This document shows positions 1 to 64,000 of a stretch of DNA of 64,000 nt, piece by piece (position 1 is the first letter of the stretch; every line of letters starts with the position of its first letter). A program made the position numbers and the translations under genes. The stretch covers positions 1,391,725 through 1,455,724 of the forward strand of contig NZ_CP047173.1 in assembly GCF_009834185.1 (NCBI RefSeq), read 5' to 3'. The notes below the pieces were generated by a model that saw only the letters and a list, made by a program, of their open reading frames with translations, ran no database searches and was not told where the DNA came from. This DNA comes from Rathayibacter sp. VKM Ac-2760 (GTDB taxonomy: Bacteria; Actinomycetota; Actinomycetes; Actinomycetales; Microbacteriaceae).

Positions 1-110
1 GCCGCGATCGGCGACTCCGTCGTCTCGCGACTCCGCTGACCCTCCTCTCCGGCCCCGCCCCCGGGCCGCCGCCACTCCAGGCCCGCACGCCACTCCAGGA
101 AGAACCCCTC

Positions 111-1217
111 ATGACCGACACCCTCCCCGCGCAGGACCTCGCCTTCGAGGTGACCGCCAACCCGCAGCCCCGTTCCGCCGAGGAGCGCGCGCGCATCCTC
201 GCCAACCCGGGCTTCGGCGTCCACTTCACCGACCACATGGTCGACATCGGCTGGTCGCGCGCCGGCGGCTGGCACACTCCGCGCGTCGAGCCGTACGGCC
301 CGATCTCGCTCGACCCCGCCGCGGCCGTGCTGCACTACGCGCAGGAGATCTTCGAGGGGATGAAGGCCTACCGCCACGCGGACGGCTCGATCTGGACCTT
401 CCGCCCCGAGGCGAACGCCGGCCGGCTGCAGCGCTCCGCCCGGCGACTCGCGCTGCCCGAGCTGCCGACCGAGCTGTTCGTCGAGTCGCTCCGGCAGCTG
501 ATCGCGGCCGACGGCGCCTGGGTGCCCTCCGAGCCGGAGACGAGCCTGTACCTGCGGCCGTTCATGTTCGCGCAGGAGGCGTTCCTCGGTGTGCGCGCGG
601 CCGAGCAGGTCGCGTACTACGTGATCGCGAGCCCGGCCGGCGCCTACTTCTCCGGCGGCGTCGCCCCGGTGTCGATCTGGCTGTCGACGTCCTTCGCCCG
701 CGCGGGCAAGGGCGGCACGGGAGCGGCGAAGACCGGCGGCAACTACGCCTCGTCGCTGCTGCCGCAGCAGGAGGCCTACCAGCACGGCTGCGCGCAGGTG
801 CTCTTCCTCGACTCGCAGGAGTCGCGCTGGATCGAGGAGCTCGGCGGCATGAACGTCGTGCTGGTCAAGAAGGACGGCACGCTCGTCACGCCGGAGTCGG
901 ACTCGATCCTCGAGGGGATCACACGCGACAGCGTGCTGCAGCTCGCCGAGGACCGCGGTCACCGCGTGGAGCGCCGCCAGGTGTCGATCGACGAGTGGCG
1001 CGACGGGGTCGAGTCCGGTGACGTCGTCGAGGTGTTCGCCTGCGGGACCGCGGCGGTCATCACCCCGATCGCCGAGCTCAAGGGCGACGGCTTCTCGGTA
1101 GGCCACGAGGGTGCGCCGGCCGGCGCGCTGACGATGTCGCTGCGCGAGGAGCTGACCGACATCCAGTACGGACGTCGCGAGGACACGCACGGCTGGATGA
1201 CGAGGTTGGACGCATGA
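111..1217 (+). CDS. ilvE: branched-chain amino acid aminotransferase
   Basis: 368-aa translation has a class IV aminotransferase fold and IlvE-like motifs (EIFEGMKAY, tandem Gly run, VFACGTAAVITPI). The stop overlaps the next start (ATGA). Confidence 0.9.
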   Translation: MTDTLPAQDLAFEVTANPQPRSAEERARILANPGFGVHFTDHMVDIGWSRAGGWHTPRVEPYGPISLDPAAAVLHYAQEIFEGMKAYRHADGSIWTFRPEANAGRLQRSARRLALPELPTELFVESLRQLIAADGAWVPSEPETSLYLRPFMFAQEAFLGVRAAEQVAYYVIASPAGAYFSGGVAPVSIWLSTSFARAGKGGTGAAKTGGNYASSLLPQQEAYQHGCAQVLFLDSQESRWIEELGGMNVVLVKKDGTLVTPESDSILEGITRDSVLQLAEDRGHRVERRQVSIDEWRDGVESGDVVEVFACGTAAVITPIAELKGDGFSVGHEGAPAGALTMSLREELTDIQYGRREDTHGWMTRLDA

Positions 1218-1999
1218 AGATCGCACGATTCGCCACGCAGCGCTCCGGGGACAACGGGGGAGCGATCCACTTCGGGATCCTGGACGAGGACGACCTGGTC
1301 GTGCTCGCCGGGGACCCGATGTTCGCGGGCTTCGAGACCACGGGGGAGCGGATCCCGCTCGCCGAGGCGAAGCTGCTCGCGCCGGTGATCCCGCGCTCGA
1401 AGGTGATCGGGATCGGCAAGAACTACTCCGACCATGCGGCCGAGATGGGCGGCGACGCTCCGGCCGAGCCGCTGATGTTCCTGAAGCCGAACACCTCCGT
1501 GATCGGGCCGGACGAGGCGATCGTGCTGCCCGAGGACAGCCAGCAGGTGGAGTTCGAGGGCGAGCTGGCCGTCGTGATCGGCGCGATCGCGCGGAACGTG
1601 CGCGCGGAGGACTACGAGGACGTGGTCTTCGGCTACACGATCGCGAACGACGTGACGGCGCGCGATCTGCAGAAGTCGGACGGGCAGTGGGCGCGGGCCA
1701 AGGGCTACGACACGTTCTGCCCGATCGGGCCGGTCATCGAGACCGAGTTCGTCTGGAACGAGAGCGCGCTCGAGACGCGGGTCAACGGGCGGCGGATGCA
1801 GTCCGGGAACACGGGCGACATGATCCACGGGGTGCCCGAGATCATCGCGTACGTCTCGCGGGTGTTCACTCTGCTGCCGGGCGACATCATCCTGACCGGG
1901 ACGCCGGCCGGCGTCGGTCCGATCGCGAACGGCGACACGGTCGCCATCGACATCGAGGGCATCGGCACGCTCTTCAGCCCGGTGGTGTCCCGGGCCTGA
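1214..1999 (+). CDS. fumarylacetoacetate hydrolase (FAH) family protein (2-keto-4-pentenoate hydratase-like)
   Basis: 261 aa with the FAH-family C-terminal domain signature (FEGELAVVIG...GYTIANDVTARD...ILTGTPAGVG). It is translationally coupled to ilvE. Confidence 0.85.
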   Translation: MKIARFATQRSGDNGGAIHFGILDEDDLVVLAGDPMFAGFETTGERIPLAEAKLLAPVIPRSKVIGIGKNYSDHAAEMGGDAPAEPLMFLKPNTSVIGPDEAIVLPEDSQQVEFEGELAVVIGAIARNVRAEDYEDVVFGYTIANDVTARDLQKSDGQWARAKGYDTFCPIGPVIETEFVWNESALETRVNGRRMQSGNTGDMIHGVPEIIAYVSRVFTLLPGDIILTGTPAGVGPIANGDTVAIDIEGIGTLFSPVVSRA

Positions 2000-2004
2000 C
2001 CCGT

Positions 2005-2080
2005 CTCGCGAGATGCCACTTGTGCGCGCTTTTCACGGCGTGTCGCGGGCACAAGTGGCATCTCGCGGGTGGGGGTCAGG
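2005..2080. repeat. palindromic REP-like element, family 1 copy 1 (CGCGAGATGCCACTTGTG...CACAAGTGGCATCTCGCG, then GGGTCAGG tail)
   Basis: Perfect inverted repeat of about 22 bp around an inner palindrome (CGACACGGCGTGTCG), directly after the FAH stop. Near-identical copies lie at 3995, 18133 and 58527. Confidence 0.85.
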
Positions 2081-2164
2081 TGTCGCAGCGGCGGGTGCTT
2101 CACCGTGCTCCCCGGAGCTGTCAAGCGGAGACGCTCGGCGGGGGTGGAGTCGTAGCGTCGAAGC

Positions 2165-3943
2165 ATGAGCTCGCCCCGCACGACCCGCAGCACCGAGACC
2201 ACCGCCACGAAGAAGAGCACCACGAAGAAGAGCACCACGAAGACGTCCGCCACGAAGAAGATCACCACCGCGAAGTCCGCCATGGCGAAGAAGAGCACCG
2301 CGACGAAGAGCACCCGCAGCACCGTCGATCGCATCGCCCGCGAGGACTTCGGCTGGACGTCGCTGCTGCCGGGGCAGCGCGAGGCCATCGAGTCGGCCGC
2401 CGCAGGGCGGGACACGCTGCTCGTGCTCGCGACGGGCGGCGGCAAGTCCGCGGTGTACCAGATCGCCGGTGCCGAGCGCGGGGGCGTCGTCCTCGTCGTC
2501 TCTCCGCTCGTCGCGCTCCAGGCCGACCAGCTCGCCTCGATCGGGGCCGCGCCGGCCGCGCCGCCCGCCGTCGCCGTCAACTCCGCCCAGGGCACCGCCG
2601 CCGTCGCGCGGGCCTGGGAGCGCATCGACGAGGGCGGCCCGCTGTACGTGCTGCTCGCTCCGGAGCAGCTGGCCAAGGAGGAGAACGTCGCGCGCCTCGC
2701 TGCGGCCGGCGTCTCGCTCCTGGTCGTCGACGAGGCGCACTGCGTCTCCTCCTGGGGCCACGACTTCCGCCCGGACTACCTGCGGCTGAAGGACGTCCGC
2801 AGCGCGCTGGGCGATCCGCCCGTGCTCGCGATGACCGCGACCGCCTCCCGACCGGTGCGCGAGGAGATCATCGAGCGCCTCGGCATGACCGACCCCGAGG
2901 TGCAGGTGCACGGGGTCGACCGCCCCGAGATCCGCCTCGTGGTGCACCGCCACGAGAGCGAGAACGAGAAGCGCACGGCCGTCGCCGAGGAGGCCCGCAG
3001 CTGGACGGCTCCCGGGCTGGTCTACGTGGCCACGCGCAAGGAGACCGAGACCTACGCGGCGGAGATCGCCGCCGAGGGCCGCTCCGTCGCGGCGTACCAC
3101 GCGGGGCTCAAGACGAGCGAGCGGCGCGACGTGCACCGGCAGTGGCGCGACGGCGAGCTGGACGTCGTGGTCGCGACCTCCGCCTTCGGGATGGGGATCG
3201 ACCGCGGCGACGTGCGCTTCGTGCTGCACGCGACGACGTCCGAGTCGCTCGATGCGTACTACCAGGAGATCGGGCGCGCCGGTCGCGACAGCGAGCCCGC
3301 GACGGCCGCACTGCACTACCGGCTCGAGGACCTGGGACTGCGGCGCTTCTTCGCGAAGCGCCGGGTCGAGCCGGCCGCGCTGCGGGTGGTGTGGGCGGCC
3401 GTGTCCGACAGGCCGGGCGTGCAGGTCGACGAGCTGGCGGAGGCGCTGGGCAAGTCGCCGCGCACCGTCGCGCGGCTGGTCAACGACCTGGCCGAGGCCG
3501 ACCTGCTCGAGACCGAGGGCGGCCTGCGGGCCGTCAGCGACGCGAGCGGCGACGCCGCCGTGCGCGCGGTGAAGGAGGAGCTCGCCTCGCGCGAGCGGAT
3601 CGCCGAATCGCGGCTGTCGATGATGCGCGCCTACGCCGAGACCTCGCAGTGCCGGCGGCGCGTGCTGCTCGACTACTTCGGCGTCGAGGGCCCGGAGTGG
3701 TGCGGCAACTGCGACGGCTGCGAGCGGCACGAGGCACGGCAGGAGGCGGCACAGGACGCTCCCGCCGATGCTCCGCTGAGCGTGGACGAGACGGTCGAGC
3801 ACCGCGCATGGGGCGCCGGCACCGTGATGAGCGTGGAGGACGACCGCGCGACGATCTTCTTCGAGACGGAGGGCTACAAGGTGCTGTCGTTCGCGGCGCT
3901 GGAGTCCGGAGTGCTGCGGGAGCGGGAGGCCGTCTCGGCGTAG
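2165..3943 (+). CDS. recQ: RecQ-family ATP-dependent DNA helicase with Lys/Thr-rich histone-like N-terminal tail
   Basis: DEAH box (LLVVDEAHCVSSWGHDFRPDY), helicase C motifs and a RecQ zinc-binding Cys cluster (CRRRVLLDYFG...CGNCDGC). The N-terminal 55 aa are KKSTT-type low-complexity repeats. Confidence 0.9.
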   Translation: MSSPRTTRSTETTATKKSTTKKSTTKTSATKKITTAKSAMAKKSTATKSTRSTVDRIAREDFGWTSLLPGQREAIESAAAGRDTLLVLATGGGKSAVYQIAGAERGGVVLVVSPLVALQADQLASIGAAPAAPPAVAVNSAQGTAAVARAWERIDEGGPLYVLLAPEQLAKEENVARLAAAGVSLLVVDEAHCVSSWGHDFRPDYLRLKDVRSALGDPPVLAMTATASRPVREEIIERLGMTDPEVQVHGVDRPEIRLVVHRHESENEKRTAVAEEARSWTAPGLVYVATRKETETYAAEIAAEGRSVAAYHAGLKTSERRDVHRQWRDGELDVVVATSAFGMGIDRGDVRFVLHATTSESLDAYYQEIGRAGRDSEPATAALHYRLEDLGLRRFFAKRRVEPAALRVVWAAVSDRPGVQVDELAEALGKSPRTVARLVNDLAEADLLETEGGLRAVSDASGDAAVRAVKEELASRERIAESRLSMMRAYAETSQCRRRVLLDYFGVEGPEWCGNCDGCERHEARQEAAQDAPADAPLSVDETVEHRAWGAGTVMSVEDDRATIFFETEGYKVLSFAALESGVLREREAVSA

Positions 3944-3994
3944 AGGCGGGGTCTCGAGACGCCGTCCTGCGGACGGCTGCTCGACCGGCAAGGC

Positions 3995-4073
3995 CACTCC
4001 GCGAGATGCCACTTGTGAGCGGGCGACACGGCGTGTCGCGCTCACAAGTGGCATCTCGCGGGAGGGGGTCAGG
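3995..4073. repeat. palindromic REP-like element, family 1 copy 2
   Basis: Same 22-bp arms and inner palindrome as copy 1. It lies between the convergent recQ and DUF2795 3' ends. Confidence 0.85.
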
Positions 4074-4260
4074 CCTGGGAGACGGCGGAGCTCACGTCGG
4101 TGGGCTTGTCGTAGTCGCCCTCGGGGATCGCGCGGAGGGCGTCGAGGACGTCGGCGCCGGCGCCCTGCTTCTCGGCGGCCTCGACGATGGTGTCCTTCGA
4201 GGCCGGGTAGTCGATCCCGGAGAGGTGCTTCTGGATCTCGATCGGGGTGGGTACAGCCAT
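4069..4260 (-). CDS. DUF2795-family small conserved protein
   Basis: 63-aa ORF (MAVPTPIEIQKHLSGIDYPASKDTIVEAAEKQGAGADVLDALRAIPEGDYDKPTDVSSAVSQA) with good codon bias. It is hidden inside a 541-aa shadow ORF in the track. Confidence 0.7.
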   Translation of the reverse strand: MAVPTPIEIQKHLSGIDYPASKDTIVEAAEKQGAGADVLDALRAIPEGDYDKPTDVSSAVSQA

Positions 4261-4325
4261 GGTGCTGTCCTTTCGTGGTGGTGCGGGGAGTGCTCCTCGG
4301 CGAGGAGCACGACGGAGCGAGCCGC

Positions 4326-5801
4326 TCAGGGCGTCGACGACGAGCGGATGCGCTGGACCATCTCGCTCGTGGAGTGCTCGGAGACGTAGCCCACCGTGGT
4401 GACGGTGCCGCCGTAGGAGCGGACGACCACCGCCTCCGCGAGCATGTCGGGGGCGTAGTCGCCGCCCTTCACGTAGACGTCGGGCCGCACGCGCTCGAGC
4501 AGCGGGATCGGGGTGTCGCCGCTGAACAGGGTGACGTAGTCGACGCAGCCCAGCTCGGCGATCACGCCCGCGCGGTCGCCCTCGGGGTTGATCGGGCGGC
4601 CCTCGCCCTTCAGCCGGCGCACCGAGTCGTCGTCGTTGACCGCGACGACCAGCACGTCGCCGAGCTCGCGCGCCTGGCGGAGGTAGGCGGTGTGGCCGCG
4701 GTGCAGCACGTCGAAGCAGCCGTTGGTGAAGACGATGCGGCGGCCGCGACGGGCCTGCTCGGCGAGCACCTCGACGAGGCCGTCCTCGCCGAGCACCACG
4801 GCGCCGGGGGCGGCGAGCGAGGCGAGCAGATCGTCCGCGGTGCAGACGGAGGTGCCGGGGCGCTGGACGACGACGTCGGCCGCGGCCTGCGCCAGGTCGA
4901 CGGCGGTCGCGAGCGAGCGGCCGGCGGCGAGGGCGAGAGTCGCGGTGGCGGCGAAGGTGTCGCCGGCTCCGGAGGCCTGCTTCTCCTCCGCGGGCTGGGC
5001 GAAGGTGCGGCTGACCGTGCCGTCGGCGTCGAGCGCGGTCGAGCCGTCGCGGTCGAGAGTGACCACGACGTGCCGGGCGCCGGAGCGCTCGCGCAGGCGG
5101 CCAGCCGCGGCGCGGACGGCGGCGGCGCGCTCGGCGCCGCGGCCGAGCGGAGTGCCGAGGAGGCGCTCCGCCTCCTTCGCGTTCGGGGTGACCAGGTCGG
5201 GCGCCGCGAAGGCCCAGTCGGCGAGCTCGTGCGCATCGATCACGAGGAGTCCGGGGCGCTGCACGGCGAGCACGCGCTCGATCGCGGCGCGGAGGATCCC
5301 GGAACCGTAGTCGCAGACGAGCACGGCGTCGGCGCCGTCGGCCGCGCGGACGGCGGCCTCGGCGAGCTCGGTCAGCTCGGGGTCGGACGGGCGGTGCGGA
5401 CCGGAGTCGACGCGCAGCATCACGCTGTCGCCGCCGACGACGCGGGTCTTGATCGTGGTCGAGGCGTCGCTCCGGACGATCGCGCCGGTGTCCAGGCCGG
5501 CGCGCTCGAGCGCGGCGAGGAGGCGGTCGCCCTCGGCGTCGCGGCCGGCGACCCCGACCGTGCGCACCTCGGCGCCGAGCGCCCGCAGGTTCGCCGCGGT
5601 GTTGGCCGCACCGCCGGCGACATCGACGACGTCCTCGAGGCGCAGCACGGGCGCGGGCGCCTCGCGGGTGACCCGCTCGGCCTCGCCGAGCCACCAGGAG
5701 TCGAGGATGAGGTCGCCGACGACGGCGACGACCGGCGGCCGCTCGCGCACGTGCGCGACCAGCGCGCTCGCCCGCTGCAGCGCGGAGCCCTCGAGGCTCA
5801 T
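4326..5801 (-). CDS. hldE: bifunctional D-glycero-beta-D-manno-heptose-7-phosphate kinase / heptose-1-phosphate adenylyltransferase
   Basis: N-terminal pfkB-type sugar kinase domain (VVGDLILDSWW...GAGDTF) plus C-terminal cytidylyltransferase-like domain (FTNGCFDVLHRGHTAYL...VNDDDSVRRLKG). ATGA overlap with the upstream ALDH gene. Confidence 0.9.
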   Translation of the reverse strand: MSLEGSALQRASALVAHVRERPPVVAVVGDLILDSWWLGEAERVTREAPAPVLRLEDVVDVAGGAANTAANLRALGAEVRTVGVAGRDAEGDRLLAALERAGLDTGAIVRSDASTTIKTRVVGGDSVMLRVDSGPHRPSDPELTELAEAAVRAADGADAVLVCDYGSGILRAAIERVLAVQRPGLLVIDAHELADWAFAAPDLVTPNAKEAERLLGTPLGRGAERAAAVRAAAGRLRERSGARHVVVTLDRDGSTALDADGTVSRTFAQPAEEKQASGAGDTFAATATLALAAGRSLATAVDLAQAAADVVVQRPGTSVCTADDLLASLAAPGAVVLGEDGLVEVLAEQARRGRRIVFTNGCFDVLHRGHTAYLRQARELGDVLVVAVNDDDSVRRLKGEGRPINPEGDRAGVIAELGCVDYVTLFSGDTPIPLLERVRPDVYVKGGDYAPDMLAEAVVVRSYGGTVTTVGYVSEHSTSEMVQRIRSSSTP

Positions 5802-7150
5802 CGCGCGCCGCCGGGCAGGACGGGGAGGCCGAAGTGCACGACCGTGGTCGTGGTCATCTCGTCGAGCAGCTCCGGGCCGTAGCCGAAGCCCGAGCCGCTG
5901 GTGCCGCGCGGCTGCGCGCTGCCGCCGGGGGCGCCGCCGAAGACGCCGTTGATCTTGACGGTGCCGACGGGGAGGGTCGCCGCGGCGCGGTGCGCGTGCT
6001 CCATGTCGGCGGTGAGCACGGTGGCTGCGAGGCCGTAGGGGCCGGCGGCGGCGCGGGTGAGCGCCTCGTCGAAGGAGTCGACGACGAGGATCGGGGCGAC
6101 GGGGCCGAAGGTCTCCTCGGTCATCACCAGCATCTCGTCGGTGCAGTCGGCGAGGACGGTAGCGGGGTAGAAGGTGCCGTCGCCGGGGGTGCCGCCGGTG
6201 AGGGCGCGGGCGCCGTCGGCGACGGCGGCGGAGACGTGCTCGTGCACGGCGTCGCGCATCCGCTCGTCGACCAGGCGGGGGAGGGGGCCGGCGCTCCAGC
6301 GCTCGGCCTCGGCGACCAGGGCGGCGGTGAAGTCCTCGGCGACGTCGCGGTGCAGGTAGATCCGCTCGACGGAGGTGCAGATCTGGCCCGCGTTGGCGAA
6401 GGCGCCGAGGGCGGCCTGCTCGGCGGCCCAGACCGGGTCGACGTCGCGGTCGACGACGAGCGCGTCGTTGCCGCCGTTCTCGAGGATGGTGTGCGCGCCG
6501 GTGACGGCGGCGATGCGGGCGAGGGCGCGGCCGGTGGCGGTCGAGCCGACGTGCGCGAGGACGTCGACGCCCTCGGTGCGGGCGAGGGCGTCGCCCACGG
6601 CGCCGTCGCCCTCGACCAGGGTCAGCACGCCCTCGGGGAGCGCCTCGGCGAGGATCGAGGTGAAGAGCGCGCCGGTGCCGGGGCTGCGCTCGCTGGGCTT
6701 GTGCACGACGACGTCGCCGGAGACGATCGCGGCGCCGAGCATCCCGGCGGCGACGGCGACCGGGTCGTTCCAGGGGGTGAGCGCGAGGACGACTCCGCGC
6801 GGGTGCGGCAGGGCGAGGTCGACGTTCAGGGCGCCGCCGCGCAGGCTCCTGCCGCGGTGCAGCGGGCCGAGCTCGGCGTACTGCAGCAGGGTGTCGACGC
6901 CGGCGCGGACGCCGCCGAGGGCGTCGCCGGCGGGCTTGCCGGTCTCCTCGGTGTTGAGGTCGGCGAGCTCCTGCTCGCGGGCGGCCACAGCGTGGGCGGC
7001 GGCGCGCAGCAGGGCGCCGCGCTCGGCGGGAGCGGTGGCGGCCCAGGTGGGGAAGGCGGCGCGGGCGCGGGAGACGGCGTCGGCGGCGAGGTCGGCGGGG
7101 GCGCCGGTGGTGCCGGCGGCGGGGGTCGCGGTGTCGATGGTCACGGTCAC
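5798..7150 (-). CDS. aldehyde dehydrogenase family protein
   Basis: ALDH motifs (LTPWNDP, ELGGNDA, catalytic C in GQICTSVERIY). Start is uncertain: GTG near 7144-7150 with a GAGAGG RBS, or ATG at 7240 which would run into repeat A. Confidence 0.85.
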   Translation of the reverse strand: MTVTIDTATPAAGTTGAPADLAADAVSRARAAFPTWAATAPAERGALLRAAAHAVAAREQELADLNTEETGKPAGDALGGVRAGVDTLLQYAELGPLHRGRSLRGGALNVDLALPHPRGVVLALTPWNDPVAVAAGMLGAAIVSGDVVVHKPSERSPGTGALFTSILAEALPEGVLTLVEGDGAVGDALARTEGVDVLAHVGSTATGRALARIAAVTGAHTILENGGNDALVVDRDVDPVWAAEQAALGAFANAGQICTSVERIYLHRDVAEDFTAALVAEAERWSAGPLPRLVDERMRDAVHEHVSAAVADGARALTGGTPGDGTFYPATVLADCTDEMLVMTEETFGPVAPILVVDSFDEALTRAAAGPYGLAATVLTADMEHAHRAAATLPVGTVKINGVFGGAPGGSAQPRGTSGSGFGYGPELLDEMTTTTVVHFGLPVLPGGAR

Positions 7151-7237
7151 CTCTCGGTCGGAGGCGTCCGCAGGGGTCGCGGACGCTGATGCCCTCGTCC
7201 GATACCCGCGCGGCGGCGGCTCAAACGGATGGCTCGT

Positions 7238-7310
7238 CACAACATCAGCTGAGAAGGCGACTCATCGCCGATGAGCGATGAGCCCCCGATTCAGCTGATG
7301 TTCTGCGGCC
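7238..7310. repeat. palindromic element, family 2 copy A (ACAACATCAGCTGAGA ... TCAGCTGATGTTCTG)
   Basis: About 16-bp inverted arms around a loop that is itself palindromic (CTCATCGCCGATGAG). It lies between the GNAT/AIRS gene stop and the ALDH start. Four more copies lie elsewhere. Confidence 0.8.
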
Positions 7311-7320
7311 GCCGAGTGCG

Positions 7321-8706
7321 TCAGGCCGCGCCGAGGCGGGTGACGGCGGAGGTGATCGCCGGGGTGCTCGCGCCGTCGGGCCAGCGGAGGGTGACGCCCT
7401 CGCCGGGGACGACGCGGCCGATGGCGGCGGTGGCGCTGTGCGGGGTGCCCATCCGGGAGGCGCCGGGGCGGTCGGCGGTGAGCATCGCGAAGCCGGGGAA
7501 GCAGGAGAGCCAGTCGGCGAGGCCGGCGGCGGAGGGGCGGGGGATCGCGGCGACCTCGAGCTCGGCACCCGCCCCGGACGCCTCCGCGAGCATGCCGACG
7601 GTGCCGACGAGCCCGGCCATGCTGACGTCCTTCGCGCCGTCGGGAGCGCAGGCGCCGACGCTCGCAGCGAGGGCGCGGAGCACCTCCGGCGGGCGGCCGG
7701 AGGTCGAGTCCCACTGCAGTCCCGCGTAGCCCGGGCGCCACGCGCCGGAGAGGTCGGCGGTCAGGCTCAGCTGGTGTCCGATCGGGGCGCTGCCCGGGAC
7801 CGGGCGCGCGGTGCGGCCGAGGCCGGTGACCGAGAGCGCGGCGGGCACTCCGAGCTGGGTGTGGCCGCCGAGCAGTGGCACGCCCCAGGCCTCGCTGCCG
7901 GCGCGCAGGCCGCGGAGGATGCGGGCGGCGAAGGAGGCGTCCCGCGCGCCGACCGCGTCGAGCAGGCCGACCGGATCGGCGCCCATCGCGGTGAGGTCGT
8001 TGACGTTGACGAGCACCGAGCACCAGCCCGCCCACTCCGGGTCGCGCTCGACCATCGAGGGGACGATCGCGTCGCAGACGGCGACGAGGTCGGAGCCGGG
8101 GACGGGCGCGCCGTCGTCGCCGCGGAAGCCCGGGCCGCCGAGCTGGCCGGCGAACGCGTCGAGCAGCGGACCGAGGGCGGCCTTGGCCCCGCGAGCGAGG
8201 CGGTCGAAGCGGTCGATCGGCCAGCGCATCCGCACGTGCGGGACGCCGGCCACCTCCGCCGTGCCGAGGCGGTCCCAGCCGAGCCGGCGGAAGAGCACCT
8301 CGTTCTGGGTCTGCACCGTCGCCTCGAAGCGGAGCACGCCGCGCGCCTCGGCCTCGGCGCAGGCGGCCCGGACCAGCGCGGCACCGAGGCCGGCGCCGCC
8401 GCGGGCGCTGCGGCGGACGACCAGGCGACTGCCGGTCCACCAGCCCAGATCGTGCTCCAGCGCGGGCGCGATCCGCACGCCACCGAGCACGCCGTCGGCC
8501 GAGCGCGCGACCAGGACGACCGTGCGCGGATCCTCGTCGAGAGTGTCGCGGTCGTCGGCGTCGAAGAGGCCCTGCTCGGCGACGAAGACCTCGCGGCGCA
8601 GCGCCCGGTAGGCGGCCACCTCGGCCGGGTCCGCGACCACGACCACGAAGGCCTCGCGGGCAGCCGGCGCGACCGCGCGGACCCCCTCGAGGATCGAGAG
8701 CTGCAT
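7321..8706 (-). CDS. GNAT acetyltransferase / AIR-synthase-related fusion protein (MSMEG_0567-type)
   Basis: 461 aa. The N-terminal half is a GNAT acetyltransferase fold and the C-terminal half is an AIR-synthase-related (PurM-like) domain. ATGA overlap with the radical SAM gene. Confidence 0.85.
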   Translation of the reverse strand: MQLSILEGVRAVAPAAREAFVVVVADPAEVAAYRALRREVFVAEQGLFDADDRDTLDEDPRTVVLVARSADGVLGGVRIAPALEHDLGWWTGSRLVVRRSARGGAGLGAALVRAACAEAEARGVLRFEATVQTQNEVLFRRLGWDRLGTAEVAGVPHVRMRWPIDRFDRLARGAKAALGPLLDAFAGQLGGPGFRGDDGAPVPGSDLVAVCDAIVPSMVERDPEWAGWCSVLVNVNDLTAMGADPVGLLDAVGARDASFAARILRGLRAGSEAWGVPLLGGHTQLGVPAALSVTGLGRTARPVPGSAPIGHQLSLTADLSGAWRPGYAGLQWDSTSGRPPEVLRALAASVGACAPDGAKDVSMAGLVGTVGMLAEASGAGAELEVAAIPRPSAAGLADWLSCFPGFAMLTADRPGASRMGTPHSATAAIGRVVPGEGVTLRWPDGASTPAITSAVTRLGAA

Positions 8707-9851
8707 CAGGCGCCGGCGGTCTTCAGCACGCCGCAGGCGCCGCAGGCCGCGCAGCCCGCCTTCTGGCCGGAGGAGAGCATCCCCGCCGCGATCAGCAGCG
8801 CGGCGACCTGCTCGCTCACCTTCTCCAGCAGCGAGCCGGCCGGCGGCAGGACGTGGTCCACCTCCGTCGCGAGCGTGCCCCTGAGCGGCCGGAACGGCAC
8901 CACGAACGGGTAGATCCCGCGCTCGATCAGCTCGCCGGCGCTCGCGACCAGCTCGTCGGGATCCTCGCCGAGGCCGACGAGCAGGTAGGTCGAGACCTGG
9001 TTGCGGCCGAAGATCCGCACCGCCTCGTCCCAGGCCTCCCAGTACTTCGCGGTCGAGACGCGCGCCTTGCCGGGGGTCCAGCGGCGGCGGATGTCGTCGT
9101 CCATCGACTCGATGTGGATGCCGATCGAGAGGGCGCCGGCGTCCTTCAGCTCCTGCAGCGCGGCGAGGTCCTCCGGCGGCTCGCACTGCACCTGGATCGG
9201 CAGCCCGGGCACGGCCTCGAGCACAGCGCGGACGCAGCGGGCGAGGTGCCGGGCGCCGCGGTCGCGACCCTTCGAGGTGCCGGTGGTCATCACCATCTGG
9301 CGGATGCCGTCCAGCCGGGCGGCTGCCTCGGCGACCTCGGCGAGCTGCGCGGGGGTCTTCACGGCGATGGTGGAGTCGTTGGCGAGCGAGGCCTCGATCG
9401 CGCAGAAGCGGCAGCGCTCGGCCGCGTCGTAGCGCATGCAGGTCTGCACGACGGTGGTGGCGAGGATGTTCCGGCCGTGCAGGCGGGCGATCTTCTCGTA
9501 GGAGACGCCGTCGGCGGTGCTGAGGTCGTAGAAGCGCGGGCGCTTCACCGGCTCCACGTCGAGGCCGATGTCGGCGCCGTCGAGCAGGAGCCGGCCGTTG
9601 GTCACGGCGTAGGGGCTCTTCGGGTTGACGGGGATGGCGGCGCCGAGGCCGCCGAGCATCACGTGGCCGTCGTCGCTCGGGCCGGCGCCCGCCTCGCGGT
9701 GCACGGGGGCGTCGACGCGGATGCCCTGCAGGGCGATGTCGACGCGGGTGCGCAGGGCGGACGGGGCGGCTCCGCAGCCGGAGTCGGCGGGAGCGGTGTC
9801 GGTCGGGGCACTGTCGATGGTGCGGAGGCGGGGCATCTGCAGGTCGGTCAT
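8706..9851 (-). CDS. radical SAM protein, MSMEG_0568 family
   Basis: 381 aa with a Cys-rich radical SAM core (CxxxCxxC-like: RCRFCAIE) and a C-terminal CAACGACG cluster. It is the first gene of a minus-strand operon diverging from the Sll0783-type operon. Confidence 0.85.
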   Translation of the reverse strand: MTDLQMPRLRTIDSAPTDTAPADSGCGAAPSALRTRVDIALQGIRVDAPVHREAGAGPSDDGHVMLGGLGAAIPVNPKSPYAVTNGRLLLDGADIGLDVEPVKRPRFYDLSTADGVSYEKIARLHGRNILATTVVQTCMRYDAAERCRFCAIEASLANDSTIAVKTPAQLAEVAEAAARLDGIRQMVMTTGTSKGRDRGARHLARCVRAVLEAVPGLPIQVQCEPPEDLAALQELKDAGALSIGIHIESMDDDIRRRWTPGKARVSTAKYWEAWDEAVRIFGRNQVSTYLLVGLGEDPDELVASAGELIERGIYPFVVPFRPLRGTLATEVDHVLPPAGSLLEKVSEQVAALLIAAGMLSSGQKAGCAACGACGVLKTAGA

Positions 9852-9928
9852 GGTGCTCCTCGGATTCTCGAGTCGAGCGGTGCGCGACGGCGAGTCCGAC
9901 GTCGTGAGCCTCCATTAGGTCAACGCGG

Positions 9929-9975
9929 TGTTTCGGAGCGATGACATCGGGAACGCGATCGTGTTACATCCGGCG
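9929..9975. promoter_or_regulatory. candidate GlnR-type operator in the divergent promoter (GTAAC-n6-GCGTTC-n5-GTCAT-n6-GAAAC read on the minus strand)
   Basis: Two half-site pairs matching the actinobacterial gTnAc-n6-GaAAc pattern, in the 378-bp gap between the radical SAM and Sll0783-family genes. This is inference only. Confidence 0.3.
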
Positions 9976-10229
9976 GCCGCCCCGGAGCCCGCCCGGCGTC
10001 ACGCAGGCTTCTTCTGGCCGAAACCACTTCGAAACACGAGCGGCCTTGACTGGACGCAGTCGGGACGAACGCTCCCGACCCGGCCCCGTCGCTCCGCTCG
10101 CCCTCGAACCGCCCCGAGCGACGCCGGCCTCTGCATCACAGCACCGCCCGTTCCACCCGGCACTCCTGTCCCTGCACCACTCGCTCGCGCCCCGCCCGGC
10201 GCGCTCCTCACCGAACCCCGGAGGTTCCC

Positions 10230-10799
10230 ATGACCGACGACCAGACCACCCCCGCCGACGTCAGCACGGACGACCAGGCCGCGATCGAAGAGCAGATCAG
10301 CGCCAACATCGAGAAGTCGCGCGGCGAGATCGCGCACCCCTCGCTGCCCAAGGGCAGCAACCTCTACGGCTCCACCAAGGTCTTCCCCGACTACCAGGCC
10401 GAGCCCGGGCAGTCCTACTTCACCCTCGTGCACGGCATCGCGCACGAGTCCTCGGTCAGCTTCGTCGCGATCCTGCAGGCGACCCGCGCGGCCCGCAAGG
10501 GCTTCGAGTCGGCCGTCTACTTCTACGGCCCCGGCACGATCAACGCGATGGCGACCCGTGGCTTCCCGACGGTCGGCGACTCCGGCTTCCCGGGGGAGCA
10601 GAACATCAACGACGCCCTGAAGACCTTCATCGACGAGGGCAACCGCGTCTTCGTCTGCCGCTTCGGCATGGCGCTGCACGGCCTGCGCGAGGAGGACCTG
10701 ATCGAGGGCACCATCCCCTGCCACCCGCTCGACGTGCAGGACGCCGTCATCCACTACGCCCGCAAGGGCGCCATCATCAACTCGACCTACAACCTCTAG
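10230..10799 (+). CDS. MSMEG_0572 / Sll0783-family nitrogen-starvation-response protein
   Basis: 189 aa. It is the first gene of a plus-strand operon, with an RBS GGAGG upstream. Family assignment is from recalled family knowledge and gene context (Nit, small protein, FAD oxidoreductase, GT downstream). Confidence 0.75.
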   Translation: MTDDQTTPADVSTDDQAAIEEQISANIEKSRGEIAHPSLPKGSNLYGSTKVFPDYQAEPGQSYFTLVHGIAHESSVSFVAILQATRAARKGFESAVYFYGPGTINAMATRGFPTVGDSGFPGEQNINDALKTFIDEGNRVFVCRFGMALHGLREEDLIEGTIPCHPLDVQDAVIHYARKGAIINSTYNL

Positions 10800-10808
10800 G
10801 CCGCCGCC

Positions 10809-11687
10809 ATGACCGTCGTCGGATCGGTCGCGGCGAACTTCACCCGCGACCTCGATCAGAACTACGCGCTCATCGCCGCGCTGGCCGAGGAGGCCCGGGA
10901 GAAGCGGGTCGAGTTCCTCGTCCTGCCCGAGGCCGCGATCGGCGGCTACCTCTCCTCGCTCGGCAATCACGGCGACACCGTCAAGACGACGACCCGATCG
11001 ATGCCACCGGCGATCGCGCTGGACGGGCCGGAGCTGCGCCGGGTGCAGGAGATCGCGGGCGACCTGCTGGTCGCGATCGGCTTCTGCGAGCTCGACGAGG
11101 ACGGCGAGACCCGCTACAACGCGGCCGCCCTGCTCGACGGCGGGCAGATCTACGGCAGCTACCGCAAGGTGCACCAGCCGCTCGGCGAGCACATGTCCTA
11201 CTCGCCCGGGCCCGGCTACTCGGTCTTCGAGACGCCGGTCGGCCGGGTCGGGCTGCAGATCTGCTACGACAAGGCCTTCCCGGAGGCGGCCCGCTCGATG
11301 GCGCTGGACGGGGCGGAGATCATCGCCTCGCTCTCGGCCTGGCCGGCCGCGCGGACGGCGACGGCGGAGAACCTGCAGGAGGACCGCTGGACCTACCGCT
11401 TCAACCAGTTCGACATCGCGCGGGCCCTGGACAACCAGGTGTTCTGGCTGGCGTCGAACCAGTCCGGCACCTTCGGGTCGCTCCGCTACGTGGGCAACGC
11501 GAAGGTCGTCGATCCGGGCGGCAACATCCTCGCGACGACGCTGCTCGGCTCCGGCATGGCGGTCGCCGACATCGACGTGCGGGGCACCTTCGAGGCGATG
11601 CGCGGCGGGATGTTCCACCTGCGCGACCGCCGGCCGGACGCCTACGACATCGACCGCGTCTGGAGCGGAGGGCTGGTCCATGCCTGA
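10809..11687 (+). CDS. carbon-nitrogen hydrolase (nitrilase/Nit superfamily)
   Basis: Intact E-K-C triad context (LVLPEAAIGGY, YRKVH, GLQICYDKAFPE). Confidence 0.85.
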   Translation: MTVVGSVAANFTRDLDQNYALIAALAEEAREKRVEFLVLPEAAIGGYLSSLGNHGDTVKTTTRSMPPAIALDGPELRRVQEIAGDLLVAIGFCELDEDGETRYNAAALLDGGQIYGSYRKVHQPLGEHMSYSPGPGYSVFETPVGRVGLQICYDKAFPEAARSMALDGAEIIASLSAWPAARTATAENLQEDRWTYRFNQFDIARALDNQVFWLASNQSGTFGSLRYVGNAKVVDPGGNILATTLLGSGMAVADIDVRGTFEAMRGGMFHLRDRRPDAYDIDRVWSGGLVHA

Positions 11688-12000
11688 GATGACCTTCCAC
11701 GTCCGCTGGCCGGACGGCGTCGAGGAGCGCTGCTACTCGCCGAGCCTGGTGATGCACGACTACCTCGCCGAGGGCGAGAGCTATCCGCTCGAGGACTTCG
11801 TCGGGCGCTCGACCGAGGCGCTGCGGCTGGCCAGCGAGCGGGTGCGCGCGAAGTTCGGCTTCGCCTGCACCTCCGCGCTGCAGCAGGAGTCGGAGATCGT
11901 CGCGGCCGCCGCGCGCTTCGACGGCGGGCGGGTGCGGGTGCTGGCGATGGATCCGCCGCTGCCGTCCGCTGCTCCGACCGTGCAGGGGACGCGCGCATGA
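11680..12000 (+). CDS. small conserved protein, MSMEG_0570-like
   Basis: 106 aa. It overlaps the upstream stop by 8 nt and the downstream start by 4 nt. Position and size match the small cluster member. Confidence 0.65.
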   Translation: MPEMTFHVRWPDGVEERCYSPSLVMHDYLAEGESYPLEDFVGRSTEALRLASERVRAKFGFACTSALQQESEIVAAAARFDGGRVRVLAMDPPLPSAAPTVQGTRA

Positions 12001-13271
12001 CCGCGCTCGAGAACGGCCGGCACCTGCCGGTCGCCGTGATCGGCGCCGGTCAGGCCGGGCTGTCGATCAGCCGCCTGCTCACGGACGAGGGCGTCGAGCA
12101 CCTCGTGATCGAGCGCGACACGATCGCGCACGACTGGCTCGACCGCCGCTGGGACAACTTCACCCTCGTCACGCCGAACTGGCAGTGCCGGCTCCCGGGT
12201 TACCCCTACGACGGCGACGACCCGCACGGCTTCATGACCCGCGACGAGGTGCACGCCTGGGTGCGGCGCTACGCGGAGTCGTTCGACGCTCCGGTCGTGG
12301 AGGACACCGAGGTGCTGCGGCTGCGCGAGGGCGCGGACGGGGCCTTCGAGATCGTCACCTCGCGCGGCACGATCACGGCCGACCAGGTCGTCGTCGCGAC
12401 CGGCGGCTACCACCGGCCGGTGCTGCCGGCGGTCGCGCACCGCATCCCGGACTCGGTCGTGCAGCTGCACTCGGCCGACTACCGCTCGGCCGCGGCGCTG
12501 CCCGAGGGCGGGGTGCTCGTGGTCGGCTCCGGCCAGTCCGGCGCGCAGATCGCGGAGGACCTCTTCCTCGAGGGGCGCGCCGTGCACCTGGCGCTGGGGA
12601 CCGCTCCGAGAGTCGCCCGGTTCTACCGCGGGCGGGACTGCGTCGCGTGGCTCGCCGACATGGGCGTCTACGACGTGCCGGTGCACGCGCAGGTGGGCGG
12701 GCTCTCGAAGCGGGAGTCGACCAATCACTACGTCACCGGGCGCGGCGGCGGGCGGGATATCGACCTGCGGGCGTTCGCGCGCGACGGGATGCACCTCTAC
12801 GGGCGGCTGCAGCAGGTCGACGGTGCGTCGCTCCGGTTCGCGCCGACGGCCGAGGCGTCGCTCGACTACGCGGACTCGGTCGCCGAGTCGATCAAGAACG
12901 ACATCGACGCCTACATCGAGCGCTCGGGCGTGCAGGCGCCGACCGAGGCCCGCTACACCCCGGTCTGGCGGCCGGAGCGCGAGATCGAGGAGCTGGACCT
13001 GGCGGCCGCCGGGATCACGAGCATCGTCTGGGCGGTCGGCTTCCGCGCCGACTACTCCTGGATGCAGATCGGCGTCTTCGACGGCGCCGGGCACCCCACC
13101 CACCGCCGCGGCGCGACCGCGGTGCCGGGGCTGCACTTCCTCGGGCTGCCGTGGCTGAACACCTGGGGCTCCGGCCGCTTCGAGGCGATCGCGCGGGATG
13201 CGGAGCACGTGGTGCAGCAGCTGCTCGGCGGCGCGCGGTTGGACCGGTTCGAGGGCGCCGCGGTACGGTGA
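11997..13271 (+). CDS. FAD-dependent oxidoreductase (flavin monooxygenase-like), MSMEG_0569-type
   Basis: Two Rossmann dinucleotide motifs (VIGAGQAG and VVGSGQSG) typical of class B flavoprotein monooxygenases. Confidence 0.85.
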   Translation: MTALENGRHLPVAVIGAGQAGLSISRLLTDEGVEHLVIERDTIAHDWLDRRWDNFTLVTPNWQCRLPGYPYDGDDPHGFMTRDEVHAWVRRYAESFDAPVVEDTEVLRLREGADGAFEIVTSRGTITADQVVVATGGYHRPVLPAVAHRIPDSVVQLHSADYRSAAALPEGGVLVVGSGQSGAQIAEDLFLEGRAVHLALGTAPRVARFYRGRDCVAWLADMGVYDVPVHAQVGGLSKRESTNHYVTGRGGGRDIDLRAFARDGMHLYGRLQQVDGASLRFAPTAEASLDYADSVAESIKNDIDAYIERSGVQAPTEARYTPVWRPEREIEELDLAAAGITSIVWAVGFRADYSWMQIGVFDGAGHPTHRRGATAVPGLHFLGLPWLNTWGSGRFEAIARDAEHVVQQLLGGARLDRFEGAAVR

Positions 13272-13352
13272 CGGCCGCGCGCTCGCCCCGGGCGCGCCTC
13301 CGGCCGCTCGTCCGGCCGCTCGTCCGGCCGGGCGGGGCGAGAGAAGAGGACC

Positions 13353-14207
13353 ATGTCGAGCATCACCCTGGCCGCGGTCGCGGCGCACTTCGGCCGCGAT
13401 CTCGAGCGCACCCTCGTCAAGCTGCCCGGCATGATCGCGAGCGCGCAGGAGCGCGGGATCGACCTGCTGGTGCTGCCCGACGCGACGCTCGGCGGCTACC
13501 TGCTCGACATGCACCACCCCGGCCCGGACGACCTGCCGCAGGCCGTGGAGGTCGACGGGCCGGAGGTCGCCGCGGTCGCGGCGATGGCGGGGGACACGAC
13601 GGTGTGCTTCGGCATCGCCGAGCGCGCGCTCGAGGGCGGCGAGGTCCGCCGCTACAACTCGGCGGTCTGCGTGCAGGGCGGCCGGGTGATCGGGACGCAC
13701 CGGAAGGTGCACCTGCCGCTGGGCGAATCGGAGGCGTACGCGGCGGGCGACGCGTTCCGCTCCTTCGACTCCGCGGTCGGGCGGATCGGGATGATGATCG
13801 ACTTCGACAAGACCTTCCCCGAGTCGGCGCGCTCGCTGGCGCTGGACGGGGCGGAGATCCTCTGCTGCCTCAGCGCCTGGCCGGCCAGCGTCACCGACCG
13901 GTCCGACCGGATCCGCAACGACCGGCAGGCGCACCTGTTCGACCTCTACGACTGCGCGCGCGCCGCCGAGAACCAGGTCTACCTGGTGTCCTCGAACCAG
14001 ACAGGCGTGCTCGGCGGGCTGCGCTTCCTCGGGCAGGCGAAGGTCGTCGATCCGGCCGGCGAGATCATCGCGAAGACGTGGGCGAAGGGCGGGCTCGCGG
14101 TCGCGACGGACGACGTGTCCGCGTCCGTGGCGCGAGCCCGGCGGAGCATGGACCACCTGCGGGACCGCGCCGTGCACGCGTACCACGGGGCGGCGCCCAC
14201 CGGCTGA
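13353..14207 (+). CDS. Nit-superfamily paralog with substituted catalytic residues (probable pseudoenzyme or altered chemistry)
   Basis: Aligns along its length to the 10809 Nit gene, but the nucleophile Cys motif ICYDKAFPE reads IDFDKTFPE (C to D) and the Glu in LPEAAIGGY reads LPDATLGGY (E to D). The Lys (HRKVH) is kept. Confidence 0.8.
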   Translation: MSSITLAAVAAHFGRDLERTLVKLPGMIASAQERGIDLLVLPDATLGGYLLDMHHPGPDDLPQAVEVDGPEVAAVAAMAGDTTVCFGIAERALEGGEVRRYNSAVCVQGGRVIGTHRKVHLPLGESEAYAAGDAFRSFDSAVGRIGMMIDFDKTFPESARSLALDGAEILCCLSAWPASVTDRSDRIRNDRQAHLFDLYDCARAAENQVYLVSSNQTGVLGGLRFLGQAKVVDPAGEIIAKTWAKGGLAVATDDVSASVARARRSMDHLRDRAVHAYHGAAPTG

Positions 14208-14278
14208 CCCGGCCGGCCTGCCCGCCCGGCTGCCCGGCCCCGCTGCCCACCCGCCCGCTCGATCGAGAAGGAGACCCC

Positions 14279-15385
14279 GTGCGGATCGCGCAGCTGACCT
14301 ACTCCACCAGGCCCCGCGGCGGCGTGGTGCACACGCTCGCGCTCTCGGAGGCGCTGGCCCGGCGCGGGCACGAGGTGACCGTCTGGACGCTCGGCCGCGG
14401 CGGTGACTCCGCCTTCTTCCGCGCGGTCGATCCCGCCGTGGCGGTCCGGGTCGTGCCGTTCGCGGCGCGAGAGGGCGAGAGCGTCGGCGACCGGATCGTC
14501 CGCTCCCTCGATGCGCTCGCGGCCGGGCTCGCGGCGACGGGCGGGACGGAGTGGGACGTCGTGCACGCGCAGGACTGCATCTCGGCCAACGCCGCGCTCC
14601 GTGCCGGCGCCGCCGGACCGGGCGGGCTGCTGCGCACCGTGCACCACCTCGATGAGTTCACGACGCCGGCGCTGATCGACTGCCACGAGCGCGCGCTCAC
14701 CGGGCCGGCCGCGCTGCTCGCGGTCTCGGCGTCGGTCGCGGGCGACGTCGCCGCAGGCTGGGGCCGCGAGCCGACCGTGATCCCGAACGGCGTCGACGCC
14801 GCGCGCTTCGCCGCCGCCGCGGGCGGCCAGGGGGTCGCCGAGTGGCGGGCCGAGCTCGGCCGCTACGTGCTCGCGCTCGGCGGCATCGAGCCGCGGAAGG
14901 GCAGCGTCGACCTGCTGGCGGCGTTCGCGGGACTCGCGCCCGGCACGGTGCTCGTCTTCGGCGGCGGGGAGACGCTGTTCGACTACCGGGGCTATCGCGA
15001 GGAGTTCGAGCGCCGGGCGGCCGAGCTGGGGGTGACGCCGGTCGTGCTCGGCACGGTGCCCGAGGAGCGGCTCGCAGCGCTCGTCGCCGGCGCGGCGGTG
15101 CTCGGCTTCGTCTCGACCAAGGAGGGCTTCGGCCTCGCGGCGATGGAGGCGCTCGCCGCGGGGGTGCCGGTCGTCGCGCGCGATCTGCCGGTGCTGCGCG
15201 AGGTGTTCGGCGGGACGGTGGCGTACGGGAGCGACGTGGCGGGCATCCGGGCGGCGCTGGCCGCGGCGCTCGCGGGGGAGGCGCCGGACCCGCGGCCCGG
15301 GCGGGAGCTGGCCTTCTCGCACTCCTGGGACGACGTCGCCGCGAGCCACGAGGCCCTGTACCGGTCGCACGCGAGCGCCGCCTGA
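14279..15385 (+). CDS. glycosyltransferase family 4 (MSMEG_0565-type)
   Basis: GTG start with a GAGAAGGAG RBS. GT-B fold with the EGFGLAAMEALAAGVPVV motif. It sits inside a 1066-aa shadow ORF in the track. Confidence 0.85.
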   Translation: MRIAQLTYSTRPRGGVVHTLALSEALARRGHEVTVWTLGRGGDSAFFRAVDPAVAVRVVPFAAREGESVGDRIVRSLDALAAGLAATGGTEWDVVHAQDCISANAALRAGAAGPGGLLRTVHHLDEFTTPALIDCHERALTGPAALLAVSASVAGDVAAGWGREPTVIPNGVDAARFAAAAGGQGVAEWRAELGRYVLALGGIEPRKGSVDLLAAFAGLAPGTVLVFGGGETLFDYRGYREEFERRAAELGVTPVVLGTVPEERLAALVAGAAVLGFVSTKEGFGLAAMEALAAGVPVVARDLPVLREVFGGTVAYGSDVAGIRAALAAALAGEAPDPRPGRELAFSHSWDDVAASHEALYRSHASAA

Positions 15386-16800
15386 TGCGCCGCTCGTTCT
15401 CGCGCTGCTTCTCGGCGCTCGCCGCGGAGGATCCCGAGCGGGTCGTGGTCGTCGCGGACGACGCGACGCTCACCGCGGGCGCCCTGGACCGGGCCTCGAA
15501 CCGGCTCGCGCGCGCCTACGCGGCGCGGGGCGTCACTCCGGACTCGCTCGTCGCGGTCTCGCTGCCGAACTCGGCCGAGCTGGTGCTGGCCTGCGCCGCG
15601 ATCTGGAAGGCGGGCGCGACGCCGCAGCCGCTCTCGCGCGGGCTCTCGGCGCGGGAGCTCGCCGAGGTCGGCGCGCTCGGGCGGCCCACGCTGAGCGTCG
15701 GCGTCGAGCTGGAGGGCGTGCCGTTCGTCCCCGCCGGCTTCGAGCCCGACCCGGCGCTGCCGGACGACGAGCTGCCGGATCTCCGGGCGGCGTCGTGGAA
15801 GGCGCCCGCCTCCTCCGGCAGCACCGGTCGGCCGAAGATCGTTCTCGCGGCGGCTCCCGCGCTGATGGACCCGACGCAGCCGGTCGCGGCCTTCCTGCCG
15901 CGGGAGGGGGTGCAGCTCGTGGCCGGGCCGCTCACCCACTCCGCGACCTTCACCTACGCGTTCCGCGGGCTCCTGACCGGGCAGCGGCTGGTGATCCTGC
16001 CGCGCTTCGACGAGGCGCGGGTGCTCGCCGCGATCGCGGCGCACCGGGTGACCTGGGCGCTGCTGGTGCCGACGATGATCCACCGGCTGCTGCGGACGCC
16101 CGCGCACCGGGACGCGGACGTGTCGTCGCTCGAGACGGTGCTGCACCTGGGCTCGCCGTGCCCGCCCGCGGACAAGCGCGCGCTGATCGACTGGGTCGGG
16201 GCGGAGAAGGTGGTCGAGGTCTACGCGGGCAGCGAGTCGAACGGGCTGACGATGATCCGCGGCGACGAGTGGCTGGAGCGGCCCGGCAGTGTCGGCCGGC
16301 CGATCGGCGGCACGGAGCTTCGGGTGCTGCGCCCGGACGGGACGGAGTGCGCGGTCGGTGAGCCGGGGCGGGTCTGGCTGAAGCGCGGCGAGCCGACCTA
16401 CCGCTACCTCGGCGGGGAGTCGAAGCGGACGGAGGACGGCTGGGACACGCTCGGCGACGTCGGCTCGGTCGACGCCGACGGCTACCTGACCGTGCTCGAC
16501 CGGGCCGACGACCTGATCCTGCGCGGCGGGGTGAACGTCTACCCGGCGGAGATCGAGCGGGTGCTGGAGGAGCACCCGGCGGTGCGCGGGGCGGTCGCGT
16601 ACGGCGTCCCGGATGCGGAGCTGGGCCAGGCGATCGAGGCGGTGGTCGACATCGCGGACGCCGCAGTGACGGCGGAGGAGCTGCTCGCCTTCGCGCGCGA
16701 GCACCTCGGCTCACGCGCGCCGCGGGCGCTGCGGCTCCAGCGCTCGCCGCTGCGCGACGACGCGGGCAAGGTGCGGCGCGCGGCGCTCGCGGACGACTGA
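15385..16800 (+). CDS. AMP-dependent synthetase/ligase (acyl-CoA synthetase family)
   Basis: AMP-binding motif SSGSTGRPK and adenylation core (YAGSE, GWDTLGDVG, LILRGGVNVYP). Its start overlaps the GT stop (TGATG). Confidence 0.85.
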   Translation: MRRSFSRCFSALAAEDPERVVVVADDATLTAGALDRASNRLARAYAARGVTPDSLVAVSLPNSAELVLACAAIWKAGATPQPLSRGLSARELAEVGALGRPTLSVGVELEGVPFVPAGFEPDPALPDDELPDLRAASWKAPASSGSTGRPKIVLAAAPALMDPTQPVAAFLPREGVQLVAGPLTHSATFTYAFRGLLTGQRLVILPRFDEARVLAAIAAHRVTWALLVPTMIHRLLRTPAHRDADVSSLETVLHLGSPCPPADKRALIDWVGAEKVVEVYAGSESNGLTMIRGDEWLERPGSVGRPIGGTELRVLRPDGTECAVGEPGRVWLKRGEPTYRYLGGESKRTEDGWDTLGDVGSVDADGYLTVLDRADDLILRGGVNVYPAEIERVLEEHPAVRGAVAYGVPDAELGQAIEAVVDIADAAVTAEELLAFAREHLGSRAPRALRLQRSPLRDDAGKVRRAALADD

Positions 16801-16847
16801 GCAGCCGCGCAGGCGGGGCCCGCGAGTGGCCGCCGCCCGCAGGTCGC

Positions 16848-16922
16848 CGCACAACATCAGCTGAGAGGTGGGTCCCTCCCCCCACAGCGGAGGCCCTCCC
16901 TTCTCAGCTGATGTTGTGCGGG
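16848..16922. repeat. palindromic element, family 2 copy B
   Basis: CACAACATCAGCTGAGAGG...CCTTCTCAGCTGATGTTGTG, nearly perfectly palindromic including the loop. It lies 3' of the ligase. Confidence 0.8.
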
Positions 16923-17028
16923 GCTCGACGGCCGTCTCCGGTTTCGGAACGCCCCGGACGGGGAAGTGGAGGAGTGCCCCTTCCCCGGAGTCGTCCCGCG
17001 CGGCTCCGCAGCACCGAGAGGAACCCCC

Positions 17029-18111
17029 GTGGTCGCCATCGCCCCGCTCCGAGACCGCTTCGACGGAGTCGAGAGGATCGCCGTGCTCCGCGGTGGCGGA
17101 CTCGGCGATCTGCTCTTCGCGCTGCCCGCCGTGGACGCGCTCGCCGCCGCGTACCCGGGCGCCGAGATCACCCTGCTCGGCACTCCGGCGCACCGCGTGC
17201 TGATCGAGGGCAGCGACGCGCCCGTGGCGGGCGTCGAGGTGCTGCCGGTGGCGCAGGGTGTGCGCGACGGCGACGGGGAGGACGAGCGGATCGTCGAGGA
17301 CTTCACGGCCCGGATGCGCGCCCGGCGCTTCGACCTCGCGGTGCAGCTGCACGGCGGCGGGCGCTTCTCCAACCCGTTCCTGCTACGGCTCGGCGCGCGG
17401 CACACGATCGGCACGCGCACCGACGACGCGGCGGACCTGGAGCGCACCATCCCCTACGTCTATTACCAGCACGAGATGCTGCGCGCGCTCGAGGTCGTCG
17501 GGCTCGCGGGCGCGCCGGCGGTGCGGCTGGAGCCGTCGCTGCAGGTCGACCCGGAGCGCCGCGACCGGCTCGCCGCGGTGCTGCCCGACGGCGGACCGCT
17601 GGTGCTGATCCACCCGGGGGCGACGGACGTGCGGCGGCGCTGGGCGAGCGCGTCCTTCGCCGAGGTGGCGCGGGCGCTGCTGGCGGACGGGGCGCGCGTG
17701 CTCGTGGTCGGCGACGCCTCCGACGTGCCCGCCGCCGACGCGATCGTCGCGGGCGCGCCGGGCGCCGTGTCGTGGGCCGGCGCGGTCGAGCTGCCGGACC
17801 TCGCTCCGCTGCTCTCGCTCGCCGACCTCGTGCTCGGCAACGACAGCGGACCGCGGCACCTCGCAGCGGCGGTCGGGGCGCCCACGGTCGGCGTCTTCTG
17901 GGTGGGCAACGCGATCAACGCCCAGCCCCTCGGCCGCCAGCGCCACCGCGTCCAGCTGAGCTGGACCACCCGCTGCCCGGTCTGCGGCATCGACGTCACG
18001 CAGGTCGGCTGGACCGCCCCGCGCTGCGAGCACGAGCTGTCCTTCGTCGACGACGTCCCCGTCTCCCGCGTCCTGGAGGACGCCCGAGCCGTCCTCGCCT
18101 CGACCAGCTGA
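17029..18111 (+). CDS. glycosyltransferase family 9 (ADP-heptose:acceptor heptosyltransferase-like)
   Basis: GT9 motifs (RGGGLGDLLFALPAV...HPGATDVRRRW...GNDSGPRHLAAAVGAPTV). The start is a GTG with a GAGAGGA RBS. Confidence 0.85.
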   Translation: MVAIAPLRDRFDGVERIAVLRGGGLGDLLFALPAVDALAAAYPGAEITLLGTPAHRVLIEGSDAPVAGVEVLPVAQGVRDGDGEDERIVEDFTARMRARRFDLAVQLHGGGRFSNPFLLRLGARHTIGTRTDDAADLERTIPYVYYQHEMLRALEVVGLAGAPAVRLEPSLQVDPERRDRLAAVLPDGGPLVLIHPGATDVRRRWASASFAEVARALLADGARVLVVGDASDVPAADAIVAGAPGAVSWAGAVELPDLAPLLSLADLVLGNDSGPRHLAAAVGAPTVGVFWVGNAINAQPLGRQRHRVQLSWTTRCPVCGIDVTQVGWTAPRCEHELSFVDDVPVSRVLEDARAVLASTS

Positions 18112-18132
18112 CGACGCCCGGGCCTTGCCCCA

Positions 18133-18206
18133 ACCGCGAGATGCCACTTATGAGCGGCGACACCGGCGTGTCGCGCTCATAAGTGGCATCTCGCGGGAGG
18201 GGTCGG
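18133..18206. repeat. palindromic REP-like element, family 1 copy 3
   Basis: CGCGAGATGCCACTTATGAGCG...CGCTCATAAGTGGCATCTCGCG, between the convergent GT9 and SDR genes. Arm mismatches are compensated (G to A on both arms), so the stem is preserved. Confidence 0.85.
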
Positions 18207-18243
18207 ACGCGGGTGAGCGTCAGACGTCCTGGGCGTCAGCGGG

Positions 18244-18948
18244 TCACGGCCAGGAGGGCTCCTCCTCGTGGGTGATGACGAGCTCGCGGACCTCGCAACC
18301 GCGGGGCTGGCCGAGGACGAACATCACGGCGTTCGCGACGTTCTCCGGGTCGTTGAGGAGCGCGTCGGGGCCCGGCTTGTACTGGGCGTCGCGGTCGTCG
18401 AAGAAGCGGGTCTTCATGCCGGAGGGGATCAGGGTGGTGACGCCGATCTCGCCCTTGGTCTCGGCCGCGAGGGCGCGGGTGAAGCCGAGCACGCCGAATT
18501 TCGACGCGCAGTAGGCGGTCGCGTCCGAGACGGCCTTGATCGCGAGCGAGGACGCGACGGTGACGACGCGGCCGTGGGTCTCCGTCAGGAACGGCAGCGC
18601 GGCGCGGACGACAGCGGCGGTGCCGAGCAGGTTGACCGAGATCACGCGCTCCCACTCCTCCGGGTCGACGTCGACGAGGCGGCCGCAGCGGTCGATGCCG
18701 GCCGCGGTGACGACGGCGTCGAGTCCGCCGTGCTCGTGGGCGATCTCGACGACCGCCTTCTCGGCCTCGCGGGTCTTCGCGACGTCCACCTGGTAGGCGG
18801 CGACGCCCTCCTGCACGTTCGACACGTCGCGGTCGAGGACGATCGGCGTGCCGCCCGCGGCCGCGACGGCAGCGGCGACGGCGGCTCCGAGTCCGGAGGC
18901 GCCTCCGGTGATCAGGACGCGGCCGATGGGGGTGGGGGTGGTGGTCAT
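18244..18948 (-). CDS. SDR-family oxidoreductase
   Basis: TGGASGLG Rossmann motif and a catalytic YxxxK (YCASK). Confidence 0.85.
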   Translation of the reverse strand: MTTTPTPIGRVLITGGASGLGAAVAAAVAAAGGTPIVLDRDVSNVQEGVAAYQVDVAKTREAEKAVVEIAHEHGGLDAVVTAAGIDRCGRLVDVDPEEWERVISVNLLGTAAVVRAALPFLTETHGRVVTVASSLAIKAVSDATAYCASKFGVLGFTRALAAETKGEIGVTTLIPSGMKTRFFDDRDAQYKPGPDALLNDPENVANAVMFVLGQPRGCEVRELVITHEEEPSWP

Positions 18949-19020
18949 GGGTGTCCCTTCCAGGATCCTCGGCGCCGGCGAGCGGGCGCGGTGGGTGGTG
19001 GTCGGCCGGAGCCGACGCGG

Positions 19021-20395
19021 TCAGCCGACGCGCGCGAGCGCGGCGGCGAGATGGGTGGTCGAGCGGCCCGCGTGGTACGGCACCGTCAGGACGCGGCCGC
19101 CCCACTCGGCGACCGTCGCGGTCTCGGGCAGCGATTCGGCGGAGTAGTCGCCGCCCTTGACCCAGACGTCCGGGCGGATGCGGCGCAGTGCCTCGTCCGG
19201 GGTGTCCTCGCCGAAGACGAGCACGGCGTCGACGCACTCGAGCGCGAGCAGCAGGTCGACCCGGTCGTCCTCGGGGATGATCGGCCGCGCCGGTCCCTTC
19301 AGGCGACGGACGGAGTCGTCCGAGTTGAGGCAGACGATCAGGCAGTCGCCGAGCGCCCGGGCGGCCGAGAGGGTGCGGGCGTGCCCGGCGTGCAGCAGGT
19401 CGAAGCAGCCGCCGGTCGCGACCACGGTGCCGCCGGCGCCGCGGACGGCCTCGGCGACGCGCAGCGCGTCCACCCCCGAGGCCCCGTGCAGGGCGGCGGT
19501 GTCGGCGGGCACGGCGAGGGAGGCGCGACCGCCCGCGAGCAGATAGGCACCGGCCGCGGCGACGGCCGCGCCGACCGCCTCGGACGCAGTGGCCCCGCCC
19601 GCGAGTGCGACGGCGGCGGAGGCGGCGAAGGTCGCCCGCCCCGCACGGGTCCGTCGGCGGCACGGGGGCGGCAGGATGCACGACCGGAACGCCGGCGCCG
19701 CGCGAGCGGACCAGCGCACCGCCGGAGCCCATCGTCACGGCGACCGCGCCGCAGCCCCAGCGCTCGAGCAGCGTCGTCGCGGCGGTCTCGGCGAGGGTGA
19801 CGCCGCGGCCACTCGCGCCGGAGAAGCCGGTGGCCTCGCCGAGGTTCGGCGTCGCGAGGGTCGTCCCGGCGACGGGCGCCGAGCCGCGCGGGTGCGGATC
19901 CCAGACCAGCGGCACCGAGAGCGCGTCGAGGGCGGCCCGCAGCGAGGCGTCCTCGGTCAGCCGGCGGCCGTAGTCCGCCACGACGACCGCGTCCACCTCG
20001 TCGAGCGCGGCGAGCATCTCCAGGGTCACGCTCGGCACCGGCGGTCGCTCGCAGCCGCGGTCGAAGCGGACGACGGCCTGGCCGGAGGCCGCGACCCGCG
20101 TCTTCACCGGCGTCGGAGCGCCGGACGGACCGGCGACCACCCGCACGCCGTCGAGCGCGACCAGCAGCTCGGCGGCATCCGGGTCCGCGGCGTCGGCGAG
20201 CGCCGTCACCAGCACGACGTCGTGGCCGTCGCGCGCGAGCATCCGCGCCACGAGCCCGGCGCCGCCGGCCCGGACCCCGCGGGTCGACACGTCGACCACG
20301 GGCACGGGCGCGTCGGGGCTCAGCCGCTCGGCCGGGCCGGAGAGGTCGACGTCGAGCATCACGTCGCCGACCACGGCGATCCGCAGGCGGCTCAC
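19021..20395 (-). pseudogene. hldE: second hldE paralog (heptose kinase plus adenylyltransferase) with an apparent frameshift between domains
   Basis: The kinase domain reads in one frame to ...PCGAGD. The adenylyltransferase domain (TFAASAAV...GGCFDLLHAGHARTL...LNSDDSVRRLKG) is in another frame. The junction GGCGACCTTCGCC lacks about 2 nt relative to GGC GAC ACC TTC GCC. This could be a sequencing error. Confidence 0.6.
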
Positions 20396-21024
20396 GCGGC
20401 CGCCCCCGTCCGCACGCGGATCCGGTGCTCGAACGCCCGGCAGAGCGCGTGCACCAGCACGAGCTGCGCCTCCTGCACGTTCGAGCCGTGGCCCTCGAGA
20501 GCGATCGACTCGTCGCAGGCCTCGGTCAGCGGGTTCGGCCCGTCGCCGGTCAGCGCCCAGGAGCGGGCTCCGGCTGCGCGCGCCGCCTCGGCCGCGTGCA
20601 GCAGGTTGGCGCTGCGGCCGCTGGTCGAGAGCAGCACGACGACGTCGCCGGCGCGGGCGTGCGCGGTGACCTGGCGGGAGAACACGTGGTCGAAGCCGTA
20701 GTCGTTGCCGATGGCGGTGAGGCTGGAGGTCTCGGAGTGCAGCGAGATCGCCGAGAACGGCACGCGGTCGCCGTCGAAGCGGCCGACCAGCTCGGCAGTG
20801 AGGTGCTGCGCCTCCGCCGCCGAGCCGCCGTTGCCGGCCGCGAGCAGCCGCGCGCCGGAGTGCAGCCGGTCGGCCAGCTCGACGCCCCAGGCGACGATCC
20901 GGTCGGAGTGCCGCTCCAGCTGCGCGACGACGTCGAGCGCGCGGGCGATGTGGTCGTCGACGAGGCGCCGGGCGGCGTCCGTCGGGGTGTCGGTCGGGGT
21001 GTCCAGAACGGTGTCGATGCTCAT
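20392..21024 (-). CDS. gmhA: D-sedoheptulose-7-phosphate isomerase (SIS domain)
   Basis: 210-aa SIS-domain protein ([20 protein letters not shown]...[11 protein letters not shown]). ATGA overlap with the upstream GT4 gene. Confidence 0.85.
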
Positions 21025-22337
21025 CTGCGCGGGGCCGCCTTCCGGGGGGTGGAGGAGAGGGGAGTGCGGGCGGTGCCGCTCATGGCGGCCTCGCCGTCGC
21101 CGAGTCCGGCGAGGGTGGTCAGGTAGGCGCGCTCCGTGTCCGCGGCGACGCGGTCCCAGGAGTAGCGCGCCTCGACGCGGGCGCGGCCGGCGGCCCCGTA
21201 GGCACGGGCGCGCTCGGGGTCGGCGATCAGCGCGGCGAGCGCCTCGGCGAGGGCCTCGGGGTCGCGCGGCGGCACGTGCACGCCGGTGACGTCCTCGACG
21301 ACCGTGTCGATCAGCCCGCCGACCGAGGAGGCGACCACCGGCACGCCGCAGGCCATCGCCTCCAGCGGGGTGATGCCGAACGGCTCGTACCAGGGCGCGC
21401 AGATCACGATGTCCGCCGATCGGAGCATCGCCGGCATCTCGGTCTGCGAGAGCTGGCCGGCGAAGTCGACGCGATCGGCGACGCCGAGGCCCTCGGCGAC
21501 GCTGTGCAGGCGCTGATACTCCGGGTCGGCGGCGAGCGCGTCGCCCGAGCCGGAGCCGCCGACGATCACCAGCTCGGCGTCGCAGCCGTCGGCGACCAGG
21601 CGGGCGAGCGCCTCGATGGCGTGGCCCATGCCCTTGCGCGGCACGAGGCGGCCGATGCTCATCAGGCGCACCCGCCCGGAGCGCTCGGCGACGGGTCCGT
21701 CGGGCGTGAACCGCTCGAGGTCGACCCCGCAGGGCACCACCGAGATGCTCGCGGTCGGCACGCCCAGGCCCTTGAGCTCGAAGGCCTCGTCGGAGCAGGT
21801 GGCGACGACGCCGTCCGCCCGCTGGCCGACGCCGGGCTCGAGCCAGGCGCGCTCCTCGGGGCTGGTGTCGAGCGCGCCCTGCTGGCGGCGCTTCACCACG
21901 CCGAGCGCGTGGAAGGTGTGGAAGACGGGCACGCGGCGCCCGGTGGCGCGCTCGACCCGCTCGGAGGCGTCGAGGGCGGCGACCCCGGACATCCAGAAGT
22001 GGCTGTGCACCAGGTCGGGGCGGGAGTCGAGCCAGTCGTTCGCGAGATCGACGGCGAAGTCGCCCATGAACGGCAGCAGCTCGTCCTTCGAGACCTTGGC
22101 GGCCGGCCCGGCGTCGATGTGCACGACCTCGACGCCGGAGGTGAAGGGCACGCGCCGGGGGAGGGACGCGTCGTCGCGCCGGGTGTAGACGGTGACGCGG
22201 TGGCCGCGGCGCGCGAGCGCGTCGGCGAGCGCGGCGACGTGCACGTTCTGGCCGCCGGCGTCGACGCCGCCGAGCGTCGCCAGCGGGCTGGCGTGCTCGG
22301 AGACCATCGCGATCGAGAGGGGTCGGGTCGAGGTCAC
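21021..22337 (-). CDS. glycosyltransferase family 4
   Basis: GT-B with the [18 protein letters not shown] motif. Confidence 0.85.
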
Positions 22338-23340
22338 AGGGTGCTCCCTTCGCGGGTTCCGGCGGTGGACAGGGTGCGCGGGGCGGCGGCGAGGTCGCCG
22401 AGCACCCCGTCCCAGTCGCGGTGGAACCGGCCGAGGCTGTAGCGCGCGAGCGCGGCCTCACGGGCGACCGCGCCGGCGATCGCGGCCCGCTCCGGATCCT
22501 CGATCAGCGCGCGGGCCGCGGCGGCGAGTGCGTCCAGGTCGTTCGAGATCGCGCCGGCCTCGGGCGGCACGGCGCGGCCGGCCTCGGTCGTCTCGAGCGC
22601 GACGACCGGCATCCCCAGGTGCATCGCCTCGAGCAGCGCGAGCCCGAGCGAGGTCCAGCGGAACGGGTGCAGGTAGACGCGGCGGCGGGCGAGCTCGGCG
22701 TGCATCGCGCCGGTCTTCACATCGCCGAGCACCTCGAGCCGGTCGGCGGGCAGCCCGGGCGTGCCGACGAGCCCCTCGGTCTTCATCCCGAAGACGTCGA
22801 GCGGCGCGACCGCGGCGAAGCGCGGCAGCAGATCGGTGCCGGTCACCCGCTGACGGCGCACCGGCTCGTTGATGACGACGCCGAAGCGCGCCAGCTCGCC
22901 GGTGTAGAGCGGTCCGGGGTCGTTGATCCCGTGCTCGATCACCGTGGTGCGCGTCGATCCGGTATCCCACATCAGCGCGTTGAAGTGCGTCACGTGCACG
23001 AGCAGGAGGTCGTCGCGGTCGGCGAGCGGGTGGCGGTTGTCGGGCACGTCGCCGCGGGGCGTGTTGTGCTCGACGTAGACCGCGGGGATCTCGCGGCCGA
23101 GCCGCCGGCCGAGCAGCCGCTCCGCCTCGGCGAGCTCGTCCGGACGCTGGAGGAGGACGACGTCGACGTCGGCGTCGCGCAGCTCCTCCGGGGCGATCTC
23201 GATCGTGTTCGGCCAGTCGCGGCCGCCGGTGCCGAGGCCCCAGCCGTCGCGGGCCGGAGTGGTGGGGAGCAGGTACTCGTGGTCGCCGCGGACGAACGCG
23301 TCCGCCCAGCCGCCGTGCACGTGCCAGAGCAGGATCCTCA
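22334..23340 (-). CDS. glycosyltransferase (GT-B, GT4-like)
   Basis: [13 protein letters not shown]-terminus and the C-terminal motif [18 protein letters not shown]. It is start/stop coupled to both neighbours. Confidence 0.8.
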
Positions 23341-24420
23341 TGCGAGTGCCTCCGAGGGTGTGGTGGTGGGGGTCGTCGTGGCTGTCGTCGTGGCGCGGCG
23401 CGGGAGCGCGCGGAGCCGGTGCGCGGCGGCCACCGCCTCCTCGGCGCTCACCCCCGCGAGGCAGGGGTGACCGGGCACCGGGCAGACCCGCGCGCGCGAG
23501 CCGGCGCAGGCCGCGCCCTGATCGCCGAGCAGCTCGACCGGCACGCCGTAGGGCGCCCAGCGGATCGCCGGGACGACCGGTGCGAACAGGCTGACGACCG
23601 GGGTGCCGACGGCCGCCGCGAGGTGGGCCGGGCCGGTGTTGCCGCTGATCACGACCTCGGCGCGCGCGAGCACCTCGGCCGCGCCGGCGAAGTCGGTGGC
23701 GCCGCCGAGGTCGATGCCGCGGCTGCCCGCGACCTGCGCGGTGAGCACTCGCTCGCCGGGCCCGCCGGTGACGGCGACCGCGACTCCGGAGTCGGCGAGC
23801 AGCTCCACGGCACGCGCCGCGTTCTCGGCCGGCCAGGCCCGCGCGGGAACGGCGGCACCGGGGTGCACGACCACGTACGGGCCGACCCCCTCGAGCGCGG
23901 CGGGCAGCACGCCCTCGCGGCGCACCCGCAGCAGCCCGTCGTCGCCCTTCGGCAGCGCGAAGCCCGCGGCCGCCGCGATCGCGAGGGCGCGCTCCGGCTC
24001 GGGCTGGTCCTCGTCGAGGGTCTCGCCGGGCACCAGCCGCACGTCGAGCAGGGCACCGGCGAAGTCGACCGAGGCGCCCGAGATCCGGGCGACACCGGCC
24101 AGGCGCAGCAGCAGCGCGAGCGGCAGCGGCGACTGGTGGAAGGAGGTGAGGATCACGGCCTCGTCCGGAGCGAACTCCTCGACGATCGCGCGCAGCTCCG
24201 CCACCAGGGCGGCGTCCACCGGCCGCGAGGCGTCGCCGATCCACGGGCAGGACCAGGTGCGCACCGACGTCGGCCCCGGCAGCAGCGCCGCGGCGGGCGC
24301 CCCCTGCGGCCCGGCGAGCAGCAGCACCTCGGCATCCGCGGCGATCGCCCGCACGGCCGGCCCGCAGAGCAGCACGTCGCCCGCGCTGTCCAGCCGGGCG
24401 ACCAGCACCCGCCGGGTCAC
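23338..24420 (-). CDS. glycosyltransferase family 9 (heptosyltransferase-like)
   Basis: GT9 fold (HPGAAVPARAWP...ISGNTGPAHLAAAVGTPVV). GTG start overlapping the gmhB stop. Confidence 0.85.
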   Translation of the reverse strand: MTRRVLVARLDSAGDVLLCGPAVRAIAADAEVLLLAGPQGAPAAALLPGPTSVRTWSCPWIGDASRPVDAALVAELRAIVEEFAPDEAVILTSFHQSPLPLALLLRLAGVARISGASVDFAGALLDVRLVPGETLDEDQPEPERALAIAAAAGFALPKGDDGLLRVRREGVLPAALEGVGPYVVVHPGAAVPARAWPAENAARAVELLADSGVAVAVTGGPGERVLTAQVAGSRGIDLGGATDFAGAAEVLARAEVVISGNTGPAHLAAAVGTPVVSLFAPVVPAIRWAPYGVPVELLGDQGAACAGSRARVCPVPGHPCLAGVSAEEAVAAAHRLRALPRRATTTATTTPTTTPSEALA

Positions 24421-25028
24421 GCCTCGTCCTCGTCGGGCTGCATCGCGAGCAGCAGCTCCACGGCCTCGAGGAGCGTCGCCGCGCGCAGCGGTGCGGCGGT
24501 CACCTCCTCCGTGCGGGTGATCGGGGTCGGCACGAGGACGCCTCGCGCGCCGGCGGCGGCCGCGGCCCCCACATCGGCGCCGATGTCGCCGATCACAGCG
24601 AGCGACTCGGCGGGCAGATCCAGAGCCCGGGCCGCCTGGAGCACCATGCCCGGAGCGGGCTTGCGGCAGGCGCAGCCGTCCTCCTGCCCGTGCGGGCACA
24701 GCTGCCAGGTGTCGAAGCCGCCGAAGAGCTCGTCCACGCGGCGGTTCACCGCGTCGGCCTGCTCGCGGTCGATGATGCCGCGGGCGATGCCGGACTGGTT
24801 GGTGACGACGCCGACGGCGAGCCCCGACTGGCGGGCCCGGTCCACCGCGTCGAGGGCGGTCGGCATCGGCTCGACCCGCGCCGGGTCGCCGTTGTAGGGC
24901 ACGTCGACGACGAGCGTGGCGTCGCGGTCGAAGAGGATGCCGCGCAGCCGCGGCGCGCCCGCGACGGACGCGACGGGCGCGTCCTCGGCGGTGCGGTGCG
25001 CGGAGCCCTGCTGGATCGAGTCGTTCAC
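24417..25028 (-). CDS. gmhB: D-glycero-D-manno-heptose-1,7-bisphosphate 7-phosphatase (HAD, histidinol-phosphatase-like)
   Basis: HAD motif I (ILFDRDATL) plus a Zn-binding Cys pair (CPHGQEDGCACRKP). The start is taken as GTG at 25028 with a GGAGAAGG RBS. An ATG at 25061 is also possible. Confidence 0.8.
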   Translation of the reverse strand: MNDSIQQGSAHRTAEDAPVASVAGAPRLRGILFDRDATLVVDVPYNGDPARVEPMPTALDAVDRARQSGLAVGVVTNQSGIARGIIDREQADAVNRRVDELFGGFDTWQLCPHGQEDGCACRKPAPGMVLQAARALDLPAESLAVIGDIGADVGAAAAAGARGVLVPTPITRTEEVTAAPLRAATLLEAVELLLAMQPDEDEA

Positions 25029-25156
25029 CTTCTCCTCGTACCCCCCTCGTCCGGGTTCCAAACGCGGGGGAGGAGAAGTCGTCCGCTCGGGCGCGTCGGT
25101 CGCCGTCCGCGTCTGCGCGGGTCCGGGGTCTCCGCGGGTCCGGGGATCCGCGCGCC

Positions 25157-25212
25157 TGAGGATCCCGCGTCCGAGGATCCCGCGTCTGAGGATCCCGCGT
25201 CTGAGCCGCTCG
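25157..25212. repeat. 15-bp tandem direct repeat (GAGGATCCCGCGTCT about 3.5 copies) in a divergent promoter
   Basis: TGAGGATCCCGCGTC / CGAGGATCCCGCGTC / TGAGGATCCCGCGTC, preceded by a CGGGTCCGGGG duplication. It lies between the gmhB-operon start and the GT9 gene at 25250. Confidence 0.7.
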
Positions 25213-25249
25213 GAGCGGGGTACGGGACCTCCGACAGGAAGGAGGCGCC

Positions 25250-26272
25250 GTGCGCGCTCTCACCGCCCCCGACGGCACCCCGGAGATCCTCGCCCTGCGA
25301 GCCCTCAAGCTCGGCGACCTCCTCGTGGCCGTCCCCGCGCTCAAGGCCCTGCGCCGCGGGTTCCCCGAGCACCGGCTGATCCTCGCGACCACGCCCTGGC
25401 TCGAGCCGATCGTCGACCTCGTCGACGGCCTCGACGCGCTCGTCCCGACCCTCCGCGGTCTCGACGACCCGCTGCCGGTCGATCCGGGCCGGATCGAGCT
25501 GGCCGTCAACCTGCACGGCAACGGCCCGGAGTCGCGCGACGCCCTGATCGCGCTGGAGCCGCAGCGCCGGCTCGATTTCCGCGTCCCCGCCCTCGACCCG
25601 GATGCGAGCCACGACGACCCGCGCCCGCTCTGGATCGACGGGGAGCTCGAGCGCGCCCGCTGGGCCCGCCTGGTCAACTCCATCGGCCTCGACGCCGACC
25701 CGGAGGACGTGGCCATCGCCGTCCCGGACGCGCCGGCTCCGGTCGCCGGCGCCGCGATCGTGCACATCGGCGCCTTCTACGGCTCGCGCGAGTGGCCGGA
25801 GGAGCGCTTCGCCGCCGTCGCCCGCTCGCTCGCCGCCGAGGGCCACCGCGTCGTCTACACCGGGGGTGCGAACGAGGCCGACCGCGCCCGCCGCGTCGCC
25901 GAGCTGGCCGGCACCGGCGAGGTGCTCGCCGGCACGATCGACCTGACCGGGTTCGCGGCGGTCGTCGCAGCCTCCGAGGTCCTCGTCACCGTCGACACCG
26001 GAGCCGCGCACCTCGCCTCGGCCTACGGCATCCCGTCGGTGGTGATCTTCGGACCGGCGCCGCCCGAGGCCTGGGGCCCGCCGGTGAGCGGACCGCACGT
26101 CGTGCTGACCGACGCGTCGCTCCGCCGCGGCGACGTCTTCTCCTCCGAGCCGGACCCCGCGCTGCTCGCGGTGCAGACCGAGCACGTGCTCGACGCGCTC
26201 GCCGCTCTGCCCTCGCGCGCCGAGGCGCACCTCAGGCGGTCCGCAGCCGCGCTGCCGGGCGGACGGGCGTGA
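25250..26272 (+). CDS. glycosyltransferase family 9 (heptosyltransferase-like)
   Basis: GT9 motifs (LKLGDLLVAVPALKAL...VDTGAAHLASAYGIPSVV). GTG start with a GGAAGGAGG RBS. Confidence 0.85.
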   Translation: MRALTAPDGTPEILALRALKLGDLLVAVPALKALRRGFPEHRLILATTPWLEPIVDLVDGLDALVPTLRGLDDPLPVDPGRIELAVNLHGNGPESRDALIALEPQRRLDFRVPALDPDASHDDPRPLWIDGELERARWARLVNSIGLDADPEDVAIAVPDAPAPVAGAAIVHIGAFYGSREWPEERFAAVARSLAAEGHRVVYTGGANEADRARRVAELAGTGEVLAGTIDLTGFAAVVAASEVLVTVDTGAAHLASAYGIPSVVIFGPAPPEAWGPPVSGPHVVLTDASLRRGDVFSSEPDPALLAVQTEHVLDALAALPSRAEAHLRRSAAALPGGRA

Positions 26273-27163
26273 CGGTCGCGACCCGCGCGCGGGCCGCCCT
26301 GGGCTGATGGCTGCGCGAGGGGGCGCCGAGGCGGTCGGCGAGCTGCGCGAGGATCCGGCGCTGCAGCCGCGAGACCTGCATCTGCGTGGTCCCGAGCGCG
26401 TCGGCGATCTGCTGCTGCGTCATCTCCTCGACGAAGCGCATCCGGAGCAGCTCGCGCTGGCCGGCCTCCAGCTCCGCGAGCGCCTCGGCCAGACCGTGCC
26501 GGCGGTCGATCGCGGCGAGGTCCGCGTCGTCTCCGCCGAGCGTCTCGCCCAGGCGGACGCCGGTCTCGCCGACCGACTCGTCGAGCGAGAGCGGGTGCCC
26601 CGCCGAGCGCGCGTCCGCGACCTCGGCCGGGTCGACGCCGAGCCGCCGCGCGATCTCGCGATCGGACGGATGACGGCCGAGCTCCTGCGCCAGCTCGTCG
26701 GCGACGACCGCCGAGCGCCGGTGCAGCTCCTGCACCCCGCGGGGCGGCCGGATCATCCAGCCCAGATCGCGGAGATGGCGCTTCAGCTCACCCGTGATCG
26801 TGGGCACCGCGAACGCGGCGAAGCTGTCGCCGCGCTCCGGGCTGAACCGCCGGGCCGCCTTCACGAGACCGACGTAGGCGACCTGCCGGAGATCCGCGCG
26901 ATCGCCGCCGCCGCGGGAGACCCGGTTCGCCATCGCCTCGGCCAGGCCGAGGTGGTCGAGCACGATGCGCTCGCGGATCCGCGCGCCCTCGGCGTCGTCG
27001 GCGCCGGCCGCCGCCTGGAACAGCGAGAGCGTGCGCGCGTCCTTCTCCTCGCGCGGCGATCCGGCCGCCGGGGGGAGCGCGGGCGGCACGGAGGCGGGCG
27101 GCACAGGGGCGGGCGGCACGGGGGCGGGGAGTGCAGTGGCGGTGGCGAGAACGACCGTGCTCA
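26232..27163 (-). CDS. RNA polymerase sigma factor, group 3 (SigB/SigF-like)
   Basis: Sigma-70 regions 2, 3 and 4 are present (region 4 HTH: EEMTQQQIADALGTTQMQVSRLQRR), with a Pro/Ala-rich N-terminus. It is convergent with GT9 and overlaps it by 40 nt. Confidence 0.85.
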
Positions 27164-27352
27164 TCGGTACCCCTTCCGGGCATGCTGGCGCCCAGGTCCG
27201 GAGCGGCGGGTTGCGACGCGCTCGTCGTCGAGCGGCCCCGGGAGAAGCGGTGCCCACAGGCCACCACTGCTCCTCTCGTTCTAGAAGTCCGTTGACTCGG
27301 AGCACTGCTTCGCGCTAGGCACCCCGAGCGCACCCGCCTCCGGCACGTCGAA

Positions 27353-28200
27353 CCACCTCCGGCTCGCAGATCCGCGTCCGGCTCGCTGAATCTCCCGTTT
27401 CCCGCGAGCCGAGCCTGTTTCCGCGAGCCGAGCCTCGACCCGTGGCACCTCCGGCTCGCAGAATGACGTCCGGCTCGCCGAATCGCCTGATTCCCGCGAG
27501 CCGAACCGGTTTCCGCGAGCCGAACCTCGGCCCGCGTCACCTCCGGCTCGCAGATTCGCGTCCGGCTCGCTGAATCGTCTGAATCCGGCGAGCCGAACGG
27601 GTTTCCGCGAGCCGAACCTCGGTCCTCGTCACCTCCGGCTCGCAGATTCGCGTCCGGCTCGCTGAATCGCCCGTTTCCCGCGAGCCGAACGGATTTCCGC
27701 GAGCCGAGCCTCGACCCGTGGCACCTCCGGCTCGCAGAATGACGTCCGGCTCGCCGAATCGCCCGATTCCCGCGAGCCGGACCGGTTTCCGCGAGCCGAA
27801 TCTCGGTCCGAGTCACCTCCGGCTCGCAGATTCGCGTCCGGCTCGCTGAATCGCCCATTTCCCGCGAGCCGGACCGGTTTCCGCGAGCCGAACCGCGACC
27901 CGCGTCACCTCGGGCTCGCAGAATGACGTCCGGCTCGCTGAATCACCTGATTCCCGCGAGCCGAACGGGTTTCCGCGAGCCGAACCTCGGTCCGCGTCAC
28001 CTCCGGCTCGCAGATTGACGTCCGGCTCGCCGAATCGCCTGATTCCCGCGAGCCGGACCGGTTTCCACGAGCCGAGCCTCGGCCCGCGTCACCTCCGGCT
28101 CGCAGATTGACGTCCGGCTCGCCGAATCGCCCGTTTCCCGCGAGCCGAACCGGTTTCCGCGAGCCCGACCTCGGCCCGCGCCACCTCCGCCCCGCAGACC
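27353..28200. repeat. 92-bp tandem repeat array, 9 units plus a degenerate 10th
   Basis: Unit starts at 27353, 27445, 27537, 27629, 27721, 27813, 27905, 27997 and 28089. Each unit is CACCTCCGGCTCGCAGAnnnnnnTCCGGCTCGCyGAATCGCCyGwTTCCCGCGAGCCGAACCGGTTTCCGCGAGCCGAACCTCGGyCCGCGT, i.e. two CCGGCTCGC and two GCGAGCCG blocks per unit (cruciform-capable). Two unit subtypes alternate (GATTCGCG versus GAATGACG). Confidence 0.9.
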
Positions 28201-28302
28201 CCCCCCGCCCCGCCCACCACTCCGACCCCGCCCCATCCCCCTCCCGCCCCCTCGCTGTCCAGTCCGCCCCCGATCCCCGCCCCGCCGCTAGAATCGCCGC
28301 GT
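28190..28302. promoter_or_regulatory. C-rich (minus-strand G-run) tract plus a TAGAAT -10 box 10 nt upstream of the gltX ATG (probable leaderless transcript)
   Basis: About 100 bp with almost no G on the plus strand (CCCCCCCGCCCCGCCC...CCCCCTCCCGCCCC). GCTAGAAT sits at 28286-28293 and the gltX ATG at 28303. Confidence 0.4.
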
Positions 28303-29844
28303 ATGTCTGAGCTCACCCCGCCCTCCGATCGCGCCCACGACGCGCACCCGTTCACCACCGCGACCGGGAGCGACGTCCGCGTCCGCTTCTGCCCGTCCCC
28401 GACCGGGACGCCGCACGTCGGCCTCATCCGCACCGCCCTGTTCAACTGGGCCTACGCGCGGCACACCGGAGGCACCTTCGTCTTCCGGATCGAGGACACC
28501 GACGCGGCCCGCGACAGCGAGGAGAGCTACGAGCAGCTCATCGACGCGCTGCAGTGGCTGAAGCTCGACTGGGACGAGGGCGTCGGAGTCGGCGGCCCGC
28601 ACGGCCCGTACCGCCAGTCCGAGCGCAGCGACGTCTACACCGACGTCATCCAGCGCCTGCTCGCCTCCGGCCACCTCTACGAGAGCTACTCGAACGCGGA
28701 GGAGATCGACGCCCGCAACGAGGCGGCCGGCCGCGCCAAGCAGCACGGCTACGACAACCACGACCGCGACCTCACCGAGGAGCAGCGCGCCGCCTTCCGC
28801 GCCGAGGGCCGCAGCCCCGCGCTGCGCCTGCGCGTCCCGGACGCCGACCTCTCCTTCGACGACCTCGTCCGCGGCGAGATCACCTTCCCGGCCGGCTCGT
28901 TCAGCGACTTCGTCGTCGTCCGCCCCAACGGCCAGCCGCTCTACACGCTGGTGAACCCGGTCGACGACGCGCTCATGCAGATCACCCACGTCCTCCGCGG
29001 CGAGGACATCCTGCCCTCCACCGCGCGCCAGATCGCGCTGTACCACGCGCTGATCGACATCGGAGTGACGACGTTCGTCCCGCGCTTCGGTCACCTCCCC
29101 TACGTGATGGGGGAGGGCAACAAGAAGCTCTCCAAGCGCGACCCCTCGGCCAACCTCTTCCACCACCGCGACCGCGGCTTCATCCCCGAGGGCCTGGTCA
29201 ACTACCTCGCCCTGCTCGGCTGGTCGCTCACCCACGACCGCGACGTCTTCTCGATCGACGAGATGATCGCCGCCTTCGACGTCGCCGACGTGAACCCCAA
29301 CCCGGCCCGCTTCGACCTCAAGAAGGCCGAGTCGATCAACGGCGACCACATCCGCCTGCTCGCGGTCGACGACTTCACCGAGCGCACCATCCCCTACCTG
29401 ATCGCCGCCGGCGTTCTCGAGGGCCGGCCGACCGCCGACCAGCGCGCCGTCCTCGACGCCGCCGCCCCGCTCGTCCAGGAGCGGATCGGCCTGCTCGGCG
29501 AGGCGCCCGGCATGCTCGGCTTCCTCTTCACCACCGCCGACGCCCTCTCCTACGACGAGGACGCGCTGAAGGGCCTGCCCGCGAACGCCGGCGAGGTCCT
29601 CGCCGCATCGATCGGCGCCCTCGAGCTCGTGCCCGAGGGGGAGTGGCTGACCGCTTCGATCCAGGAGGCGCTCGCCGGCGCCCTGATCGAGGGCCTGGGC
29701 CTCAAGCCCCGCATCGCCTACGGGCCGTTGCGCACCGCGATCTCGGGCCGCCGCGTCTCGCCGCCGCTGTTCGAGTCGATGGAGATCCTCGGCAAGTCCG
29801 AGTCGATCGCCCGCCTCGCCCGCCTCGCCGACACCCGGAGCTGA
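28303..29844 (+). CDS. gltX: glutamate--tRNA ligase
   Basis: Class I aaRS HIGH ([15 protein letters not shown]) and KMSKS (KLSKR) motifs. Full-length GluRS. Confidence 0.95.
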
Positions 29845-29846
29845 TC

Positions 29847-30851
29847 GTGGCGGAGGTGCAGGGCGGCCACTACGACGTCGTCATCATCGGAGCCGGTCCC
29901 GCGGGCCTGTCCGCCGGGCTGAATCTCGTTCGTGCGCGCCGCAGCGTGCTGCTGCTCGACAGCAACCGGCCGCGCAACGCGGCGACCCTGCACTCGCACG
30001 GCTTCCTCACCCGCGACGGCGTCTCGCCGCTCGAGCTGCGCCGCCTCGGCCGCGCCGAGCTGGAGCAGTACGACGAGGCCGAGGTGCACAACGCGATGGT
30101 CACCTCCGTCGAGCGCTCCGGCGGCGAGTTCGTCGTCACCGCGAAGGGCGTCCGCGGCTCGGCCGACCGCTCGGTGCTCGCGACCGCCGTCGTCGTCGCC
30201 GGCGGCCTCTCCGAGCGCCTGCCGACGCTGCCGAGCCTCCGCGCCTACTACGGCACCGCCGTGCACAGCTGCATGGAGTGCGACGGCTACGAGAAGGCCG
30301 GCGAGCCGCTCGCGCTGATCGGCGAGACCGCCGACCTCGCCGAGCGCGCCATGCTGCTCTCGCAGTGGTCGACCGACCTCATCGTCTTCACCAACGGCGT
30401 CGGAGTCGTCAGCGACGCCGACGAGTCGCTGCTCGGCTCGATCGGCATCCGCGTCGAGCGCCGCCCCGTCGCCGACCTCGCGGGGGAGCGCGCCGTGATG
30501 ACCGGAGTCGCCCTCGCCGACGGCGACGTCATCCCGCGCACCGGCGCCTTCGTCCGCCCGGTCTGGGTGCCCGTCCTCGACTACCTCGACCCGGCCGGCC
30601 CCGACGTGGACGCCGACGGCTTCCTCCGCGTCGACGCGGGCGGCCGCACCTCCGTCCCCGGCCTCTACGGCGCCGGCGAGGTCACCGCCCCCGGACCGCA
30701 GCAGCTGATCGTCGCCGCCGGCTCCGGCGCGCAGGTCGCCTCGGCGATCAACCGCGACCTCGTCCGCGCCCGCCTCGGCGAGGCCGCGCCCGAGTCGGAG
30801 GCCCCCGCCATCGACACCCGGGCCGCCGATCTGAGCGACGTCCGTCCGTAG
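29847..30851 (+). CDS. FAD/NAD(P)-binding oxidoreductase (thioredoxin-reductase-like)
   Basis: GTG start 2 nt after the gltX stop. It has a VIIGAGPAGLSAG dinucleotide motif and a CMECDG redox-type motif. Confidence 0.8.
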   Translation: MAEVQGGHYDVVIIGAGPAGLSAGLNLVRARRSVLLLDSNRPRNAATLHSHGFLTRDGVSPLELRRLGRAELEQYDEAEVHNAMVTSVERSGGEFVVTAKGVRGSADRSVLATAVVVAGGLSERLPTLPSLRAYYGTAVHSCMECDGYEKAGEPLALIGETADLAERAMLLSQWSTDLIVFTNGVGVVSDADESLLGSIGIRVERRPVADLAGERAVMTGVALADGDVIPRTGAFVRPVWVPVLDYLDPAGPDVDADGFLRVDAGGRTSVPGLYGAGEVTAPGPQQLIVAAGSGAQVASAINRDLVRARLGEAAPESEAPAIDTRAADLSDVRP

Positions 30852-30886
30852 CCCGGGCCGGTCGATTTGAGCGACGTCCGTCCGTA
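30828..30886. repeat. 24-bp direct duplication (GATyTGAGCGACGTCCGTCCGTAG x2) spanning the oxidoreductase stop, about 75 bp upstream of tRNA-Gln
   Basis: Copies at 30828-30851 and 30863-30886, separated by 11 bp. Confidence 0.7.
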
Positions 30887-30960
30887 GGGTACTGTCGTCT
30901 CTCGGCGCCGGGTTCACCCCCGATCGCCATCTGGTCCCGGCCTCACCGCCGGATGACCAT

Positions 30961-31032
30961 TGGGGTATGGTGTAATTGGCAACACGACTGATTCTGGTTC
31001 AGTTGTTCTTGGTTCGAGTCCAGGTACCCCAG
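30961..31032 (+). tRNA. tRNA-Gln (anticodon CUG)
   Basis: Hand-folded: acceptor TGGGGTA/TACCCCA (U1-A72), U8, D stem GTGT/ACAC, anticodon stem ACTGA/TCAGT with loop TTCTGGT (U33, CUG), T arm CTTGG-TTCGAGT-CCAGG, discriminator G. No encoded CCA. Confidence 0.85.
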
Positions 31033-31240
31033 CACTTCTCCTCCTCGCCCTGAGGATCCTCGCCCGGCTGTCGCCCGCCGCTGTTCCGGCTGTGTCGTTC
31101 CGGCAGCGCCGCGCGTCTCGCGCAGGGCCGCTGCATCCCCCGCCCGGCCGACGCCCGACTCCTCCCGGCATGCCACGATGAACCTGTACATCGCTCAGAA
31201 ACCCGCCTCCCGCGGGTTCCGAGAAGGGGGTCTCTCGTCC

Positions 31241-32761
31241 ATGAATTCTGATCTGCTCTGGGTCGTCGGCGCCGGCATCGTCGTCGGCGTCGTGCTGCTG
31301 CTCGCCATCATCGGCTTCTTCATCTTCCGGGCCTGGTACCAGGTCCCGCAGGCCGACGAGGCCATCGTGATCGTCGGAAAGAAGCAGAAGGGCGACGACG
31401 GCCTGACCTCGAACATGACCGTCATCACCGGCGGCGGCGCCTTCGTCAACAAGCTGACCCAGCGCTCCGACCGCATCTCGCTGCGGTCGCGGCAGATCAA
31501 GATGGAGCCGGTCGCGCAGACCAAGAACGGCGTCACGATCCACCTCGCGGGCGTCGCCCTCGTCAAGATCGGCTCCACGCCCGACCAGGTGCGCGCCGCC
31601 GCCGAGCGGTTCGCCTCTCAGGACCAGTCGATCGACGTCTTCACGACCGAGCAGCTCGAGGGCGCGCTGCGCGGCGTCGTCGCGAAGCTCAGCGTCGAGG
31701 AGGTCATGCAGGACCGCCAGAAGCTCGGTGACGAGATCGCCGAGGGCATCAAGGGCGACCTGCTCGCCCAGGGGCTCGTCCTCGACTCCTTCGCCATCCA
31801 GGGCGTCACCGACCGCAACGGCTACATCGAGGCGCTCGGCGCGCAGGAGATCGAGCGCGTCCGCCGCGAGGCCGACGTCGCCCGGATCAACGCGGCCCGC
31901 GAGGTCAAGGCCCGTCAGCTCGCCACCGACGAGGCGAACCTGATCGAGCAGACCGCCTTCGACAAGAACACCGCCGCCTCGAAGTCCGAGGTCGGCCGCG
32001 CCAACGCCGAGGCCGAGCAGGCCGAGAACCTCGCCCGCGCCGAGCGCGAGCAGGCCGTCCTCGTCCAGCGCGCCGAGAACCGGCAGGCCGAGCTCGACGC
32101 CGACGTCAAGCGCGTCGCCGACGCCGAGAAGTACCGCCGCCAGACCGAGGCCGACGCCGACGCCTACGGGCGCGAGAAGAAGGCCTCGACGGATCGCCAG
32201 GTCGCGCAGCAGGTGTCCGACGCCGAGGCCTACGCCGTCCAGCGCCAGGCCGAGGCCCGTCAGGCGTCCGCCGCGGCCGAGGCGGCGGCTCTGAGCGCCC
32301 GCGCCGAGGCGGAGGCCCACGCCCTGCGGGCCAAGGCCGGCGCCGAGGCCGAGGCCCTGCGCGCGAACGCCGCGGCCGAGGCGGAGGCCATCCGCGCTAA
32401 GGGTGAGGCGAGCGCGGCCGCGATCCAGGCCGAGGCGGAGGCCCTCCGCGAGAACCAGGAGGCGATCCTGGGCCGCGAGCTCATCGGACAGCTCCCCTCC
32501 CTCATGGCGGAGTTCGCGAAGGGCTACCAGAACGTCGGCACCGTCACCCTGATCGGCGGCGACACCGCCGGCACCCACATCGCCCGGGAGCAGGCGGCGA
32601 GCCTCGCGGCCACCTTCGACAGCGTGAAGTCCGCGACCGGCGTCGACCTCGGCGCGATCCTGCAGGGCCAGGCGTTCGGCCGGGGAGTGGCGTCGGCCGC
32701 CGAGCCCGCCGCTCCCACCGGCCTCACCGGCGATCCCACCGCCGTCCCCTCGACGAGCTGA
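31241..32761 (+). CDS. SPFH/band-7 (flotillin-like) membrane scaffold protein
   Basis: N-terminal TM segment, an SPFH domain, then a long Ala/Glu-rich coiled coil (AEAEALRA repeats). The start is taken at MNSDLLW with a GAGAAGGGGG RBS. Confidence 0.85.
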   Translation: MNSDLLWVVGAGIVVGVVLLLAIIGFFIFRAWYQVPQADEAIVIVGKKQKGDDGLTSNMTVITGGGAFVNKLTQRSDRISLRSRQIKMEPVAQTKNGVTIHLAGVALVKIGSTPDQVRAAAERFASQDQSIDVFTTEQLEGALRGVVAKLSVEEVMQDRQKLGDEIAEGIKGDLLAQGLVLDSFAIQGVTDRNGYIEALGAQEIERVRREADVARINAAREVKARQLATDEANLIEQTAFDKNTAASKSEVGRANAEAEQAENLARAEREQAVLVQRAENRQAELDADVKRVADAEKYRRQTEADADAYGREKKASTDRQVAQQVSDAEAYAVQRQAEARQASAAAEAAALSARAEAEAHALRAKAGAEAEALRANAAAEAEAIRAKGEASAAAIQAEAEALRENQEAILGRELIGQLPSLMAEFAKGYQNVGTVTLIGGDTAGTHIAREQAASLAATFDSVKSATGVDLGAILQGQAFGRGVASAAEPAAPTGLTGDPTAVPSTS

Positions 32762-32905
32762 CCGCCGATCCGTCGCGGACGGCCGCCTCGACGGCCGGCG
32801 GACGACCGTTCGCGACGGATCGAGCACGCCTCAGGCTTGTCGAGCACGGGAAGGGCGATCCGTCCACTCCCCGCGGGCCCCGCGGTCCGGACGTACGCTG
32901 ACCGG

Positions 32906-33679
32906 ATGAGGCAGGGTCGGACGCGCGCGCTCGGCGGCGCCGCGCTGGCGCTGACCGCGGTGCTCCTGCTGGCCGGCTGCAGCGGCGACTCCTTCCGCGC
33001 GGACTTCGCGCGGACCTTCGGCAGCGACGAGTCGGTCGCCGATGTGGAGCTCGCGAGCGTCGACGACAGGCCGTTCAGCGGCGGAGTGAGCGCCGAGGTC
33101 GTGGCCCGCGAGGACCTGTCCGATGCCGACCTGACGTCCCTCGCCGCCCGGTTGGCCACCTTCGCCGCGAAGCGTCCGACGGGCGACGTGCGGATCCTCC
33201 TCGACGCCGAGGACCTCACCCTGCCCGTCTCCGGCGACGACGCCCTTACGTCCGGCCGGATCGCGGCCGCGCTCGCGCTCCGGGACGACTCGCGGGTCTC
33301 GTCCCTCGCCCTCGCCGCCGACGACAGCGAGGACCGCGTCAGCGGACTGAGCCTCTTCCTGGCGGAGGGGACGTCCGCCGCGGACGCCTTCGCACTCGCC
33401 CGCGACGCGCCCGCGCTGCTCCCCGACGCCCCACCCCTGCACATCAGCGTCCAGAGCGCCGACCGCGCGCAGCTCGTCACCGGCTCCCCGGGCCCGTGGC
33501 TCGACGACGCGGAGCGCCTCTGGACCGCGATCTCGGCCGCCGTCCCCGCCGCGGGCTTCCGCGCCGACTCCGACCACCTCGACGTGACCCTGACGAGCGA
33601 CGCCGACCGCGCCGCGGCGACGCTCGCCGCCGACACTGTCCCCAGCGACGGCATCTCCGTCACGTTCTCCGCCCCCTGA
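32906..33679 (+). CDS. hypothetical lipoprotein
   Basis: Signal peptide with a lipobox LLAGC, then an Asp/Ala-rich mature protein. Confidence 0.65.
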   Translation: MRQGRTRALGGAALALTAVLLLAGCSGDSFRADFARTFGSDESVADVELASVDDRPFSGGVSAEVVAREDLSDADLTSLAARLATFAAKRPTGDVRILLDAEDLTLPVSGDDALTSGRIAAALALRDDSRVSSLALAADDSEDRVSGLSLFLAEGTSAADAFALARDAPALLPDAPPLHISVQSADRAQLVTGSPGPWLDDAERLWTAISAAVPAAGFRADSDHLDVTLTSDADRAAATLAADTVPSDGISVTFSAP

Positions 33680-33769
33680 CCGCCGAGGACGCACCCCGTT
33701 CGCTGCCCATCGCACAGCGAGGTGCAGGTCGTCACGGTCGGAGGGCGACCGATCAGCCGGAGGAGGCTC

Positions 33770-33925
33770 CATGAAGCGCAAAGACGTGACCGCCGAGGCT
33801 CTCCGCCGTGCCGCAGAGCGATCGACGCGTGCCTCGGCCGCCTTGGAGAACCGCTCGGTGCCGACCGATACCGTCCGCTCCGACAGGGTGGCTCGATTCC
33901 TCGCTGCCCGGGGGTCCCGCGCCTG
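33770..33925 (+). CDS. hypothetical small protein (51 aa)
   Basis: ATG with a strong GGAGGAGG RBS. The ORF is below the track's length cutoff. There is no family recognition. Confidence 0.3.
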
Positions 33926-34120
33926 ACCGGCGTCGGTCCCGCGTGCACGGGTGATGCTCTGCACGCTGATCGTGTGGCAGATGCTTCCCGACGCGGTCGC
34001 GGTGAAGGGCGGCATAGGTGTGAAGCTCCGTCTCGGTGAGCCAGGCGACAAGTCCGCGGACGGGAAGGGCGCGAGCGACGCGGTCACGCCGCCCGCTCGC
34101 ACAGCCCGCCGCGCAACATC

Positions 34121-34184
34121 AGCCCGGAGCCGACCTCAGCCACGATGGCGGACGGCGACCGCTCTCAGCCGACGTTCTGCGCGG
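34121..34184. repeat. palindromic element, family 2 copy E (degenerate)
   Basis: GCGCAACATCAGCC...GCCACGATGGC...CTCAGCCGACGTTCTGCGC. The CAGCTG core is mutated to CAGCC on both arms (compensatory). It lies upstream of the TA pair. Confidence 0.65.
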
Positions 34185-34255
34185 CCCGCGCGCGCCGTCG
34201 GTCTCGTCCAACACTCCGATCGCTCGGAATCGAGTTCCGTATTACGATAATCGTC

Positions 34256-34519
34256 ATGAGCGACGGGGAGACGATCGACGGCCGGCCGGTGACGGAGGAG
34301 CAGATCGCAGAGTGGGCGGCGGAGGCGGAGCGCGGCTACGACATCGATGCCCTCAAGGCGAGAGGCCGAGGACGCCCCGGTAGAGGCGCTCTCCCCTCGC
34401 AGGTCGTCGCCGTTCGGCTCACCCTGGACGAGCTCGCCGCACTCGACGAGCGCGCCGCCCGGGAGCACAAGACGCGCTCCGAGGTCGTCCGCGAGGCGCT
34501 CGCCGCGTCGGCGGCGTGA
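34256..34519 (+). CDS. ribbon-helix-helix (CopG/BrnA-like) antitoxin
   Basis: C-terminal RHH (VVAVRLTLDELAALDERAAREHKTRSEVVREAL). AT-richer promoter/operator upstream (GTATTACGATAATCG). It overlaps the toxin start (GTGA). Confidence 0.75.
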   Translation: MSDGETIDGRPVTEEQIAEWAAEAERGYDIDALKARGRGRPGRGALPSQVVAVRLTLDELAALDERAAREHKTRSEVVREALAASAA

Positions 34520-34755
34520 AGGTCCACCCTTCGGCGCTCAAGCACGGGATCTCGGCGGACGACGCCGTCCACGCCGCAGACCTGGCGCTCTGGGTCGAGG
34601 AACTCGACGACGACTCTCCGGCGCGTCAGCTCCGCCTGGGCTTCGATACCCGCGGTCGGCTCCTCGAGACGGTCGTCCTGATCTTCGACAGCGGCCACGA
34701 ACTCGTCATTCACGCGATGAAGGCCCGCCCGGGCATGATCGAGCTCCTGCCCTGA
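34516..34755 (+). CDS. BrnT-like (DUF497) toxin
   Basis: 79 aa. KHGIS...RLGFDTRGRLLETVVLIFDSGHELVIHAMKARP matches the BrnT/DUF497 pattern. Confidence 0.65.
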   Translation: MKVHPSALKHGISADDAVHAADLALWVEELDDDSPARQLRLGFDTRGRLLETVVLIFDSGHELVIHAMKARPGMIELLP

Positions 34756-34875
34756 CGGGCCGCTGACGGGTCGTTCAGGCCGACGCGCGCGTCGGTGCCG
34801 GTCAGGGGCGATACGTCTGTGCGGCTCCCCGCTGCGTCCTCCCTCTTCCGAACGTCGGCGACTTCTCGCGCCCCC

Positions 34876-36594
34876 TCAGAAGTAGCGCGCCAGGTGCTCG
34901 CGGAGCGCCTCGTCGCAGACGTGCACGTACGTCCCCCTGATGCCGCGCGTGAGCAGCACCGTGTAGATGTTGCGGACGTACGCGAGCAGGTCCTCGTCGC
35001 TGTAGGTGATGCCGAGCTTCGGGTTGTTCTCGCGCCCCTTCTTGTCGAAGTAGTGCGAGCGGTCGAAGACGACGCGTCCCGAGGCGGTGTCGAAGCGCAG
35101 ATCGCGGCCGATGATGACGCCCGCGTAGTTGAGGTCGTAGCCCTGCACCGTGTGGATCGAGCCGACCTCGTCGATCGCGCCGGGGGAGTTGATCCAGTCG
35201 CGCTGCGTCTGATTCCAGCGGAGCGACTCGTCGCCGATCACGATGTCGAAGGCGCTCCTGTCCGTCTTCGTGACCCACTTCCACGCGTAGCCCGCGACCA
35301 GTCGTGAGAGGCCGTGCTCCCGGTCGCGCTCGACGATCGAGCGGCGCAGCTCGCCCGGATCGTCGAAGAAGCGCAGGTCGTACTCGCCGAAGTCCTCGCG
35401 CGCCGACGGCGGATCATCGGACAGCGCGGCGCGGACGTAGCCGACGTAGTCCTTCTCCGCGGCGATGCGCATCTGCGAGCGGAGCGGGTAGACCCGGCCC
35501 TCGGCCGACGCCTCCGCGAGGACGGCGCGGGTGACCGTCGCGGGCAGGTCCGCTGGGCGGACGGTCTGCGCGGTGTCCAGCATCAGGATCGTGTGCCTGC
35601 TCCGCGCGCGGATCCAGTCCAGCTGCGTGTACTCGAGCGAGTCCTCGCCGAACAGCCGCTCGTTGATGTCGATGAACTTGCGGTTGAGCGGCCCCGAGGG
35701 CTGGTTCGCCCGCTGGCTGAGCCGGTGCGCTTCGTCGACGAGGAGCAGATCGAACGGCTCGTCGCTCTCGCCGACCTGGAAGGGCGTCAGCACCAGGTCC
35801 TTCGACAGTCCCGGGGTGAGGCTGAAGACCCGGGAGATCGACCCGCGCAGCGACTGCTGCGGCACGACGAGGCCGACCCGCAGCGTCGACAGCAGCTCCG
35901 CGTGGCCCGGGGTGAAGAACTCGCTGAAGATCGAGTCGCCGTCCAGCGGCTCCTCCGGGTCGTGCTCGCGGATGTCCTGCAGCAGCTTCAGCAGGTAGAT
36001 GGCGACGACGGTCTTCCCGGTCCCCGGATCGCCCTGCACGACGACGGTGCTGGGACCGCCGGACTCGAGGTCGGTGAACAGCCCTTCGAGGATGTCCTCG
36101 ACCGCGATCGCCTGATCGTGGTTCAGCGCCTTGAACGGAGACAGCTTGAAGAGATCGCTGTTGACGATCTCGGGGAGCGTCCGCTGGAAGAGCTTCTCCT
36201 CGGTGCGGAGGACCTCGAACACCTCGTCGAACGTCCGGCGGTAGGACGCGCGGTCGAAGTAGTCGGCGTCGGTGATGCCGGCGTTGTGATTGAGGACAGC
36301 CAGGCGGCCCTCCCCCGAGAGCATCCGCAGGAGGAACGATTCGAGGTCGAGGCAGGCCGACTTGTTGAAGGTGTCGTCGAGGACGACCCGCACCCGGTCC
36401 AGCCGGCTCTTCTCCGGCGAGTCGAGGTGCTGGCGCAGTCGCCCCTCGGCGTTCAGCGACTCGCCGACGTAGACCTCCGAGGCGCTGTCGAGCACGTAGA
36501 CGACGGGCCAGTTCCGGTGCCGCGGGTCGGCGGCGCCCCACACGCGCACCCGATCGGAGTCGAACGGGAGTCGCTCGACGCTAAAGCCGGTCAT
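34876..36594 (-). CDS. GIY-YIG nuclease domain plus DUF2075 (Schlafen-like AAA ATPase/helicase) protein
   Basis: N-terminal GIY-YIG motif (VVYVLDSASEVYVGESLNAEGRLRQH), then a P-loop (GDPGTGKTVV) and DExx (LLLVDEAHRL) within a DUF2075-type ATPase. Regional GC is about 63% against about 71% for its flanks. Confidence 0.85.
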   Translation of the reverse strand: MTGFSVERLPFDSDRVRVWGAADPRHRNWPVVYVLDSASEVYVGESLNAEGRLRQHLDSPEKSRLDRVRVVLDDTFNKSACLDLESFLLRMLSGEGRLAVLNHNAGITDADYFDRASYRRTFDEVFEVLRTEEKLFQRTLPEIVNSDLFKLSPFKALNHDQAIAVEDILEGLFTDLESGGPSTVVVQGDPGTGKTVVAIYLLKLLQDIREHDPEEPLDGDSIFSEFFTPGHAELLSTLRVGLVVPQQSLRGSISRVFSLTPGLSKDLVLTPFQVGESDEPFDLLLVDEAHRLSQRANQPSGPLNRKFIDINERLFGEDSLEYTQLDWIRARSRHTILMLDTAQTVRPADLPATVTRAVLAEASAEGRVYPLRSQMRIAAEKDYVGYVRAALSDDPPSAREDFGEYDLRFFDDPGELRRSIVERDREHGLSRLVAGYAWKWVTKTDRSAFDIVIGDESLRWNQTQRDWINSPGAIDEVGSIHTVQGYDLNYAGVIIGRDLRFDTASGRVVFDRSHYFDKKGRENNPKLGITYSDEDLLAYVRNIYTVLLTRGIRGTYVHVCDEALREHLARYF

Positions 36595-36907
36595 GCCTGG
36601 TGCTTCTCCCGCGAGCCTTCTCCACCGGGTACTTGGCCCTGGTCCTCTCGAGCTTCGCGAGGACGATCTCGCCCGCGTCCACCCCGAGTCGGTCGGCGAG
36701 CAGGAGAGAGTAGGTCAGCACGTCCGCGAGCTCGTCGACGGCCGAGGGGAGGTCGCCCTCGCCCCACTGGAAGCACTCGAGCAGCTCGCCCGACTCGATG
36801 CTGATGCTCTTCGCGAGGTTCTCCGGCGTGTGGAACTGCGCCCAGTCGCGCTCGCGCACGAAGGCGCGGAGGGCGTCGAGGACCTCGTCATCGGGCATGG
36901 CTGCCAA
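36581..36907 (-). CDS. MazG-like nucleoside triphosphate pyrophosphohydrolase
   Basis: 108 aa with an EExxE metal motif (ESGELLE) and a MazG all-alpha fold signature. It overlaps the DUF2075 gene start by 14 nt. Confidence 0.8.
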   Translation of the reverse strand: MAAMPDDEVLDALRAFVRERDWAQFHTPENLAKSISIESGELLECFQWGEGDLPSAVDELADVLTYSLLLADRLGVDAGEIVLAKLERTRAKYPVEKARGRSTRHDRL

Positions 36908-37066
36908 CCTACAGCGGCGGTGCGGCGGTCACCCTGCCCCCGCTCGCTTCGACGCCCGAGATCCGCCGAGCGTGCGATCGCGGCGAGGCCCCCCCTTCGC
37001 GTCCACTGCCTCGCCACCCGCCACCGACCGGACCCGAGCGGGGCTTCGCCGCGCCGCCAGGCCCTG

Positions 37067-37546
37067 TCACATGTCCGGCCGGCCGAGTTCCTTCCGCAAC
37101 TGCAGAGCCGTCGGCTCGTAGCCGAGCGACTCGTACAGCCCGCGGGCCGCGGTGTTGAAGCCGAAGACGTTCAGCGCGAGCGCCCGGTAGCCGCGCGAGC
37201 GGGCGTGCTCCTCCGCCAGCAGCATCGCCGCGCGGCCGAACCCGCGGCCCCGCTCGGCCGGGTCGACCTCGACGTCCCAGACGTAGGCGACGCCCTCGAG
37301 GTCCTGCGGGTGCGGGCCGACCCAGAGCACCCCGACCGGGCGTCCGTCGTCGAGGATCCGCAGCAGGTCGTGGCCCGGCGCGAGGTCGCCGCCCGGGAAG
37401 AGCCGCTCGTCGTTCGCGTCCGCGTTCCGCACCGCGGCGGCCTCGTCGTCGCCCGCTCGGATCCGATCAGCGACGTACGTCCTGCGTTGGACGGACCTCC
37501 ACGCCGTCAGTTCGTCGGGTGGGAGCGGCGCGAGGGAGACGGACAT
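37067..37546 (-). CDS. GNAT-family N-acetyltransferase
   Basis: GNAT motif A (RGRGFGRAAM). An alternative GTG start at 37561 is possible. Confidence 0.8.
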   Translation of the reverse strand: MSVSLAPLPPDELTAWRSVQRRTYVADRIRAGDDEAAAVRNADANDERLFPGGDLAPGHDLLRILDDGRPVGVLWVGPHPQDLEGVAYVWDVEVDPAERGRGFGRAAMLLAEEHARSRGYRALALNVFGFNTAARGLYESLGYEPTALQLRKELGRPDM

Positions 37547-37571
37547 GCCCCACGGTCCCACACCGCCGGCA

Positions 37572-37640
37572 CGACGTCAGCTGAGGCACCGGCTCAACGC
37601 CGATGGTGGATGACGAGCGGTCTCAGCTGACGTCGTGCGC
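37572..37640. repeat. palindromic element, family 2 copy C
   Basis: ACGTCAGCTGAGG...GCCGATGGTGGATGACGAGCGG...TCTCAGCTGACGT, between the permease stop and the GNAT start. Confidence 0.8.
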
Positions 37641-37661
37641 CGCCGAGGCGCCGGAGTCCGC

Positions 37662-39038
37662 TCAGGAGCGGTCCGCGTCCGAGCTCTCGGCCGCCGCGGT
37701 CTGCTCCGCGTGCTTCTTCTTGCCGAGGCGGGTCGCCAGGAAGAGCAGCGTGCCGACCACGACGTAGCCGGCGGTGCCCAGCCAGACCACGCCGGTCTGC
37801 TGGGTCAGCAGCACGGCGCTCGTGATGATCGCCAGCACCGGCACGACGCGCGGCACCGAGAAGTGCGGGTGGTCGACGCGGTCCTTCTTCAGCACCAGCA
37901 CCGAGACGTTCGCCGAGATGAAGACCAGGAGCAGCAGCAGCACGGTCGTCTCGGCGAGGGTTCCGACGTCGCCGACCAGGCTCAGCGCGGCGGTCGCGCC
38001 GCCGACCACGACGATCGACACCCACGGCGTGCGGCGGTTCGGCAGCACCCGGCCGAATGCGCTCGGCATCAGCCCCGACTTCGCCAGCCCGAAGCCGACC
38101 CGGCTCGCCATCACCATGAACAGCAGCGCGCCGTTCGCGATCGCGATCAGCGCGATCAGGCCGAACAGCCACGGCGGCACCGCCACTCCGCTCGCCGCGA
38201 CCACGTCGAGCAGCGGGCCCGTCGACTCCGCGAGCTCCTCGTTCGGCAGCACGATCACCGCGCCGAGGGCGATCAGCAGGTAGACGACGGCGGCGGTGAT
38301 CAGTGCGCCGAAGAGCGCCCGCGGGTAGACCTTCGACGGGTTCCGCACCTCCTCCGCCATGTTGGCCGCCGCCTCGAAGCCGAGGAAGGAGAAGAAGGCG
38401 ACGATGGACGCGGCGAACGCGCCCTGCAGCGGAGCGACGTCGGGCGCGAACTCGAAGATCCGGCCCGGGTCGCCGTTGCCGCCACCGAAGAAGATCGCTG
38501 CGCAGACGATCACGATCACCAGTCCGCTCACCTCGATCACCGACGCGACCAGGTTCGCGGTGAGCGACTCCTTCACTCCGCGCAGGTTGATCAGCGTGAG
38601 GACCGCGATGAAGACGACGGCCGTCGGTGCGGCCGGCACGTCGAGCAGCGCGCCGAGGTAGTCGCCGGCGAAGGCGTTGGCGAGCGAGGCCGCGGTCGTG
38701 ATCCCGGACGCCATCATCAGGAAGCCGACGAGGAACGACAGGTACGGCTTGCCGAACGCCCGGTCGGCGTAGCGGGCGGCGCCGCCGGCGTGCGGGTACT
38801 TGGTGATCAGCTCGGCGTAGGTGCCGGCCGTCAGCAGGGCGATGACGAGCGCGATGAGCAGCGGCAGCCAGATCACGCCGCCGACGTCGGTGGCCATCGT
38901 CCCGACCAGCGTGTAGATGCCGGCGCCAAGCGTGTCGCCGACGATGAAGGCGAAGAGGAGCGGGCCGGTGATGACCTTCTTCAGCGATCCTCCGCCCTTC
39001 GCGGGGGCGGCGGACTCGGCGTTCGTGGTGTCGGTCAT
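37662..39038 (-). CDS. APC-family amino acid permease
   Basis: 458 aa with 12 predicted TM segments and an APC signature. It is buried in a 1159-aa shadow ORF in the track. Confidence 0.85.
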   Translation of the reverse strand: MTDTTNAESAAPAKGGGSLKKVITGPLLFAFIVGDTLGAGIYTLVGTMATDVGGVIWLPLLIALVIALLTAGTYAELITKYPHAGGAARYADRAFGKPYLSFLVGFLMMASGITTAASLANAFAGDYLGALLDVPAAPTAVVFIAVLTLINLRGVKESLTANLVASVIEVSGLVIVIVCAAIFFGGGNGDPGRIFEFAPDVAPLQGAFAASIVAFFSFLGFEAAANMAEEVRNPSKVYPRALFGALITAAVVYLLIALGAVIVLPNEELAESTGPLLDVVAASGVAVPPWLFGLIALIAIANGALLFMVMASRVGFGLAKSGLMPSAFGRVLPNRRTPWVSIVVVGGATAALSLVGDVGTLAETTVLLLLLVFISANVSVLVLKKDRVDHPHFSVPRVVPVLAIITSAVLLTQQTGVVWLGTAGYVVVGTLLFLATRLGKKKHAEQTAAAESSDADRS

Positions 39039-39242
39039 CCGGCGATTCCAACGAGAACCGGCCCGGGGCGCAACCCCCGCCGCGAGATCGCTTCGGAATT
39101 TCTCACGATCGAAACACGCGAGGCGAGCGGCCGGGCCCAGGGCCGGGCGGAGGAGGCGGAGCGCCACCGACCCGCCCGTCCGCCCCGCCCCCGCCCCGGT
39201 GCGCCACCATGGGCGCACGCCCCGCGACGGATCGAGGACCCC

Positions 39243-40565
39243 GTGCACGACATCACCCCGCGCCCCGGCCTGCCCGAGCGCCTCGCGCGGCTGATCCGCC
39301 TGCGCACGGTGTCCGCCGAACTCGAGACCGTCGACGAGCCGCTCGCGCTGCTGCGCGAGCTCTACCCGCTGACGCACGAGCGCCTCGAGCTCGAGCGCAT
39401 CACCGACCGCGGACTCCTCTACCGCTGGCCGGGCCGCGACTCCGGGGCGGATCCGCTGGTCCTGATGGCGCACCTCGACGTGGTGCCGGTCGAGGACCCC
39501 GCCGCCTGGACGCACCCGCCGTTCGGCGGCGAGATCGTCGGCGGCGCGGTCTGGGGCCGCGGCGCGCTCGACGACAAGGGACCGCTCGTCGTCGTGCTCG
39601 AGGCCGTGGAGAACCTGCTGGCCGCCGGCGTCGTCCCCGCCCGCGACGTCCTGCTCGCCTTCGGCGGCGACGAGGAGGTGCGCGGATCCGCAGCGTGCGC
39701 CGTCGCCGCCACCCTGCGCGAGCGCGGGGTCGTGCCGTGGCTGGTGCTCGACGAGGGCAGCGCCGTCGTCGAGGCGCCGCTGCCCGGCGTCGTCGGCCCG
39801 GTCGCGATGATCGGCGTCGGCGAGAAGGGCCTGCTCACGCTGCGCCTGACCGCGCGCTCGGCCGGCGGCCACGCCTCCGCTCCGCCGCGCCTCACCGCCG
39901 TCGGCCGCCTGGCGCGCGGTCACCCGGCTCACCCCGTCGACCTTCCCCGCCTGGGTCCCGAGGCGCTCGCCCGCGCGCTGACGCTCCTCGCCGAGCGCGC
40001 GCCCGGGCGTCGCGGCACTCTCTACCGGCTGCTCGGGTCGCGCCCGCAGGTCGCCGCGCCCCTGCTCGCCGCGCTCGGCGGCGAGACCGCCGCGCTGGTG
40101 CGCACCACGATCGCCCCGACGATGCTGCGCGCCGGCACCGCCGACAACGTGCTCGCGGCGGAGGCGTCGGTCGTGCTGAACCTGCGCCTCGCGCCCGGCG
40201 AGACGGTGTCGAGCGCCACCGAGCGCGTCCGCCGCCGCGTCCGCGACCGCGAGCTGACCGTCGAGGTCGTCGCGGGGGAGGACCCGTCGCCGCAGTCGCC
40301 GAGCGACGGCGCTCCGTTCGCCGCCGTGCGGGCGGCGCTCGCCGTGTCGCACCCGGACGCCGCGGTCGTGCCCTACGTGATCAACGCGGCCACCGACTCC
40401 CGGCACCTGCACCGCTTCGCGCCCGCCGTCTACCGCTTCGCGCCGCTGCTGATGTCGAAGGAGCAGCGCGCCGGCATCCACGGGGTCGACGAGCGCGTCG
40501 ACGTCGCGGCGCTCGAGCGCGGCGAGGTCTTCCACCGCGCCCTGATCACGGGGCTCGGAGCCTGA
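39243..40565 (+). CDS. M20-family metallopeptidase
   Basis: HLDVVP metal-ligand motif and a GRGALDDKG motif. GTG start. Confidence 0.8.
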   Translation: MHDITPRPGLPERLARLIRLRTVSAELETVDEPLALLRELYPLTHERLELERITDRGLLYRWPGRDSGADPLVLMAHLDVVPVEDPAAWTHPPFGGEIVGGAVWGRGALDDKGPLVVVLEAVENLLAAGVVPARDVLLAFGGDEEVRGSAACAVAATLRERGVVPWLVLDEGSAVVEAPLPGVVGPVAMIGVGEKGLLTLRLTARSAGGHASAPPRLTAVGRLARGHPAHPVDLPRLGPEALARALTLLAERAPGRRGTLYRLLGSRPQVAAPLLAALGGETAALVRTTIAPTMLRAGTADNVLAAEASVVLNLRLAPGETVSSATERVRRRVRDRELTVEVVAGEDPSPQSPSDGAPFAAVRAALAVSHPDAAVVPYVINAATDSRHLHRFAPAVYRFAPLLMSKEQRAGIHGVDERVDVAALERGEVFHRALITGLGA

Positions 40566-40608
40566 CCCGCCGAAGGCCCCGCAGGCGCCGGGTGTAGGTT
40601 CGTCCGTC

Positions 40609-42045
40609 GTGGAGACGGTGCCGATGCAGACCCAGGATCGCGTGCGGACCCAGGACGGCCCGCACGTCCGGGACCGCGTGCTCGCCGACCTGCGCGCGCT
40701 GCTCGGCGACCGCGTGCTCACCGACCACGACGTCCTCGAGGCGTACCGCCACGACGACGCCGAGTGGGCGCCCTCCGGGCTGCCGCTCGCGGTCGTCGTC
40801 GCCGAGAGCGCGGAGGACGTGGCGCACGCCGTCCGCGTCGCCGCCCGCGAGGGCCTCAGCGTCGTCCCGCGCGGTGCCGGCACCGGCCTGTCCGGCGGCG
40901 CCAACGCCCTCACCGGCTGCCTCGTCGTCTCGCTCGAGCGGATGACCGCCGTCCTCGAGATCGACGCCGACGAGCGCTTCGTCGTCGCCCAGCCCGGCGT
41001 GATCAACGACGCACTGCGGGCGGCCGTCGCCGAGGTCGGGCTCTGGTACCCGCCGGACCCGGCCAGCTCCGCCATCTCGACGATCGGCGGCAACGCCGCG
41101 ACCAACGCCGGCGGCATCTGCTGCGTCAAGTACGGCGTCACCCGCGATTACGTGCTCGGGATGAAGGTCGTCCTCGCCGACGGCTCGCTGGTGAACCTCG
41201 GCCGCCGCACCGCGAAGGGCGTCGTCGGCTACGACCTCACCGGCCTGATGGTCGGCTCCGAGGGCACCCTCGGCATCATCGTCGAGCTCACCCTCCGCCT
41301 GCTCCCGCTCGCCGGCCGCGAGCAGCGCGCCGTCGTCGGCTCCTTCGCCTCGCTCGAGGCCGCCGGAGTCGCGGTCGCCGCGATCTCGGCCGCCGGCATC
41401 ATCCCGTCCGCGCTCGAGATCATCGACAGCACCTGCCTGCGCGCCGTCGACGACTGGCAGCACCTCGGCCTGCCGCACGGCGTCGACACGCTGCTGCTGG
41501 CGAAGGTCGACGAGCCGGGCGAGGCGGGCCGCGCCGCCGCGGACCGTGTCGAGGCGCTGATGGCCGGCGCCCGCGCCCTCTCCGTCGAGCAGGCCACCGA
41601 CCAGGACGAGGTCGACCGGCTCTTCCTCGCCCGCCGCCTCGCCTACCCGGCGCTCGAGCGCCTCGGCCCGGTGCTGACCGAGGACGTCTGCGTGCCGCGC
41701 GGCGCGGTCCCAGAGATGCTCGCCCGCATCCGCTCCGCCGCAGAGGACCACGACGTGGTGATCGCGACCATCGCGCACGCCGGCGACGGCAACCTGCACC
41801 CGTTGATCATCGCGCCCGAGGGCGACGACGCCGCGAAGGACCGCGCGAAGAGCGCCTTCGACCGCATCGTCGCCGACTGCCTGGCGCTCGGCGGCACCGT
41901 CACCGGCGAGCACGGCGTGGGCCTGCTCAAGCTGCCTGGCGCGGCCGACGAGCTCGGGCCGCGCGTGCTCGCAATGCACCGCTCGATCAAGGACGCGCTC
42001 GACCCGCTCGGCGTGCTCAACCCGGGCAAGGCGTTCCCTGGCTGA
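40609..42045 (+). CDS. FAD-linked oxidase (GlcD / D-lactate dehydrogenase-like)
   Basis: FAD-binding PCMH domain (VVPRGAGTGLSGGA) and a C-terminal oxidase domain. Confidence 0.85.
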   Translation: METVPMQTQDRVRTQDGPHVRDRVLADLRALLGDRVLTDHDVLEAYRHDDAEWAPSGLPLAVVVAESAEDVAHAVRVAAREGLSVVPRGAGTGLSGGANALTGCLVVSLERMTAVLEIDADERFVVAQPGVINDALRAAVAEVGLWYPPDPASSAISTIGGNAATNAGGICCVKYGVTRDYVLGMKVVLADGSLVNLGRRTAKGVVGYDLTGLMVGSEGTLGIIVELTLRLLPLAGREQRAVVGSFASLEAAGVAVAAISAAGIIPSALEIIDSTCLRAVDDWQHLGLPHGVDTLLLAKVDEPGEAGRAAADRVEALMAGARALSVEQATDQDEVDRLFLARRLAYPALERLGPVLTEDVCVPRGAVPEMLARIRSAAEDHDVVIATIAHAGDGNLHPLIIAPEGDDAAKDRAKSAFDRIVADCLALGGTVTGEHGVGLLKLPGAADELGPRVLAMHRSIKDALDPLGVLNPGKAFPG

Positions 42046-42058
42046 CGCGCCGCCCGCC

Positions 42059-42871
42059 TCAGCGCGCCAGGAACTCCAGCAGGGCCTCGGTGAACACCTT
42101 CGGCTGCTCGATGTTCGCCGCGTGCCCGTCCTTCTCGATCACGAGCGAGTCGCCGTGCGGAGCGAGTGCTGCCGCCGCCGCCGCGTGCTCGGCCGGCCAG
42201 AACTCGCTCTCGCGCCCGGCGACGAAGAGCACCGGCACGCCCGTCCGCGCGATCACCGGCCGCCAGTCCGCCGCCGCGTGGTCGTTCAGGAGCCGCCGCT
42301 CGGTCTCGGTCAGCTCGCGCCGCTCGCCACCGCCGAGCGCCTTCAGCAGCCGAGCGATGCGCACCGGCCCCTTCGACGCGACGCTCCACCGGCCCGGATC
42401 GGGGATCGTCGTCGCGAAGAGGGTGTCGCGATTCGCCTCGGTGTAGTCGTAGAAGCCGTAGGGCCAGTCCTCGCCGTTCAGCATCCGCGGCGTCTGGTCG
42501 ACGATCACGATGCGCTCGACCCGGCTCGCCGCCTCCACGCCCGCCCCCGCGAGGAACGCCCAGATCGAGTTGCCGCCCATCGAGCCGCCGACCAGCGCGG
42601 CACCGCGCAGATCCAGGTGCTCGAGCAGCTGCGCGAGATCCGCCCCGTGCCGCAGCATCGTCGCGCCGGCCTCCGTCCGCTCGGACAGCCCGTGCCCGCG
42701 CCGGTCGAACGAGACCACCCGGTAGCCCGCCTCGGCGAGCGGCCCCTGCTGCGGCTTCCAGCTCGTCGCCGGCGCCTTGAACCCCGCGATCAGCACCACC
42801 GGGCGCCCCGCGGGGTCGCCCTGCTCGGTCCAGCTCAGCCGGACCCCGTCGTCCGTGGTGAAGTCCGGCAT
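42059..42871 (-). CDS. alpha/beta hydrolase
   Basis: Nucleophile elbow GGSMGG, with HG upstream. Confidence 0.8.
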   Translation of the reverse strand: MPDFTTDDGVRLSWTEQGDPAGRPVVLIAGFKAPATSWKPQQGPLAEAGYRVVSFDRRGHGLSERTEAGATMLRHGADLAQLLEHLDLRGAALVGGSMGGNSIWAFLAGAGVEAASRVERIVIVDQTPRMLNGEDWPYGFYDYTEANRDTLFATTIPDPGRWSVASKGPVRIARLLKALGGGERRELTETERRLLNDHAAADWRPVIARTGVPVLFVAGRESEFWPAEHAAAAAALAPHGDSLVIEKDGHAANIEQPKVFTEALLEFLAR

Positions 42872-42972
42872 CGTCGCCCCTCGTCGCAGTCGTCGCGGTC
42901 GGCTCCGGCCGCTCCCCGCCACGCTAGTGCGACGGGAGGCGCGAGTCGCTGCAGAGGAGGGGGCTGTGGCGA

Positions 42973-43368
42973 TCAGGCTTCCTCGAGCACGCTCCGCACC
43001 GCGTCGTTGGCCTCGCGCCACTCGTCCGGGTCGGCCTCCTCCCAGAGCTCCGTGAGCTCGCTCCCGGGCGAGTCGGAGGCGGCCAGCGCGGCGAGGGCGA
43101 GCGCCACGAGCTCGTCGTCGGGTCGCCCGGCCCGCTGCACGAAGTGCGCGATCGTGTCGGCGTGCGGACCGCCCTCGCGGCCGAGCCCGCGCGCGACCAC
43201 CTCGGCGGCCGCGATCGCGCAGGTCGCCGCATCGGCGTCCACCCCTCTCGGCGCGACGGCGGTCTCCAGCGCCTCGCGGACGTACTGCCAGTCGCCGGCC
43301 TCGTCGAGCTCGTAGACCCAGTCGCTCGCCGTGTCGTTGCCGAACGGCTCTCCACTCCATGCACCCAT
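42973..43368 (-). CDS. hypothetical protein (DUF4259-like)
   Basis: 131-aa acidic protein with good codon bias. Confidence 0.55.
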   Translation of the reverse strand: MGAWSGEPFGNDTASDWVYELDEAGDWQYVREALETAVAPRGVDADAATCAIAAAEVVARGLGREGGPHADTIAHFVQRAGRPDDELVALALAALAASDSPGSELTELWEEADPDEWREANDAVRSVLEEA

Positions 43369-43494
43369 GGCCCGACGCTACGCCGACCCGCGCGCGGCCG
43401 CACCGCCGATGCACCGATCGATCCGTCGGAGAAGCACGTGCCGGAGCACGCGGGAGATCCGTCCGTGACGGATCGATCCGAGCGGAGGAGCGCC

Positions 43495-43935
43495 TCAGGC
43501 CAAGCGCTCGCTGAGTGCGACGATGACGCCCTCCGGTCCGCGGACGTACGCCATGCGCCAGGCCCCCTCGTACTCGTCGACACCGCCGACCAGTCCGTAC
43601 CCGTCGGCCGCGAGCCGCTCGAGGACGGCGGCGAGGTCGTCGACGACGAAGGCGAGGCTCCGAAGCCCCGGCTCGTCCGCATCGACGGGGGCGGGGACGG
43701 GCCGCGGCGCCGGCCGGACGAACCGTGAGAGCTCGACGGCGGTCCCGCCGCCGGGCGGACGCAGCATCACGATGTCGGTGCGGGCGTCCTGCATGCCGAC
43801 CACCGTGTCGAGGAACTCGCCCTCCACGGGCGCCCGTCCCTCGAGCACGAGACCCAGCCCGACGAAGAACGCGGTCGCCGCCTCGAGGTCGTGGACCGTC
43901 ACTCCGATGTGGTCGAACCCGGTGATCCCGGCCAT
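43495..43935 (-). CDS. VOC (glyoxalase/bleomycin-resistance) family protein
   Basis: HIGVTVHDLEAATAFF N-terminus typical of the VOC fold. Confidence 0.8.
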   Translation of the reverse strand: MAGITGFDHIGVTVHDLEAATAFFVGLGLVLEGRAPVEGEFLDTVVGMQDARTDIVMLRPPGGGTAVELSRFVRPAPRPVPAPVDADEPGLRSLAFVVDDLAAVLERLAADGYGLVGGVDEYEGAWRMAYVRGPEGVIVALSERLA

Positions 43936-44172
43936 GCGCGTCTCCTCGTGTCGGCCCCAGTCAGGCAGGACCGCGCTGCCGCGTCAAGGCGCACTCCCAC
44001 CCCGTCTCCGCGGGGTGCAGCCGCCCGGCCGGGCCGGCCGAGCCGCTCCGTCGAGCCGCTCCGCCGAGTTCCTGCACCGTTCACCCACGGGAGCCCGCCG
44101 TGCGTACCGCGGCGCGCGAGCACTGGGTAGGCTGTACTGCTTCGTCGTGAGTGGAGCGGTCGCGGAGGAACG

Positions 44173-46014
44173 ATGGGCAAGAAGCGCAATCAGGGACGAT
44201 CCGGAGGCGGGCGCTCCGGCGGATCGGGCGGTCAGGGCGGCGGCCGCACGGCCGAGACCGCGCTGATGGTGCGGTTCCGCAGCTGGTACCGCTCCCACCT
44301 GGCCGACGTCGCCGTGATGCACGAGCACCTCGACGTCGACGAGGCCGTCGAGGTCCTCACCGATCTCTTCGCCATGACCCGCGACCTCCGCCCGCGCGGC
44401 TCGTTCGCCCAGCCCGACGCAGAGCTGCTCGAGGCCGTCTTCGACCAGATCGAGGCCGACCTCTCCGGTGAGGAGAGCGAGGCCGACCTCGACGACACCC
44501 TCTTCACCGTCGCCGAGGTGGTCGAGCACTTCCTCGACTTCCTCACCGACGAGGACCTCTGGACCGGCACCGACGAGGAGCTCGACGAGTGCCAGGCCGT
44601 GCTCGACGAGGTCCTCGACCTCGCCGGCTCCTTCGTCGAGGCCGTCCTCGACGACCTGCTCGAGGTCGACGAGGTCCCGGACGCCGAGATGCTCACCGCC
44701 GCCCGCGCCACCGCGCTCGTGCACGCCGCCGACGTCGTGGTCGAGCACCTCGCCGCGACCGCCGACGCGACGATCACTGAGCGCGCCGCCCGCGAGATCG
44801 TGGTCGAGGCGGGCATCTCCTCCGCCGGCTCGACCCCGAGCGACGACGCCGTCCGCATCCCCGTCTCGGCCTGGTGGGACGCGCTGGTCGCCTCCGACGT
44901 GCTCGAGACCGACGGCTCGACCGCGGGCCTCGGCGACGCCGCCCGGCCCTGGCGCAGCTCCGACGCTCGCGAGGCGACGGTCGAGCGCATCGCCTACATC
45001 GCCCGCTTCGTCGAGCAGTGGCTCGCCAGCTCGCAGGAGGCGCTCGCCGCCGCCGACACCGAGAACGGCGCCTTCTCGCCGCGCGAGCGCGCGATCACGA
45101 CGACCGACGCCGTCCTGGTGCGGATGGCCGTCGCCTGCCAGGCGCAGATCCACGAGGGCCTCGTCGTCGGCGAGCTGGTCGACGAGCTCGCCGCCGACCT
45201 CGACGTCTCGCTCGAGGAGGCGCTCGACGAGCGCGAGCGGATGGTCGGCTCGGCCGAGCGGATGCTCGACGACGCCGCCGAGCTCGGCCTGCTGCTGCAC
45301 TCGCCCGAGTTCGGCTACGTGCTGCCCGAGGGCCTGCAGCCCGTCCTCGCCTCGGTGGTCCGAGCGAGCATCGTGCTGCTCGGCGCCCGCGACGCGACCC
45401 GCCTCGAGATCCTCGACGAGGCGACGGAGGACACCGACGCCTCCTACGCCCTGCACGTCTCGCTCCTCGGCACCAAGCCGGTCGTCTGGCGCCGGCTCGA
45501 GCTGTCCTCGGAGTCGTCGCTGCGCGATCTGCACCTCGCGCTGCAGCTCTCGCTCGGCTGGACCGACGCGCAGCCGCACTACTTCAGCGTCGGCGTGCCC
45601 GACGAGGAGCGCGCGCCGATCGGCTCGCCGGCCGATGCCGAGGAGCTCGGCGCCGACCTGGTCGACGAGGGCGGCGTCGCGCTCGCCGAAGTGCTCGAGA
45701 GCGTCGACGACGAGCTGTTCTACGTCTACGACCTCGAGGACGAGTGGCGCCACGTCATCCGCCTCGAGTCGGTCTCGCCGCTGCGGGCCGCGCTGCCGCG
45801 CTGCACGGGGGCCCGGGGCGCCGCTCCGCTCGACGCCCCCGGTGGTCCGGCCGCGTGGGCCGACACGGTCCGAGCCGCGACCGATCCGGCCTCGGCCGAT
45901 CACGCGGAGGCGCTGGACGCCCTCGGCCTCGCCGCCGGGGCGACCTTCGACCCGGCGAGCGTCGACGTCGACGGCATCAACCGATCGCTCGGCCTGCTGC
46001 GCGCGGCGGTCTGA
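44173..46014 (+). CDS. hypothetical protein with a C-terminal plasmid pRiA4b ORF-3-like domain
   Basis: C-terminal YALHVSLLGTKPVVWRRLEL...LFYVYDLEDEWRHVIRLE matches the PRiA4_ORF3 domain. The N-terminal about 350 aa are highly acidic after a Gly/Arg-rich head. Confidence 0.75.
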   Translation: MGKKRNQGRSGGGRSGGSGGQGGGRTAETALMVRFRSWYRSHLADVAVMHEHLDVDEAVEVLTDLFAMTRDLRPRGSFAQPDAELLEAVFDQIEADLSGEESEADLDDTLFTVAEVVEHFLDFLTDEDLWTGTDEELDECQAVLDEVLDLAGSFVEAVLDDLLEVDEVPDAEMLTAARATALVHAADVVVEHLAATADATITERAAREIVVEAGISSAGSTPSDDAVRIPVSAWWDALVASDVLETDGSTAGLGDAARPWRSSDAREATVERIAYIARFVEQWLASSQEALAAADTENGAFSPRERAITTTDAVLVRMAVACQAQIHEGLVVGELVDELAADLDVSLEEALDERERMVGSAERMLDDAAELGLLLHSPEFGYVLPEGLQPVLASVVRASIVLLGARDATRLEILDEATEDTDASYALHVSLLGTKPVVWRRLELSSESSLRDLHLALQLSLGWTDAQPHYFSVGVPDEERAPIGSPADAEELGADLVDEGGVALAEVLESVDDELFYVYDLEDEWRHVIRLESVSPLRAALPRCTGARGAAPLDAPGGPAAWADTVRAATDPASADHAEALDALGLAAGATFDPASVDVDGINRSLGLLRAAV

Positions 46015-46025
46015 GCTCGTCGCCG

Positions 46026-46096
46026 ACAGAACATCAGCCGGGAGCGGACCTCCTCCACCATCGTGGACGAGGTCGCTTCTCAGCTGATCTTGTGAA
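46026..46096. repeat. palindromic element, family 2 copy D (minus-strand orientation)
   Basis: Minus strand reads CACAAGATCAGCTGAGAAG...CCACGATGGTGGAGGAGGTC...CGGCTGATGTTCTG. It lies between convergent gene ends. Confidence 0.8.
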
Positions 46097-46120
46097 GCCG
46101 TCCGCCCCTGCCGGCCGTCC

Positions 46121-47095
46121 TCACGGCGTGAGCAGCAGCTTGCCGATGTGCCCGGAGGAGCGCATCCGCTCGTGCGCCCGCTCCGCCTCGGCCAGCGGGA
46201 TCACCTCGTCGACCACCGGCCGCACCGTCCCGCCCGCGACCAGCGGCCACACCTTCTCGCGCACCGCGGCGACGATCGCACGCCGCTCCTCCAGTGGGCG
46301 GGCGCGGAGTGTCGTCGCGTGCACCGACGCGCGCTTGCGCATCAGCGTCCCGATGTCGAGCGCGCCCTCCGCGCCGGACTGGTTGCCGATGAACACGACG
46401 CGACCGCCGAGCGCGAGCGCCTCGATGTCCCGGGCGAGGTAGTCGCCGCCGACCGGATCGAGGATCACGTCGACCCCGCCGTCGGTCTCGGCGGCGATGC
46501 GCTCCACGAAGTCCTGCTCGCGGTAGTCGATCAGGATGTCCGCGCCGAGCGCCCGGCAGGCGTCGAGCTTGCGCGGACTGCCGGCCGTGACGGCGACGCG
46601 CGCCCCGATCGCCGACGCGATCTGGATCCCCGTCGTGCCGATCCCGCTGCCGCCGCCGTGGATCAGCACCGTCTCGCCGGCGCGGAGCCCCGCCACCAGC
46701 ACCAGGTTCGACCAGACGGTCGCGGTCGTCTCGGGCAGCGCGGCCGCCGAGATCAGCCCGACACCGTCGGGGACGGGCAGCAGCAGGCCCGCGTCGACGA
46801 CGACGTGCTCGGCGTAGCCGCCGCCCGAGAGCAGCGCGCAGACCTCCTCGCCCTCCGCCACCGCGGTCACGCCCTCGCCGAGGCCGACGACCGTGCCCGA
46901 GACCTCCATGCCGAGGATCTCCGAGGCCCCGGCGGGCGGCGGATAGACGCCGGCGCGCTGCCCGAGGTCGGCCCGGTTGACGCCGGCGGCGGCCACGCGC
47001 AGCAGCACCTCGCCGGGGCCGGGAGACGGGGTCGGCACCTCCTCGAGCACGAGGCGGGAGTCGGGGCCGGGGTTCTCGACGCGGATCGCAAGCAT
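46121..47095 (-). CDS. NADPH:quinone oxidoreductase (zinc-type ADH superfamily)
   Basis: MDR fold and a GGGSGIGT cofactor motif. Confidence 0.85.
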   Translation of the reverse strand: MLAIRVENPGPDSRLVLEEVPTPSPGPGEVLLRVAAAGVNRADLGQRAGVYPPPAGASEILGMEVSGTVVGLGEGVTAVAEGEEVCALLSGGGYAEHVVVDAGLLLPVPDGVGLISAAALPETTATVWSNLVLVAGLRAGETVLIHGGGSGIGTTGIQIASAIGARVAVTAGSPRKLDACRALGADILIDYREQDFVERIAAETDGGVDVILDPVGGDYLARDIEALALGGRVVFIGNQSGAEGALDIGTLMRKRASVHATTLRARPLEERRAIVAAVREKVWPLVAGGTVRPVVDEVIPLAEAERAHERMRSSGHIGKLLLTP

Positions 47096-47227
47096 GCCGC
47101 GATGCTACGCCGCGCGCGTCCGGCGGCCCTCCGTTCGATCTGCAGGCGGTCCGGGCCGTCGCGCGACCGGACGCACGGCGGAGGGCCCTTTCCCGGCGGG
47201 ATCGCCTGCAGATCGGACGGCGGCCGC

Positions 47228-48007
47228 TCAGGCGTGCTCGGCGAGGAAGGCGAGCACCGCGTCCTTGAACGCGCGTGCCGGAACCGTGCTGGTGTGGTCG
47301 CGGCCCGGGACGCTGACGAAGCGCGCCCCCGCCTCCTCCGCCAGCCGCGCCCCGCCGGGTGCGATGGGGTCGGCGCCGCCGGTCACCATCAGGGTCGGCA
47401 GTGCCGGGTGCACCCCGAGCTCCGGATGCGCCCCGCCGCGGACGCCGTCCGCCACCGCCACCAGCGCGGCGAGGTCGTTGCCGGCCACGCCCTCCGCCAT
47501 GCCGATGAACGCGCGGGTGAAGCCGTCGTCGATCTCGCCGCCGTCTGCCACCCGCGCCCGCGCCGCCGCCGCGTCGAAGTGCCGGAGCGGCTCGCCCACG
47601 GTGAGCCCGCCGAGGCTGAGGGTCGCCAGCAGCTCCGGGCGCTCGAGTCCGAGCACCCAGCCCATCCGCGCGCCGAGCGAGTAGCCCAGGTAGTGCGGAG
47701 CGATCAGGTCGTAGGTCTCGATCACCCGGACGATGTCGGCCACCATCGGATCGACCCCGTAGGCGCCGGCCCGGTGCGGCTTCTCGCTGGCCCCGTGCCC
47801 GCGCTGGTCGAGCGCCACCACGCGGTAGCCCGCGCGGCTCAGCGTCCGCAGCCAGCCCGCCGTCTCCCAGTTCAGCACCGCGTTCGACGCGAAGCCGTGC
47901 ACCGCCAGCACGGTCGGAGCCCCCTCGTCGCCGACCGCGTAGGTCGCGATCCGCGTCCCGTCGTCGGCGACCACGGACACGGGCGGGGGGAAGGCGATCG
48001 GCGTCAC
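47228..48007 (-). CDS. alpha/beta hydrolase
   Basis: HGFASN oxyanion region and a GYSLGA nucleophile elbow. GTG start. Confidence 0.8.
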   Translation of the reverse strand: MTPIAFPPPVSVVADDGTRIATYAVGDEGAPTVLAVHGFASNAVLNWETAGWLRTLSRAGYRVVALDQRGHGASEKPHRAGAYGVDPMVADIVRVIETYDLIAPHYLGYSLGARMGWVLGLERPELLATLSLGGLTVGEPLRHFDAAAARARVADGGEIDDGFTRAFIGMAEGVAGNDLAALVAVADGVRGGAHPELGVHPALPTLMVTGGADPIAPGGARLAEEAGARFVSVPGRDHTSTVPARAFKDAVLAFLAEHA

Positions 48008-48175
48008 CCGACAACCCTGCCACCCCGCGGGCGCGGGCTCGGCAGGCCCTCCGCGACGGCCGGACTGCACGGCCCGTCGCGCCATCGGACGGCCGGAAGG
48101 CCGACATCGCACGCCGACACCCGACGAGGGCCGCCGAGAGCCTCCTGAGCGAGGGCATCTGCGTTTGGTTCTCGG

Positions 48176-48406
48176 ATGGGAGATCCAGAACGCTCGAGTG
48201 ACCGGCACGACCGGAGGTCGCTGTACGGGGCGCACACACCGTGGGGCTTCCTCGCGATCCTGTTCGTCGGGTTGTCCGTCGGAAGCGCCGTCGCCGGTGC
48301 CGTCGGCGTGACCCTCTCGCTCGACGTCGTACCGATCGCCCTCTCCGTCGCGATCACCTGCCTGATCAGCCGCCTGGTGCTCTTCCTCCGACACCGCCGC
48401 CGGTGA
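48176..48406 (+). CDS. hypothetical small membrane protein
   Basis: 76 aa with two hydrophobic segments. Plausible codon bias. Confidence 0.35.
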   Translation: MGDPERSSDRHDRRSLYGAHTPWGFLAILFVGLSVGSAVAGAVGVTLSLDVVPIALSVAITCLISRLVLFLRHRRR

Positions 48407-48455
48407 GCGTGACGGCCGACGGACGCTGCGGTCGCTGAAGAAGGGCGCGGCGCGG

Positions 48456-48886
48456 TCAGCGCGCCGCTCGCGAGGAGCGCACGAACGGCACCGCGAGGAC
48501 GAGCCGCACGCTGTGCCCCCGCCCCGAGCGGATCCCGAGCACGACGGAGAGCACGAGGTTCAGCACGAAGAGGCCGAGGATCGCCGCGATCGTGAGGGTG
48601 GGCCAGCCGCCGCCGTAGGCGTCGCGCGCCGAGACCAGCGCGAGGTGCAGCGGGACGAGCATCAGCTGGAGCGCCAGGTAGGTGAGCTGCCAGTTCACGG
48701 CGACGACGCCGTTGCGGTCGCTCAGGGTGCCGGTGCGGCGGCGCGCGCCCCACGCCATCACGGTCGCCGTCAGAGAGATCAGCGGCGAGAGGATGACGAA
48801 GCCGGCGATCGCCGAGAGCCCCGCGAACCAGATCGCCCGGGCGCCGCGGCCGTCGCGGCGGCGGCGCAGCGTGTCGTCGTCGTCCA
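48456..48886 (-). CDS. hypothetical membrane protein
   Basis: 143 aa starting MDDDDTL, with 3-4 TM segments. Confidence 0.5.
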
Positions 48887-49077
48887 TCCGCCACCGCTCC
48901 CTCGCGATCCCGCCGGCGATCCGCCGGCACTCCAGTCTCCCACCCGCCCCCGGCGAGGGGCGGGGACGTCCCCCGCCGCCCCGGGGGTTACCCGGATGGG
49001 ATGCCGCGCGGCCGCTCCGTAGCGTGGAGGAGTCGCCGGGCGCCCCCGGCATCCCACCCGCAGAAGGAGCACCGACC

Positions 49078-49584
49078 ATGTCGAACACCGAGTCCACCCC
49101 CTCCAGTGCCACCACCGCCGTCCCCACCACCGCGACCGCCGCCGACGCGAAGCCCACCGAGGTCTACGGCGCCACCGCCGTCCTGACCGACCCGGCCCCG
49201 GTGCAGGAGCAGGAGCGGGAGCGAGCGCAGCGCGAGCAGCAGCCCGCCGCACAGCCCGCCGCCCAGCACCCCGCGCCCTACGGTGTCCCGCCCGTCGCCC
49301 CCGCCGCCGCCACCCCCGCGCCGTCCACCCCGTTCTCGCTGACCAGCCTCATCCTCGGCGTCACCTCGGTCTTCTTCGGCCTCACCGTGATCGCCCCCGT
49401 CGCCGGCCTGATCTTCGGCATCCTCGGCCTCCGCCGCGAGCCGACCGGGCGCACCCTCGCGATCTGGGGCATCGTCCTGAACGCCGTGATGATCGGCCTC
49501 GTCGTCCTCTTCGTCGTCGCGCTGCTCTTCCTCGGTCTTCTGGTGCCGTTCGTCGCGCTCGCGACCGGCACCGACGTCAACTGA
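49078..49584 (+). CDS. DUF4190-like membrane protein
   Basis: GAAGGAG RBS, a Pro/Ala/Gln-rich N-terminus, then two TM segments (GILGLRREP motif). Confidence 0.7.
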   Translation: MSNTESTPSSATTAVPTTATAADAKPTEVYGATAVLTDPAPVQEQERERAQREQQPAAQPAAQHPAPYGVPPVAPAAATPAPSTPFSLTSLILGVTSVFFGLTVIAPVAGLIFGILGLRREPTGRTLAIWGIVLNAVMIGLVVLFVVALLFLGLLVPFVALATGTDVN

Positions 49585-49606
49585 CCGGCGTCACCTCCGC
49601 CGCCCC

Positions 49607-50347
49607 TCAGGCCAGGAACGCCCGGAGCAGCGCGGCCGACGCCCGCACGTGCTCGCCGGCCAGCCGCGCCGCCTCGTCCGCCCGCCCCGACAGGACGGCG
49701 ATCACGAGCGCCCGGTGCTGCTCGTCCGCGTGCGCGATGTTGCGCGGCAGCAGCGGGATGTCGTCGAGCAGGGCGTTCAGCCGCATCCGGTTCTCGGCGA
49801 CGAGCGGCAGCAGCGACGGCACGCCGGCCAGCTCGGCGAGCACCAGGTGCAGCCGGGAATCCCGGCGGCGGTAGTCCTCCTGGCTCGCGTCCTCCACCGC
49901 CCCGAGCGCGTCGAACAGCTGCTCCCGGTCGGCCGCACTCAACTCGGCCGCCGCGGCCAGGCGCACCGCGCCCACCTCGAGGATCTCGCGGAGCCCCACC
50001 ACGTCGTCGATCTCGGCCCGGTCGAAGCCGCGCCGCCCGGTCGGCACCGCCGGCAGCTCGACCGCGACGAAGGTGCCGCCGTAGCGGCCGCGTCGCACCT
50101 CGAGGTACCCGGCGTCCACCAGCGACGCGATCGCCTCGCGCAGCGTGTCGCGCCCCACGGCGAGCCGCCGGGCCAGCTCGCGCTCGGCCGGCAGCCGCTC
50201 GCCGGGCGCCACCAGCCCGAGCCGCACCGTCTGCATCAGCCGCTGCACCGTCTCCTCGAAGGCGTTGCCCGAGCGCACGGGCCGCAGGACCGCCTCGCCG
50301 GCGCTCACCGCCGGCCCGGCCGCGGGCCCGGAGTCCGCGCCGGTCAC
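49607..50347 (-). CDS. GntR-family transcriptional regulator (FadR/FCD subfamily)
   Basis: N-terminal wHTH (LPAERELARRLAVGRDTLREAI) plus a C-terminal FCD domain. Confidence 0.85.
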   Translation of the reverse strand: MTGADSGPAAGPAVSAGEAVLRPVRSGNAFEETVQRLMQTVRLGLVAPGERLPAERELARRLAVGRDTLREAIASLVDAGYLEVRRGRYGGTFVAVELPAVPTGRRGFDRAEIDDVVGLREILEVGAVRLAAAAELSAADREQLFDALGAVEDASQEDYRRRDSRLHLVLAELAGVPSLLPLVAENRMRLNALLDDIPLLPRNIAHADEQHRALVIAVLSGRADEAARLAGEHVRASAALLRAFLA

Positions 50348-51148
50348 TCCGGCGTGACGTAGGCGGAGGAGATGCCGCCGTCGACGAGGAAGGTCGAGCC
50401 GGTGATGAACGAGGCGTCGTCGCTCGCGAGGAAGGCCACCGCGGCGGCCAGCTCCTCCGGCTCGGCGAACCGCCCGATCGGGATGTGCACGAGCCGGCGC
50501 TGCGCCCGCACCGGGTCCGCCGCGAACAGCTCCTGCAGCAGCGCCGTGTTGACCGGCCCGGGGCAGAGCGCGTTCACCCGGATGCCCTGGCGGGCGTACT
50601 GCACGCCGAGCTCGCGGCTCATCGCGAGCACGCCGCCCTTCGAGGCGGTGTAGCTGATCTGCGAGGTCGCCGAGCCGAGCACGGCCACGAACGACGCGGT
50701 GTTGATGATCGAGCCGCGGCCCTGCCGGGTCATGTGCCGCAGCGCCGCCCGGCAGCAGAGGTAGACCGACTTCAGATTCACGTCCTGCACCCGCTCCCAG
50801 GCCGGCAGCTCGGTCGTCTCGATCGAGTCGTCGTCCGGAGGCGAGATGCCCGCGTTGTTGAAGGCGATGTCGACCGAGCCGTAGGCGTCGACCGCGGCCT
50901 GGAAGAGCGCGTCGACCTCGGCCTCGCTCGTGACGTCGACCCGCACGAACATCCCGCCGAGCAGCTCCGCCGCCTCGGTGCCGCGCGCGACGTCGACGTC
51001 GGCGATGACCACGCGCGCTCCCTCGCGGGCGAAGCGCACCGCGGTGGCGAGACCGATGCCGCTGGCGCCGCCGGTGATGACGGCGACCCGGCCGGCGAGG
51101 CGCTGCGTCAGATCCAGCGGAGTGGTGTCGAGGGGAGGGAGCGCCATG
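50344..51148 (-). CDS. SDR-family oxidoreductase
   Basis: TGGASGIG motif, NNAG motif and a catalytic YxxxK (YTASK). Confidence 0.85.
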
Positions 51149-51215
51149 GATCGGCCTTTCACGGAGGAGGAGCGGGGGAGGAGCGGGAGGAGCGGAGGGG
51201 GAGTCGTGGGCCGGC

Positions 51216-52594
51216 TCAGTCGGCCGCGAAGAAGACGTTCTTGGTCTCGGTGAAGCCGAGGGCCGCGTCCGGTCCGAGCTCGCGCCCGAGCCCGGACTGC
51301 TTGAAGCCGCCGAACGGCGTCGCGTAGCGGACCGACGAGTGCGAGTTGACCGAGAGGTTGCCGGCCTCGACCGCGCGGGACATCCGCAGTGCGCGGCCGA
51401 GATCGCGGGTCCAGATCGAGCCGGAGAGCCCGTAGTCGGTGTCGTTGGCGAGCCGGATCGCGTCCGCCTCGTCCTCGAACGGCAGCACGGAGACGACCGG
51501 GCCGAAGACCTCCTCGCGCCAGACGGCGTCGCCGGTAGCGGGCAGCAGGACGGTCGGCGGGAACCAGAAGCCCGGGCCGGACGGAGCCGACCCGCGGAAC
51601 GCGACCGGCGCTCCCTCCGGCACGAAGCCGGCCACCCGCGCGTGATGCTCGGCCGACACCAGCGGACCCATCTCCGTCGCCTCCTCGCGCGGGTCGCCGA
51701 CGACGACGCCCTGCACGGCCGGCTCGAGCAGCTCGAGGAAGCGGTCGAGGACGCGCCTCTCGACCAGGATCCGGCTGCGCGCGCAGCAGTCCTGGCCCGC
51801 GTTCTCGAAGACGCCGGAGGGCGCGGTGCTCGCGGCGCGCTCGAGGTCGGAGTCGGCGAAGACGATGTTCGCGCTCTTGCCGCCGAGCTCGAGCGTCACC
51901 CGCTTCACCTGGTCGGCGCAGCCCGCCATCACCCGCTTGCCGACGCGCGTCGATCCGGTGAAGACGACCTTGCGGACCAGCGGATGCGTCACGAAGCGCT
52001 CGCCGACCACGTCGCCGCGCCCGGGCAGCACCTGGAAGAGGCCCTCGGGCAGGCCGGACGCGAGGGCCAGCTCGGCCAGGCGGAGACTCGTCAGCGGCGT
52101 CCACTCCGCGGGCTTCAGCACGACGGCGTTGCCCGCGGCGAGCGCCGGCGCGAAGCCCCAGGAGGCGATCGTCATCGGGAAGTTCCACGGCGTGATGATG
52201 CCGACCACGCCGAGCGGCTCGTGGACGGTGACGTCGAGCCCGCCGGCGACCGGGATCTGCGCGCCGAGCAGGCGCTCGGGGGCGGAGGAGGAGTACTCCA
52301 GCACGTCGCGGACGTGACCCGCCTCCCAGCGCGACTGGGTGATCGGGTGGCCGGAGTTGCGGGTCTCGAGCTGCGCCAGCTCCTCGATCGCGCCGTCGAC
52401 GGCGGCGGCGAAGCGGCGGAGGGCGCGGGCCCGGTCGACGGGGGCGAGCGCCGCCCAGCCGCGCGTGCGCCGCGGCGGCGCGGCTCGATCGCGGCGTCGA
52501 CGGCGGCGAGGTCGGCGAGGGCGATCTCGTCGAAGGCGGCGCCGGTCGCGGGGTCGACCAGGGTTTGCACGGCAGCGGGGGAGGGCGGGGTCAT
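51216..52594 (-). CDS. aldehyde dehydrogenase with an apparent internal frameshift near 52455-52475
   Basis: N-terminal 37 aa (MTPPSPAAVQTLVDPATGAAFDEIALADLAAVDAAIE) are in one frame. The rest (WAALAPVDRARALRRFAAAVDGAIEEL...ELGGKSANIV...catalytic C in GQDCCA) is in another. The shift region also has near-duplicated segments (52381-52411 and 52484-52516). Confidence 0.65.
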
Positions 52595-53403
52595 CGGGGT
52601 GCGTCCTTCGGGGTTCCGGAGCGGTCGTCGGCGTCGTGCGCGGCTCCCGCGCGGTGGGCGAGCGCCGCGGCGACGAGGCCGGTGAACAGTCGGGTGTCGG
52701 CGGTGTCCTCCTCCGGGTGCCACTGCACGCCGAGCGCGAAGCGGCGGCCCGGCAGCTCGAGCGCCTCGATGGTGCCGTCGGCGGTCCGGGCGGCGACCTC
52801 GAGGCCGTCGGCGACCCGGTCGACCGCCTGGTGGTGGTAGACCTGCGCGACGACGACGTCCTCGCCGAGCAGTCCGCGCAGGCGCGACTCCGGCTCGACG
52901 GCGACGTCGACGTGGGAGAACACGCCGCCGCCCGCCTGGTAGCGGCGGTCGCCGACGACGTCGGGCAGGTGCTGGTGCAGGGTGCCGCCGAGCGAGACGT
53001 TGAGCAGCTGCGCGCCGCGGCAGATGCCGAGGAACGGCAGATCGGCCTCGAGGGCGGCGGTCATCAGGTGGTCCTCCCAGGCGTCGCGCTCGGGGCGGGG
53101 CTCGTCCGTCTCCGGGTGCGGCTCCTGGCCGTAGCGGGCCGGGTCGATGTCCTTGCCGCCGCAGACGATCAGCCCGTCGAGCCGGGCGACGACCGCGCGG
53201 GCGGTCTCGGCCGAGGCCGGCTGGGGCGGCAGGAGCAGCGCCACGCCGCCGGCGCGGGTCACGGAGTCGAGGTAGTTCGCGGGCAGGAAGGACGCCTCGA
53301 CGTCCCACACGCCCGACACGGCGCGCTCGCGGTAGGTCGTCAGTCCGATGATCGGGCGCGGGGCGACGACGCCGCCGCCGGTCGACGCGTCAGAGCCGCT
53401 CAA
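52591..53403 (-). CDS. gamma-glutamyl hydrolase, class I glutamine amidotransferase-like (PuuD family)
   Basis: GICRGAQLLN catalytic Cys motif and an HHQ motif. ATGA overlap with the ALDH gene. Confidence 0.85.
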   Translation of the reverse strand: MSGSDASTGGGVVAPRPIIGLTTYRERAVSGVWDVEASFLPANYLDSVTRAGGVALLLPPQPASAETARAVVARLDGLIVCGGKDIDPARYGQEPHPETDEPRPERDAWEDHLMTAALEADLPFLGICRGAQLLNVSLGGTLHQHLPDVVGDRRYQAGGGVFSHVDVAVEPESRLRGLLGEDVVVAQVYHHQAVDRVADGLEVAARTADGTIEALELPGRRFALGVQWHPEEDTADTRLFTGLVAAALAHRAGAAHDADDRSGTPKDAPR

Positions 53404-54823
53404 AGCCGCGCACCCTCTCCCAGTCGGTCACCGCCGCGTCGTAGGCGGCCAGCTCCACGCGGGCGTTGTTCACGTAGTGCTCCACGACCTCGTCGCCGAA
53501 GGCGGCCCTGGCGAGCGCGGACGACTCGAACAGGTCGGCCGCCTCGCGGAGGGTGGCCGGGACCCGCGGCGCCCCCGAGCCGTAGGCGTTGCCGGTGCAG
53601 GCGTCCTCGAGCTCGAGCTCGTTCTCTATGCCGTGCAGACCGGCGGCGACGAGCGCCGCGACGGCCAGGTACTGGTTGACGTCGCCGCCCGGCACCCGGT
53701 TCTCGACCCGCAGCCCGGCGCCGTGTCCGACGACGCGCAGGGCGCAGGTGCGGTTGTCGAGACCCCAGGCGACCGCGGTCGGCGCGAAGGAGCCGTCGAC
53801 GTAGCGCTTGTAGGAGTTGATGTTCGGGGCGAAGAACAGCGTGAGCTCGCGCATCGCGGCCAGCTGGCCGGCCAGGTAGTGCCGGAAGAGCGGCGACATC
53901 CCGTGCTCGCCCGCCGCGTCGGCGAAGACGGGGGTGCCGTCCGTACCGCGGAGGGAGAGGTGGATGTGGCAGGAGTTGCCCTCGCGCTCGTTGAACTTGG
54001 CCATGAAGGTCAGGCTCTTGCCGTGCTTGTCGGCGATCTCCTTGGCGCCCGACTTGTAGATCGAGTGGTTGTCGCAGGTGACGAGGGCGGCGTCGTAGCG
54101 GAAGCCGATCTCCTGCTGGCCGAGGTTGCACTCGCCCTTGATGCCCTCGCAGTACAGGCCGGCGCCCTCCATCGACACCCGGATGTCCCGCATCAGCGGC
54201 TCCATCCGGGTCGAGGCGAGCAGGGCGTAGTCGATGTTGTAGTCGCTGGCGGGGGTCAGCTCGCGGTAGCCCTTCCGGAAGGCGTCGCGGTAGGAGTCGT
54301 CGAAGACGATGAACTCGAGCTCGGTCGCGACGAACGCCTCGAGCCCCCGGTCGGCGAGCCGGTCGAGCTGCGCGCGGAGGATCTGCCGGGGCGCCTCGCC
54401 CACCGGAGCGTCGTCGAGCCAGGTCAGATCGGCCGTCACCAGCGCGGTCCCCGGCAGCCACGGCGCGAGGCGCAGCGTCGACAGGTCCGGGATCATCTTC
54501 ATGTCGCCGTAGCCGCGCTCCCAGCTGGAGAGGGCGTAGCCGTCGACGGTGTTCATCTCGACGTCGACCGCGAGCAGGTAGTTGCAGCACTCGGCGCCGT
54601 GCTCGGCCACGTCGTCCTGGAACAGCCGTGCGGAGATGCGCTTGCCGACGAGCCGGCCCTGCATGTCGGTGAAGGCGACGATGACGGTGTCGATCTCGCC
54701 GGCCTCGATCAGGGTGTCGAGCCGGTCGAGGGTGAGCATGCCGCGGGGGAGCGTGCGGGCGGCGCGCGTCGTGTCGGCGCGCGGCTGGGCGGCGCGCGGC
54801 TGGTCGGCGCTGTCGGGTGCCAT
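53390..54823 (-). CDS. glutamine synthetase family protein (gamma-glutamyl-amine synthetase, PuuA/GlnA-like)
   Basis: GS catalytic-domain motifs (KFNEREGNSCHIHLSL, NRTCALRV). It overlaps the PuuD-like gene start by 14 nt. Confidence 0.9.
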   Translation of the reverse strand: MAPDSADQPRAAQPRADTTRAARTLPRGMLTLDRLDTLIEAGEIDTVIVAFTDMQGRLVGKRISARLFQDDVAEHGAECCNYLLAVDVEMNTVDGYALSSWERGYGDMKMIPDLSTLRLAPWLPGTALVTADLTWLDDAPVGEAPRQILRAQLDRLADRGLEAFVATELEFIVFDDSYRDAFRKGYRELTPASDYNIDYALLASTRMEPLMRDIRVSMEGAGLYCEGIKGECNLGQQEIGFRYDAALVTCDNHSIYKSGAKEIADKHGKSLTFMAKFNEREGNSCHIHLSLRGTDGTPVFADAAGEHGMSPLFRHYLAGQLAAMRELTLFFAPNINSYKRYVDGSFAPTAVAWGLDNRTCALRVVGHGAGLRVENRVPGGDVNQYLAVAALVAAGLHGIENELELEDACTGNAYGSGAPRVPATLREAADLFESSALARAAFGDEVVEHYVNNARVELAAYDAAVTDWERVRGFERL

Positions 54824-55061
54824 GGCGTGCCTCCGGAGATCGCTCCGCCGGGCGGGACGGACGCCGCATGGTCGGATTCGGGACCATTAGACCACAGCCC
54901 GTCTCGGTCGTGCTCCCGGTCGCCCGGTTGTCGCGCAGGGTCCATGGCGAGCCGTCGGCGCAGTGCCTCGATCGCGCCGTTCACACCCCTGTAACGCCAT
55001 TGGTCTTCCCCGCGTCCATTGAGGACCCTATGCTCTGAGCCACCCGAGCCGAGGAGACCCG

Positions 55062-56648
55062 ATGGCAGAGCAGACGAAGCAGACTCCGACGAGCAAGGGT
55101 GCGAGGCGCCCGGCGGCGTCCGGGCCCGACTCCGCGAACGTCACGAGCACCGCGGGGGTGACCTACCGCGAGGCCGAGGCCGGCTACTTCGAGAAGCGCA
55201 CCCTGCGCCGCTCCGCCGGCGTCTGGGGGCTCTGGGGTCTGGCCGTCGCCGCCGTCATCTCGGGTGACTTCTCGGGCTGGAACTTCGGGATCGAGTTCGC
55301 CGGCTTCGGCGGGATGCTGATCGCCTTCGCGGTCCTCGTGGTGATGTACTACGGCCTGATCTTCTCGATCGGCGAGATGTCGGCCGCGATGCCGCACACC
55401 GGCGGCGCCTACTCCTTCGCCCGCTCGGCGATGGGGCCGTGGGGCGGTCTGGTCACCGGACTGGCCGAGACCATCGAGTACGTGGCCACCACCGCCGTGG
55501 TCGTCTTCTTCTCGGCGCAGTACGCGAACGGGGTGACGAGCGAGCTGCTCGGCTTCGACCTCTCCGGCGCGATGTGGATCTGGTGGCTCGTCCTCTACAT
55601 CGTCTTCGTCGCGCTGAACTCCGCGGGCGCGGCGATCTCGTTCCGCTTCGCGATCGTCGTCTCGATCGTGTCCATCGCGATCCTGCTGGCCTTCTCCGTG
55701 ATGGCGCTGCTCTCGCCGGCGCTCGACTGGTCGAGCCTGTGGAACATCGCGCCGGACGCGGGCCAGTCCGAGTTCCTCCCGCACGGCGTCCTGCCGATCC
55801 TCTTCGCACTGCCGTTCGCCATGTGGTTCTTCCTCGGCATCGAGGAGCTGCCGCTCGCGGCCGAGGAGGCGCACGATCCGGTCCGCGACATCCCCCGCGC
55901 CGGCTTCTGGGCCCGCGGCACGCTGATCGTGACCGGACTGCTCGTCCTCTTCCTCAACACCGCGCTGATCGGCTCCGAGGACATGGGCGTCTCGACCGAG
56001 CCGCTGCTCGACGGCTTCCGCGCGATGGTCGGCGACGGGGCGGCGGCCGTGCTCGCGCTGTTCGCCCTGATCGGGCTGCTCGCCTCACTGCAGGGCATCA
56101 TGTTCGCCTACGGGCGCAACATGTACTCGCTCTCCCGGGCGGGCTACTACCCCCGCGTCTTCTCGCTCACCGGGAAGCGCCAGACGCCGTGGATCGCCCT
56201 GACCGTGGGCGCGGTCATCGGCTTCGTCGCCCTCGTCGTCGTCGACGTGCTCAGCCGGCTCGACCCGGACAACGCCGGCGCCGTCGCGGGAGCGATCGTG
56301 CTGAACATCGCGGTCTGGGGCGCGGTCGTCGCGTACTTCATGCAGATGGTCTCGTTCGTGCTGCTGCGCCGCCGGTTCCCGAGCGCGACCCGTCCGTACC
56401 GCAGCCCGTGGGGTGTGCCGGGTGCGGTGATCGCGGCGCTGATCAACGTGCTGATCTTCCTCGGCTTCCTCTTCAACGACGCGTTCCAGCCCGCGATCAT
56501 CGCCATCGCCGTGGTCTACGTGATCATCCTGATCGGCTTCGCGGTCTGGGGGCGGAAGCGCCTCGTGCTCTCGCCCGAGGAGCGCTACGCGCTGAGCGGC
56601 GGACTGCACGCGGCGCCGAGCATCCCGGAGCCGGATCGCGTCGACTGA
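55062..56648 (+). CDS. ethanolamine/amine permease (APC superfamily, Eat-like)
   Basis: N-terminal TLRRSAGVWGLWGLAVAAVISGDFSGWNFG, which I associate with ethanolamine permeases. 12 TM segments. Confidence 0.8.
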   Translation: MAEQTKQTPTSKGARRPAASGPDSANVTSTAGVTYREAEAGYFEKRTLRRSAGVWGLWGLAVAAVISGDFSGWNFGIEFAGFGGMLIAFAVLVVMYYGLIFSIGEMSAAMPHTGGAYSFARSAMGPWGGLVTGLAETIEYVATTAVVVFFSAQYANGVTSELLGFDLSGAMWIWWLVLYIVFVALNSAGAAISFRFAIVVSIVSIAILLAFSVMALLSPALDWSSLWNIAPDAGQSEFLPHGVLPILFALPFAMWFFLGIEELPLAAEEAHDPVRDIPRAGFWARGTLIVTGLLVLFLNTALIGSEDMGVSTEPLLDGFRAMVGDGAAAVLALFALIGLLASLQGIMFAYGRNMYSLSRAGYYPRVFSLTGKRQTPWIALTVGAVIGFVALVVVDVLSRLDPDNAGAVAGAIVLNIAVWGAVVAYFMQMVSFVLLRRRFPSATRPYRSPWGVPGAVIAALINVLIFLGFLFNDAFQPAIIAIAVVYVIILIGFAVWGRKRLVLSPEERYALSGGLHAAPSIPEPDRVD

Positions 56649-57079
56649 CGCGCGGCGTCCGGGGTCAGGAGGCGCCGCCGCGGCTGTCGTGGCCGGGGTC
56701 GAACGCGACGGGGGAGAGCCCGTCGCTCCGGATCGCGAGCGCGAGCGGGAGGGCGAGCGCGGTGAGCAGGACGGCGGTGAGGAGGGTGAGCAGGAGGAGC
56801 ATGAGGGGTCCGATCTCGAGGTGATGCTCCGAGAGTGGACCCGTCCACTTGTCCGCGGGGCTCGAGGAGCAGTCCACTTCGGCCGGTCCGGTCCATCCCC
56901 GTCCGGCCGCGCCAAGGTGGACTGCTCGGCTGGAGCCCCGGCGTAGGCTGGCCCCGCAGTCCGCGGACCCCCTGCACCCTTCGGGGCCGCACGACGACAG
57001 CGATGGAGCTGACGTGACCTCCGCCTCGACCACCCTCCCCGAGAGCATCGACCCGCCGAGCCGGCCGGAAGGACCCCCT

Positions 57080-58519
57080 GTGAACGGCGCCACCCGCACC
57101 GAGACCGACTCGCTCGGCCCGCTCGACATCCCGGCCGACGCCTACTGGGGCATCCACACCGCCCGGGCCCTGGACAACTTCCCGATCTCGAAGCGCCCGA
57201 TCTCGATCTACCCGGACCTCGTCCGCGCGCTGGCGACCGTCAAGCTCGCGGGGGCCCGGGCGAACACGGAGATCGGCAGCCTCGCCCCGGCGAAGGCCGA
57301 GCTGATCGAGCAGGCCTGCCGCCGGATCATCGACGGCGAGTTCCACGACCAGTTCGTGGTCGGTGTCATCCAGGGCGGCGCCGGCACCTCGACGAACATG
57401 AACGCGAACGAGGTCGTCGCCAACGTCGCCCTCGAGATCGCCGGCCGGCCCAAGGGTGACTACGCCTTCCTGCACCCCCTCGACGACGTGAACCGCAGCC
57501 AGTCCACCAACGACGTCTACCCGACGTCGATCAAGATCGCGATGACCTGGTCGCTGCGCCGGCTGCTCGACGAGCTCGCCCTCCTCCAGGCCTCGTTCTC
57601 GCGGAAGGCCGTCGAGTTCGGCAGCGTCCTCAAGGTCGGCCGGACGCAGCTGCAGGACGCGGTGCCGATGACCCTCGGCCAGGAGTTCCACGGCTTCGCC
57701 ACCACGCTCGGCGAGGACCACGCGCGCCTCTCCGAGACGATCTGGCTGCTCGCCGAGGTCAACATCGGCGCCACCGCGATCGGCACCGGCATCACCGCCG
57801 ATCCGCGCTACGGCGCCGCCGCCGTCCGCCACCTCAACGAGCTGACCGACCTCGACCTCGAGATGGCGCAGGACCTGGTCGAGGCGACCAGCGACGCCGG
57901 CGTCTTCATGTCGTTCTCGAGCGCGCTGAAGCGCTCGGCGATCAAGCTCTCCAAGATCTGCAACGACCTCCGCCTGCTCTCCTCGGGCCCGCAGGCCGGC
58001 TTCGGCGAGCTCAACCTGCCGCCGCGCCAGGCCGGCTCGAGCATCATGCCCGGCAAGGTGAACCCGGTGATCCCCGAGGTCGTCAACCAGGTCGCCTACT
58101 CGGTGGCCGGCGCCGACGTCACCGTGACCATGGCGGCCGAGGCCGGCCAGCTGCAGCTCAACGCCTTCGAGCCGGTGATCGCGCACTCGCTGCTGCAGTC
58201 GATCACCTGGATGACCCAGGCCTGTCTCACGCTCCGGATCAACTGCATCGACGGCGTCACCGCCAACGTCGACCGGCTGGAGGCGATGGTCGCCTCCTCG
58301 GTCGGCGTGGTCACCGCGCTGACCCCGAGCATCGGCTACACCGCGTCGGCGGCCCTCGCGAAGGCGGCGCTCGCCACCGGGCGCAACGTCGCCGACCTGG
58401 TGGTCGAGGCCGGTCTGATGTCGCGCGAGGAGGTGCTGCGGCTCATCTCACCCGCGCGCCTCTCCGGCATCGAGGCGATGACCGCGTCCCTCCCGATCAT
58501 CGAGCCGACGCCGGAGTAG
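57080..58519 (+). CDS. aspA: aspartate ammonia-lyase
   Basis: Fumarase/aspartase signature GSSIMPGKVNPV and an AspA-like N-terminus (DSLGPLDIPADAYWGIHT). GTG at 57080 with a GGAAGGA RBS. An in-frame GTG at 57014 is an alternative start. Confidence 0.9.
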   Translation: MNGATRTETDSLGPLDIPADAYWGIHTARALDNFPISKRPISIYPDLVRALATVKLAGARANTEIGSLAPAKAELIEQACRRIIDGEFHDQFVVGVIQGGAGTSTNMNANEVVANVALEIAGRPKGDYAFLHPLDDVNRSQSTNDVYPTSIKIAMTWSLRRLLDELALLQASFSRKAVEFGSVLKVGRTQLQDAVPMTLGQEFHGFATTLGEDHARLSETIWLLAEVNIGATAIGTGITADPRYGAAAVRHLNELTDLDLEMAQDLVEATSDAGVFMSFSSALKRSAIKLSKICNDLRLLSSGPQAGFGELNLPPRQAGSSIMPGKVNPVIPEVVNQVAYSVAGADVTVTMAAEAGQLQLNAFEPVIAHSLLQSITWMTQACLTLRINCIDGVTANVDRLEAMVASSVGVVTALTPSIGYTASAALAKAALATGRNVADLVVEAGLMSREEVLRLISPARLSGIEAMTASLPIIEPTPE

Positions 58520-58526
58520 TCCGGCC

Positions 58527-58604
58527 CACTCCGCGAGATGCCACTTGCGCGCGCCTTCCTCGGCGTGTCGCGCTCACAAGTGGCATCTCGCGGAGAGGTG
58601 CAGG
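58527..58604. repeat. palindromic REP-like element, family 1 copy 4
   Basis: CGCGAGATGCCACTTG...CACAAGTGGCATCTCGCG, between convergent aspA and adaA-alkA. The alkA-frame stop codon TGA lies inside the element. Confidence 0.85.
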
Positions 58605-60038
58605 GCGGCGTAGCTGCGCCAGGGGGACCAGGGGCGGGAGGAGTCGGCGAGGGCTCGAGGGGTCGAGGGGAGACCGAGGGCCGCGGCGCCGCGGCGGACG
58701 GGACCGTCGTCGGCGAGCAGCACGTCCGGGTCGCCGGTGATCCGTGCCGCGACGGAGCCGGCGGCCACCGGATCGATGCCGTCCACGGCGAGCAGGCGTT
58801 CCAGCAACTCCTCGCGACTCGCGCCGGCGTCGAGCCGCAGCTCGCCGGCGGCGAGGAGCGCGGCGACGCGGAGGACGGTCCCGACTCCGCGAGCGCCTGC
58901 CAGCGGCTCCGCGCCGCGGTCGGCGATCGCCGCGGGCGAGGAAGGCGCGGGTGATCGCCCCACTCGCGAGCGCGGCGGGCAGCGGCTCGCCGAGGGCCGC
59001 GACCAGCCGGGTCAGCGCCGCGCGGGCCGCGACCGGAGCACCGCGCCCGATCAGCGTGCGGAGCAGGGTCTCCGCCGGGTCGACGGAGCCCGGCAGGCGG
59101 ATCCCGGGCCTCGCGGCGACGAGCGGAGCGAGCACCGGATCCGCCGCGAGCGCCTCGTCGATCGCCGCGGAGTCGGCGTCGAGGTCGAGCAGACGGCGCA
59201 CCCGCGCGACCAGCGGGCCGACGTCGGCGACGGAGGCGAGCGTCGCAGTGCAGCGCACCGCGTCGCCGTCGAGCTCGAGCCGGGCGATCGCCGGGCCGCC
59301 GGGCAGCGCGAGCGAGCGGGCGTACCGGTCCGGCCCTGCCTCCTCGACCCCCGGCAGGGCGGTGCCCCCGAGCGCGGTGAGCACGCCCGCGTCGAACGGC
59401 GCCCGCACCGGCAGGCGCAGCTCGAGCGTCGTCGCGCCCGCCTGCACGGCCGCCGCCGAGCGGTCGCCGCGGGTCGAGGCGCGCACGGCGCTGGGGCTGC
59501 GCTCGTACACCTCCTGGATCGTCGCGTTGAACTGCCGGATGCTCGCGAAGCCCGCCGCGAACGCCACCTCCGACACCGGCAGCTCGGTGCCGGTGAGCAG
59601 CAGCCGGGCCGTCTGCGCGCGCTGGGCCCTGGCCAGGGCGAGCGGAGGCGCGCCGAGCTCGTCGCGCAGGATCCGGCCGAGCTGGCGGGTGCCGTAGCCG
59701 AGTCGTGCGGCGAGCCCGGCGACACCCTCGCGGTCGACCACCCCGTCGCCGATCAGCCGCATCGCCCGGGCGGCGGTGTCGTCGCGGAGGTTCCACTCCG
59801 GCGAGCCGGGCACGGCGTCCGGCAGGCAGCGCTTGCACGCGCGCAGCCCCGCCTCGTGCGCGGCGGCCGCGGTCGGATAGAAGCGGACGTTGCCGGGCCG
59901 CGGAGTCGCGGCGGGGCAGCTCGGGCGGCAGTAGATGCCGGTCGAGTGCACGCCGGTGAGGAAGCGGCCGTCGAAGCGGGAGTCGCGCGAGGCGACCGCG
60001 CGGTAGCGCTGCTCGAAGAGCGGGTCGACGTCCGTCAT
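58574..60038 (-). CDS. AdaA-type methylphosphotriester sensor/AraC regulator fused to AlkA-like DNA-3-methyladenine glycosylase (apparent +1 frameshift near 58940-58960)
   Basis: N-terminal Ada Zn-Cys4 (CRPSCPA...CKRC), an AraC HTH, then an AlkA N-domain. The HhH-GPD part (ELRLDAGASREELLERLLAVDGIDPVAAG...WSPWRSYAALHL) is in the +1 frame. Junction GCCTTCCTCGCC versus expected GCCTTCCCCTCGCC points to a missing C in a C-run. Confidence 0.7.
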
Positions 60039-60142
60039 GCTCCGAGCCTCGCACGGCACGCGGCCGCTCGATCGCGGGAATCGGACACGGCCGCTGTCAA
60101 CCGCCGGTCCGGCGGCCCGCCGGTGCCCTACTCTCGGTCCCC

Positions 60143-61258
60143 ATGAGCGTCTACCCGCCGCCCCCGCCCGCCCGGCCCTCGATCGTCCCGACCGTGCTGG
60201 GCGCGATCGGCGTCGCGCTGCTCGGCGTGCTGCTGCTCCTCGTGCTCGCCTACGTCGTGTCGGGTCTCGGCGCGACCGCCGCGGGGATCTGCGCGGTCGT
60301 CGCCCTGGTGCCGCTGCTGATCGTGCTCGCGGGCGTCCGCTGGGTCGACCGCTGGGAGCCGGAGGCGCCGCTCGGGCTGTGGTTCGCGTTCCTCTGGGGC
60401 GCGGCGGGCTCCGTGGCGATCTCGCTCCTGGTCGACCTCGGCGTGCAGATCGCGGTCTACGCGACCGGGGCGCAGCCGAGCGAGTCGGACTTCGTCGGCG
60501 CGGTGATCCAGGCGCCGATCGTCGAGGAGTCGGCCAAGGGGCTCGGCGTGCTGCTGATCCTGCTGATCTGGCGCCGGAGCTTCGACGGACCGGTCGACGG
60601 CATCGTCTACGCGGCGGTCGTCGCCTCCGGATTCGCCTTCGTCGAGAACATCCTCTACTTCGGCAGCGCGCTGGTGGAGGGCGGGCTCGGCTCGCTGGCC
60701 GTCACCTTCTTCCTCCGCGGCGTGCTCTCGCCGTTCGCGCACGTGCTCTTCACCGCCTGCTTCGGCGCCGCACTCGGTGTCGCGATGAACCGCCCGCCCG
60801 CCGCGCGCCTGCCGATCGCGCTGCTCGGCCTGGCGCTCGCCGCTTTCCTGCACGCGCTCTGGAACGGCTCGTCGTTCCTCGTCGCCGACTGGTTCGGCTT
60901 CTACGGCGTGGTGCAGGTGCCGCTGTTCGTCGTCGCGGTGGTGATCGTCTCGCTGCTGCGCCGGCAGGAGCGGCGGGTCACCCTGGAGCGGCTCGGCGAC
61001 TACGCCGCGGCCGGCTGGCTCTCGCCGACCGAGGTGCGGATGATCGGCACGGCCGAGGGGCGCCGCACCGCCGCGCGCTGGGCCCGGGTGGCCGGCGGCG
61101 ACCGGCCGCGGGCGATGCGCGGCTTCATCCGCTCGGCGACGCGGCTCGCCCACGTGGGTCAGCAGCAGCTGGCCGGGCGCGGTGGGCGCGGGGCGGTGCT
61201 CGACGAGCGGGTGCTGCTGGACGAGCTGGTGGCGCGCCGCGCCGCGCTGACCGGCTGA
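60143..61258 (+). CDS. PrsW-family intramembrane metalloprotease
   Basis: EESAKG, FAFVENILY and HALWN motifs across multiple TM segments. Confidence 0.85.
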   Translation: MSVYPPPPPARPSIVPTVLGAIGVALLGVLLLLVLAYVVSGLGATAAGICAVVALVPLLIVLAGVRWVDRWEPEAPLGLWFAFLWGAAGSVAISLLVDLGVQIAVYATGAQPSESDFVGAVIQAPIVEESAKGLGVLLILLIWRRSFDGPVDGIVYAAVVASGFAFVENILYFGSALVEGGLGSLAVTFFLRGVLSPFAHVLFTACFGAALGVAMNRPPAARLPIALLGLALAAFLHALWNGSSFLVADWFGFYGVVQVPLFVVAVVIVSLLRRQERRVTLERLGDYAAAGWLSPTEVRMIGTAEGRRTAARWARVAGGDRPRAMRGFIRSATRLAHVGQQQLAGRGGRGAVLDERVLLDELVARRAALTG

Positions 61259-61284
61259 CCACGGGGAACGAAGGGAGTCGCCGA

Positions 61285-62103
61285 GTGCGCAGCATCGAGG
61301 TCGGGACCGCCGACGGGGGAGTCCTCCGCGTCCACGACAGCGCCGGCCCGGGCCGGCCGCTGCTCTGGCAGCACGGCTCCCCGCAGACCGGGGCGCTGCT
61401 GGCGCCCGTGCTGCGGGCCGCCCGCGAGCGCGGACTCCGGCTGCTCTCCTACGGCCGGCCGGGCTACGGCGGCTCGACCGCCCGGCCGGGTCGCGACGTG
61501 GCCTCGGCGGCGGAGGACGTCCGCGCCGTCCTCGACGCACTCGGCCTCGACCGGATCCTGACGGCCGGCGCCTCGGGCGGTGGACCGCACGCCCTGGCCT
61601 GCGGCGCCCTGCTCGCCGACCGGGTCGACGGCGTGCTGGCGCTCGCCTCACCCGCGCCGGACGACGGCGGCCCCGAGTGGCTCGCCGGCATGGCGGCGCC
61701 GGGCGGGCTCGCCTCCGCGCGGGAGGGCCGCGATTCGCGCGCCCGCTTCGCCGAGACGGACGAGTTCGATCCCGCGTCGTTCGTCCCGGCGGACGACGAG
61801 GCGCTCGAGGGCGAGTGGGCGGCGCTCGGCGAGGACGTCGCGCGCTCCGAGGAGTGGGGCGACGGCGGCCTGATCGACGACGACGTCGCCTTCGCGCGGC
61901 CCTGGGGCGTCGACCTCGCGGCGGTGCGCTGCCCGGTCGTCCTGGTGCAGGGCGGCCTCGACCGGGTGATCCCGCCGCACCACGCCCGCAGGCTGCGCGC
62001 GCTCCTCCCGAGCGCCGAGCTGCACGAGCACCCGGGCGACGGCCACGTCTCGGTGCTGCGGCGGTTGCCCGAGGCGCTCGACCGGCTGCTCGCAGTGAGC
62101 TGA
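61285..62103 (+). CDS. alpha/beta hydrolase
   Basis: GASGGG nucleophile elbow and a C-terminal His motif (HPGDGH). GTG start with a GAAGGGAG RBS. Confidence 0.75.
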   Translation: MRSIEVGTADGGVLRVHDSAGPGRPLLWQHGSPQTGALLAPVLRAARERGLRLLSYGRPGYGGSTARPGRDVASAAEDVRAVLDALGLDRILTAGASGGGPHALACGALLADRVDGVLALASPAPDDGGPEWLAGMAAPGGLASAREGRDSRARFAETDEFDPASFVPADDEALEGEWAALGEDVARSEEWGDGGLIDDDVAFARPWGVDLAAVRCPVVLVQGGLDRVIPPHHARRLRALLPSAELHEHPGDGHVSVLRRLPEALDRLLAVS

Positions 62104-62125
62104 GGCGACGGCGGCCGCCGCCTGG

Positions 62126-63393
62126 TCAGCTCGGCTGCACCGCGACCTCGGGGTCGGTCGCCGTCCGCCTCGCCCGCAGTCGTTCCGCGGCGCGGCGGCG
62201 GAGATCCGCGAACGCGACGACGCCGGAGGCGAGGCACAGCGCCGCCACGGCCGGTGCGACCAGGTCGATCGCCGCCTCCAGCCCGAGCGCCGTCGCCACG
62301 GCTCCCGCGGCGACCGCGGTGATGGCCTGCGCGAGGTAGCTCAGAAGGTAGACGGCCGAGATCATCGAGCCGCGGTGCTCGGGCGGCGCCGCCTGCCCGA
62401 CCAGTGCGAGCCCGCCCGAGAAGCTGAGCGAGTAGCCGACGCCGCCGACGATCATGAAGGCGACGAACAGCACGAGCGAGCCGCTCGCCGCCGTCCACTC
62501 CATCAGCGCGAGACCGGCGATCGCGACCACGGCGCCGGCGATGATCGCGAGATGCGCGTGCACCCGCTGGATCGCCAGGGCGGTGAGACCGATCACGACC
62601 GACGACAGCGCGAGCACCGCGCCGATCACGAGCAGATCGGTCGTGCCGGTGAGCTCCCGCGCCATCTGCGCGCCGAGGGAGAGCACGAGGGCGCCGACCG
62701 CGTAGGCGACCGAGACGGCGAGCGTCGCTCCGGCGTACGCGCTCCGCAGACCCGCGGGCACGGTGGGCAGGCGCGGGCGCCAGCGGGCACCCGGGACCGG
62801 GCGGTCGTCGCGACCGAGGGCCAGCAGGACGAGCGTGACCGCGCCGACCAGCCCCAGGACCCAGTAGCTCAGCTGCAGGGGCAGCGGCGCGTACTGCGCC
62901 AGGGCTCCCGAGAGCAGGAGCGACAGGGTGAGCCCCGCGGCGGTCGACACGGTCGTCAGCGACGAGGGGAGCCGCGGGTTGGCCGACACGTTGTTGTCGA
63001 CGAGGGAGGCGCTCGCCGCGCTGAGCGCGAGCGCCGTCCCGACGCCCTGCATCGCCCGGCCGAGATAGAGCAGCGCGACGCCGTCCGCGAGCGAGAAGAC
63101 GAGCGCCGAGAGCGCGATCAGGGCGATGCCCAGCAGCATCGTCCGCCGCCGCCCGATGACGTCGGAGAGCCCGCCGACGAGGAGCAGCGCGAGCAGCAGC
63201 GCGACGGGATAGGCGCCGAAGACCGAGGTGATGACGACGGGGGAGAGTCCCCACTCCGCCGCGTAGCTGGGGTAAAGCACGGAGGGCGCGCCGCTGGACC
63301 AGAGGCACAGGGCCAGCACGAGCGTCGAGACCCAGAAGGCGCCTCGCCGCCCGAAGCGCGCGGGAGGGCGGAGGACGGTCCGGGGAGTCGGCA
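62126..63393 (-). CDS. MFS transporter
   Basis: 12 TM segments and MFS motif A (GGLSDVIGRRR). Confidence 0.85.
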
Positions 63394-63414
63394 TGGCGGC
63401 CACGCTAGTGCCCT

Positions 63415-63429
63415 GGCTTGGAAAAACCA
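63415..63429. promoter_or_regulatory. palindrome CTTGGAAAAACCAAG in the divergent MFS/HxlR promoter (candidate HxlR operator)
   Basis: Perfect 5-bp arms around an A5 spacer, 25 bp upstream of the HxlR GTG start. Confidence 0.3.
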
Positions 63430-63454
63430 AGCGAGCCTGCGATAGTCTCGACAC

Positions 63455-63952
63455 GTGCCCGCCACCGCCCGCCTCCCCGTCGACGTCGACAGCGACCGGG
63501 CCGAGCGCTGCTCGGTCGCCCGATCCCTCGAGCTCCTCGGCGAGCGCTGGAGCCTGCTGATCATCCGGGAGGCGCTGCGCGGAGCGAGCACCTACTCCGA
63601 GTTCCGCGAGCGGCTCGGTGTGCCGAGCGACGTGCTCTCGGCGCGGCTGCGCACCCTCACCGAGGCCGGGATCTTCGCCAAGGTCCCCTACCGGCCGGAA
63701 GGAGCGCGCGAGCGCTCCCGCTACGAGCTCACCGAGCAGGGCCGCGCGCTGAAGCTCGTGCTCGTCGCGCTCGCGCAGTGGGGCGATGAGAACCGTCCGC
63801 TGCCGCAGGGTGCGAGCTCGATCCCGGCCGACGCCGACTCGGGCGAGCGGCTCGAGCTCGCCTTCGTCGACCGGGAGGGCCGCCGGTCGCCTCTCGAGCG
63901 CGTCCGGATCGTGCCCGGCCCCGCCGCCCGGTCGACCTGGAAGAGTCTCTGA
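63455..63952 (+). CDS. HxlR-family transcriptional regulator
   Basis: HxlR wHTH signature (CSVARSLELLGERWSLLIIREALRGASTYSEF). Confidence 0.8.
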   Translation: MPATARLPVDVDSDRAERCSVARSLELLGERWSLLIIREALRGASTYSEFRERLGVPSDVLSARLRTLTEAGIFAKVPYRPEGARERSRYELTEQGRALKLVLVALAQWGDENRPLPQGASSIPADADSGERLELAFVDREGRRSPLERVRIVPGPAARSTWKSL

Positions 63953-64000
63953 GCCGAGCGTCCCGGCCGAGGGCGGTCCTCAGGCCGCGCGCAGCACCCG

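Follow-up and report, generated by a model that had tools for sequence, protein, structure and literature searches.

Four copies of one hairpin in the window

A stretch of 64,000 nucleotides of Rathayibacter sp. VKM Ac-2760 (the window, meaning the whole DNA analysed) carries four similar intergenic hairpins at gene ends. Do these hairpins belong to a dispersed repeat family, and what would such a family do there? We found that they are true members of an undescribed family of short palindromic repeats in Rathayibacter and related bacteria; the family is new, and the kind of repeat is familiar. By inference, its likeliest role is that of a hairpin serving the 3' ends of mRNAs from either strand.

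Each copy accounts for two occurrences of the 15-mer CGCGAGATGCCACTT or its reverse complement, and these eight are the only ones in the window, even when three mismatches are allowed. With a covariance model of 129 family members, we obtained exactly four matches in the window at 84-90 bits, and the next one, an unrelated hairpin, scored 23.5 bits. The arm count and the model agree, and confirm the four places named in an earlier note on this DNA. The asymmetric tip puts all four copies in the plus orientation, with minus-strand scores about 20 bits lower. Folded as RNA from either strand, the copies have energies of -61 to -95 kcal/mol (z-scores -6 to -11).

Copy 1: extended hairpin 1991-2085, core 2007-2067, plus strand; covariance model 2000-2074, 88.7 bits; fold energy -71.6 kcal/mol (plus strand) and -61.1 (minus strand)
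Copy 2: extended hairpin about 3985-4078, core 4000-4060, plus strand; covariance model 3993-4067, 84.4 bits; fold energy -73.3 and -66.7 kcal/mol
Copy 3: extended hairpin 18108-18223, core 18135-18195, plus strand; covariance model 18128-18202, 85.0 bits; fold energy -94.7 and -89.1 kcal/mol
Copy 4: hairpin about 58516-58609, core 58532-58592, plus strand; covariance model 58525-58599, 89.5 bits; fold energy -64.4 and -62.7 kcal/mol

The gene contexts proposed for the four copies were borne out by Pfam. Copy 1 lies in a tandem context, with FAH upstream and a RecQ-like gene next (2165, plus strand), and the FAH stop codon TGA (1997-1999) is inside the base of its stem. Copy 2 is between the convergent RecQ-like gene (end 3943, plus) and a small DUF2795 gene (end 4069, minus), whose stop (4069-4071) falls within the G-rich flank of the copy. 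Copy 3 is between GT9 (stop 18109-18111, plus) and an SDR gene (end 18244, minus), also convergent. At copy 4, an aspartase-type lyase (stop TAG 58517-58519, plus) and ada/alkA (minus) face each other. Copy 4 had been proposed to donate the alkA stop codon. This holds once a 2-bp frameshift near 58940 is corrected, and not otherwise; the corrected alkA ends in WRSYAALHLSARCHL and a stop, with the last six codons and TGA (58574-58576) supplied by the copy.

Orthologous sites were found for copy 1 (L111:5797, Rathayibacter sp. VKM Ac-2856), copy 2 (L111:2945 and L001:6560, with inner sequences 94% identical to copy 2) and copy 3 (L084:3954). The site in Ac-2857 (L053) orthologous to copy 4 has two copies, 87 nt apart.

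Anatomy and extent of the family

The core is 61 nt (61-63 nt) and consists of two 15-nt arms in the arrangement CGCGAGATGCCACTT-N31-AAGTGGCATCTCGCG, usually flanked by a C-rich tract on the 5' side and a G-rich tract on the 3' side. Several details of the earlier note need correction. What all four window copies share is CGCGAGATGCCACTT...GGCGTGTCGCG...AAGTGGCATCTCGCG; the 7-8 nt beside each arm differ, and the tail GGGGTCAGG is a G-rich tract and not a conserved sequence. Contrary to the claim of perfect hairpins, the inner stem of copy 4 has three mismatches. Likewise, the inner palindrome CGACAC..GTGTCG is present in copies 2 and 3 (in copy 2 as the complete tip palindrome CGACAC-GGC-GTGTCG) and absent from copies 1 and 4, where the sequence opposite the invariant GGCGTGTCG is CTTTTCAC and CCTTCCTC, respectively.

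A scan of one genome per species, with a pattern that required the exact arm pair and allowed spacers of 15-45 nt, yielded at least 152 copies in at least 120 blocks, which upholds the view of a dispersed REP-like family. Hosts among the matches listed were Rathayibacter, Naasia, Parafrigoribacterium and two further Microbacteriaceae or Actinomycetota. Arm spacing was constant, with the same 55-nt arm-to-arm length in 146 of the 152 copies. The motif GGCGTGTCG was invariant on one side of the tip only; this motif and the flanking CGC/GCG, all outside the search pattern, were each identical in 98% or more of 128 distinct Rathayibacter copies. The tip motif was not enriched outside the elements (7 occurrences versus about 13 for permuted motifs). 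In Naasia the interior was wholly replaced (TCCGTCCCTAT...ATAGGGACGGA), with arms and 31-nt spacing as elsewhere. Several other, unrelated palindromic families occur in these genomes too, even at the very same site.

Placement after stop codons

Copies were found between convergent genes in 53% of cases versus a 21% baseline, and between divergent genes in 5% versus 19%. This bias in gene context was strong (chi-square p = 3e-23). A gene 3' end was at most 60 nt away in 116 of 134 copies, and the distance from core to stop codon was 7-31 nt, most often 10, on 146 of 187 end-facing sides. The element is placed almost only just past stop codons, and fills nearly the entire gap between convergent genes. 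Orientation relative to the upstream gene showed a weak bias (31 versus 19, p = 0.12). The family is clearly neither restricted to the four window copies nor free of positional bias. The enrichment at 3' ends could, however, merely reflect where insertions are tolerated.

The very stable structures, with the z-scores given above, might also come from independent small-RNA genes or a known class of structured RNA. We consider this extremely improbable, since Rfam gave no above-threshold match for the element (only generic miRNA-precursor hairpins below threshold), no promoter-like signal was seen, the tight fit between stop codons leaves the copies no space for a promoter of their own, and their orientation is not fixed.

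Possible termination without a U-tract

No U-tract follows any of the window copies, and canonical terminators composed of a hairpin and a T-tract were all but missing over the window's first 20 kb. The missing U-tract rules out a canonical terminator. Purified mycobacterial RNA polymerase runs past hairpins without U-tracts in vitro (PMC3993855); this polymerase is from another high-GC actinobacterium. It is unlikely that the element acts as a self-sufficient intrinsic terminator.

A bidirectional terminator could instead depend on a factor, a protein that reads the arm and the GGCGTGTCG tip on nascent RNA and halts or releases the polymerase, in a lineage without U-tract terminators. Factor-dependent termination was proposed by Gardner et al. 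(2011, the RNIE paper; PMC3152330) for TRIT, the "Tuberculosis Rho-independent terminator" of Mycobacterium. This palindromic motif has 147 copies in M. tuberculosis and a narrow placement relative to the stop codon; it is mostly bidirectional because it is palindromic, and conservation of the sequence itself led to the suspicion of a binding factor (PMC3152330). The Rathayibacter element has a TRIT-like placement beside stop codons, an invariant, though one-sided, tip motif and no canonical terminators nearby. Its arm sequence and 31-nt spacing are identical across genera despite the replaced interior in Naasia, but the cross-genus identity of the arms was imposed by the search pattern. The one-sided tip would be shown to just one of two converging transcripts, yet both orientations occur (31 versus 19). 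There is no known candidate factor, and regulatory sites that are maintained independently would not be expected to show the recent copying of identical cores described below. We therefore regard a factor-dependent terminator as quite improbable.

Paired substitutions in the stem

The inner stem is variable and changes by paired substitutions. Copy 3 has a compensated A-T pair, CTTATGAG/CTCATAAG, in place of G-C. This compensatory change, pointed out in the earlier note, is real and family-wide: double-change cells numbered 186, against 95.6 +/- 11.4 in shuffles, none of 500 shuffles reached 186, and slid controls gave 35-46.

Selection on the RNA stem, which had been offered as a possible cause, was not indicated. 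Among mismatches on the transcribed strand, G-U (18) was as frequent as A-C (18), so that RNA-level selection on individual copies is not visible. Copying at the DNA level followed by neutral decay suits the equal counts at least as well.

Copying, retention and possible gene exchange

A 61-nt core with 100% identity was found at six loci in Ac-2857 and at four in Ac-2856, ten in all, in unrelated flanks, and the similarity ended abruptly at the core edge. Identical cores within unrelated flanks indicate that a discrete unit is copied. A copy was also kept at most of the orthologous sites examined across species. Both this retention and the conservation of the arms are inflated by ascertainment, because the loci were picked by the exact arm pair. 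Some orthologous sites carried different inner subtypes despite about 89% identical flanks; presence and absence at the same site, differing copy numbers and arrays with two or three copies in tandem were also observed. In relatives lacking the element (L069, L099), an unrelated hairpin occupied the site. No offset showed a target-site duplication, and about 1 Mb of DNA contained neither solo arms nor a parent insertion sequence. No Y1/RAYT match was found in about 1 Mb of related DNA, which is a weak test.

These observations bear on whether the element is selfish, that is, non-autonomous REPIN- or MITE-like DNA that accumulates at harmless sites without benefit to the host, its arms and tip motif being bound by a transposase whose gene lies at another place in the genome. 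The ten identical cores, the tandem arrays, the species-specific subtypes with swaps at orthologous sites, and the disruption and re-termination of the alkA ORF by a copy would all fit such an element, as would the other palindromic families in the same genomes, and equal G-U and A-C counts are expected when copies born perfect decay neutrally. However, transposase, solo arms (both in about 1 Mb) and target duplications were not found, and the spacing to stop codons keeps to a very narrow range on either side. Arms were intact at orthologous sites whose flanks are just 82-90% identical, a contrast inflated by ascertainment, and the other hairpin at element-less sites suggests a need for some hairpin at these places. 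On balance we hold a purely selfish element to be rather unlikely.

Genes have come and gone beside some copies. In L037 an MNT/HepT toxin-antitoxin pair is bracketed by two direct copies, and the matching R. toxicus site has a single copy and lacks the pair. L017 has a 270-aa gene and one copy that are missing in L108, where the single copy joins the outer flanks of both L017 copies. These three loci suggest recombination at the copies, and the element might be a DNA-level site, bound or cleaved as duplex or cruciform (for example by gyrase or a nucleoid protein) or used for recombination, which would relieve supercoiling between converging genes or let neighbour genes come and go. Pairing that is symmetric on both strands and the strong preference for convergent pairs are consistent with it, and there is a precedent in E. 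coli, where BIME/REP clusters bind gyrase and IHF. Nevertheless, cases of gene gain and loss are few and ordinary homologous recombination between repeats suffices for them; most flanking genes belong to the conserved core and keep their order; a Pfam scan of a few element-flanked genes revealed no recombinase or integrase beside copies; and half-sites 31 bp apart would be unusual for a duplex-binding protein. A DNA-level site appears very doubtful.

The explanation we favour, with moderate confidence, is a copied palindromic core that has spread after stop codons and probably marks and protects mRNA 3' ends on both strands. It may spread through some hairpin-recognising enzyme or by gene conversion among copies. 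If copying requires the hairpin and the arms, both the covariation and the invariance of the arms would be accounted for. Given its near-symmetry, the element would provide a transcript from either side with a 25-45-bp stem right past its stop codon. Such a stem would mark and protect the mRNA 3' end as a barrier to 3' exonucleases, and would insulate converging transcripts from each other. By analogy with REP and mycobacterial TRIT, 3'-end protection and insulation is the most likely function.

Comparison with known repeats

The closest analogue is the TRIT motif, compared here by its published description. Both are many-copy, sequence-conserved palindromic hairpins of a single actinobacterial lineage, without the usual U-tract logic. 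TRIT has been reported only in Mycobacterium and is centred about 8 nt inside the CDS, whereas in the Rathayibacter family the stop is outside the core, at a distance of 7-31 nt. The Rathayibacter family further differs in its constant 31-nt interior, one-sided tip motif, C-rich and G-rich flanks, and clear recent copying of identical cores.

REP/BIME and REPIN-RAYT elements of Proteobacteria are likewise high-copy extragenic palindromes with 3'-end and convergent enrichment, tandem clusters, and long vertical persistence plus occasional spread. Proposed roles of REP are protection of mRNA 3' ends and, near stop codons, attenuation of transcription or translation. The REP-likeness suggested by the earlier note stands for dispersal and 3'-end bias and fails for the defining GTAG tag: the Rathayibacter family has an actinobacterial host, no GTAG/CGTC terminal tag and no RAYT in about 1 Mb, and its unit is one 61-nt hairpin rather than a palindrome of 20-40 nt or a pair of these. 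A classical REP was ruled out by the missing tag and by the lack of a RAYT in that 1 Mb.

Palindromic MITEs (Correia/CREE of Neisseria, ERIC/IRU of enterobacteria) are similar in being short and non-coding, with inverted-repeat ends, long hairpins once transcribed and subfamilies with different interiors; often co-transcribed with neighbour genes, they can act as sources of terminators or processing sites. The Rathayibacter element is much shorter and of fixed length, and lacks target-site duplication and, in about 1 Mb, solo arms or a parent IS. A classical MITE was ruled out by the lack of target duplication and of solo arms in that 1 Mb.

The "I-shaped" hairpins without U-tracts, put forward as terminators in high-GC Actinobacteria, failed to show self-sufficient termination when purified mycobacterial RNA polymerase was used (PMC3993855). 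They also have a GC-rich stem directly after the gene and a strand-symmetric shape. Their sequence is unique to each gene, whereas the Rathayibacter family is one repeated sequence.

The four copies in the window

Four copies of a hairpin element had been claimed in the window by the earlier note, and direct inspection of the sequences, arm counts and a covariance model agreed that they exist. The window has exactly eight occurrences of the arm 15-mer CGCGAGATGCCACTT and its reverse complement, a pair in each copy, and no further arm match was found there with up to three mismatches allowed. A repeat finder placed copies 1-4 in one family (D4). The covariance model, trained on 129 relatives of the window copies, matched the window exactly four times at 84-90 bits, and the next match was an unrelated hairpin at 23.5 bits. 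Scores on the minus strand were about 20 bits lower because the hairpin tip is asymmetric. No Rfam family (Rfam 15) was found in the window at gathering, E-value or permissive thresholds.

Covariance-model matches in the window, with neighbouring genes assigned by Pfam
2000-2074, + strand: copy 1, tandem, between a FAH hydrolase gene (+, ends 1999) and a RecQ-like helicase gene (+, 2165-3943)
3993-4067, + strand: copy 2, convergent, between the RecQ-like helicase gene (ends 3943) and a 63-aa DUF2795 gene (-, stop at 4069)
18128-18202, + strand: copy 3, convergent, between a GT9 glycosyltransferase gene (+, ends 18111) and a short-chain dehydrogenase gene (-, ends 18244)
58525-58599, + strand: copy 4, convergent, between an aspartase-type lyase gene (+, ends 58519) and an ada/alkA gene (-)

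The gene neighbours were those named before. Both arms and, on the tip's 3ʹ side, GGCGTGTCGCG were common to all four copies; the inner palindrome CGACAC/GTGTCG, which had been described as shared, was present in copies 2 and 3 only. The description as a perfect hairpin had to be dropped, as the inner stem of copy 4 carried three mismatches, and the supposed conserved tail sequence was actually a G-rich tract.

Copies 1 and 2 flank the RecQ-like gene, an arrangement that recurs in Rathayibacter sp. VKM Ac-2856. The N-terminus of its product (window 2165-2310) is Lys-rich and of low complexity, encoded by 15-nt repeats (ACGAAGAAGAGCACC...).

A dispersed family in Rathayibacter and related genomes

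Related genomes were scanned, one per species, with a pattern of the two arms separated by any spacer of 15-45 nt, which gave at least 120 eight-kb blocks (denoted by L numbers below). The matches listed included eleven Rathayibacter genomes: VKM Ac-2856, Ac-2857, Ac-2879, Ac-2754, Leaf185, the window's organism, R. toxicus, R. tritici, R. tanaceti, R. iranicus and R. agropyri. Other genomes with matches listed were Naasia, Parafrigoribacterium, a Microbacteriaceae strain and a metagenome-assembled genome of Actinomycetota. Across long stretches, the window was 91-94% identical to Ac-2856 and Ac-2857, which makes its source a close relative within Rathayibacter. A tolerant search of the blocks found at least 152 copies, with at least 48 and at least 39 in two genomes, and thus the family is dispersed well beyond the four copies, as had been proposed. 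The arm-to-arm distance was exactly 55 nt in 146 of the 152 copies listed, a constancy that was not dictated by the search pattern.

Two architectures with common arms were recognized. In the Rathayibacter type, the inner stem varies, GGCGTGTCG is present at a single side of the tip, and the flanks are C-rich at the 5ʹ end and G-rich at the 3ʹ end. The Naasia type has a very different interior, TCCGTCCCTAT-loop-ATAGGGACGGA, and the C/G-rich flanks are absent.

The element matched neither viral contigs nor plasmids. A literature search with an arm 12-mer returned only three studies, all on human or mouse and unrelated, and Rathayibacter genome papers made no mention of such repeats. We concluded that the element family is real and, within reach of our searches, not described before, and that it joins a known class, the palindromic repeats at gene 3ʹ ends.

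Position relative to genes

Genes were called by a self-trained codon-usage model, which was checked on Pfam-verified genes of the window. The bias to gene 3ʹ ends and convergent pairs that the four copies had suggested was confirmed in the family (chi-square p = 3e-23).

Arrangement of the genes around intergenic regions
Convergent: 21% of all 785 intergenic regions, 53% of element-holding regions
Tandem: 60% of all 785 intergenic regions, 42% of element-holding regions
Divergent: 19% of all 785 intergenic regions, 5% of element-holding regions

A gene 3ʹ end was located at most 60 nt away in 116 of 134 Rathayibacter-type copies. On the sides facing a gene end, the stop codon lay 7-31 nt from the core in 146 of 187 cases, most commonly at 10, so the element fills nearly the whole of a convergent gap; the median convergent gap was 97 nt where an element was present and 77.5 nt where it was absent. 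Placement is near-exclusive just after stop codons. We considered whether TGA/TCA was part of the element itself and rejected this: sides facing no gene end had no TCA beyond chance, which indicates that the stop codons belong to the genes.

Orientation was at most weakly tied to the upstream gene: among tandem copies, 31 had the tip motif on the transcribed strand and 19 had it on the opposite strand (p = 0.12). Same-orientation runs over hundreds of kb were seen in contigs of Ac-2857 (n2) and Ac-2856 (n2). In the former, copies were mostly on the + strand between 0.2 and 0.97 Mb and on the - strand on either side. Replication direction or the local orientation of genes could account for these runs, which were seen under sparse sampling.

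The alkA end at copy 4

The earlier note had also stated that copy 4 donates the stop codon of the alkA-like gene. In the long alkA ORF (58497-60059), the codon-position signal was gone below about 58950, and the true C-terminus was found in a second frame (...WRSYAALHLSARCHL*), with the last six codons and the TGA (58574-58576) inside copy 4. Compared with Ac-2857 (L053), the ada/alkA-like gene of the window (58574-60059, - strand) has a 2-bp deletion near 58940 that splits the ORF; either the gene is a pseudogene or the sequence contains an error. The intact alkA ORF of Ac-2857 runs through its own adjacent element and acquires a different C-terminal tail. From the frame analysis and this comparison, copy 4 lies inside alkA, at its very 3ʹ end, and the element does donate the stop after frameshift correction, though not for the uncorrected ORF. 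The elements generate false ORF extensions, as for alkA in the window and in L053.

Conservation and covariation of the hairpin

The consensus of 128 distinct copies begins with CGCGAGATGCC and finishes with GGCATCTCGCG. The arms were at least 98% conserved across the family and exact in all four window copies. Together with the arms, the flanking CGC/GCG and the tip motif were near-invariant; invariance of the arms was partly imposed by the search, while that of CGC/GCG and the tip motif was not.

Covariation was tested for a 30-pair hairpin on a gap-free alignment of the 128 copies. Standard pairs were present in 88% of cells. Cells changed on both sides numbered 186. Shuffles gave 95.6 +/- 11.4, with 186 not attained in any of 500, and slid controls gave 35-46 such cells. 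The covarying pairs were the seven adjoining the arms, with distributions such as G-C 78 / A-T 21 / C-G 4 and C-G 47 / A-T 26 / T-A 19.

The C-rich and G-rich flanks are able to pair but did not behave as a copy-specific extension of the stem. Own flanks paired hardly better than the flanks of other copies (mean score 3.95 vs 3.36), so flank pairing is compositional rather than covariation. The C-then-G polarity was also examined as a general trait of intergenic hairpins, and thus as a pre-existing target. This was not supported, since both orders were equally frequent in element-free intergenic regions (C-to-G vs G-to-C, 14 vs 12 in convergent and 42 vs 42 in tandem gaps), and the polarity is thus particular to the element.

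Folded as RNA, both strands of the window copies reached -61 to -95 kcal/mol, with z of -6 to -11, and no U-run follows any of the four. If individual copies were selected for RNA pairing, G-U mismatches should exceed A-C mismatches. They numbered 125 and 106 overall, and 18 and 18 on the transcribed strand of tandem copies, so neither such selection nor a strand-specific form of it was visible. We take the covariation above all as a constraint on those lineages that undergo copying, although part of it could have arisen without selection, by template-switch correction of quasi-palindromes.

Copying, presence or absence, and possible recombination of the element

Most comparable orthologous sites held a copy in both species, also when VKM strains were compared with R. 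toxicus or R. tritici, where the flanks were 82-90% identical; the sample was biased by the choice of blocks for holding a copy. Some copies kept a locus-specific interior between orthologues (window copies 2 and 3 vs L111, L001 and L084, 94%), which argues for their vertical descent. Other orthologous copies had very different interiors, matching non-orthologous copies of their own genome (45% between L089 and L096). The 61-nt core was 100% identical at ten loci of Ac-2856 and Ac-2857, with similarity that stopped sharply at the core edges. Therefore, the element is a discrete unit of 61-63 nt and constant length that has been copied between loci, by transposition or conversion.

Some orthologous sites were empty or were occupied differently. 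R. agropyri was without a copy present in R. tritici and R. iranicus, and Ac-2879 was without one found in Ac-2856. At two sites, a relative had an unrelated hairpin in the element's place; one of the two is the FAH site of window copy 1, at which R. tritici had a member of a different repeat family. Copy number also varied at the same site: there was one copy in the window and two in Ac-2857 at the site of copy 4, and one in L112 and three in L075 at another.

Two loci differed by gene(s) plus one copy. In one, an MNT/HepT toxin-antitoxin pair was located between two direct copies (L037:4487-5302 vs L047:2410), and R. toxicus had a single copy and no pair. In the other, a 270-aa gene and one copy were present in Ac-2857 and absent in Ac-2856 (L017:260-1335 vs L108:535). 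The single copy of Ac-2856 in L108 unites the outer flanks of the two Ac-2857 copies in L017, the expected trace of recombination between copies. Such differences indicate recombination between copies or cassette-like gain.

We searched for traces of a mobile parent. Direct repeats of 2-6 nt at boundary offsets of 0-11 were not in excess over shuffled partners, so that no target-site duplication was detected. No solo arms as expected from a parent insertion sequence were found: 301 of 302 arm matches were in complete hairpins, the remaining one was a decayed copy, and the window had none. In tblastn with approximate sequences of IS200 TnpA, IS608 TnpA and E. coli RAYT, no Y1/RAYT-type transposase was found, with no match better than E = 2 in 1.02 Mb of loci and the window, at low sensitivity and over about a tenth of each genome.

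The sole nuclease-like gene found adjoining copies encodes a protein of 292 aa whose C-terminal domain is DUF559 / MTES_1575 (Vsr-like endonuclease) and is located between two copies in four Rathayibacter genomes (L042:4360-5238, L089:6253-7131, L096:3497-4360 and L082:2-343). It was rejected as a possible partner of the element, as paralogues were absent in the loci and it was one of about twenty bracketed stretches. Consecutive tandem genes each with a copy at the 3ʹ end produce such bracketing, which is probably a coincidence here.

Comparison with known repeat classes

REP sequences, to which the element had been likened, are imperfect palindromes of about 20-40 nt with a terminal tag GTAG (CGTC in some families), and their cognate RAYT gene, encoding a Y1 HUH transposase, is usually single-copy and repeat-flanked. 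Like REPs and REPINs, the element is extragenic, has many copies per genome, and is enriched at 3ʹ ends and convergent pairs. It differs in that its ends lack GTAG or CGTC and that the unit is 61 nt long with a 15-nt non-palindromic arm. It is a single hairpin whose arms are not palindromes, whereas a REPIN consists of two inverted REP palindromes as a mobile doublet. With MITEs, which are derived from DDE transposons, the element shares terminal inverted repeats, but neither a target-site duplication nor, in the at least 120 blocks and the window, a parent element was found. Integron attC sites mark the 3ʹ ends of mobile cassettes that are arrayed beside an integron integrase. The element is instead flanked by conserved housekeeping genes in the same order between species, the cassette-like cases being anecdotal.

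The nearest described system is TRIT of Mycobacterium, with which the element was compared by description (PMC3152330). TRIT comprises 147 conserved palindromic copies, mostly bidirectional and very narrowly positioned relative to stop codons; a binding factor is suspected, and the authors reported it in Mycobacterium only (PMC3152330). The element likewise has a conserved palindromic sequence, forms a mostly bidirectional hairpin and keeps to a narrow range of distances from the stop codon, and is the same kind of object as TRIT; the likeness is in working only and does not imply homology.

Possible function

Classical hairpin-plus-U terminators are largely absent in high-GC Actinobacteria, where the ending of transcripts is debated. 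In window 1-20000, canonical hairpin-plus-T-run terminators were essentially absent: three were found, all within genes, against a chance expectation of 1.8, and copies 1-3 were not flagged in the consensus scan. No sigma-70 consensus promoter was found in the same region, which is typical of these bacteria. The element resembles a canonical intrinsic terminator in its GC-rich hairpin and differs in its G-rich tails, where a terminator has a U-rich tract of 7-9 nt. Purified mycobacterial RNA polymerase did not terminate at hairpins without U, even with NusA and NusG (PMC3993855).

The hairpin would form a 3ʹ-end structure on transcripts of either strand. The earlier note had proposed a bidirectional terminator or an mRNA stabiliser. 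Given the missing U-tract and the mycobacterial polymerase result, we favour a role as exonuclease barrier and insulator over self-sufficient termination. Termination that depends on a factor, as suspected for TRIT, is less likely, and so is a role at the DNA level. A serious rival to the exonuclease barrier is a purely selfish repeat, which would be harmless at its sites; the copied unit and the lack of visible RNA-pairing selection in individual copies are consistent with it. Because the element is sequence-conserved, symmetric and only nucleotides away from the stops of convergent pairs, it is a natural test case for transcript ending, and exonuclease barrier, factor-dependent terminator and harmless parasite can be distinguished by experiment.

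The arms and tip may be recognized by whatever copies the element. A rather improbable reading is that the arms, the 31-nt spacing and the one-sided GGCGTGTCG tip are the recognition site of a dedicated putative protein common to Rathayibacter, Naasia and relatives. Such a partner could be a nuclease or recombinase other than a RAYT, copying the 61-nt hairpin to sites just after stops, or it could bind the hairpin as RNA or DNA and end transcription both ways in a lineage without U-tract terminators. If true, this would give Actinobacteria a new repeat-plus-partner system, and the TRIT-type terminators, to our knowledge unexplained, would gain a tractable model.

As a repeat family alone, the element is unsurprising, and it would gain interest if a partner protein or a role in termination were demonstrated. 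The elements break assemblies and mark sites of recombination and of gene gain or loss, and they could be used to type strains of Rathayibacter, to which the select agent R. toxicus belongs.

Other repeats in these genomes

A tandem array of at least nine units of 92 bp, 69-90% identical and built on inverted motifs of the TTCGGCTCGCGGAAA type, was found at window 27257-28292. Motifs of this family were also present at the FAH 3ʹ end of R. tritici (L099, about 206-414), which is the site of window copy 1, and in L063, L101, L074 and L002. A second palindromic family with arms CACAACATCAGCTGAGA / TCTCAGCTGATGTTGTG was located at window 7245-7330, 16842-16926 and 46030-46110, with a related sequence at 37561-37648, and also in L001, L041, L065 and L113. 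A large inverted repeat was present at window 47108-47243. In element-free intergenic regions, the repeat CATGCTGATCGAGTAGCCCGCGCAGCGGGCGTATCGAGA was found in L018, L019, L025, L030 and L001, in some cases as inverted pairs (e.g. L025:4324-4642), and as it adds a further family, these genomes contain at least four distinct families of intergenic repeats.

Follow-up and report, generated by a model that had tools for sequence, protein, structure and literature searches.

Five copies of a palindrome that carries a second palindrome nested inside it are spread over a stretch of 64,000 nucleotides from Rathayibacter sp. VKM Ac-2760 (in the following: the window), and they raise the question of what kind of element this is and what it might do next to genes. 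The five copies are members of a dispersed family of repetitive extragenic palindromes of 76-80 nt that is found across Rathayibacter, so that the initial annotation was right in describing a genuine repeat family with a nested hairpin beside gene 3' ends. However, it had grouped the five as copies of one element, and the family is not uniform: the interior of copy B is unrelated and contains no ATG. The family apparently represents a so far undescribed, Rathayibacter-wide group of REP- and TRIT-like hairpin repeats just after gene ends. An Rfam search of the element gave no match at or near any threshold.

Architecture of the element and its window copies

An element copy is a single long hairpin of approximately 78 nt with the consensus (C)GCACAAC[R]TCAGCTGAGA – interior – TCTCAGCTGA[Y]GTTGTGC(G). 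In the conserved outer stem of about 19 bp, GCACAAC-R-TCAGCTGAGA pairs with TCTCAGCTGA-Y-GTTGTGC; an inner stem of 9 bp is nested above it, and below the hairpin apex there is a variable zone of 4-5 nt that is often mismatched. Two unrelated kinds of apical hairpin, type 1 and type 2, occur on the same arms, and the interiors are palindromic in their own right, as had been noticed for the loops. A covariance-model search recovered all five copies with 50-67 bits, scores that arise partly by construction since the training alignment included all five:

Copy A, 7233..7310, type 1, 67 bits
Copy B, 16845..16923, type 2, 61.9 bits
Copy E, 34107..34184, decayed type 1, 52 bits
Copy C, 37565..37642, type 1, 63.8 bits
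Copy D, 46022..46099, type 1 with the loop inverted relative to A, C and E, 61 bits

The next-best matches of the model belong to a different palindrome family. The window copies are 8.5-17 kb apart and, in both orientations, interspersed with housekeeping genes. A perfect palindrome of 8 bp, TCAGCTGA, is present in each arm, the two being 46 bp apart, and all seven TCAGCTGA octamers of the window are located inside elements. The arm 12-mer ACRTCAGCTGAG occurs five times in the window, where 0.03 occurrences are expected. The basal arms are the sole A/T-rich part of the element, with A prevailing on the 5' side (CACAACA) and U on the 3' side (UGUUGUG). The arm-internal CGTC or CATC (within AAC[G/A]TCAGCTG) is paired with the opposite arm, its variable base being in a Watson-Crick pair in 87/105 copies, and no conserved unpaired tag was found on the element.

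The folds of copies A to D are much more stable than those of shuffled sequence (-39 to -61 kcal/mol, with z from -3.7 to -7.7), and these copies are 11-48 nt away from a stop codon. The view that every copy is a hairpin just 3' of a gene therefore holds for these four, but not for copy E, which gives no significant hairpin on folding (z +0.5 and -0.8) and whose nearest called stop codon is 431 nt away.

Copy A (inner stem CTCATCGC/GCGATGAG, one mismatch in the right arm, ATTCAGCTG; -45.5 and -54.7 kcal/mol, z -5.3 and -7.0) is situated between two same-direction genes. It is downstream of a GNAT-AIRS gene (7321-8706, minus strand), the stop of which is 14 nt away, and approximately 86 nt upstream of an aldehyde dehydrogenase gene (5798-7150), if the GC3-called start at 7150 is used; the longest ORF reaches 7240. 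In this setting it may serve as the internal attenuator suggested in the initial annotation or, equally well, as an ordinary terminator. Copy B has outer arms that are perfect over 22 bp and the interior GGTGGGTCCCTCC-CCCCACAGC-GGAGGCCCTCCC (-59.6 and -61.5 kcal/mol, z -7.7 and -6.7). It follows the stop of a gene for an AMP-binding enzyme (15385-16800, plus strand) by 48 nt and precedes a glycosyltransferase-9 gene, these and the following gene assignments around copies C and D being based on Pfam. Copy C, with the G/C arm variants ACGTCAGCTGAG...CTCAGCTGACGT (z -4.6 and -4.1), is found 23 nt past the stop of an amino-acid permease gene (from 37662, minus strand) and 22 nt ahead of a GNAT gene (37067-37546, minus strand). 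Copy D fills a convergent gap, 11 nt past the stop of a PRiA4_ORF3-domain gene (44266-46014, plus strand) and 25 nt past that of a zinc alcohol dehydrogenase gene (46121-47095, minus strand), and has orthologues in the loci L014 and L021 described below. Its loop reads CCATCG and that of A, C and E CGATGG, which confirms the opposite orientation reported for it; its left arm is the CAGCCGGGAG variant and its right arm canonical, resulting in three mismatches (z -3.7 and -4.6).

Copy E has the arms CAGCCCGGAG / CTCTCAGCCG with four arm mismatches. Its CAGCC on both sides had been understood as compensatory, but both T>C changes stand opposite an A, giving two A·C mismatches. The copy shares a 1.19-kb segment (33689-34874) with a ribbon-helix-helix antitoxin/toxin pair, and only this segment is absent from VKM Ac-2856 (L063). 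That copies E and C enclose a single islet, as had been supposed, is contradicted by the DUF2075 block between them (34875-36917), which is present with 89% identity in L063 and L025.

Distribution, pairing and position relative to genes

We scanned 185,579 species genomes for the arm pattern and obtained 93 stretches, 82 of which are from Rathayibacter. Loci were collected by exact arm matches; the 82 loci (L numbers) and the window, in total approximately 720 kb, contain 105 copies, so related genomes hold many more of them, and the covariance model added only two copies to the arm-pattern set. The interior types are unevenly distributed among species, with all copies in R. tritici being of type 1 and most of those in VKM Ac-2856 and Ac-2857 of type 2.

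Covariation of the pairing, which the initial annotation had led one to expect, was seen for type 1 and, in the arms, at the R/Y position. For type 1, 82% of the alignment cells are paired compared to 28-45% with the partners slid, changes on both sides are found at 22/35 pairs, and there are 178 double-change cells versus 110 in shuffles, a value reached in 0/500 shuffles. The R/Y position is G-C in 47 copies, A-T in 40 and non-Watson-Crick in 18 (11 of these being G·T or A·C), and it covaries within the single genome of Ac-2856 as well (18 A-T, 9 G-C, 5 other; Fisher p = 1e-5). Covariation in type 2 was not above shuffles.

None of the 105 copies is located within a called gene. A gene 3' end is the neighbour of 89 of them, the stop codon being a median of 15 nt away; the median distance to a gene start is 133 nt. 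The gaps that hold copies are convergent in 35 cases, tandem in 35 and divergent in 7, against a background of 18.5%, 55% and 26.5%, respectively (p = 6e-8), which means a 2.5-fold enrichment of convergent gaps and a depletion of divergent ones. In many cases the element makes up nearly the whole convergent gap, for instance in L016 (4 and 5 nt to the stops), L079 (7 and 7 nt) and L045 (10 and 2 nt).

With respect to strand, the family is symmetric. The orientation of the type-1 loop is 26:26, and relative to the upstream gene orientation is random for both types (type 1 11:7, type 2 6:9). On the sense strand, 50 G·U mismatches stand against 36 A·C mismatches (p = 0.16). This does not reveal any strand bias and leaves selection at the RNA level without a specific signature.

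A possible role at transcript ends

Canonical terminators are scarce in high-GC Actinobacteria, and the way in which transcripts end there is still debated. We regard the element as probably a strand-symmetric hairpin of the REP/TRIT kind that stands at the 3' ends of transcripts; it might act as a bidirectional terminator or as a protector of RNA ends and would be homogenised by copy-to-copy conversion. Termination or stabilisation, like the conversion mechanism, is our inference from a family whose structure, position and symmetry are established by the data. The element would form the tail of transcripts from the adjacent gene or genes, its hairpin marking the transcript 3' end, and since it reads identically on both strands a single copy could suffice for two convergent genes. 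The GC-rich stem and the U-rich basal arm that follows might together resemble an intrinsic terminator that works in both directions and whose U-tract is suboptimal. Where termination fails, the hairpin may block 3'-to-5' exonucleases, as REP hairpins do.

A canonical intrinsic terminator consists of a GC-rich hairpin and a U-rich tract of 7-9 nt right after the stem. The Rathayibacter element has the GC-rich hairpin, with the folding energies given above for copies A to D. However, the flanks beyond its stem are GC-rich and contain no canonical U-tract. No stretch is rich in U except the basal 3' arm YGUUGUGC, with 3-4 U among its 8 nt; this arm stands directly after the GC-rich stem and is base-paired with GCACAACR. 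In mycobacteria, RNA polymerase can cope with imperfect U-tracts and is helped by NusG at such terminators, but in vitro the polymerase did not terminate at hairpins without U-tracts (PMC3993855). Beyond some copies (C and those in L025 and L063) the next gene starts after only 5-25 nt, and full termination there would silence that gene.

The closest parallel is TRIT ('Tuberculosis Rho-independent terminator'), a sequence-conserved, palindromic and mostly bidirectional motif at gene termini that is restricted to Mycobacterium (Gardner et al. 2011, PMC3152330). Termination by TRIT is itself doubtful (PMC3993855; bioRxiv 10.1101/2022.06.01.494293), and TRIT predictions overlap merely 2-4% of the mapped 3' ends of M. 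tuberculosis (bioRxiv 10.1101/2022.06.01.494293). Both elements belong to Actinobacteria with few canonical terminators, are restricted to one genus, conserved in sequence and structure, palindromic, mostly bidirectional and tied to gene termini, and reach about 100 or more copies per genome. In contrast to TRIT, which peaks at approximately position -8 and thus overlaps the stop codon, the Rathayibacter element follows the stop, and it has another sequence and two unrelated interiors on the same arms. As the genus differs, it is an analogue and not a member of TRIT.

Like the REP and BIME sequences of enterobacteria and pseudomonads, the Rathayibacter element is an extragenic, high-copy, imperfect palindrome after gene ends and between operon genes, and it forms mosaic clusters with other repeat motifs. 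One example is the tandem array in L008, where three copies with a 203-nt period are interleaved with another palindrome family; another is the pairing of fresh type-2 copies with decayed type-1 copies at a distance of 12-14 nt at seven sites, although the linkers within these pairs are not conserved, in which they differ from BIMEs. Species-specific sequences at the same loci, as seen here, were reportedly also found for REPs by Gilson and co-workers in 1987. With 76-80 nt, stems of about 19 and 9 bp and no unpaired tag, the element departs from a typical REP. REPs comprise 20-40 bp with a stem of 5-13 bp, a loop of 2-20 nt and an unpaired GTAG or CGTC tag, and the roles proposed for them, termination and protection of mRNA 3' ends, are those that we propose here (PMC3733652). 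Within the high-GC Actinobacteria, a second genus with stop-adjacent, sequence-conserved and strand-symmetric hairpins offers an independent system for testing termination against RNA-end protection and hitch-hiking.

The comparison of orthologous sites suggests how the family changes. The interior type has switched, with identical boundaries, in 13/46 orthologous pairs: at the site of copy B the alignment shows a type 1 element in R. tritici (L055), and a three-way alignment places a type 2 element at the exact site of copy C in Ac-2856 and Ac-2857. One convergent gap is occupied by the present family in Ac-2754 and by a different palindrome family in Ac-2856, which implies that a large hairpin is retained at the site while its sequence changes. 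The arms are 88% conserved at orthologous sites and the flanks 72%, the former value being inflated by the collection of loci through exact arm matches. Copies would be mostly inherited vertically, and now and then an interior may be exchanged at its site; the simplest mechanism would be gene conversion by another copy, for which the shared arms would provide homology. In-place swapping of interiors between fixed arms makes the family a clean case for the study of concerted evolution of bacterial repeats. A conserved arm sequence combined with a free interior is not explained by a pure hairpin function.

Alternative explanations

The element could instead be a selfish, non-autonomous mobile element of the MITE or REPIN type without host function, the arms of which are sites for a transposase encoded elsewhere and which accumulates after gene ends, notably convergent ones, since insertions are least harmful there. 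We consider this unlikely; in its favour are the species-biased subfamilies, interiors that are closer within than between species (10.7 versus 13.6 differences), the fresh copies beside decayed ones, the array in L008, the occupation of one gap by different families, and conserved arms around a free interior, as in terminal inverted repeats. Correia elements of Neisseria are likewise intergenic MITEs with a short non-coding interior and possible terminators, and the inverted arms of about 19 nt would qualify as terminal inverted repeats. However, no target-site duplication was detected at the palindrome edge or at offsets of 0-11, the sole 'matches' being self-complementary dinucleotides (GC, likely CG) of the palindrome; a parent insertion sequence sharing these ends was not found, nor were matches on plasmids; and genomes contain no recent, identical dispersed copies, the closest non-local pairs differing at at least 3/34 interior bases. 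REPINs, two inverted REPs that form a long hairpin and are mobilised by RAYT (PMC3116915, PMC3337134), share the conserved inverted arms, the spacer, the long hairpin and persistent, slowly diverging populations within a genome. But the Rathayibacter arms cannot fold on themselves, since TCAGCTGA leaves no room for a loop, and while REPIN units also occur singly, no solo arms or free inner hairpins were present outside complete elements in approximately 720 kb (about 195 arm matches lie inside). No RAYT transposase is known to be linked to the element, and the genes flanking the copies examined include no transposase. Finally, type switches with identical boundaries would not result from an adjacent insertion followed by loss. 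A selfish element is compatible with a host role.

Quite improbable, in our estimation, is that the arms are the recognition site of a dedicated trans-acting factor of Rathayibacter, for example an enzyme that nicks or exchanges hairpins, and that the interior is swapped like a cassette while arms and position stay fixed. If this were true, it would mean a factor-coupled, self-homogenising terminator system in high-GC Actinobacteria, which could explain TRIT as well.

The pair of TCAGCTGA palindromes might also act at the DNA level, by binding a dimeric DNA-binding or nucleoid protein or by forming a cruciform that affects supercoiling between transcription units. The perfect palindrome in each arm, the restriction of TCAGCTGA to elements in the window, the complete strand symmetry without G·U bias and an arm sequence conserved beyond the needs of pairing would fit. 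Nevertheless, we judge it very unlikely, since copies in which CAGCTG has become CAGCCG or CGGCTG lose the palindrome within the arm and keep the complementarity between the arms (e.g. CAGCCCGGAG/CTCCGGGCTG in L091), so that inter-arm pairing is the maintained feature, and since the tight association with stop codons, not promoters, better suits the transcript-end role.

Still less credible is a recombination or attachment site for the insertion or exchange of gene islets, similar to the attC sites of integrons. Variable segments often abut copies: the segment from A to B (7187-16846) corresponds to 484 nt in R. tritici, a lower-GC segment of 2.9 kb separates two copies in L038, and L002 and L073 have two extra genes and one extra copy compared to L031. 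Moreover, the outer boxes GCACAAC/GTTGTGC loosely resemble the attC box consensus RYYYAAC/GTTRRRY. However, the copies are scattered among housekeeping genes in both orientations and not in same-direction cassette arrays next to an integrase gene, which was not seen beside the copies examined. Indel junctions and element ends fall at different places: E lies within its own indel, and the 346-bp duplication in L065 merely includes a copy. That copies mark islet boundaries, as had been surmised, is therefore not a rule; they stand at transcription-unit ends, where insertions land anyway.

A short conserved leader peptide starting at the loop ATG, suggested by the ATG and the same following residues that A, C and E share on the plus strand and D on the minus strand, is virtually excluded. 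In type 1 the ATG is strand-random (plus only 25, minus only 25, both 5, neither 7), 42/43 type-2 copies have none, the ATG is buried in a stable stem-loop, and the orientation of copies to neighbouring genes is random; reading the conserved right arm in one frame yields the shared 'residues'. The sequences thus refute this reading, and the 'conserved peptide' is a by-product of conserved DNA. Likewise, the frame that had been described as running from copy E into the antitoxin gene is a longest-ORF artefact, as the ribbon-helix-helix domain is in the part starting at 34256. The covariance model can be used to mark the ends of transcription units in Rathayibacter genomes and prevents mis-called ORFs, such as the one of 124 amino acids that starts in the loop of copy E.

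Family 2 copies and their pairing

The long hairpins of Family 2 occur throughout the genus, are strand-symmetric and are located directly after stop codons. All five copies described in the initial annotation are present in the window:

Copy A, 7233-7310: 3' of a GNAT-AIRS gene
Copy B, 16845-16923: 3' of an AMP-binding enzyme gene
Copy C, 37565-37642: 3' of an amino-acid permease gene
Copy D, 46022-46099: fills the gap between two convergent genes, one with a PRiA4_ORF3 domain and one for a zinc alcohol dehydrogenase
Copy E, 34107-34184: decayed copy

The arm 12-mer ACRTCAGCTGAG occurs five times in the window (0.03 expected from shuffles), and all seven occurrences of the octamer TCAGCTGA fall within Family 2 elements. 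Copies A to D form long hairpins on both strands (-39 to -61 kcal/mol, z-scores of -3.7 to -7.7); for copy E no significant hairpin was found by folding (z-scores of +0.5 and -0.8). A covariance model recovered exactly copies A to E in the window with 50-67 bits, scores that are partly given by construction, since these copies belong to its training alignment. Even with filters off, the covariance-model search revealed no further Family 2 copies in the window, the next-best matches being palindromes of the unrelated Family 1, followed by noise.

Searching for TCAGCTGAG-N25-55-YTCAGCTGAYGT in one genome per species (185,579 species) resulted in 93 stretches, 82 of which are located in Rathayibacter (R. 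tritici, R. agropyri, R. iranicus, Leaf185, VKM Ac-2630, Ac-2754, Ac-2856, Ac-2857 and Ac-2879). The 11 remaining stretches do not possess the extended arms and look like chance matches. Several of the 82 loci share 80-95% identity with the window, which therefore belongs to a related, Rathayibacter-like genome with 74% G+C. The extra copies in related genomes that the initial annotation had proposed to look for do exist: a tolerant pattern search detected 105 copies in the 82 loci and the window, and the covariance model added two more. Because loci were retrieved only if their arms matched exactly, both the conservation of the arms and the occupancy of sites between species are over-estimated. 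At gathering thresholds, no Rfam family matched the Family 2 elements of the window, and a permissive Rfam search with copies B and C gave just generic microRNA-precursor hairpins far below threshold. The only Rfam match in the window is a tRNA gene at 30961-31032 (RF00005, 58 bits). Neither of the two Family 2 interiors described below had a match in the plasmid collection, and a literature search retrieved no paper on such repeats in Rathayibacter.

The 5' half of the consensus reads (C)GCACAAC-R-TCAGCTGAGA, followed by 4-5 variable bases and the apical hairpin, after which another 4-5 variable bases lead to TCTCAGCTGA-Y-GTTGTGC(G) in the 3' half. These arms carry two unrelated interiors. 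Type 1 (copies A, C, D and E) has an inner stem of 9 bp closing a CAUC/GAUG tetraloop, and this stem occurs in the interchangeable versions CTCATCCAC/GTGGATGAG, CTCGCGCAC/GTGCGCGAG and CTCATCGCC/GGCGATGAG. Type 2 (copy B) is G-rich/C-rich around CCTCC...GGAGG, with a CACAG/CTGTG loop.

The pairing of type 1 is supported by structural covariation, a test that the initial annotation had called for. Changes on both sides occur at 22 of 35 pairs, and none of 500 shuffles reaches the observed covariation; 82% of the type 1 cells are paired, compared with 28-45% after sliding the partners against each other. At the dimorphic R/Y position, 47 copies have G-C, 40 have A-T and 18 are non-Watson-Crick (11 of these G·T or A·C), and this position covaries even within the single genome of Ac-2856 (Fisher p = 1e-5). 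Covariation in type 2 was not above shuffles, because too few positions vary. Variant copies in which CAGCTG is changed to CAGCCG/CGGCTG keep the complementarity between the arms, so that it is the arm-to-arm pairing that is maintained and not the palindrome within each arm. The CAGCC on both arms of copy E, initially taken as a compensated pair, instead results in two mismatches, both A·C. In approximately 720 kb, no arm on its own and no free inner hairpin was found.

Position at gene ends and proposed role

Based on gene calls made by third-position G+C, no Family 2 copy lies within a called gene, and 89 of the 105 copies face a gene 3' end. Copies lie at a median of 15 nt from the stop codon, the distances peaking sharply at 0-15 nt, and at a median of 133 nt from gene starts. 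Copy-bearing gaps (35 convergent, 35 tandem, 7 divergent) differ from the background of gaps of at least 70 nt, which are 18.5% convergent, 55% tandem and 26.5% divergent (p = 6e-8), and in many convergent cases the element nearly fills the gap. Copy E does not follow the claim that every copy lies just 3' of a gene, the nearest called stop codon being 431 nt away. The asymmetric loop of type 1 shows no orientation bias (26:26), there is no preferred orientation towards the upstream gene (11:7 for type 1, 6:9 for type 2), and no RNA strand signature was detected in sense-strand G·U versus A·C mismatches (50:36, p = 0.16).

The possibility that the loop ATG starts a leader peptide is refuted. 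Among type 1 copies, 25 have this ATG on the plus strand alone and 25 on the minus strand alone, while 5 carry it on both strands and 7 on neither; it is absent from 42 of 43 type 2 copies. The recurrent S-Q-L-M-F-C results from reading the conserved right arm in one frame. Likewise, the reading frame said to continue from the loop of copy E into the antitoxin gene is a mechanical longest ORF; the ribbon-helix-helix domain lies within the part starting at 34256.

We infer that Family 2 works at the RNA level, as a hairpin at transcript 3' ends that is usable in both directions. The sole A/T-rich part of the element is its basal arms: the 5' side is A-rich, and the 3' side reads UGUUGUG. With UGUUGUG right after a GC-rich stem, the element resembles a bidirectional intrinsic terminator whose U-tract is weak. 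Imperfect U-tracts are tolerated by the RNA polymerase of mycobacteria, which NusG assists at such sites (PMC3993855). Should termination fail, the hairpin might still shield the upstream RNA from 3' exonucleases, as has been proposed for REPs (PMC3733652). However, two observations count against such a function: mycobacterial polymerase did not terminate in vitro at hairpins without U-tracts (PMC3993855), and few mapped 3' ends overlap with TRIT predictions (bioRxiv 10.1101/2022.06.01.494293).

The closest analogue of Family 2 is the TRIT of Mycobacterium, with 147 palindromic, mostly bidirectional and genus-restricted copies at gene termini (PMC3152330); REP/BIME and REPIN elements come next. 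Family 2 differs from tagged REPs in size and by the absence of an unpaired GTAG or CGTC tag, from REPINs by the lack of singlet arms, from MITEs by the lack of a target-site duplication and from attC sites by the lack of cassette arrays. It is therefore an analogue and not a member of a named family. The main rival to a role as 3'-end hairpin is that Family 2 is selfish, MITE- or REPIN-like, and builds up where it is least harmful; this would be compatible with a role for the host. No target-site duplication and no identical dispersed copies within a genome were found, and the genes between or beside the examined copies include no transposases according to Pfam. Family 2 will not surprise a specialist, but it can serve as an annotation aid and offers a second system for testing how transcription terminates in actinobacteria.

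The unrelated Family 1 (CCGCGAGATGCCACTTGTGAGCG / CGCTCACAAGTGGCATCTCGCGG) is found at 2000-2074, 3999-4061, 18117-18213 and 58526-58598 of the window, and its 15-mer GAGATGCCACTTGTG has 8 matches compared with 0.03 expected. Its copies also directly follow gene ends, two convergent gaps included, so that at least two families of hairpin repeats share the same role in this genome. An imperfect inverted repeat (47108-47243; arms of 45 nt, 76% complementary, spaced by 46 nt) is located in the gap that separates the alcohol dehydrogenase gene from the next one.

Turnover of copies and interiors

The closest pairs of copies are sister-species orthologues or local duplications. All R. tritici copies are of type 1 with the ATCCAC stem, most copies in Leaf185, Ac-2879 and Ac-2754 have the GCGCAC stem, and those of Ac-2856 and Ac-2857 are mostly of type 2. 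At orthologous sites, identity is 88% in the arms and 72% in the flanks, a difference biased upward by the exact-arm-match retrieval.

The interior type is switched in 13 of 46 orthologous pairs. Site C is type 1 in the window and type 2 in Ac-2856 and Ac-2857, site B is type 2 in the window and type 1 in R. tritici, and both sites align base for base up to the arms on both sides. Among same-type pairs, 8 of 33 match better with one interior reverse-complemented. At seven sites in Ac-2856/Ac-2857, a canonical type 2 copy lies 12-14 nt from a decayed type 1 copy, with unconserved linkers. Insertion beside an old copy, followed by arm-to-arm deletion, was set aside for site C, because the flanks align without the predicted loss of 12-14 nt. 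Gene conversion between copies via their shared arms is the simplest explanation for the in-place swaps.

A third palindrome family (CATGCTGATCGAGTAGCC..GCGTATCGAGACCCAC and its complement) is present in VKM Ac-2856 and Ac-2857, at these retrieved loci:

L007:300-470
L008:5015-5118, 5218-5321 and 5420-5523, alternating with Family 2 copies in tandem, with a period of 203 nt
L093:6690-6890

L008 holds three tandem units of the Family 2 element together with the third family. One convergent gap contains Family 2 in Ac-2754 (L068) and the third family in Ac-2856 (L007). The comparison of L068 with L007 and L013 is the only one free of exact-arm-match bias: L007 carries the other palindrome family, and the Family 2 copy is absent from the orthologous site in L013.

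Variable segments beside Family 2 copies

Variable segments frequently abut Family 2 copies. The 9.66 kb between copies A and B (7187-16846) are replaced by 484 nt in R. tritici (L055:1917-2399), a 2.9-kb lower-GC segment lies between two copies in VKM Ac-2879 (L038:1880-4760), and L002 and L073 possess two additional genes and one additional copy compared with L031. The ends of the indels and those of the elements do not match, and we do not regard the copies as integration sites, because they lie at the ends of transcription units, where insertions are tolerated. Copy E is internal to a 1.19-kb indel (33689-34874) that is absent from VKM Ac-2856. The view that copies E and C bracket one islet does not hold, as the DUF2075 block between them is conserved in relatives.

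Regarding gene content, segment 7187-16846 includes radical-SAM, GNAT-AIRS and AMP-binding enzyme genes and is flanked by aldehyde dehydrogenase and glycosyltransferase-9 genes; its R. tritici replacement has one small ORF with no Pfam match. Two genes of the VKM Ac-2879 segment, one for an AraC-type HTH_18 regulator and one for a 371-aa protein that contains repeats, looks secreted and has no Pfam match, were missed by the GC3-based caller, which suggests an atypical composition. Besides copy E, indel 33689-34874 contains genes for the ribbon-helix-helix antitoxin (34256-34519) and for its 79-aa partner, which lacks a Pfam match (34516-34755), and in VKM Ac-2856 the flanking convergent genes are approximately 20 nt apart (L063:4185-4205).

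In R. agropyri, two 346-bp direct repeats with 98% identity (L065:5244-5589 and 7444-7789) contain one Family 2 copy each. The 1.85-kb insert between them (52-61% G+C, with a 408-aa ORF without Pfam match) resembles foreign DNA integrated with duplication of the attachment region. Finally, a tandem array at 27354-28198 of the window consists of 9.2 copies of a 92-nt unit (87% identity) built of two inverted half-units, CGGCTCGCAGA..GACGTCCGGCTCGC / GCGAGCCGAACCGGTTTCCGCGAGCCG. Most of it lies in a region without high-GC3 gene calls, the flanking calls ending at 27104 and beginning at 28303.

What the first reader, a model, noticed from the sequence alone, without database searches (positions are those of the whole stretch)
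13353..14207. Second Nit-family paralog inside the cluster has lost the catalytic Cys and Glu (C to D, E to D)
The two Nit proteins align cleanly: VGRVGLQICYDKAFPE versus VGRIGMMIDFDKTFPE, and LVLPEAAIGGY versus LVLPDATLGGY. The nitrilase-superfamily triad is Glu-Lys-Cys and the Cys is the covalent nucleophile. The second copy keeps only the Lys, so it is either a regulatory or scaffolding pseudoenzyme or it performs non-canonical chemistry. A paired active/inactive Nit duo embedded in a biosynthetic cluster is unusual.
Basis: seen in the sequence. Interest (0 to 1): 0.6.

Follow-up and report, generated by a model that had tools for sequence, protein, structure and literature searches.

The report
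Conserved cysteine-less nitrilase-family paralog
The second nitrilase-family gene in this nitrogen-starvation gene cluster really has aspartate in place of the catalytic cysteine. This is a strictly conserved feature of hundreds of actinobacterial orthologs, including the ortholog of M. smegmatis MSMEG_0566, so the protein cannot work as the amidase it is annotated to be.

Summary
ORF 13353-14207 (+) encodes a 284-aa CN_hydrolase (PF00795, 8e-37) that is 44% identical to the canonical paralog at 10809-11687. It carries Asp43 for the catalytic Glu and Asp150 for the nucleophile Cys. Profile alignment to solved structures and AlphaFold models of both paralogs place D150 and C152 at the same strand-to-helix elbow.

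This is not a one-off. All 383 clade members examined have Asp at the Cys site. Position 43 drifts (D, H, G, A), while K118 and E125 are about 99% kept. The clade is monophyletic and under purifying selection (dN/dS 0.08-0.27). It is the fourth most conserved of the eight cluster proteins.

Nit2 always sits in the actinobacterial MSMEG_0565-0572 ('gpr'/Nit1C-like) cluster, next to a canonical E-K-E-C paralog and usually just upstream of the glycosyltransferase. Proteobacterial versions have one Nit6803 nitrilase and no dead copy.

The most likely function is a non-thiol ligand-binding or partner subunit that arose by duplication of the cluster's amidase. Carboxylate-based catalysis cannot be excluded. 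I found no paper that notes the Cys loss.

The parts
13353..14207 (+). Nit2: a Cys-less CN_hydrolase paralog of 284 aa. Its active-site signature is D43-K118-E125-D150. It is the positional ortholog of MSMEG_0566.
13800..13802 (+). Codon GAC for Asp150, at the position of the nucleophile Cys. It is invariant in all 383 clade members examined.
13479..13481 (+). Codon GAC for Asp43, at the position of the catalytic Glu. This position varies in the clade: D 331, H 31, G 15, A 3, N 1, E 1.
13704..13727 (+). Segment that retains Lys118 (AAG, 13704-13706) and the second Glu, E125 (GAA, 13725-13727).
10809..11687 (+). Nit1: the canonical CN_hydrolase paralog (E41-K120-E127-C152). It is not a Nit6803-type nitrilase: TIGR04048 scores 39.9 bits against a cut-off of 502.6.
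10230..10799 (+). MSMEG_0572/Sll0783 family protein (DsrE-like).
   Evidence: TIGR04044, 242 bits, cut-off 109.85
11680..12000 (+). MSMEG_0570 family protein.
   Evidence: TIGR04042, 126 bits, cut-off 79.85
11997..13271 (+). MSMEG_0569 family flavin-dependent oxidoreductase, immediately upstream of Nit2.
   Evidence: TIGR04046, 634.7 bits, cut-off 498.35
14279..15385 (+). MSMEG_0565 family GT4 glycosyltransferase, immediately downstream of Nit2.
   Evidence: TIGR04047, 403.8 bits, cut-off 259.85
8706..9851 (-). MSMEG_0568 family radical SAM protein, divergently transcribed.
   Evidence: TIGR04043, 496.5 bits, cut-off 303.7
7321..8706 (-). MSMEG_0567 family fusion protein (GNAT domain plus AIR-synthase-like domain).
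   Evidence: TIGR04050, 437 bits; TIGR04045, 116 bits

Best explanation
Nit2 is an ancient duplicate of the cluster's own amidase-type CN hydrolase (Nit1). It has permanently lost thiol-based C-N hydrolysis (Cys to Asp, and the Glu general base is no longer constrained) but keeps the alpha-beta-beta-alpha fold and nearly all of the ligand pocket. It most likely acts as a non-hydrolytic, ligand-binding subunit of the MSMEG_0565-0572 pathway. In this reading it binds the same or a related small molecule as Nit1 (substrate or carboxylate product), with the Asp150 carboxylate paired to Lys118 and Glu125 where the thioester would normally form. It would then serve either as a 'prozyme-like' hetero-oligomer partner of Nit1 or as a hand-off partner for the flavoprotein and glycosyltransferase encoded on either side of it.

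Shown: the substitutions, their strict conservation, the intact fold, purifying selection, the obligate cluster context, and co-occurrence with a canonical paralog.

Inferred: loss of amidase/nitrilase activity, retention of ligand binding, and the identity of the partner.
For: D150 aligns with the nucleophile in every alignment, and the models agree. D150 is present in 383 of 383 clade members. Position 43 varies (D, H, G, A, N, S), as expected if the general-base role is gone. The clade is monophyletic and lies next to Nit1-type sequences. dN/dS is 0.08-0.27, similar to neighbouring genes. Mean p-distance over 94 loci is 0.255, making Nit2 the fourth most conserved of the eight cluster proteins. 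About 75 positions are at least 90% conserved and identical in both the Nit1 and Nit2 clades, including Y49, N102, K118, H120, E125, Y129, W176 and P177. Nit2 occurs only with a canonical E-K-E-C paralog in the same cluster. It never occurs in proteobacterial clusters that use a Nit6803 nitrilase, even when the glycosyltransferase is present. Engineered Cys-less variants of this fold still bind substrate in crystals (6ypa C146A with glutaramide; the 5h8l C158S complex). There are precedents for active/inactive pairing. About 33 tandem CN_hydrolase x2 proteins have a canonical N-terminal domain and a Cys-less C-terminal domain, and sorghum forms heteromeric NIT4A/NIT4B2 nitrilase complexes (PMC5154151). 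The M. smegmatis ortholog is transcribed and induced about 9-fold by nitrogen starvation (PMC4222082), and all eight ORFs of the operon are expressed (PMC6039565).
Against: There is no biochemical data for any member. K118, E125 and D150 are almost invariant, which is tighter than in typical dead domains; the Cys-less C-terminal domains of the tandem proteins drift much more at the Lys and Glu positions. That pattern fits a working active site as well as it fits a binding site. An exploratory rate-covariation test gave no specific Nit1-Nit2 signal (partial r = 0.09). The stronger links were to the adjacent flavoprotein (0.43) and glycosyltransferase (0.38), although gene adjacency confounds this test. 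The partner is therefore undetermined.
Confidence: 0.45

Rival explanations
1. Nit2 is a real enzyme with non-canonical, thiol-free chemistry on the nitrilase fold. One option is water activation by a carboxylate pair (D43/D150 or E125/D150), with K118 stabilising the oxyanion, in the manner of aspartic hydrolases. Others are an Asp acyl or glycosyl intermediate, or Lys118 Schiff-base chemistry. The substrate would be a pathway intermediate different from that of Nit1.
For: D150 is present in 383 of 383 sequences, K118 in 379 of 383 and E125 in 378 of 383, which is conservation typical of catalytic residues. The common residues at position 43 (Asp 86%, His 8%) can both act as acid/base groups. 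The pocket is conserved. Overall constraint is strong. Clade-specific substitutions conserved at 90% or more (H116, S179, Q192, L195, D197, E206, Q228) suggest a re-tuned rather than a decaying site.
Against: Position 43 is Gly, Ala, Asn or Ser in about 5% of members, and a few members also lose Lys and the second Glu (AQDD and AQHD signatures). That is hard to reconcile with one fixed catalytic mechanism. I know of no characterised nitrilase-superfamily member that works without the Cys (own knowledge), and four literature searches found none. Engineered Cys-less variants such as C146A and C158S are used in solved structures to hold bound ligand.
Confidence: 0.33
2. Nit2 is specifically an auxiliary, non-catalytic activator or acceptor-presenting partner of the MSMEG_0565-family glycosyltransferase encoded directly downstream. 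This would resemble the Cys-less P450-like auxiliary proteins (DesVIII, EryCII) that macrolide glycosyltransferases need (own knowledge). It is a special case of the best explanation.
For: Nit2 lies immediately upstream of the glycosyltransferase in Microbacteriaceae, Mycobacteriales, Streptomyces, Acidimicrobiia and a Rhodococcus plasmid. The stop and start codons overlap by 4 nt in L070, L071 and L072. The partial rate correlation between Nit2 and the glycosyltransferase is 0.38.
Against: Proteobacterial clusters carry the same glycosyltransferase family without any Nit2. In Curtobacterium the glycosyltransferase is separated from Nit2 by three genes. The one apparent Nit2-glycosyltransferase fusion (P0131) matches only in fragments and is probably a frameshifted assembly. 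The rate correlation is confounded by adjacency.
Confidence: 0.15
3. Nit2 is a decaying pseudogene or a sequencing or annotation artefact.
For: The only support is that two catalytic residues are missing.
Against: The ORF is intact in 65 of 66 genome loci; the single 'stop' flagged in L051 was not examined and may simply be the gene's own stop codon at the end of the match. dN/dS is 0.08-0.27. The same Asp is present in 383 sequences from at least 15 actinobacterial families. The AlphaFold model is confident, at pLDDT 93. The M. smegmatis ortholog is transcribed (PMC4222082, PMC6039565).
Confidence: 0.02
4. The motif correspondence is shifted, and another Cys serves as the nucleophile.
For: Nit2 contains Cys residues conserved at 95-99% (C85, C106).
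Against: The alignment around the motif is gapless against Nit1 and against four PDB families. The secondary-structure register is identical in both models. C85 and C106 pair across two strands of the beta-meander about four residues away from its active-site end, and C106 is shared with Nit1.
Confidence: 0.01

Closest known systems
MSMEG_0566 ('aliphatic amidase') of the M. smegmatis gpr operon MSMEG_0565-0572 (PMC6039565, PMC4222082)
   Same: It holds the same position in the same eight-gene cluster. Six neighbours in the window exceed the curated NCBIfam cut-offs of the MSMEG_05xx models. In Mycolicibacterium moriokaense the gene order is identical to that of M. smegmatis, and the gene between the 0567 and 0565 homologs has the D-K-E-D signature. 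The operon is induced by nitrogen starvation through GlnR.
   Different: I could not retrieve the M. smegmatis sequence itself, so the Cys loss in MSMEG_0566 is inferred from close relatives. Published work treats it as a putative amidase contributing to nitrogen assimilation and does not mention the missing Cys.
Nit1C cluster (Podar et al. 2005, PMC1199592; the Pseudomonas cyanide-assimilation nit cluster, PMC7815647)
   Same: The core is shared: a DsrE-like protein, a CN hydrolase, a radical SAM protein, a GNAT, an AIR-synthase-like protein, a ~100-aa protein and a flavoprotein, with or without a GT4 glycosyltransferase.
   Different: Nit1C has a single, true branch-1 nitrilase (Nit6803 family, TIGR04048) and no second CN hydrolase. 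Here that nitrilase is replaced by an amidase-like Nit1 (39.9 bits against a 502.6 cut-off), and a Cys-less duplicate is added.
Nitrilase superfamily amidases and carbamoylases (Pyrococcus PH0642/3ivz, D-carbamoylase, N-carbamoylputrescine amidase, H. pylori 6mg6)
   Same: The fold matches (Foldseek TM about 0.8, E about 1e-22). The Lys, the second Glu, the C-x-D/E aspartate and many pocket residues are kept.
   Different: The nucleophile Cys is replaced by Asp and the general-base Glu by Asp/His/Gly. There is also a ~15-residue insertion (about residues 180-195), which Nit1 shares.
Heteromeric nitrilase complexes of Poaceae (sorghum NIT4A/NIT4B2; PMC5154151)
   Same: Paralogous nitrilase-superfamily subunits assemble into a heteromer whose activity differs from that of either paralog alone.
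   Different: To my knowledge, both plant subunits retain the catalytic triad. They are eukaryotic and are not encoded in an operon.
Dead-paralog activators ('prozymes', such as trypanosomatid AdoMetDC prozyme) and Cys-less P450-like glycosyltransferase auxiliaries (DesVIII/EryCII); own knowledge, not tested here
   Same: A catalytically disabled paralog is maintained under selection and encoded next to its partner.
   Different: These are unrelated folds, and no interaction has been shown for Nit2.
Tandem CN_hydrolase x2 proteins (550-610 aa) found
   Same: Each pairs a canonical E-K-E/D-C domain with a Cys-less CN_hydrolase domain.
   Different: They are fused in one polypeptide. The dead domain usually has Gly rather than Asp at the Cys site and drifts at the Lys and Glu positions. 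They are not orthologous to Nit1/Nit2 and are not in this cluster.

Membership tests
Nitrilase superfamily / Pfam CN_hydrolase (PF00795) | Sequence match above Pfam's gathering score | tested here: met
   127.4 bits against a cut-off of 23.2, E = 8e-37, covering profile positions 3-248 of 256.
Nitrilase superfamily / Pfam CN_hydrolase (PF00795) | Alpha-beta-beta-alpha sandwich fold | tested here: met
   AlphaFold2 pLDDT 93.2 and pTM 0.92. The top Foldseek hits are all CN hydrolases, with TM 0.75-0.85 and E about 1e-22.
Nitrilase superfamily / Pfam CN_hydrolase (PF00795) | Catalytic Glu-Lys-Cys triad (plus second Glu), with Cys as covalent nucleophile | tested here: not met
   The signature is D43, K118, E125, D150. 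The Cys is replaced in 383 of 383 clade members and the first Glu is replaced in 382 of 383. Nit2 is a structural member of the superfamily but not a catalytic one.
Nit6803 family nitrilase (TIGR04048), the nitrilase of classical Nit1C clusters | Score above the curated cut-off of 502.6 bits | tested here: not met
   Nit2 scores 32.3 bits and Nit1 scores 39.9 bits.
MSMEG_0565-0572 / Sll0783-0787 nitrogen-starvation cluster | Neighbours match the cluster-specific NCBIfam models above their cut-offs | tested here: met
   TIGR04044, 04042, 04046, 04043, 04047, 04050 and 04045 are all above their cut-offs.
MSMEG_0565-0572 / Sll0783-0787 nitrogen-starvation cluster | Conserved synteny of Nit2 with the cluster in other genomes | tested here: met
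   65 of 66 genome loci have the full cluster; the remaining locus is a truncated contig that still has Nit2 next to the glycosyltransferase. 43 of 44 evaluable metagenome loci have Nit2. L069-L073 also conform.
MSMEG_0565-0572 / Sll0783-0787 nitrogen-starvation cluster | Induction by nitrogen starvation (GlnR or NtcA) | not testable with these tools
   Shown for M. smegmatis (PMC4222082, PMC6039565) but not for this organism.
Pseudoenzyme (catalytically inactive paralog) | Loss of residues essential for the ancestral reaction, with retention under purifying selection | tested here: met
Pseudoenzyme (catalytically inactive paralog) | Demonstrated absence of catalytic activity | not testable with these tools
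   This requires enzyme assays.
Hetero-oligomer with the active paralog (prozyme-like) | Physical complex between Nit1 and Nit2 | tested here: inconclusive
   Strict co-occurrence supports it. The rate-covariation test gave no specific signal (partial r = 0.09).

The most novel reading that the evidence does not exclude
The Nit2/MSMEG_0566 clade is the first natural lineage of the nitrilase superfamily that is catalytically active without the cysteine. It would use the invariant Asp150-Lys118-Glu125 constellation for a new, oxidation-insensitive reaction on an intermediate of the still-uncharacterised Nit1C/gpr pathway.
Probability: 0.28. Interest if true: 0.8.

Novelty: new variant of a known kind. 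Interest (0 to 1): 0.55.

Why it matters
The Glu-Lys-Cys triad is treated as universal across the nitrilase superfamily, so a deep, strictly conserved Asp-for-Cys clade is unexpected. Databases call these proteins 'carbon-nitrogen hydrolase', 'aliphatic amidase', 'nitrilase' or 'N-carbamoyl-D-amino acid hydrolase'. The M. smegmatis literature assumes MSMEG_0566 releases ammonia, and that annotation is almost certainly wrong. The protein sits in a widespread, nitrogen-starvation-induced operon (gpr/Nit1C-like) whose product has been unknown since 2005. Knowing that one of its two 'amidases' is non-canonical changes how the pathway should be reconstructed. It also gives a clean experimental handle: D150 mutants, Nit1/Nit2 co-purification and ligand capture by Nit2.

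Tried and rejected
(1) Shifted alignment or an alternative nucleophile Cys. Rejected by PDB profile alignments and by both AlphaFold models.

(2) Decaying pseudogene. Rejected by intact ORFs, dN/dS values and clade-wide conservation.

(3) Nit1 as a Nit6803-type nitrilase. Rejected; both paralogs fall far below the TIGR04048 cut-off.

(4) The Pnap_2097-family protein, which occupies the slot after the flavoprotein in proteobacterial clusters, as a remote homolog of Nit2. Rejected; hhalign probability 0.1% and no CN_hydrolase match.

(5) P0131 as a natural Nit2-glycosyltransferase fusion. The matches are fragmentary, so it is probably a frameshifted metagenome contig and I did not use it as evidence.

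(6) A rate-covariation test for a Nit1-Nit2 interaction. It gave no specific signal and is confounded by gene adjacency.

(7) Retrieving the M. smegmatis MSMEG_0566 sequence directly.

(8) A Foldseek search against afdb50. The library was unavailable.

(9) Literature searches for Cys-less or pseudoenzyme members of the nitrilase superfamily and for MSMEG_0566. None describes the substitution.

(10) The promoter and terminator scan of 9800-15500 found nothing informative.

Full report
**Observation**

The window is a high-GC (70-77%) actinobacterial sequence. The closest relatives of the gene are in Rathayibacter and other Microbacteriaceae. The ORF at 13353-14207 (+) encodes 284 aa. It has a ribosome-binding site and an ATG start. 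It matches Pfam CN_hydrolase at 8e-37 and is 44% identical (E = 2e-82) to a second CN_hydrolase at 10809-11687.

- Nit1: LVLPE41 and QIC152YDK.
- Nit2: LVLPD43 and MID150FDK.

The codons were checked directly. Nit2 has GAC at 13479-13481 (D43) and GAC at 13800-13802 (D150). Nit1 has TGC at 11262-11264 (C152).

**Is the correspondence right?**

phmmer and a 64-sequence family profile against all PDB sequences align D43 with Glu42 and D150 with Cys146 of the Pyrococcus amidase/nitrilase. In the C146A crystal variants D150 aligns with Ala146. K118 and E125 align with the catalytic Lys and the second Glu.

AlphaFold2 models are confident for both paralogs:
- Nit2: pLDDT 93.2, pTM 0.92. It has strand 143-149 followed by helix 150-154.
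- Nit1: pLDDT 89.7. It has strand 145-151 followed by helix 152-156.

D150 and C152 therefore occupy the same nucleophile elbow. Foldseek against the PDB returns only nitrilase-superfamily enzymes, with TM about 0.8.

No other Cys can substitute. C85 and C106 pair across the beta-meander away from the active-site end, and C106 is also present in most Nit1 orthologs.

One correction: Nit2 keeps the second Glu of the E-K-E-C tetrad as well as the Lys.

**More than chance: a conserved clade**

The first 120 homologs, at 71-92% identity, all have Asp at the Cys site. An exhaustive search of 1.84 billion representatives, plus two further searches seeded with distant members, extended this across Actinomycetota. 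The taxa now include:
- Streptomyces, Microbispora, Actinomadura and Catenulispora;
- Amycolatopsis, Saccharopolyspora and Pseudonocardia;
- Rhodococcus, Gordonia, Nocardia, Williamsia, Mycobacterium and Mycolicibacterium;
- the acidimicrobial genus Aquihabitans.

Across the 383 clade members:

| Position | Residues found |
|---|---|
| 150 (Cys site) | Asp 383/383 |
| 118 (Lys) | Lys 379/383 |
| 125 (second Glu) | Glu 378/383 |
| 43 (first Glu) | D 331, H 31, G 15, A 3, N 1, E 1 |

Ser also occurs at position 43 in two Corynebacterium loci. All 70 Nit1 orthologs are E-K-E-C.

A neighbour-joining tree places all Asp-bearing sequences in one clade next to the Nit1-type sequences. This points to a single ancient duplication followed by one Cys-to-Asp replacement, which needs two nucleotide changes (TGC to GAC).

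**Selection**

Against nine Rathayibacter and other Microbacteriaceae loci, Nit2 has dN/dS of 0.08-0.27. That lies between Nit1 and the flavoprotein. Over 94 complete loci, the mean protein p-distances are:

| Protein | Mean p-distance |
|---|---|
| Nit1 | 0.177 |
| 0572 | 0.199 |
| radical SAM (0568) | 0.244 |
| Nit2 | 0.255 |
| glycosyltransferase (0565) | 0.328 |
| flavoprotein (0569) | 0.332 |
| 0567 | 0.359 |
| 0570 | 0.382 |

Nit2 is thus more constrained than four bona fide enzymes or proteins of its own operon.

About 75 positions are at least 90% conserved and identical in both paralog clades, including residues that typically line the pocket (Y49, N102, H120, Y129, W176-P177). About 20 positions are fixed differently in the two clades (H116/Y, S179/A, Q192/W, L195/R, D197/N, E206/D, Q228/N and others).

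**Context**

The neighbours exceed the curated NCBIfam cut-offs for the following families:

| Family | Coordinates | Strand |
|---|---|---|
| MSMEG_0572 | 10230-10799 | + |
| MSMEG_0570 | 11680-12000 | + |
| MSMEG_0569 | 11997-13271 | + |
| MSMEG_0565 glycosyltransferase | 14279-15385 | + |
| MSMEG_0568 radical SAM | 8706-9851 | − |
| MSMEG_0567 (GNAT plus AIR-synthase-like) | 7321-8706 | − |

This is the actinobacterial form of the Nit1C cluster (PMC1199592). In M. smegmatis it is the GlnR-dependent 'gpr' operon MSMEG_0565-0572. That operon is induced by nitrogen starvation, is needed for peroxide resistance and raises the NADPH/NADP ratio (PMC6039565, PMC4222082). Those papers list MSMEG_0571 as a 'carbon-nitrogen hydrolase' and MSMEG_0566 as a 'putative aliphatic amidase'.

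In Mycolicibacterium moriokaense the gene order is that of M. smegmatis, and the gene between the 0567 and 0565 homologs has the D-K-E-D signature. MSMEG_0566 is therefore almost certainly Cys-less too.

Synteny is essentially universal:
- 65 of 66 genome loci from 12 genera carry the whole cluster with both paralogs. The 66th is a truncated contig that still has Nit2 next to the glycosyltransferase.
- 43 of 44 evaluable metagenome loci found through Nit1 also have Nit2 with Asp. The exception, L155, is a reduced cluster.
- The His variant (Aquihabitans), the Gly variant (a MAG) and Streptomyces all show the same arrangement. Nit2 lies directly upstream of the glycosyltransferase with a 4-nt overlap.
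- A 565-kb Rhodococcus plasmid carries the cluster. PGAP gives specific names to six of its genes but only 'carbon-nitrogen hydrolase family protein' to both Nit copies.

Proteobacterial plasmid clusters (Agrobacterium, Paraburkholderia, Acetobacter) have one Nit6803 nitrilase and no second CN hydrolase, even where the glycosyltransferase is present. Neither window paralog is a Nit6803 nitrilase; both score below 40 bits against a cut-off of 502.6.

**Mechanism**

The data establish that thiol-dependent C-N hydrolysis is impossible for Nit2. They also show that the protein is functional in some other way.

I favour a non-hydrolytic ligand-binding or partner role (confidence 0.45), for these reasons:
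- The former general-base position has lost constraint.
- Engineered Cys-less variants of this fold still bind substrates (6ypa, 5h8l).
- Nit2 occurs only together with its active sister paralog, and never with the unrelated Nit6803 nitrilase.
- Active/inactive pairing recurs in the superfamily. Among the hits, about 33 tandem CN_hydrolase x2 proteins have a canonical N-terminal domain and a Cys-less C-terminal domain. Sorghum NIT4A/NIT4B2 form functional heteromers (PMC5154151).

Whether the partner is Nit1 or the flanking flavoprotein and glycosyltransferase is open. Gene adjacency and an exploratory rate-covariation analysis point weakly to the flanking genes (partial r of 0.43 and 0.38, against 0.09 for Nit1). 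That test is confounded by linkage.

The main rival (confidence 0.33) is genuine thiol-free catalysis. The near-invariance of D150, K118 and E125 is tighter than in the dead domains of the tandem proteins. Asp or His at position 43 could pair with D150 to activate water. Against this, Gly, Ala, Asn or Ser occupy position 43 in about 5% of members, and rare members also lose the Lys and the second Glu.

The decay and misalignment explanations are excluded.

**Novelty**

The two-hydrolase architecture of the gpr operon is published, and the family is widely annotated. However, seven literature searches found no mention that one copy lacks the nucleophile, and no description of natural Cys-less nitrilase-superfamily proteins. 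No curated family model exists for either copy.

I rate this as a new variant of a known kind: a Cys-less, Asp-bearing clade of the nitrilase superfamily tied to a known but functionally unsolved operon. Interest is 0.55. The substitution is real, ancient and surprising to a specialist, and it gives a useful handle on an open pathway. Its function remains inferred.

Noticed in passing
Proteins P0158, P0174-P0179, P0186, P0193, P0196 and others, (not in the window): About 33 proteins of 550-610 aa carry two CN_hydrolase domains in tandem. The N-terminal domain is canonical (E-K-E/D-C). The C-terminal domain lacks the Cys (mostly Gly, sometimes Ala, Ser or Asp) and often the Lys. No NCBIfam model names them. 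This looks like a second, independent family of active/dead nitrilase-fold pairs.
   Followed up: partly
window 10809-11687 (Nit1), compared with L069-L072: The window's Nit1 is 80% identical to Mycolicibacterium Nit1 but only 52-54% identical to the Nit1 of Streptomyces, Aquihabitans and a MAG. Nit2 is about 60% identical to the Mycolicibacterium, Streptomyces and MAG copies and 52% to the Aquihabitans copy. There seem to be two Nit1 subtypes, or gene exchange within the cluster, so the two paralogs do not share one history.
   Followed up: partly
window 15385-16800 (+), 16966-18111 (+), 18244-18948 (-), 19021-20395 (-): Directly downstream of the cluster lie an acyl-CoA-ligase-like AMP-binding protein, a GT9 heptosyltransferase-like protein, an SDR and an RfaE/HldE-like heptose kinase. 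An AMP-binding gene also follows the cluster in Acetobacter (L076) and flanks it in Aquihabitans (L070), so it may be an accessory member.
   Followed up: partly
window 11680-11687: The Nit1 stop codon (TGA) overlaps the start of the MSMEG_0570-family gene by 8 nt, in a different reading frame. The selenocysteine read-through fusion of MSMEG_0571 through 0569 proposed in PMC6039565 would not be in frame here.
   Followed up: no
window 13300-13330: A short tandem direct repeat (CCGGCCGCTCGT, two copies) lies in the 81-nt gap between the flavoprotein gene and Nit2.
   Followed up: no
L069 11886-14586 (Mycolicibacterium moriokaense): A cobalt-type nitrile hydratase operon (NHase alpha and beta subunits, CbtA/CbtB) sits immediately next to the cluster's glycosyltransferase.
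   Followed up: no
L074 12123-12965; L075 13425-14246: Proteobacterial clusters have a ~275-aa 'Pnap_2097 family' protein in the slot after the flavoprotein, which Nit2 occupies in the window. It is not homologous to Nit2 and may have a hot-dog fold, though the Pfam hint for that is weak.
   Followed up: yes
L073 (Rhodococcus qingshengii N9T-4 plasmid pN9T4-1): The cluster is plasmid-borne in Rhodococcus on mobilizable megaplasmids. The Nit6803 form is on more than 370 Klebsiella plasmids, which indicates frequent horizontal spread.
   Followed up: no
P0131 (669 aa, ENA metagenome): An apparent fusion of a Nit2-like N-terminus with a GT4 C-terminus. The matches are fragmentary, so it is probably a frameshifted assembly rather than a true fusion.
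   Followed up: partly
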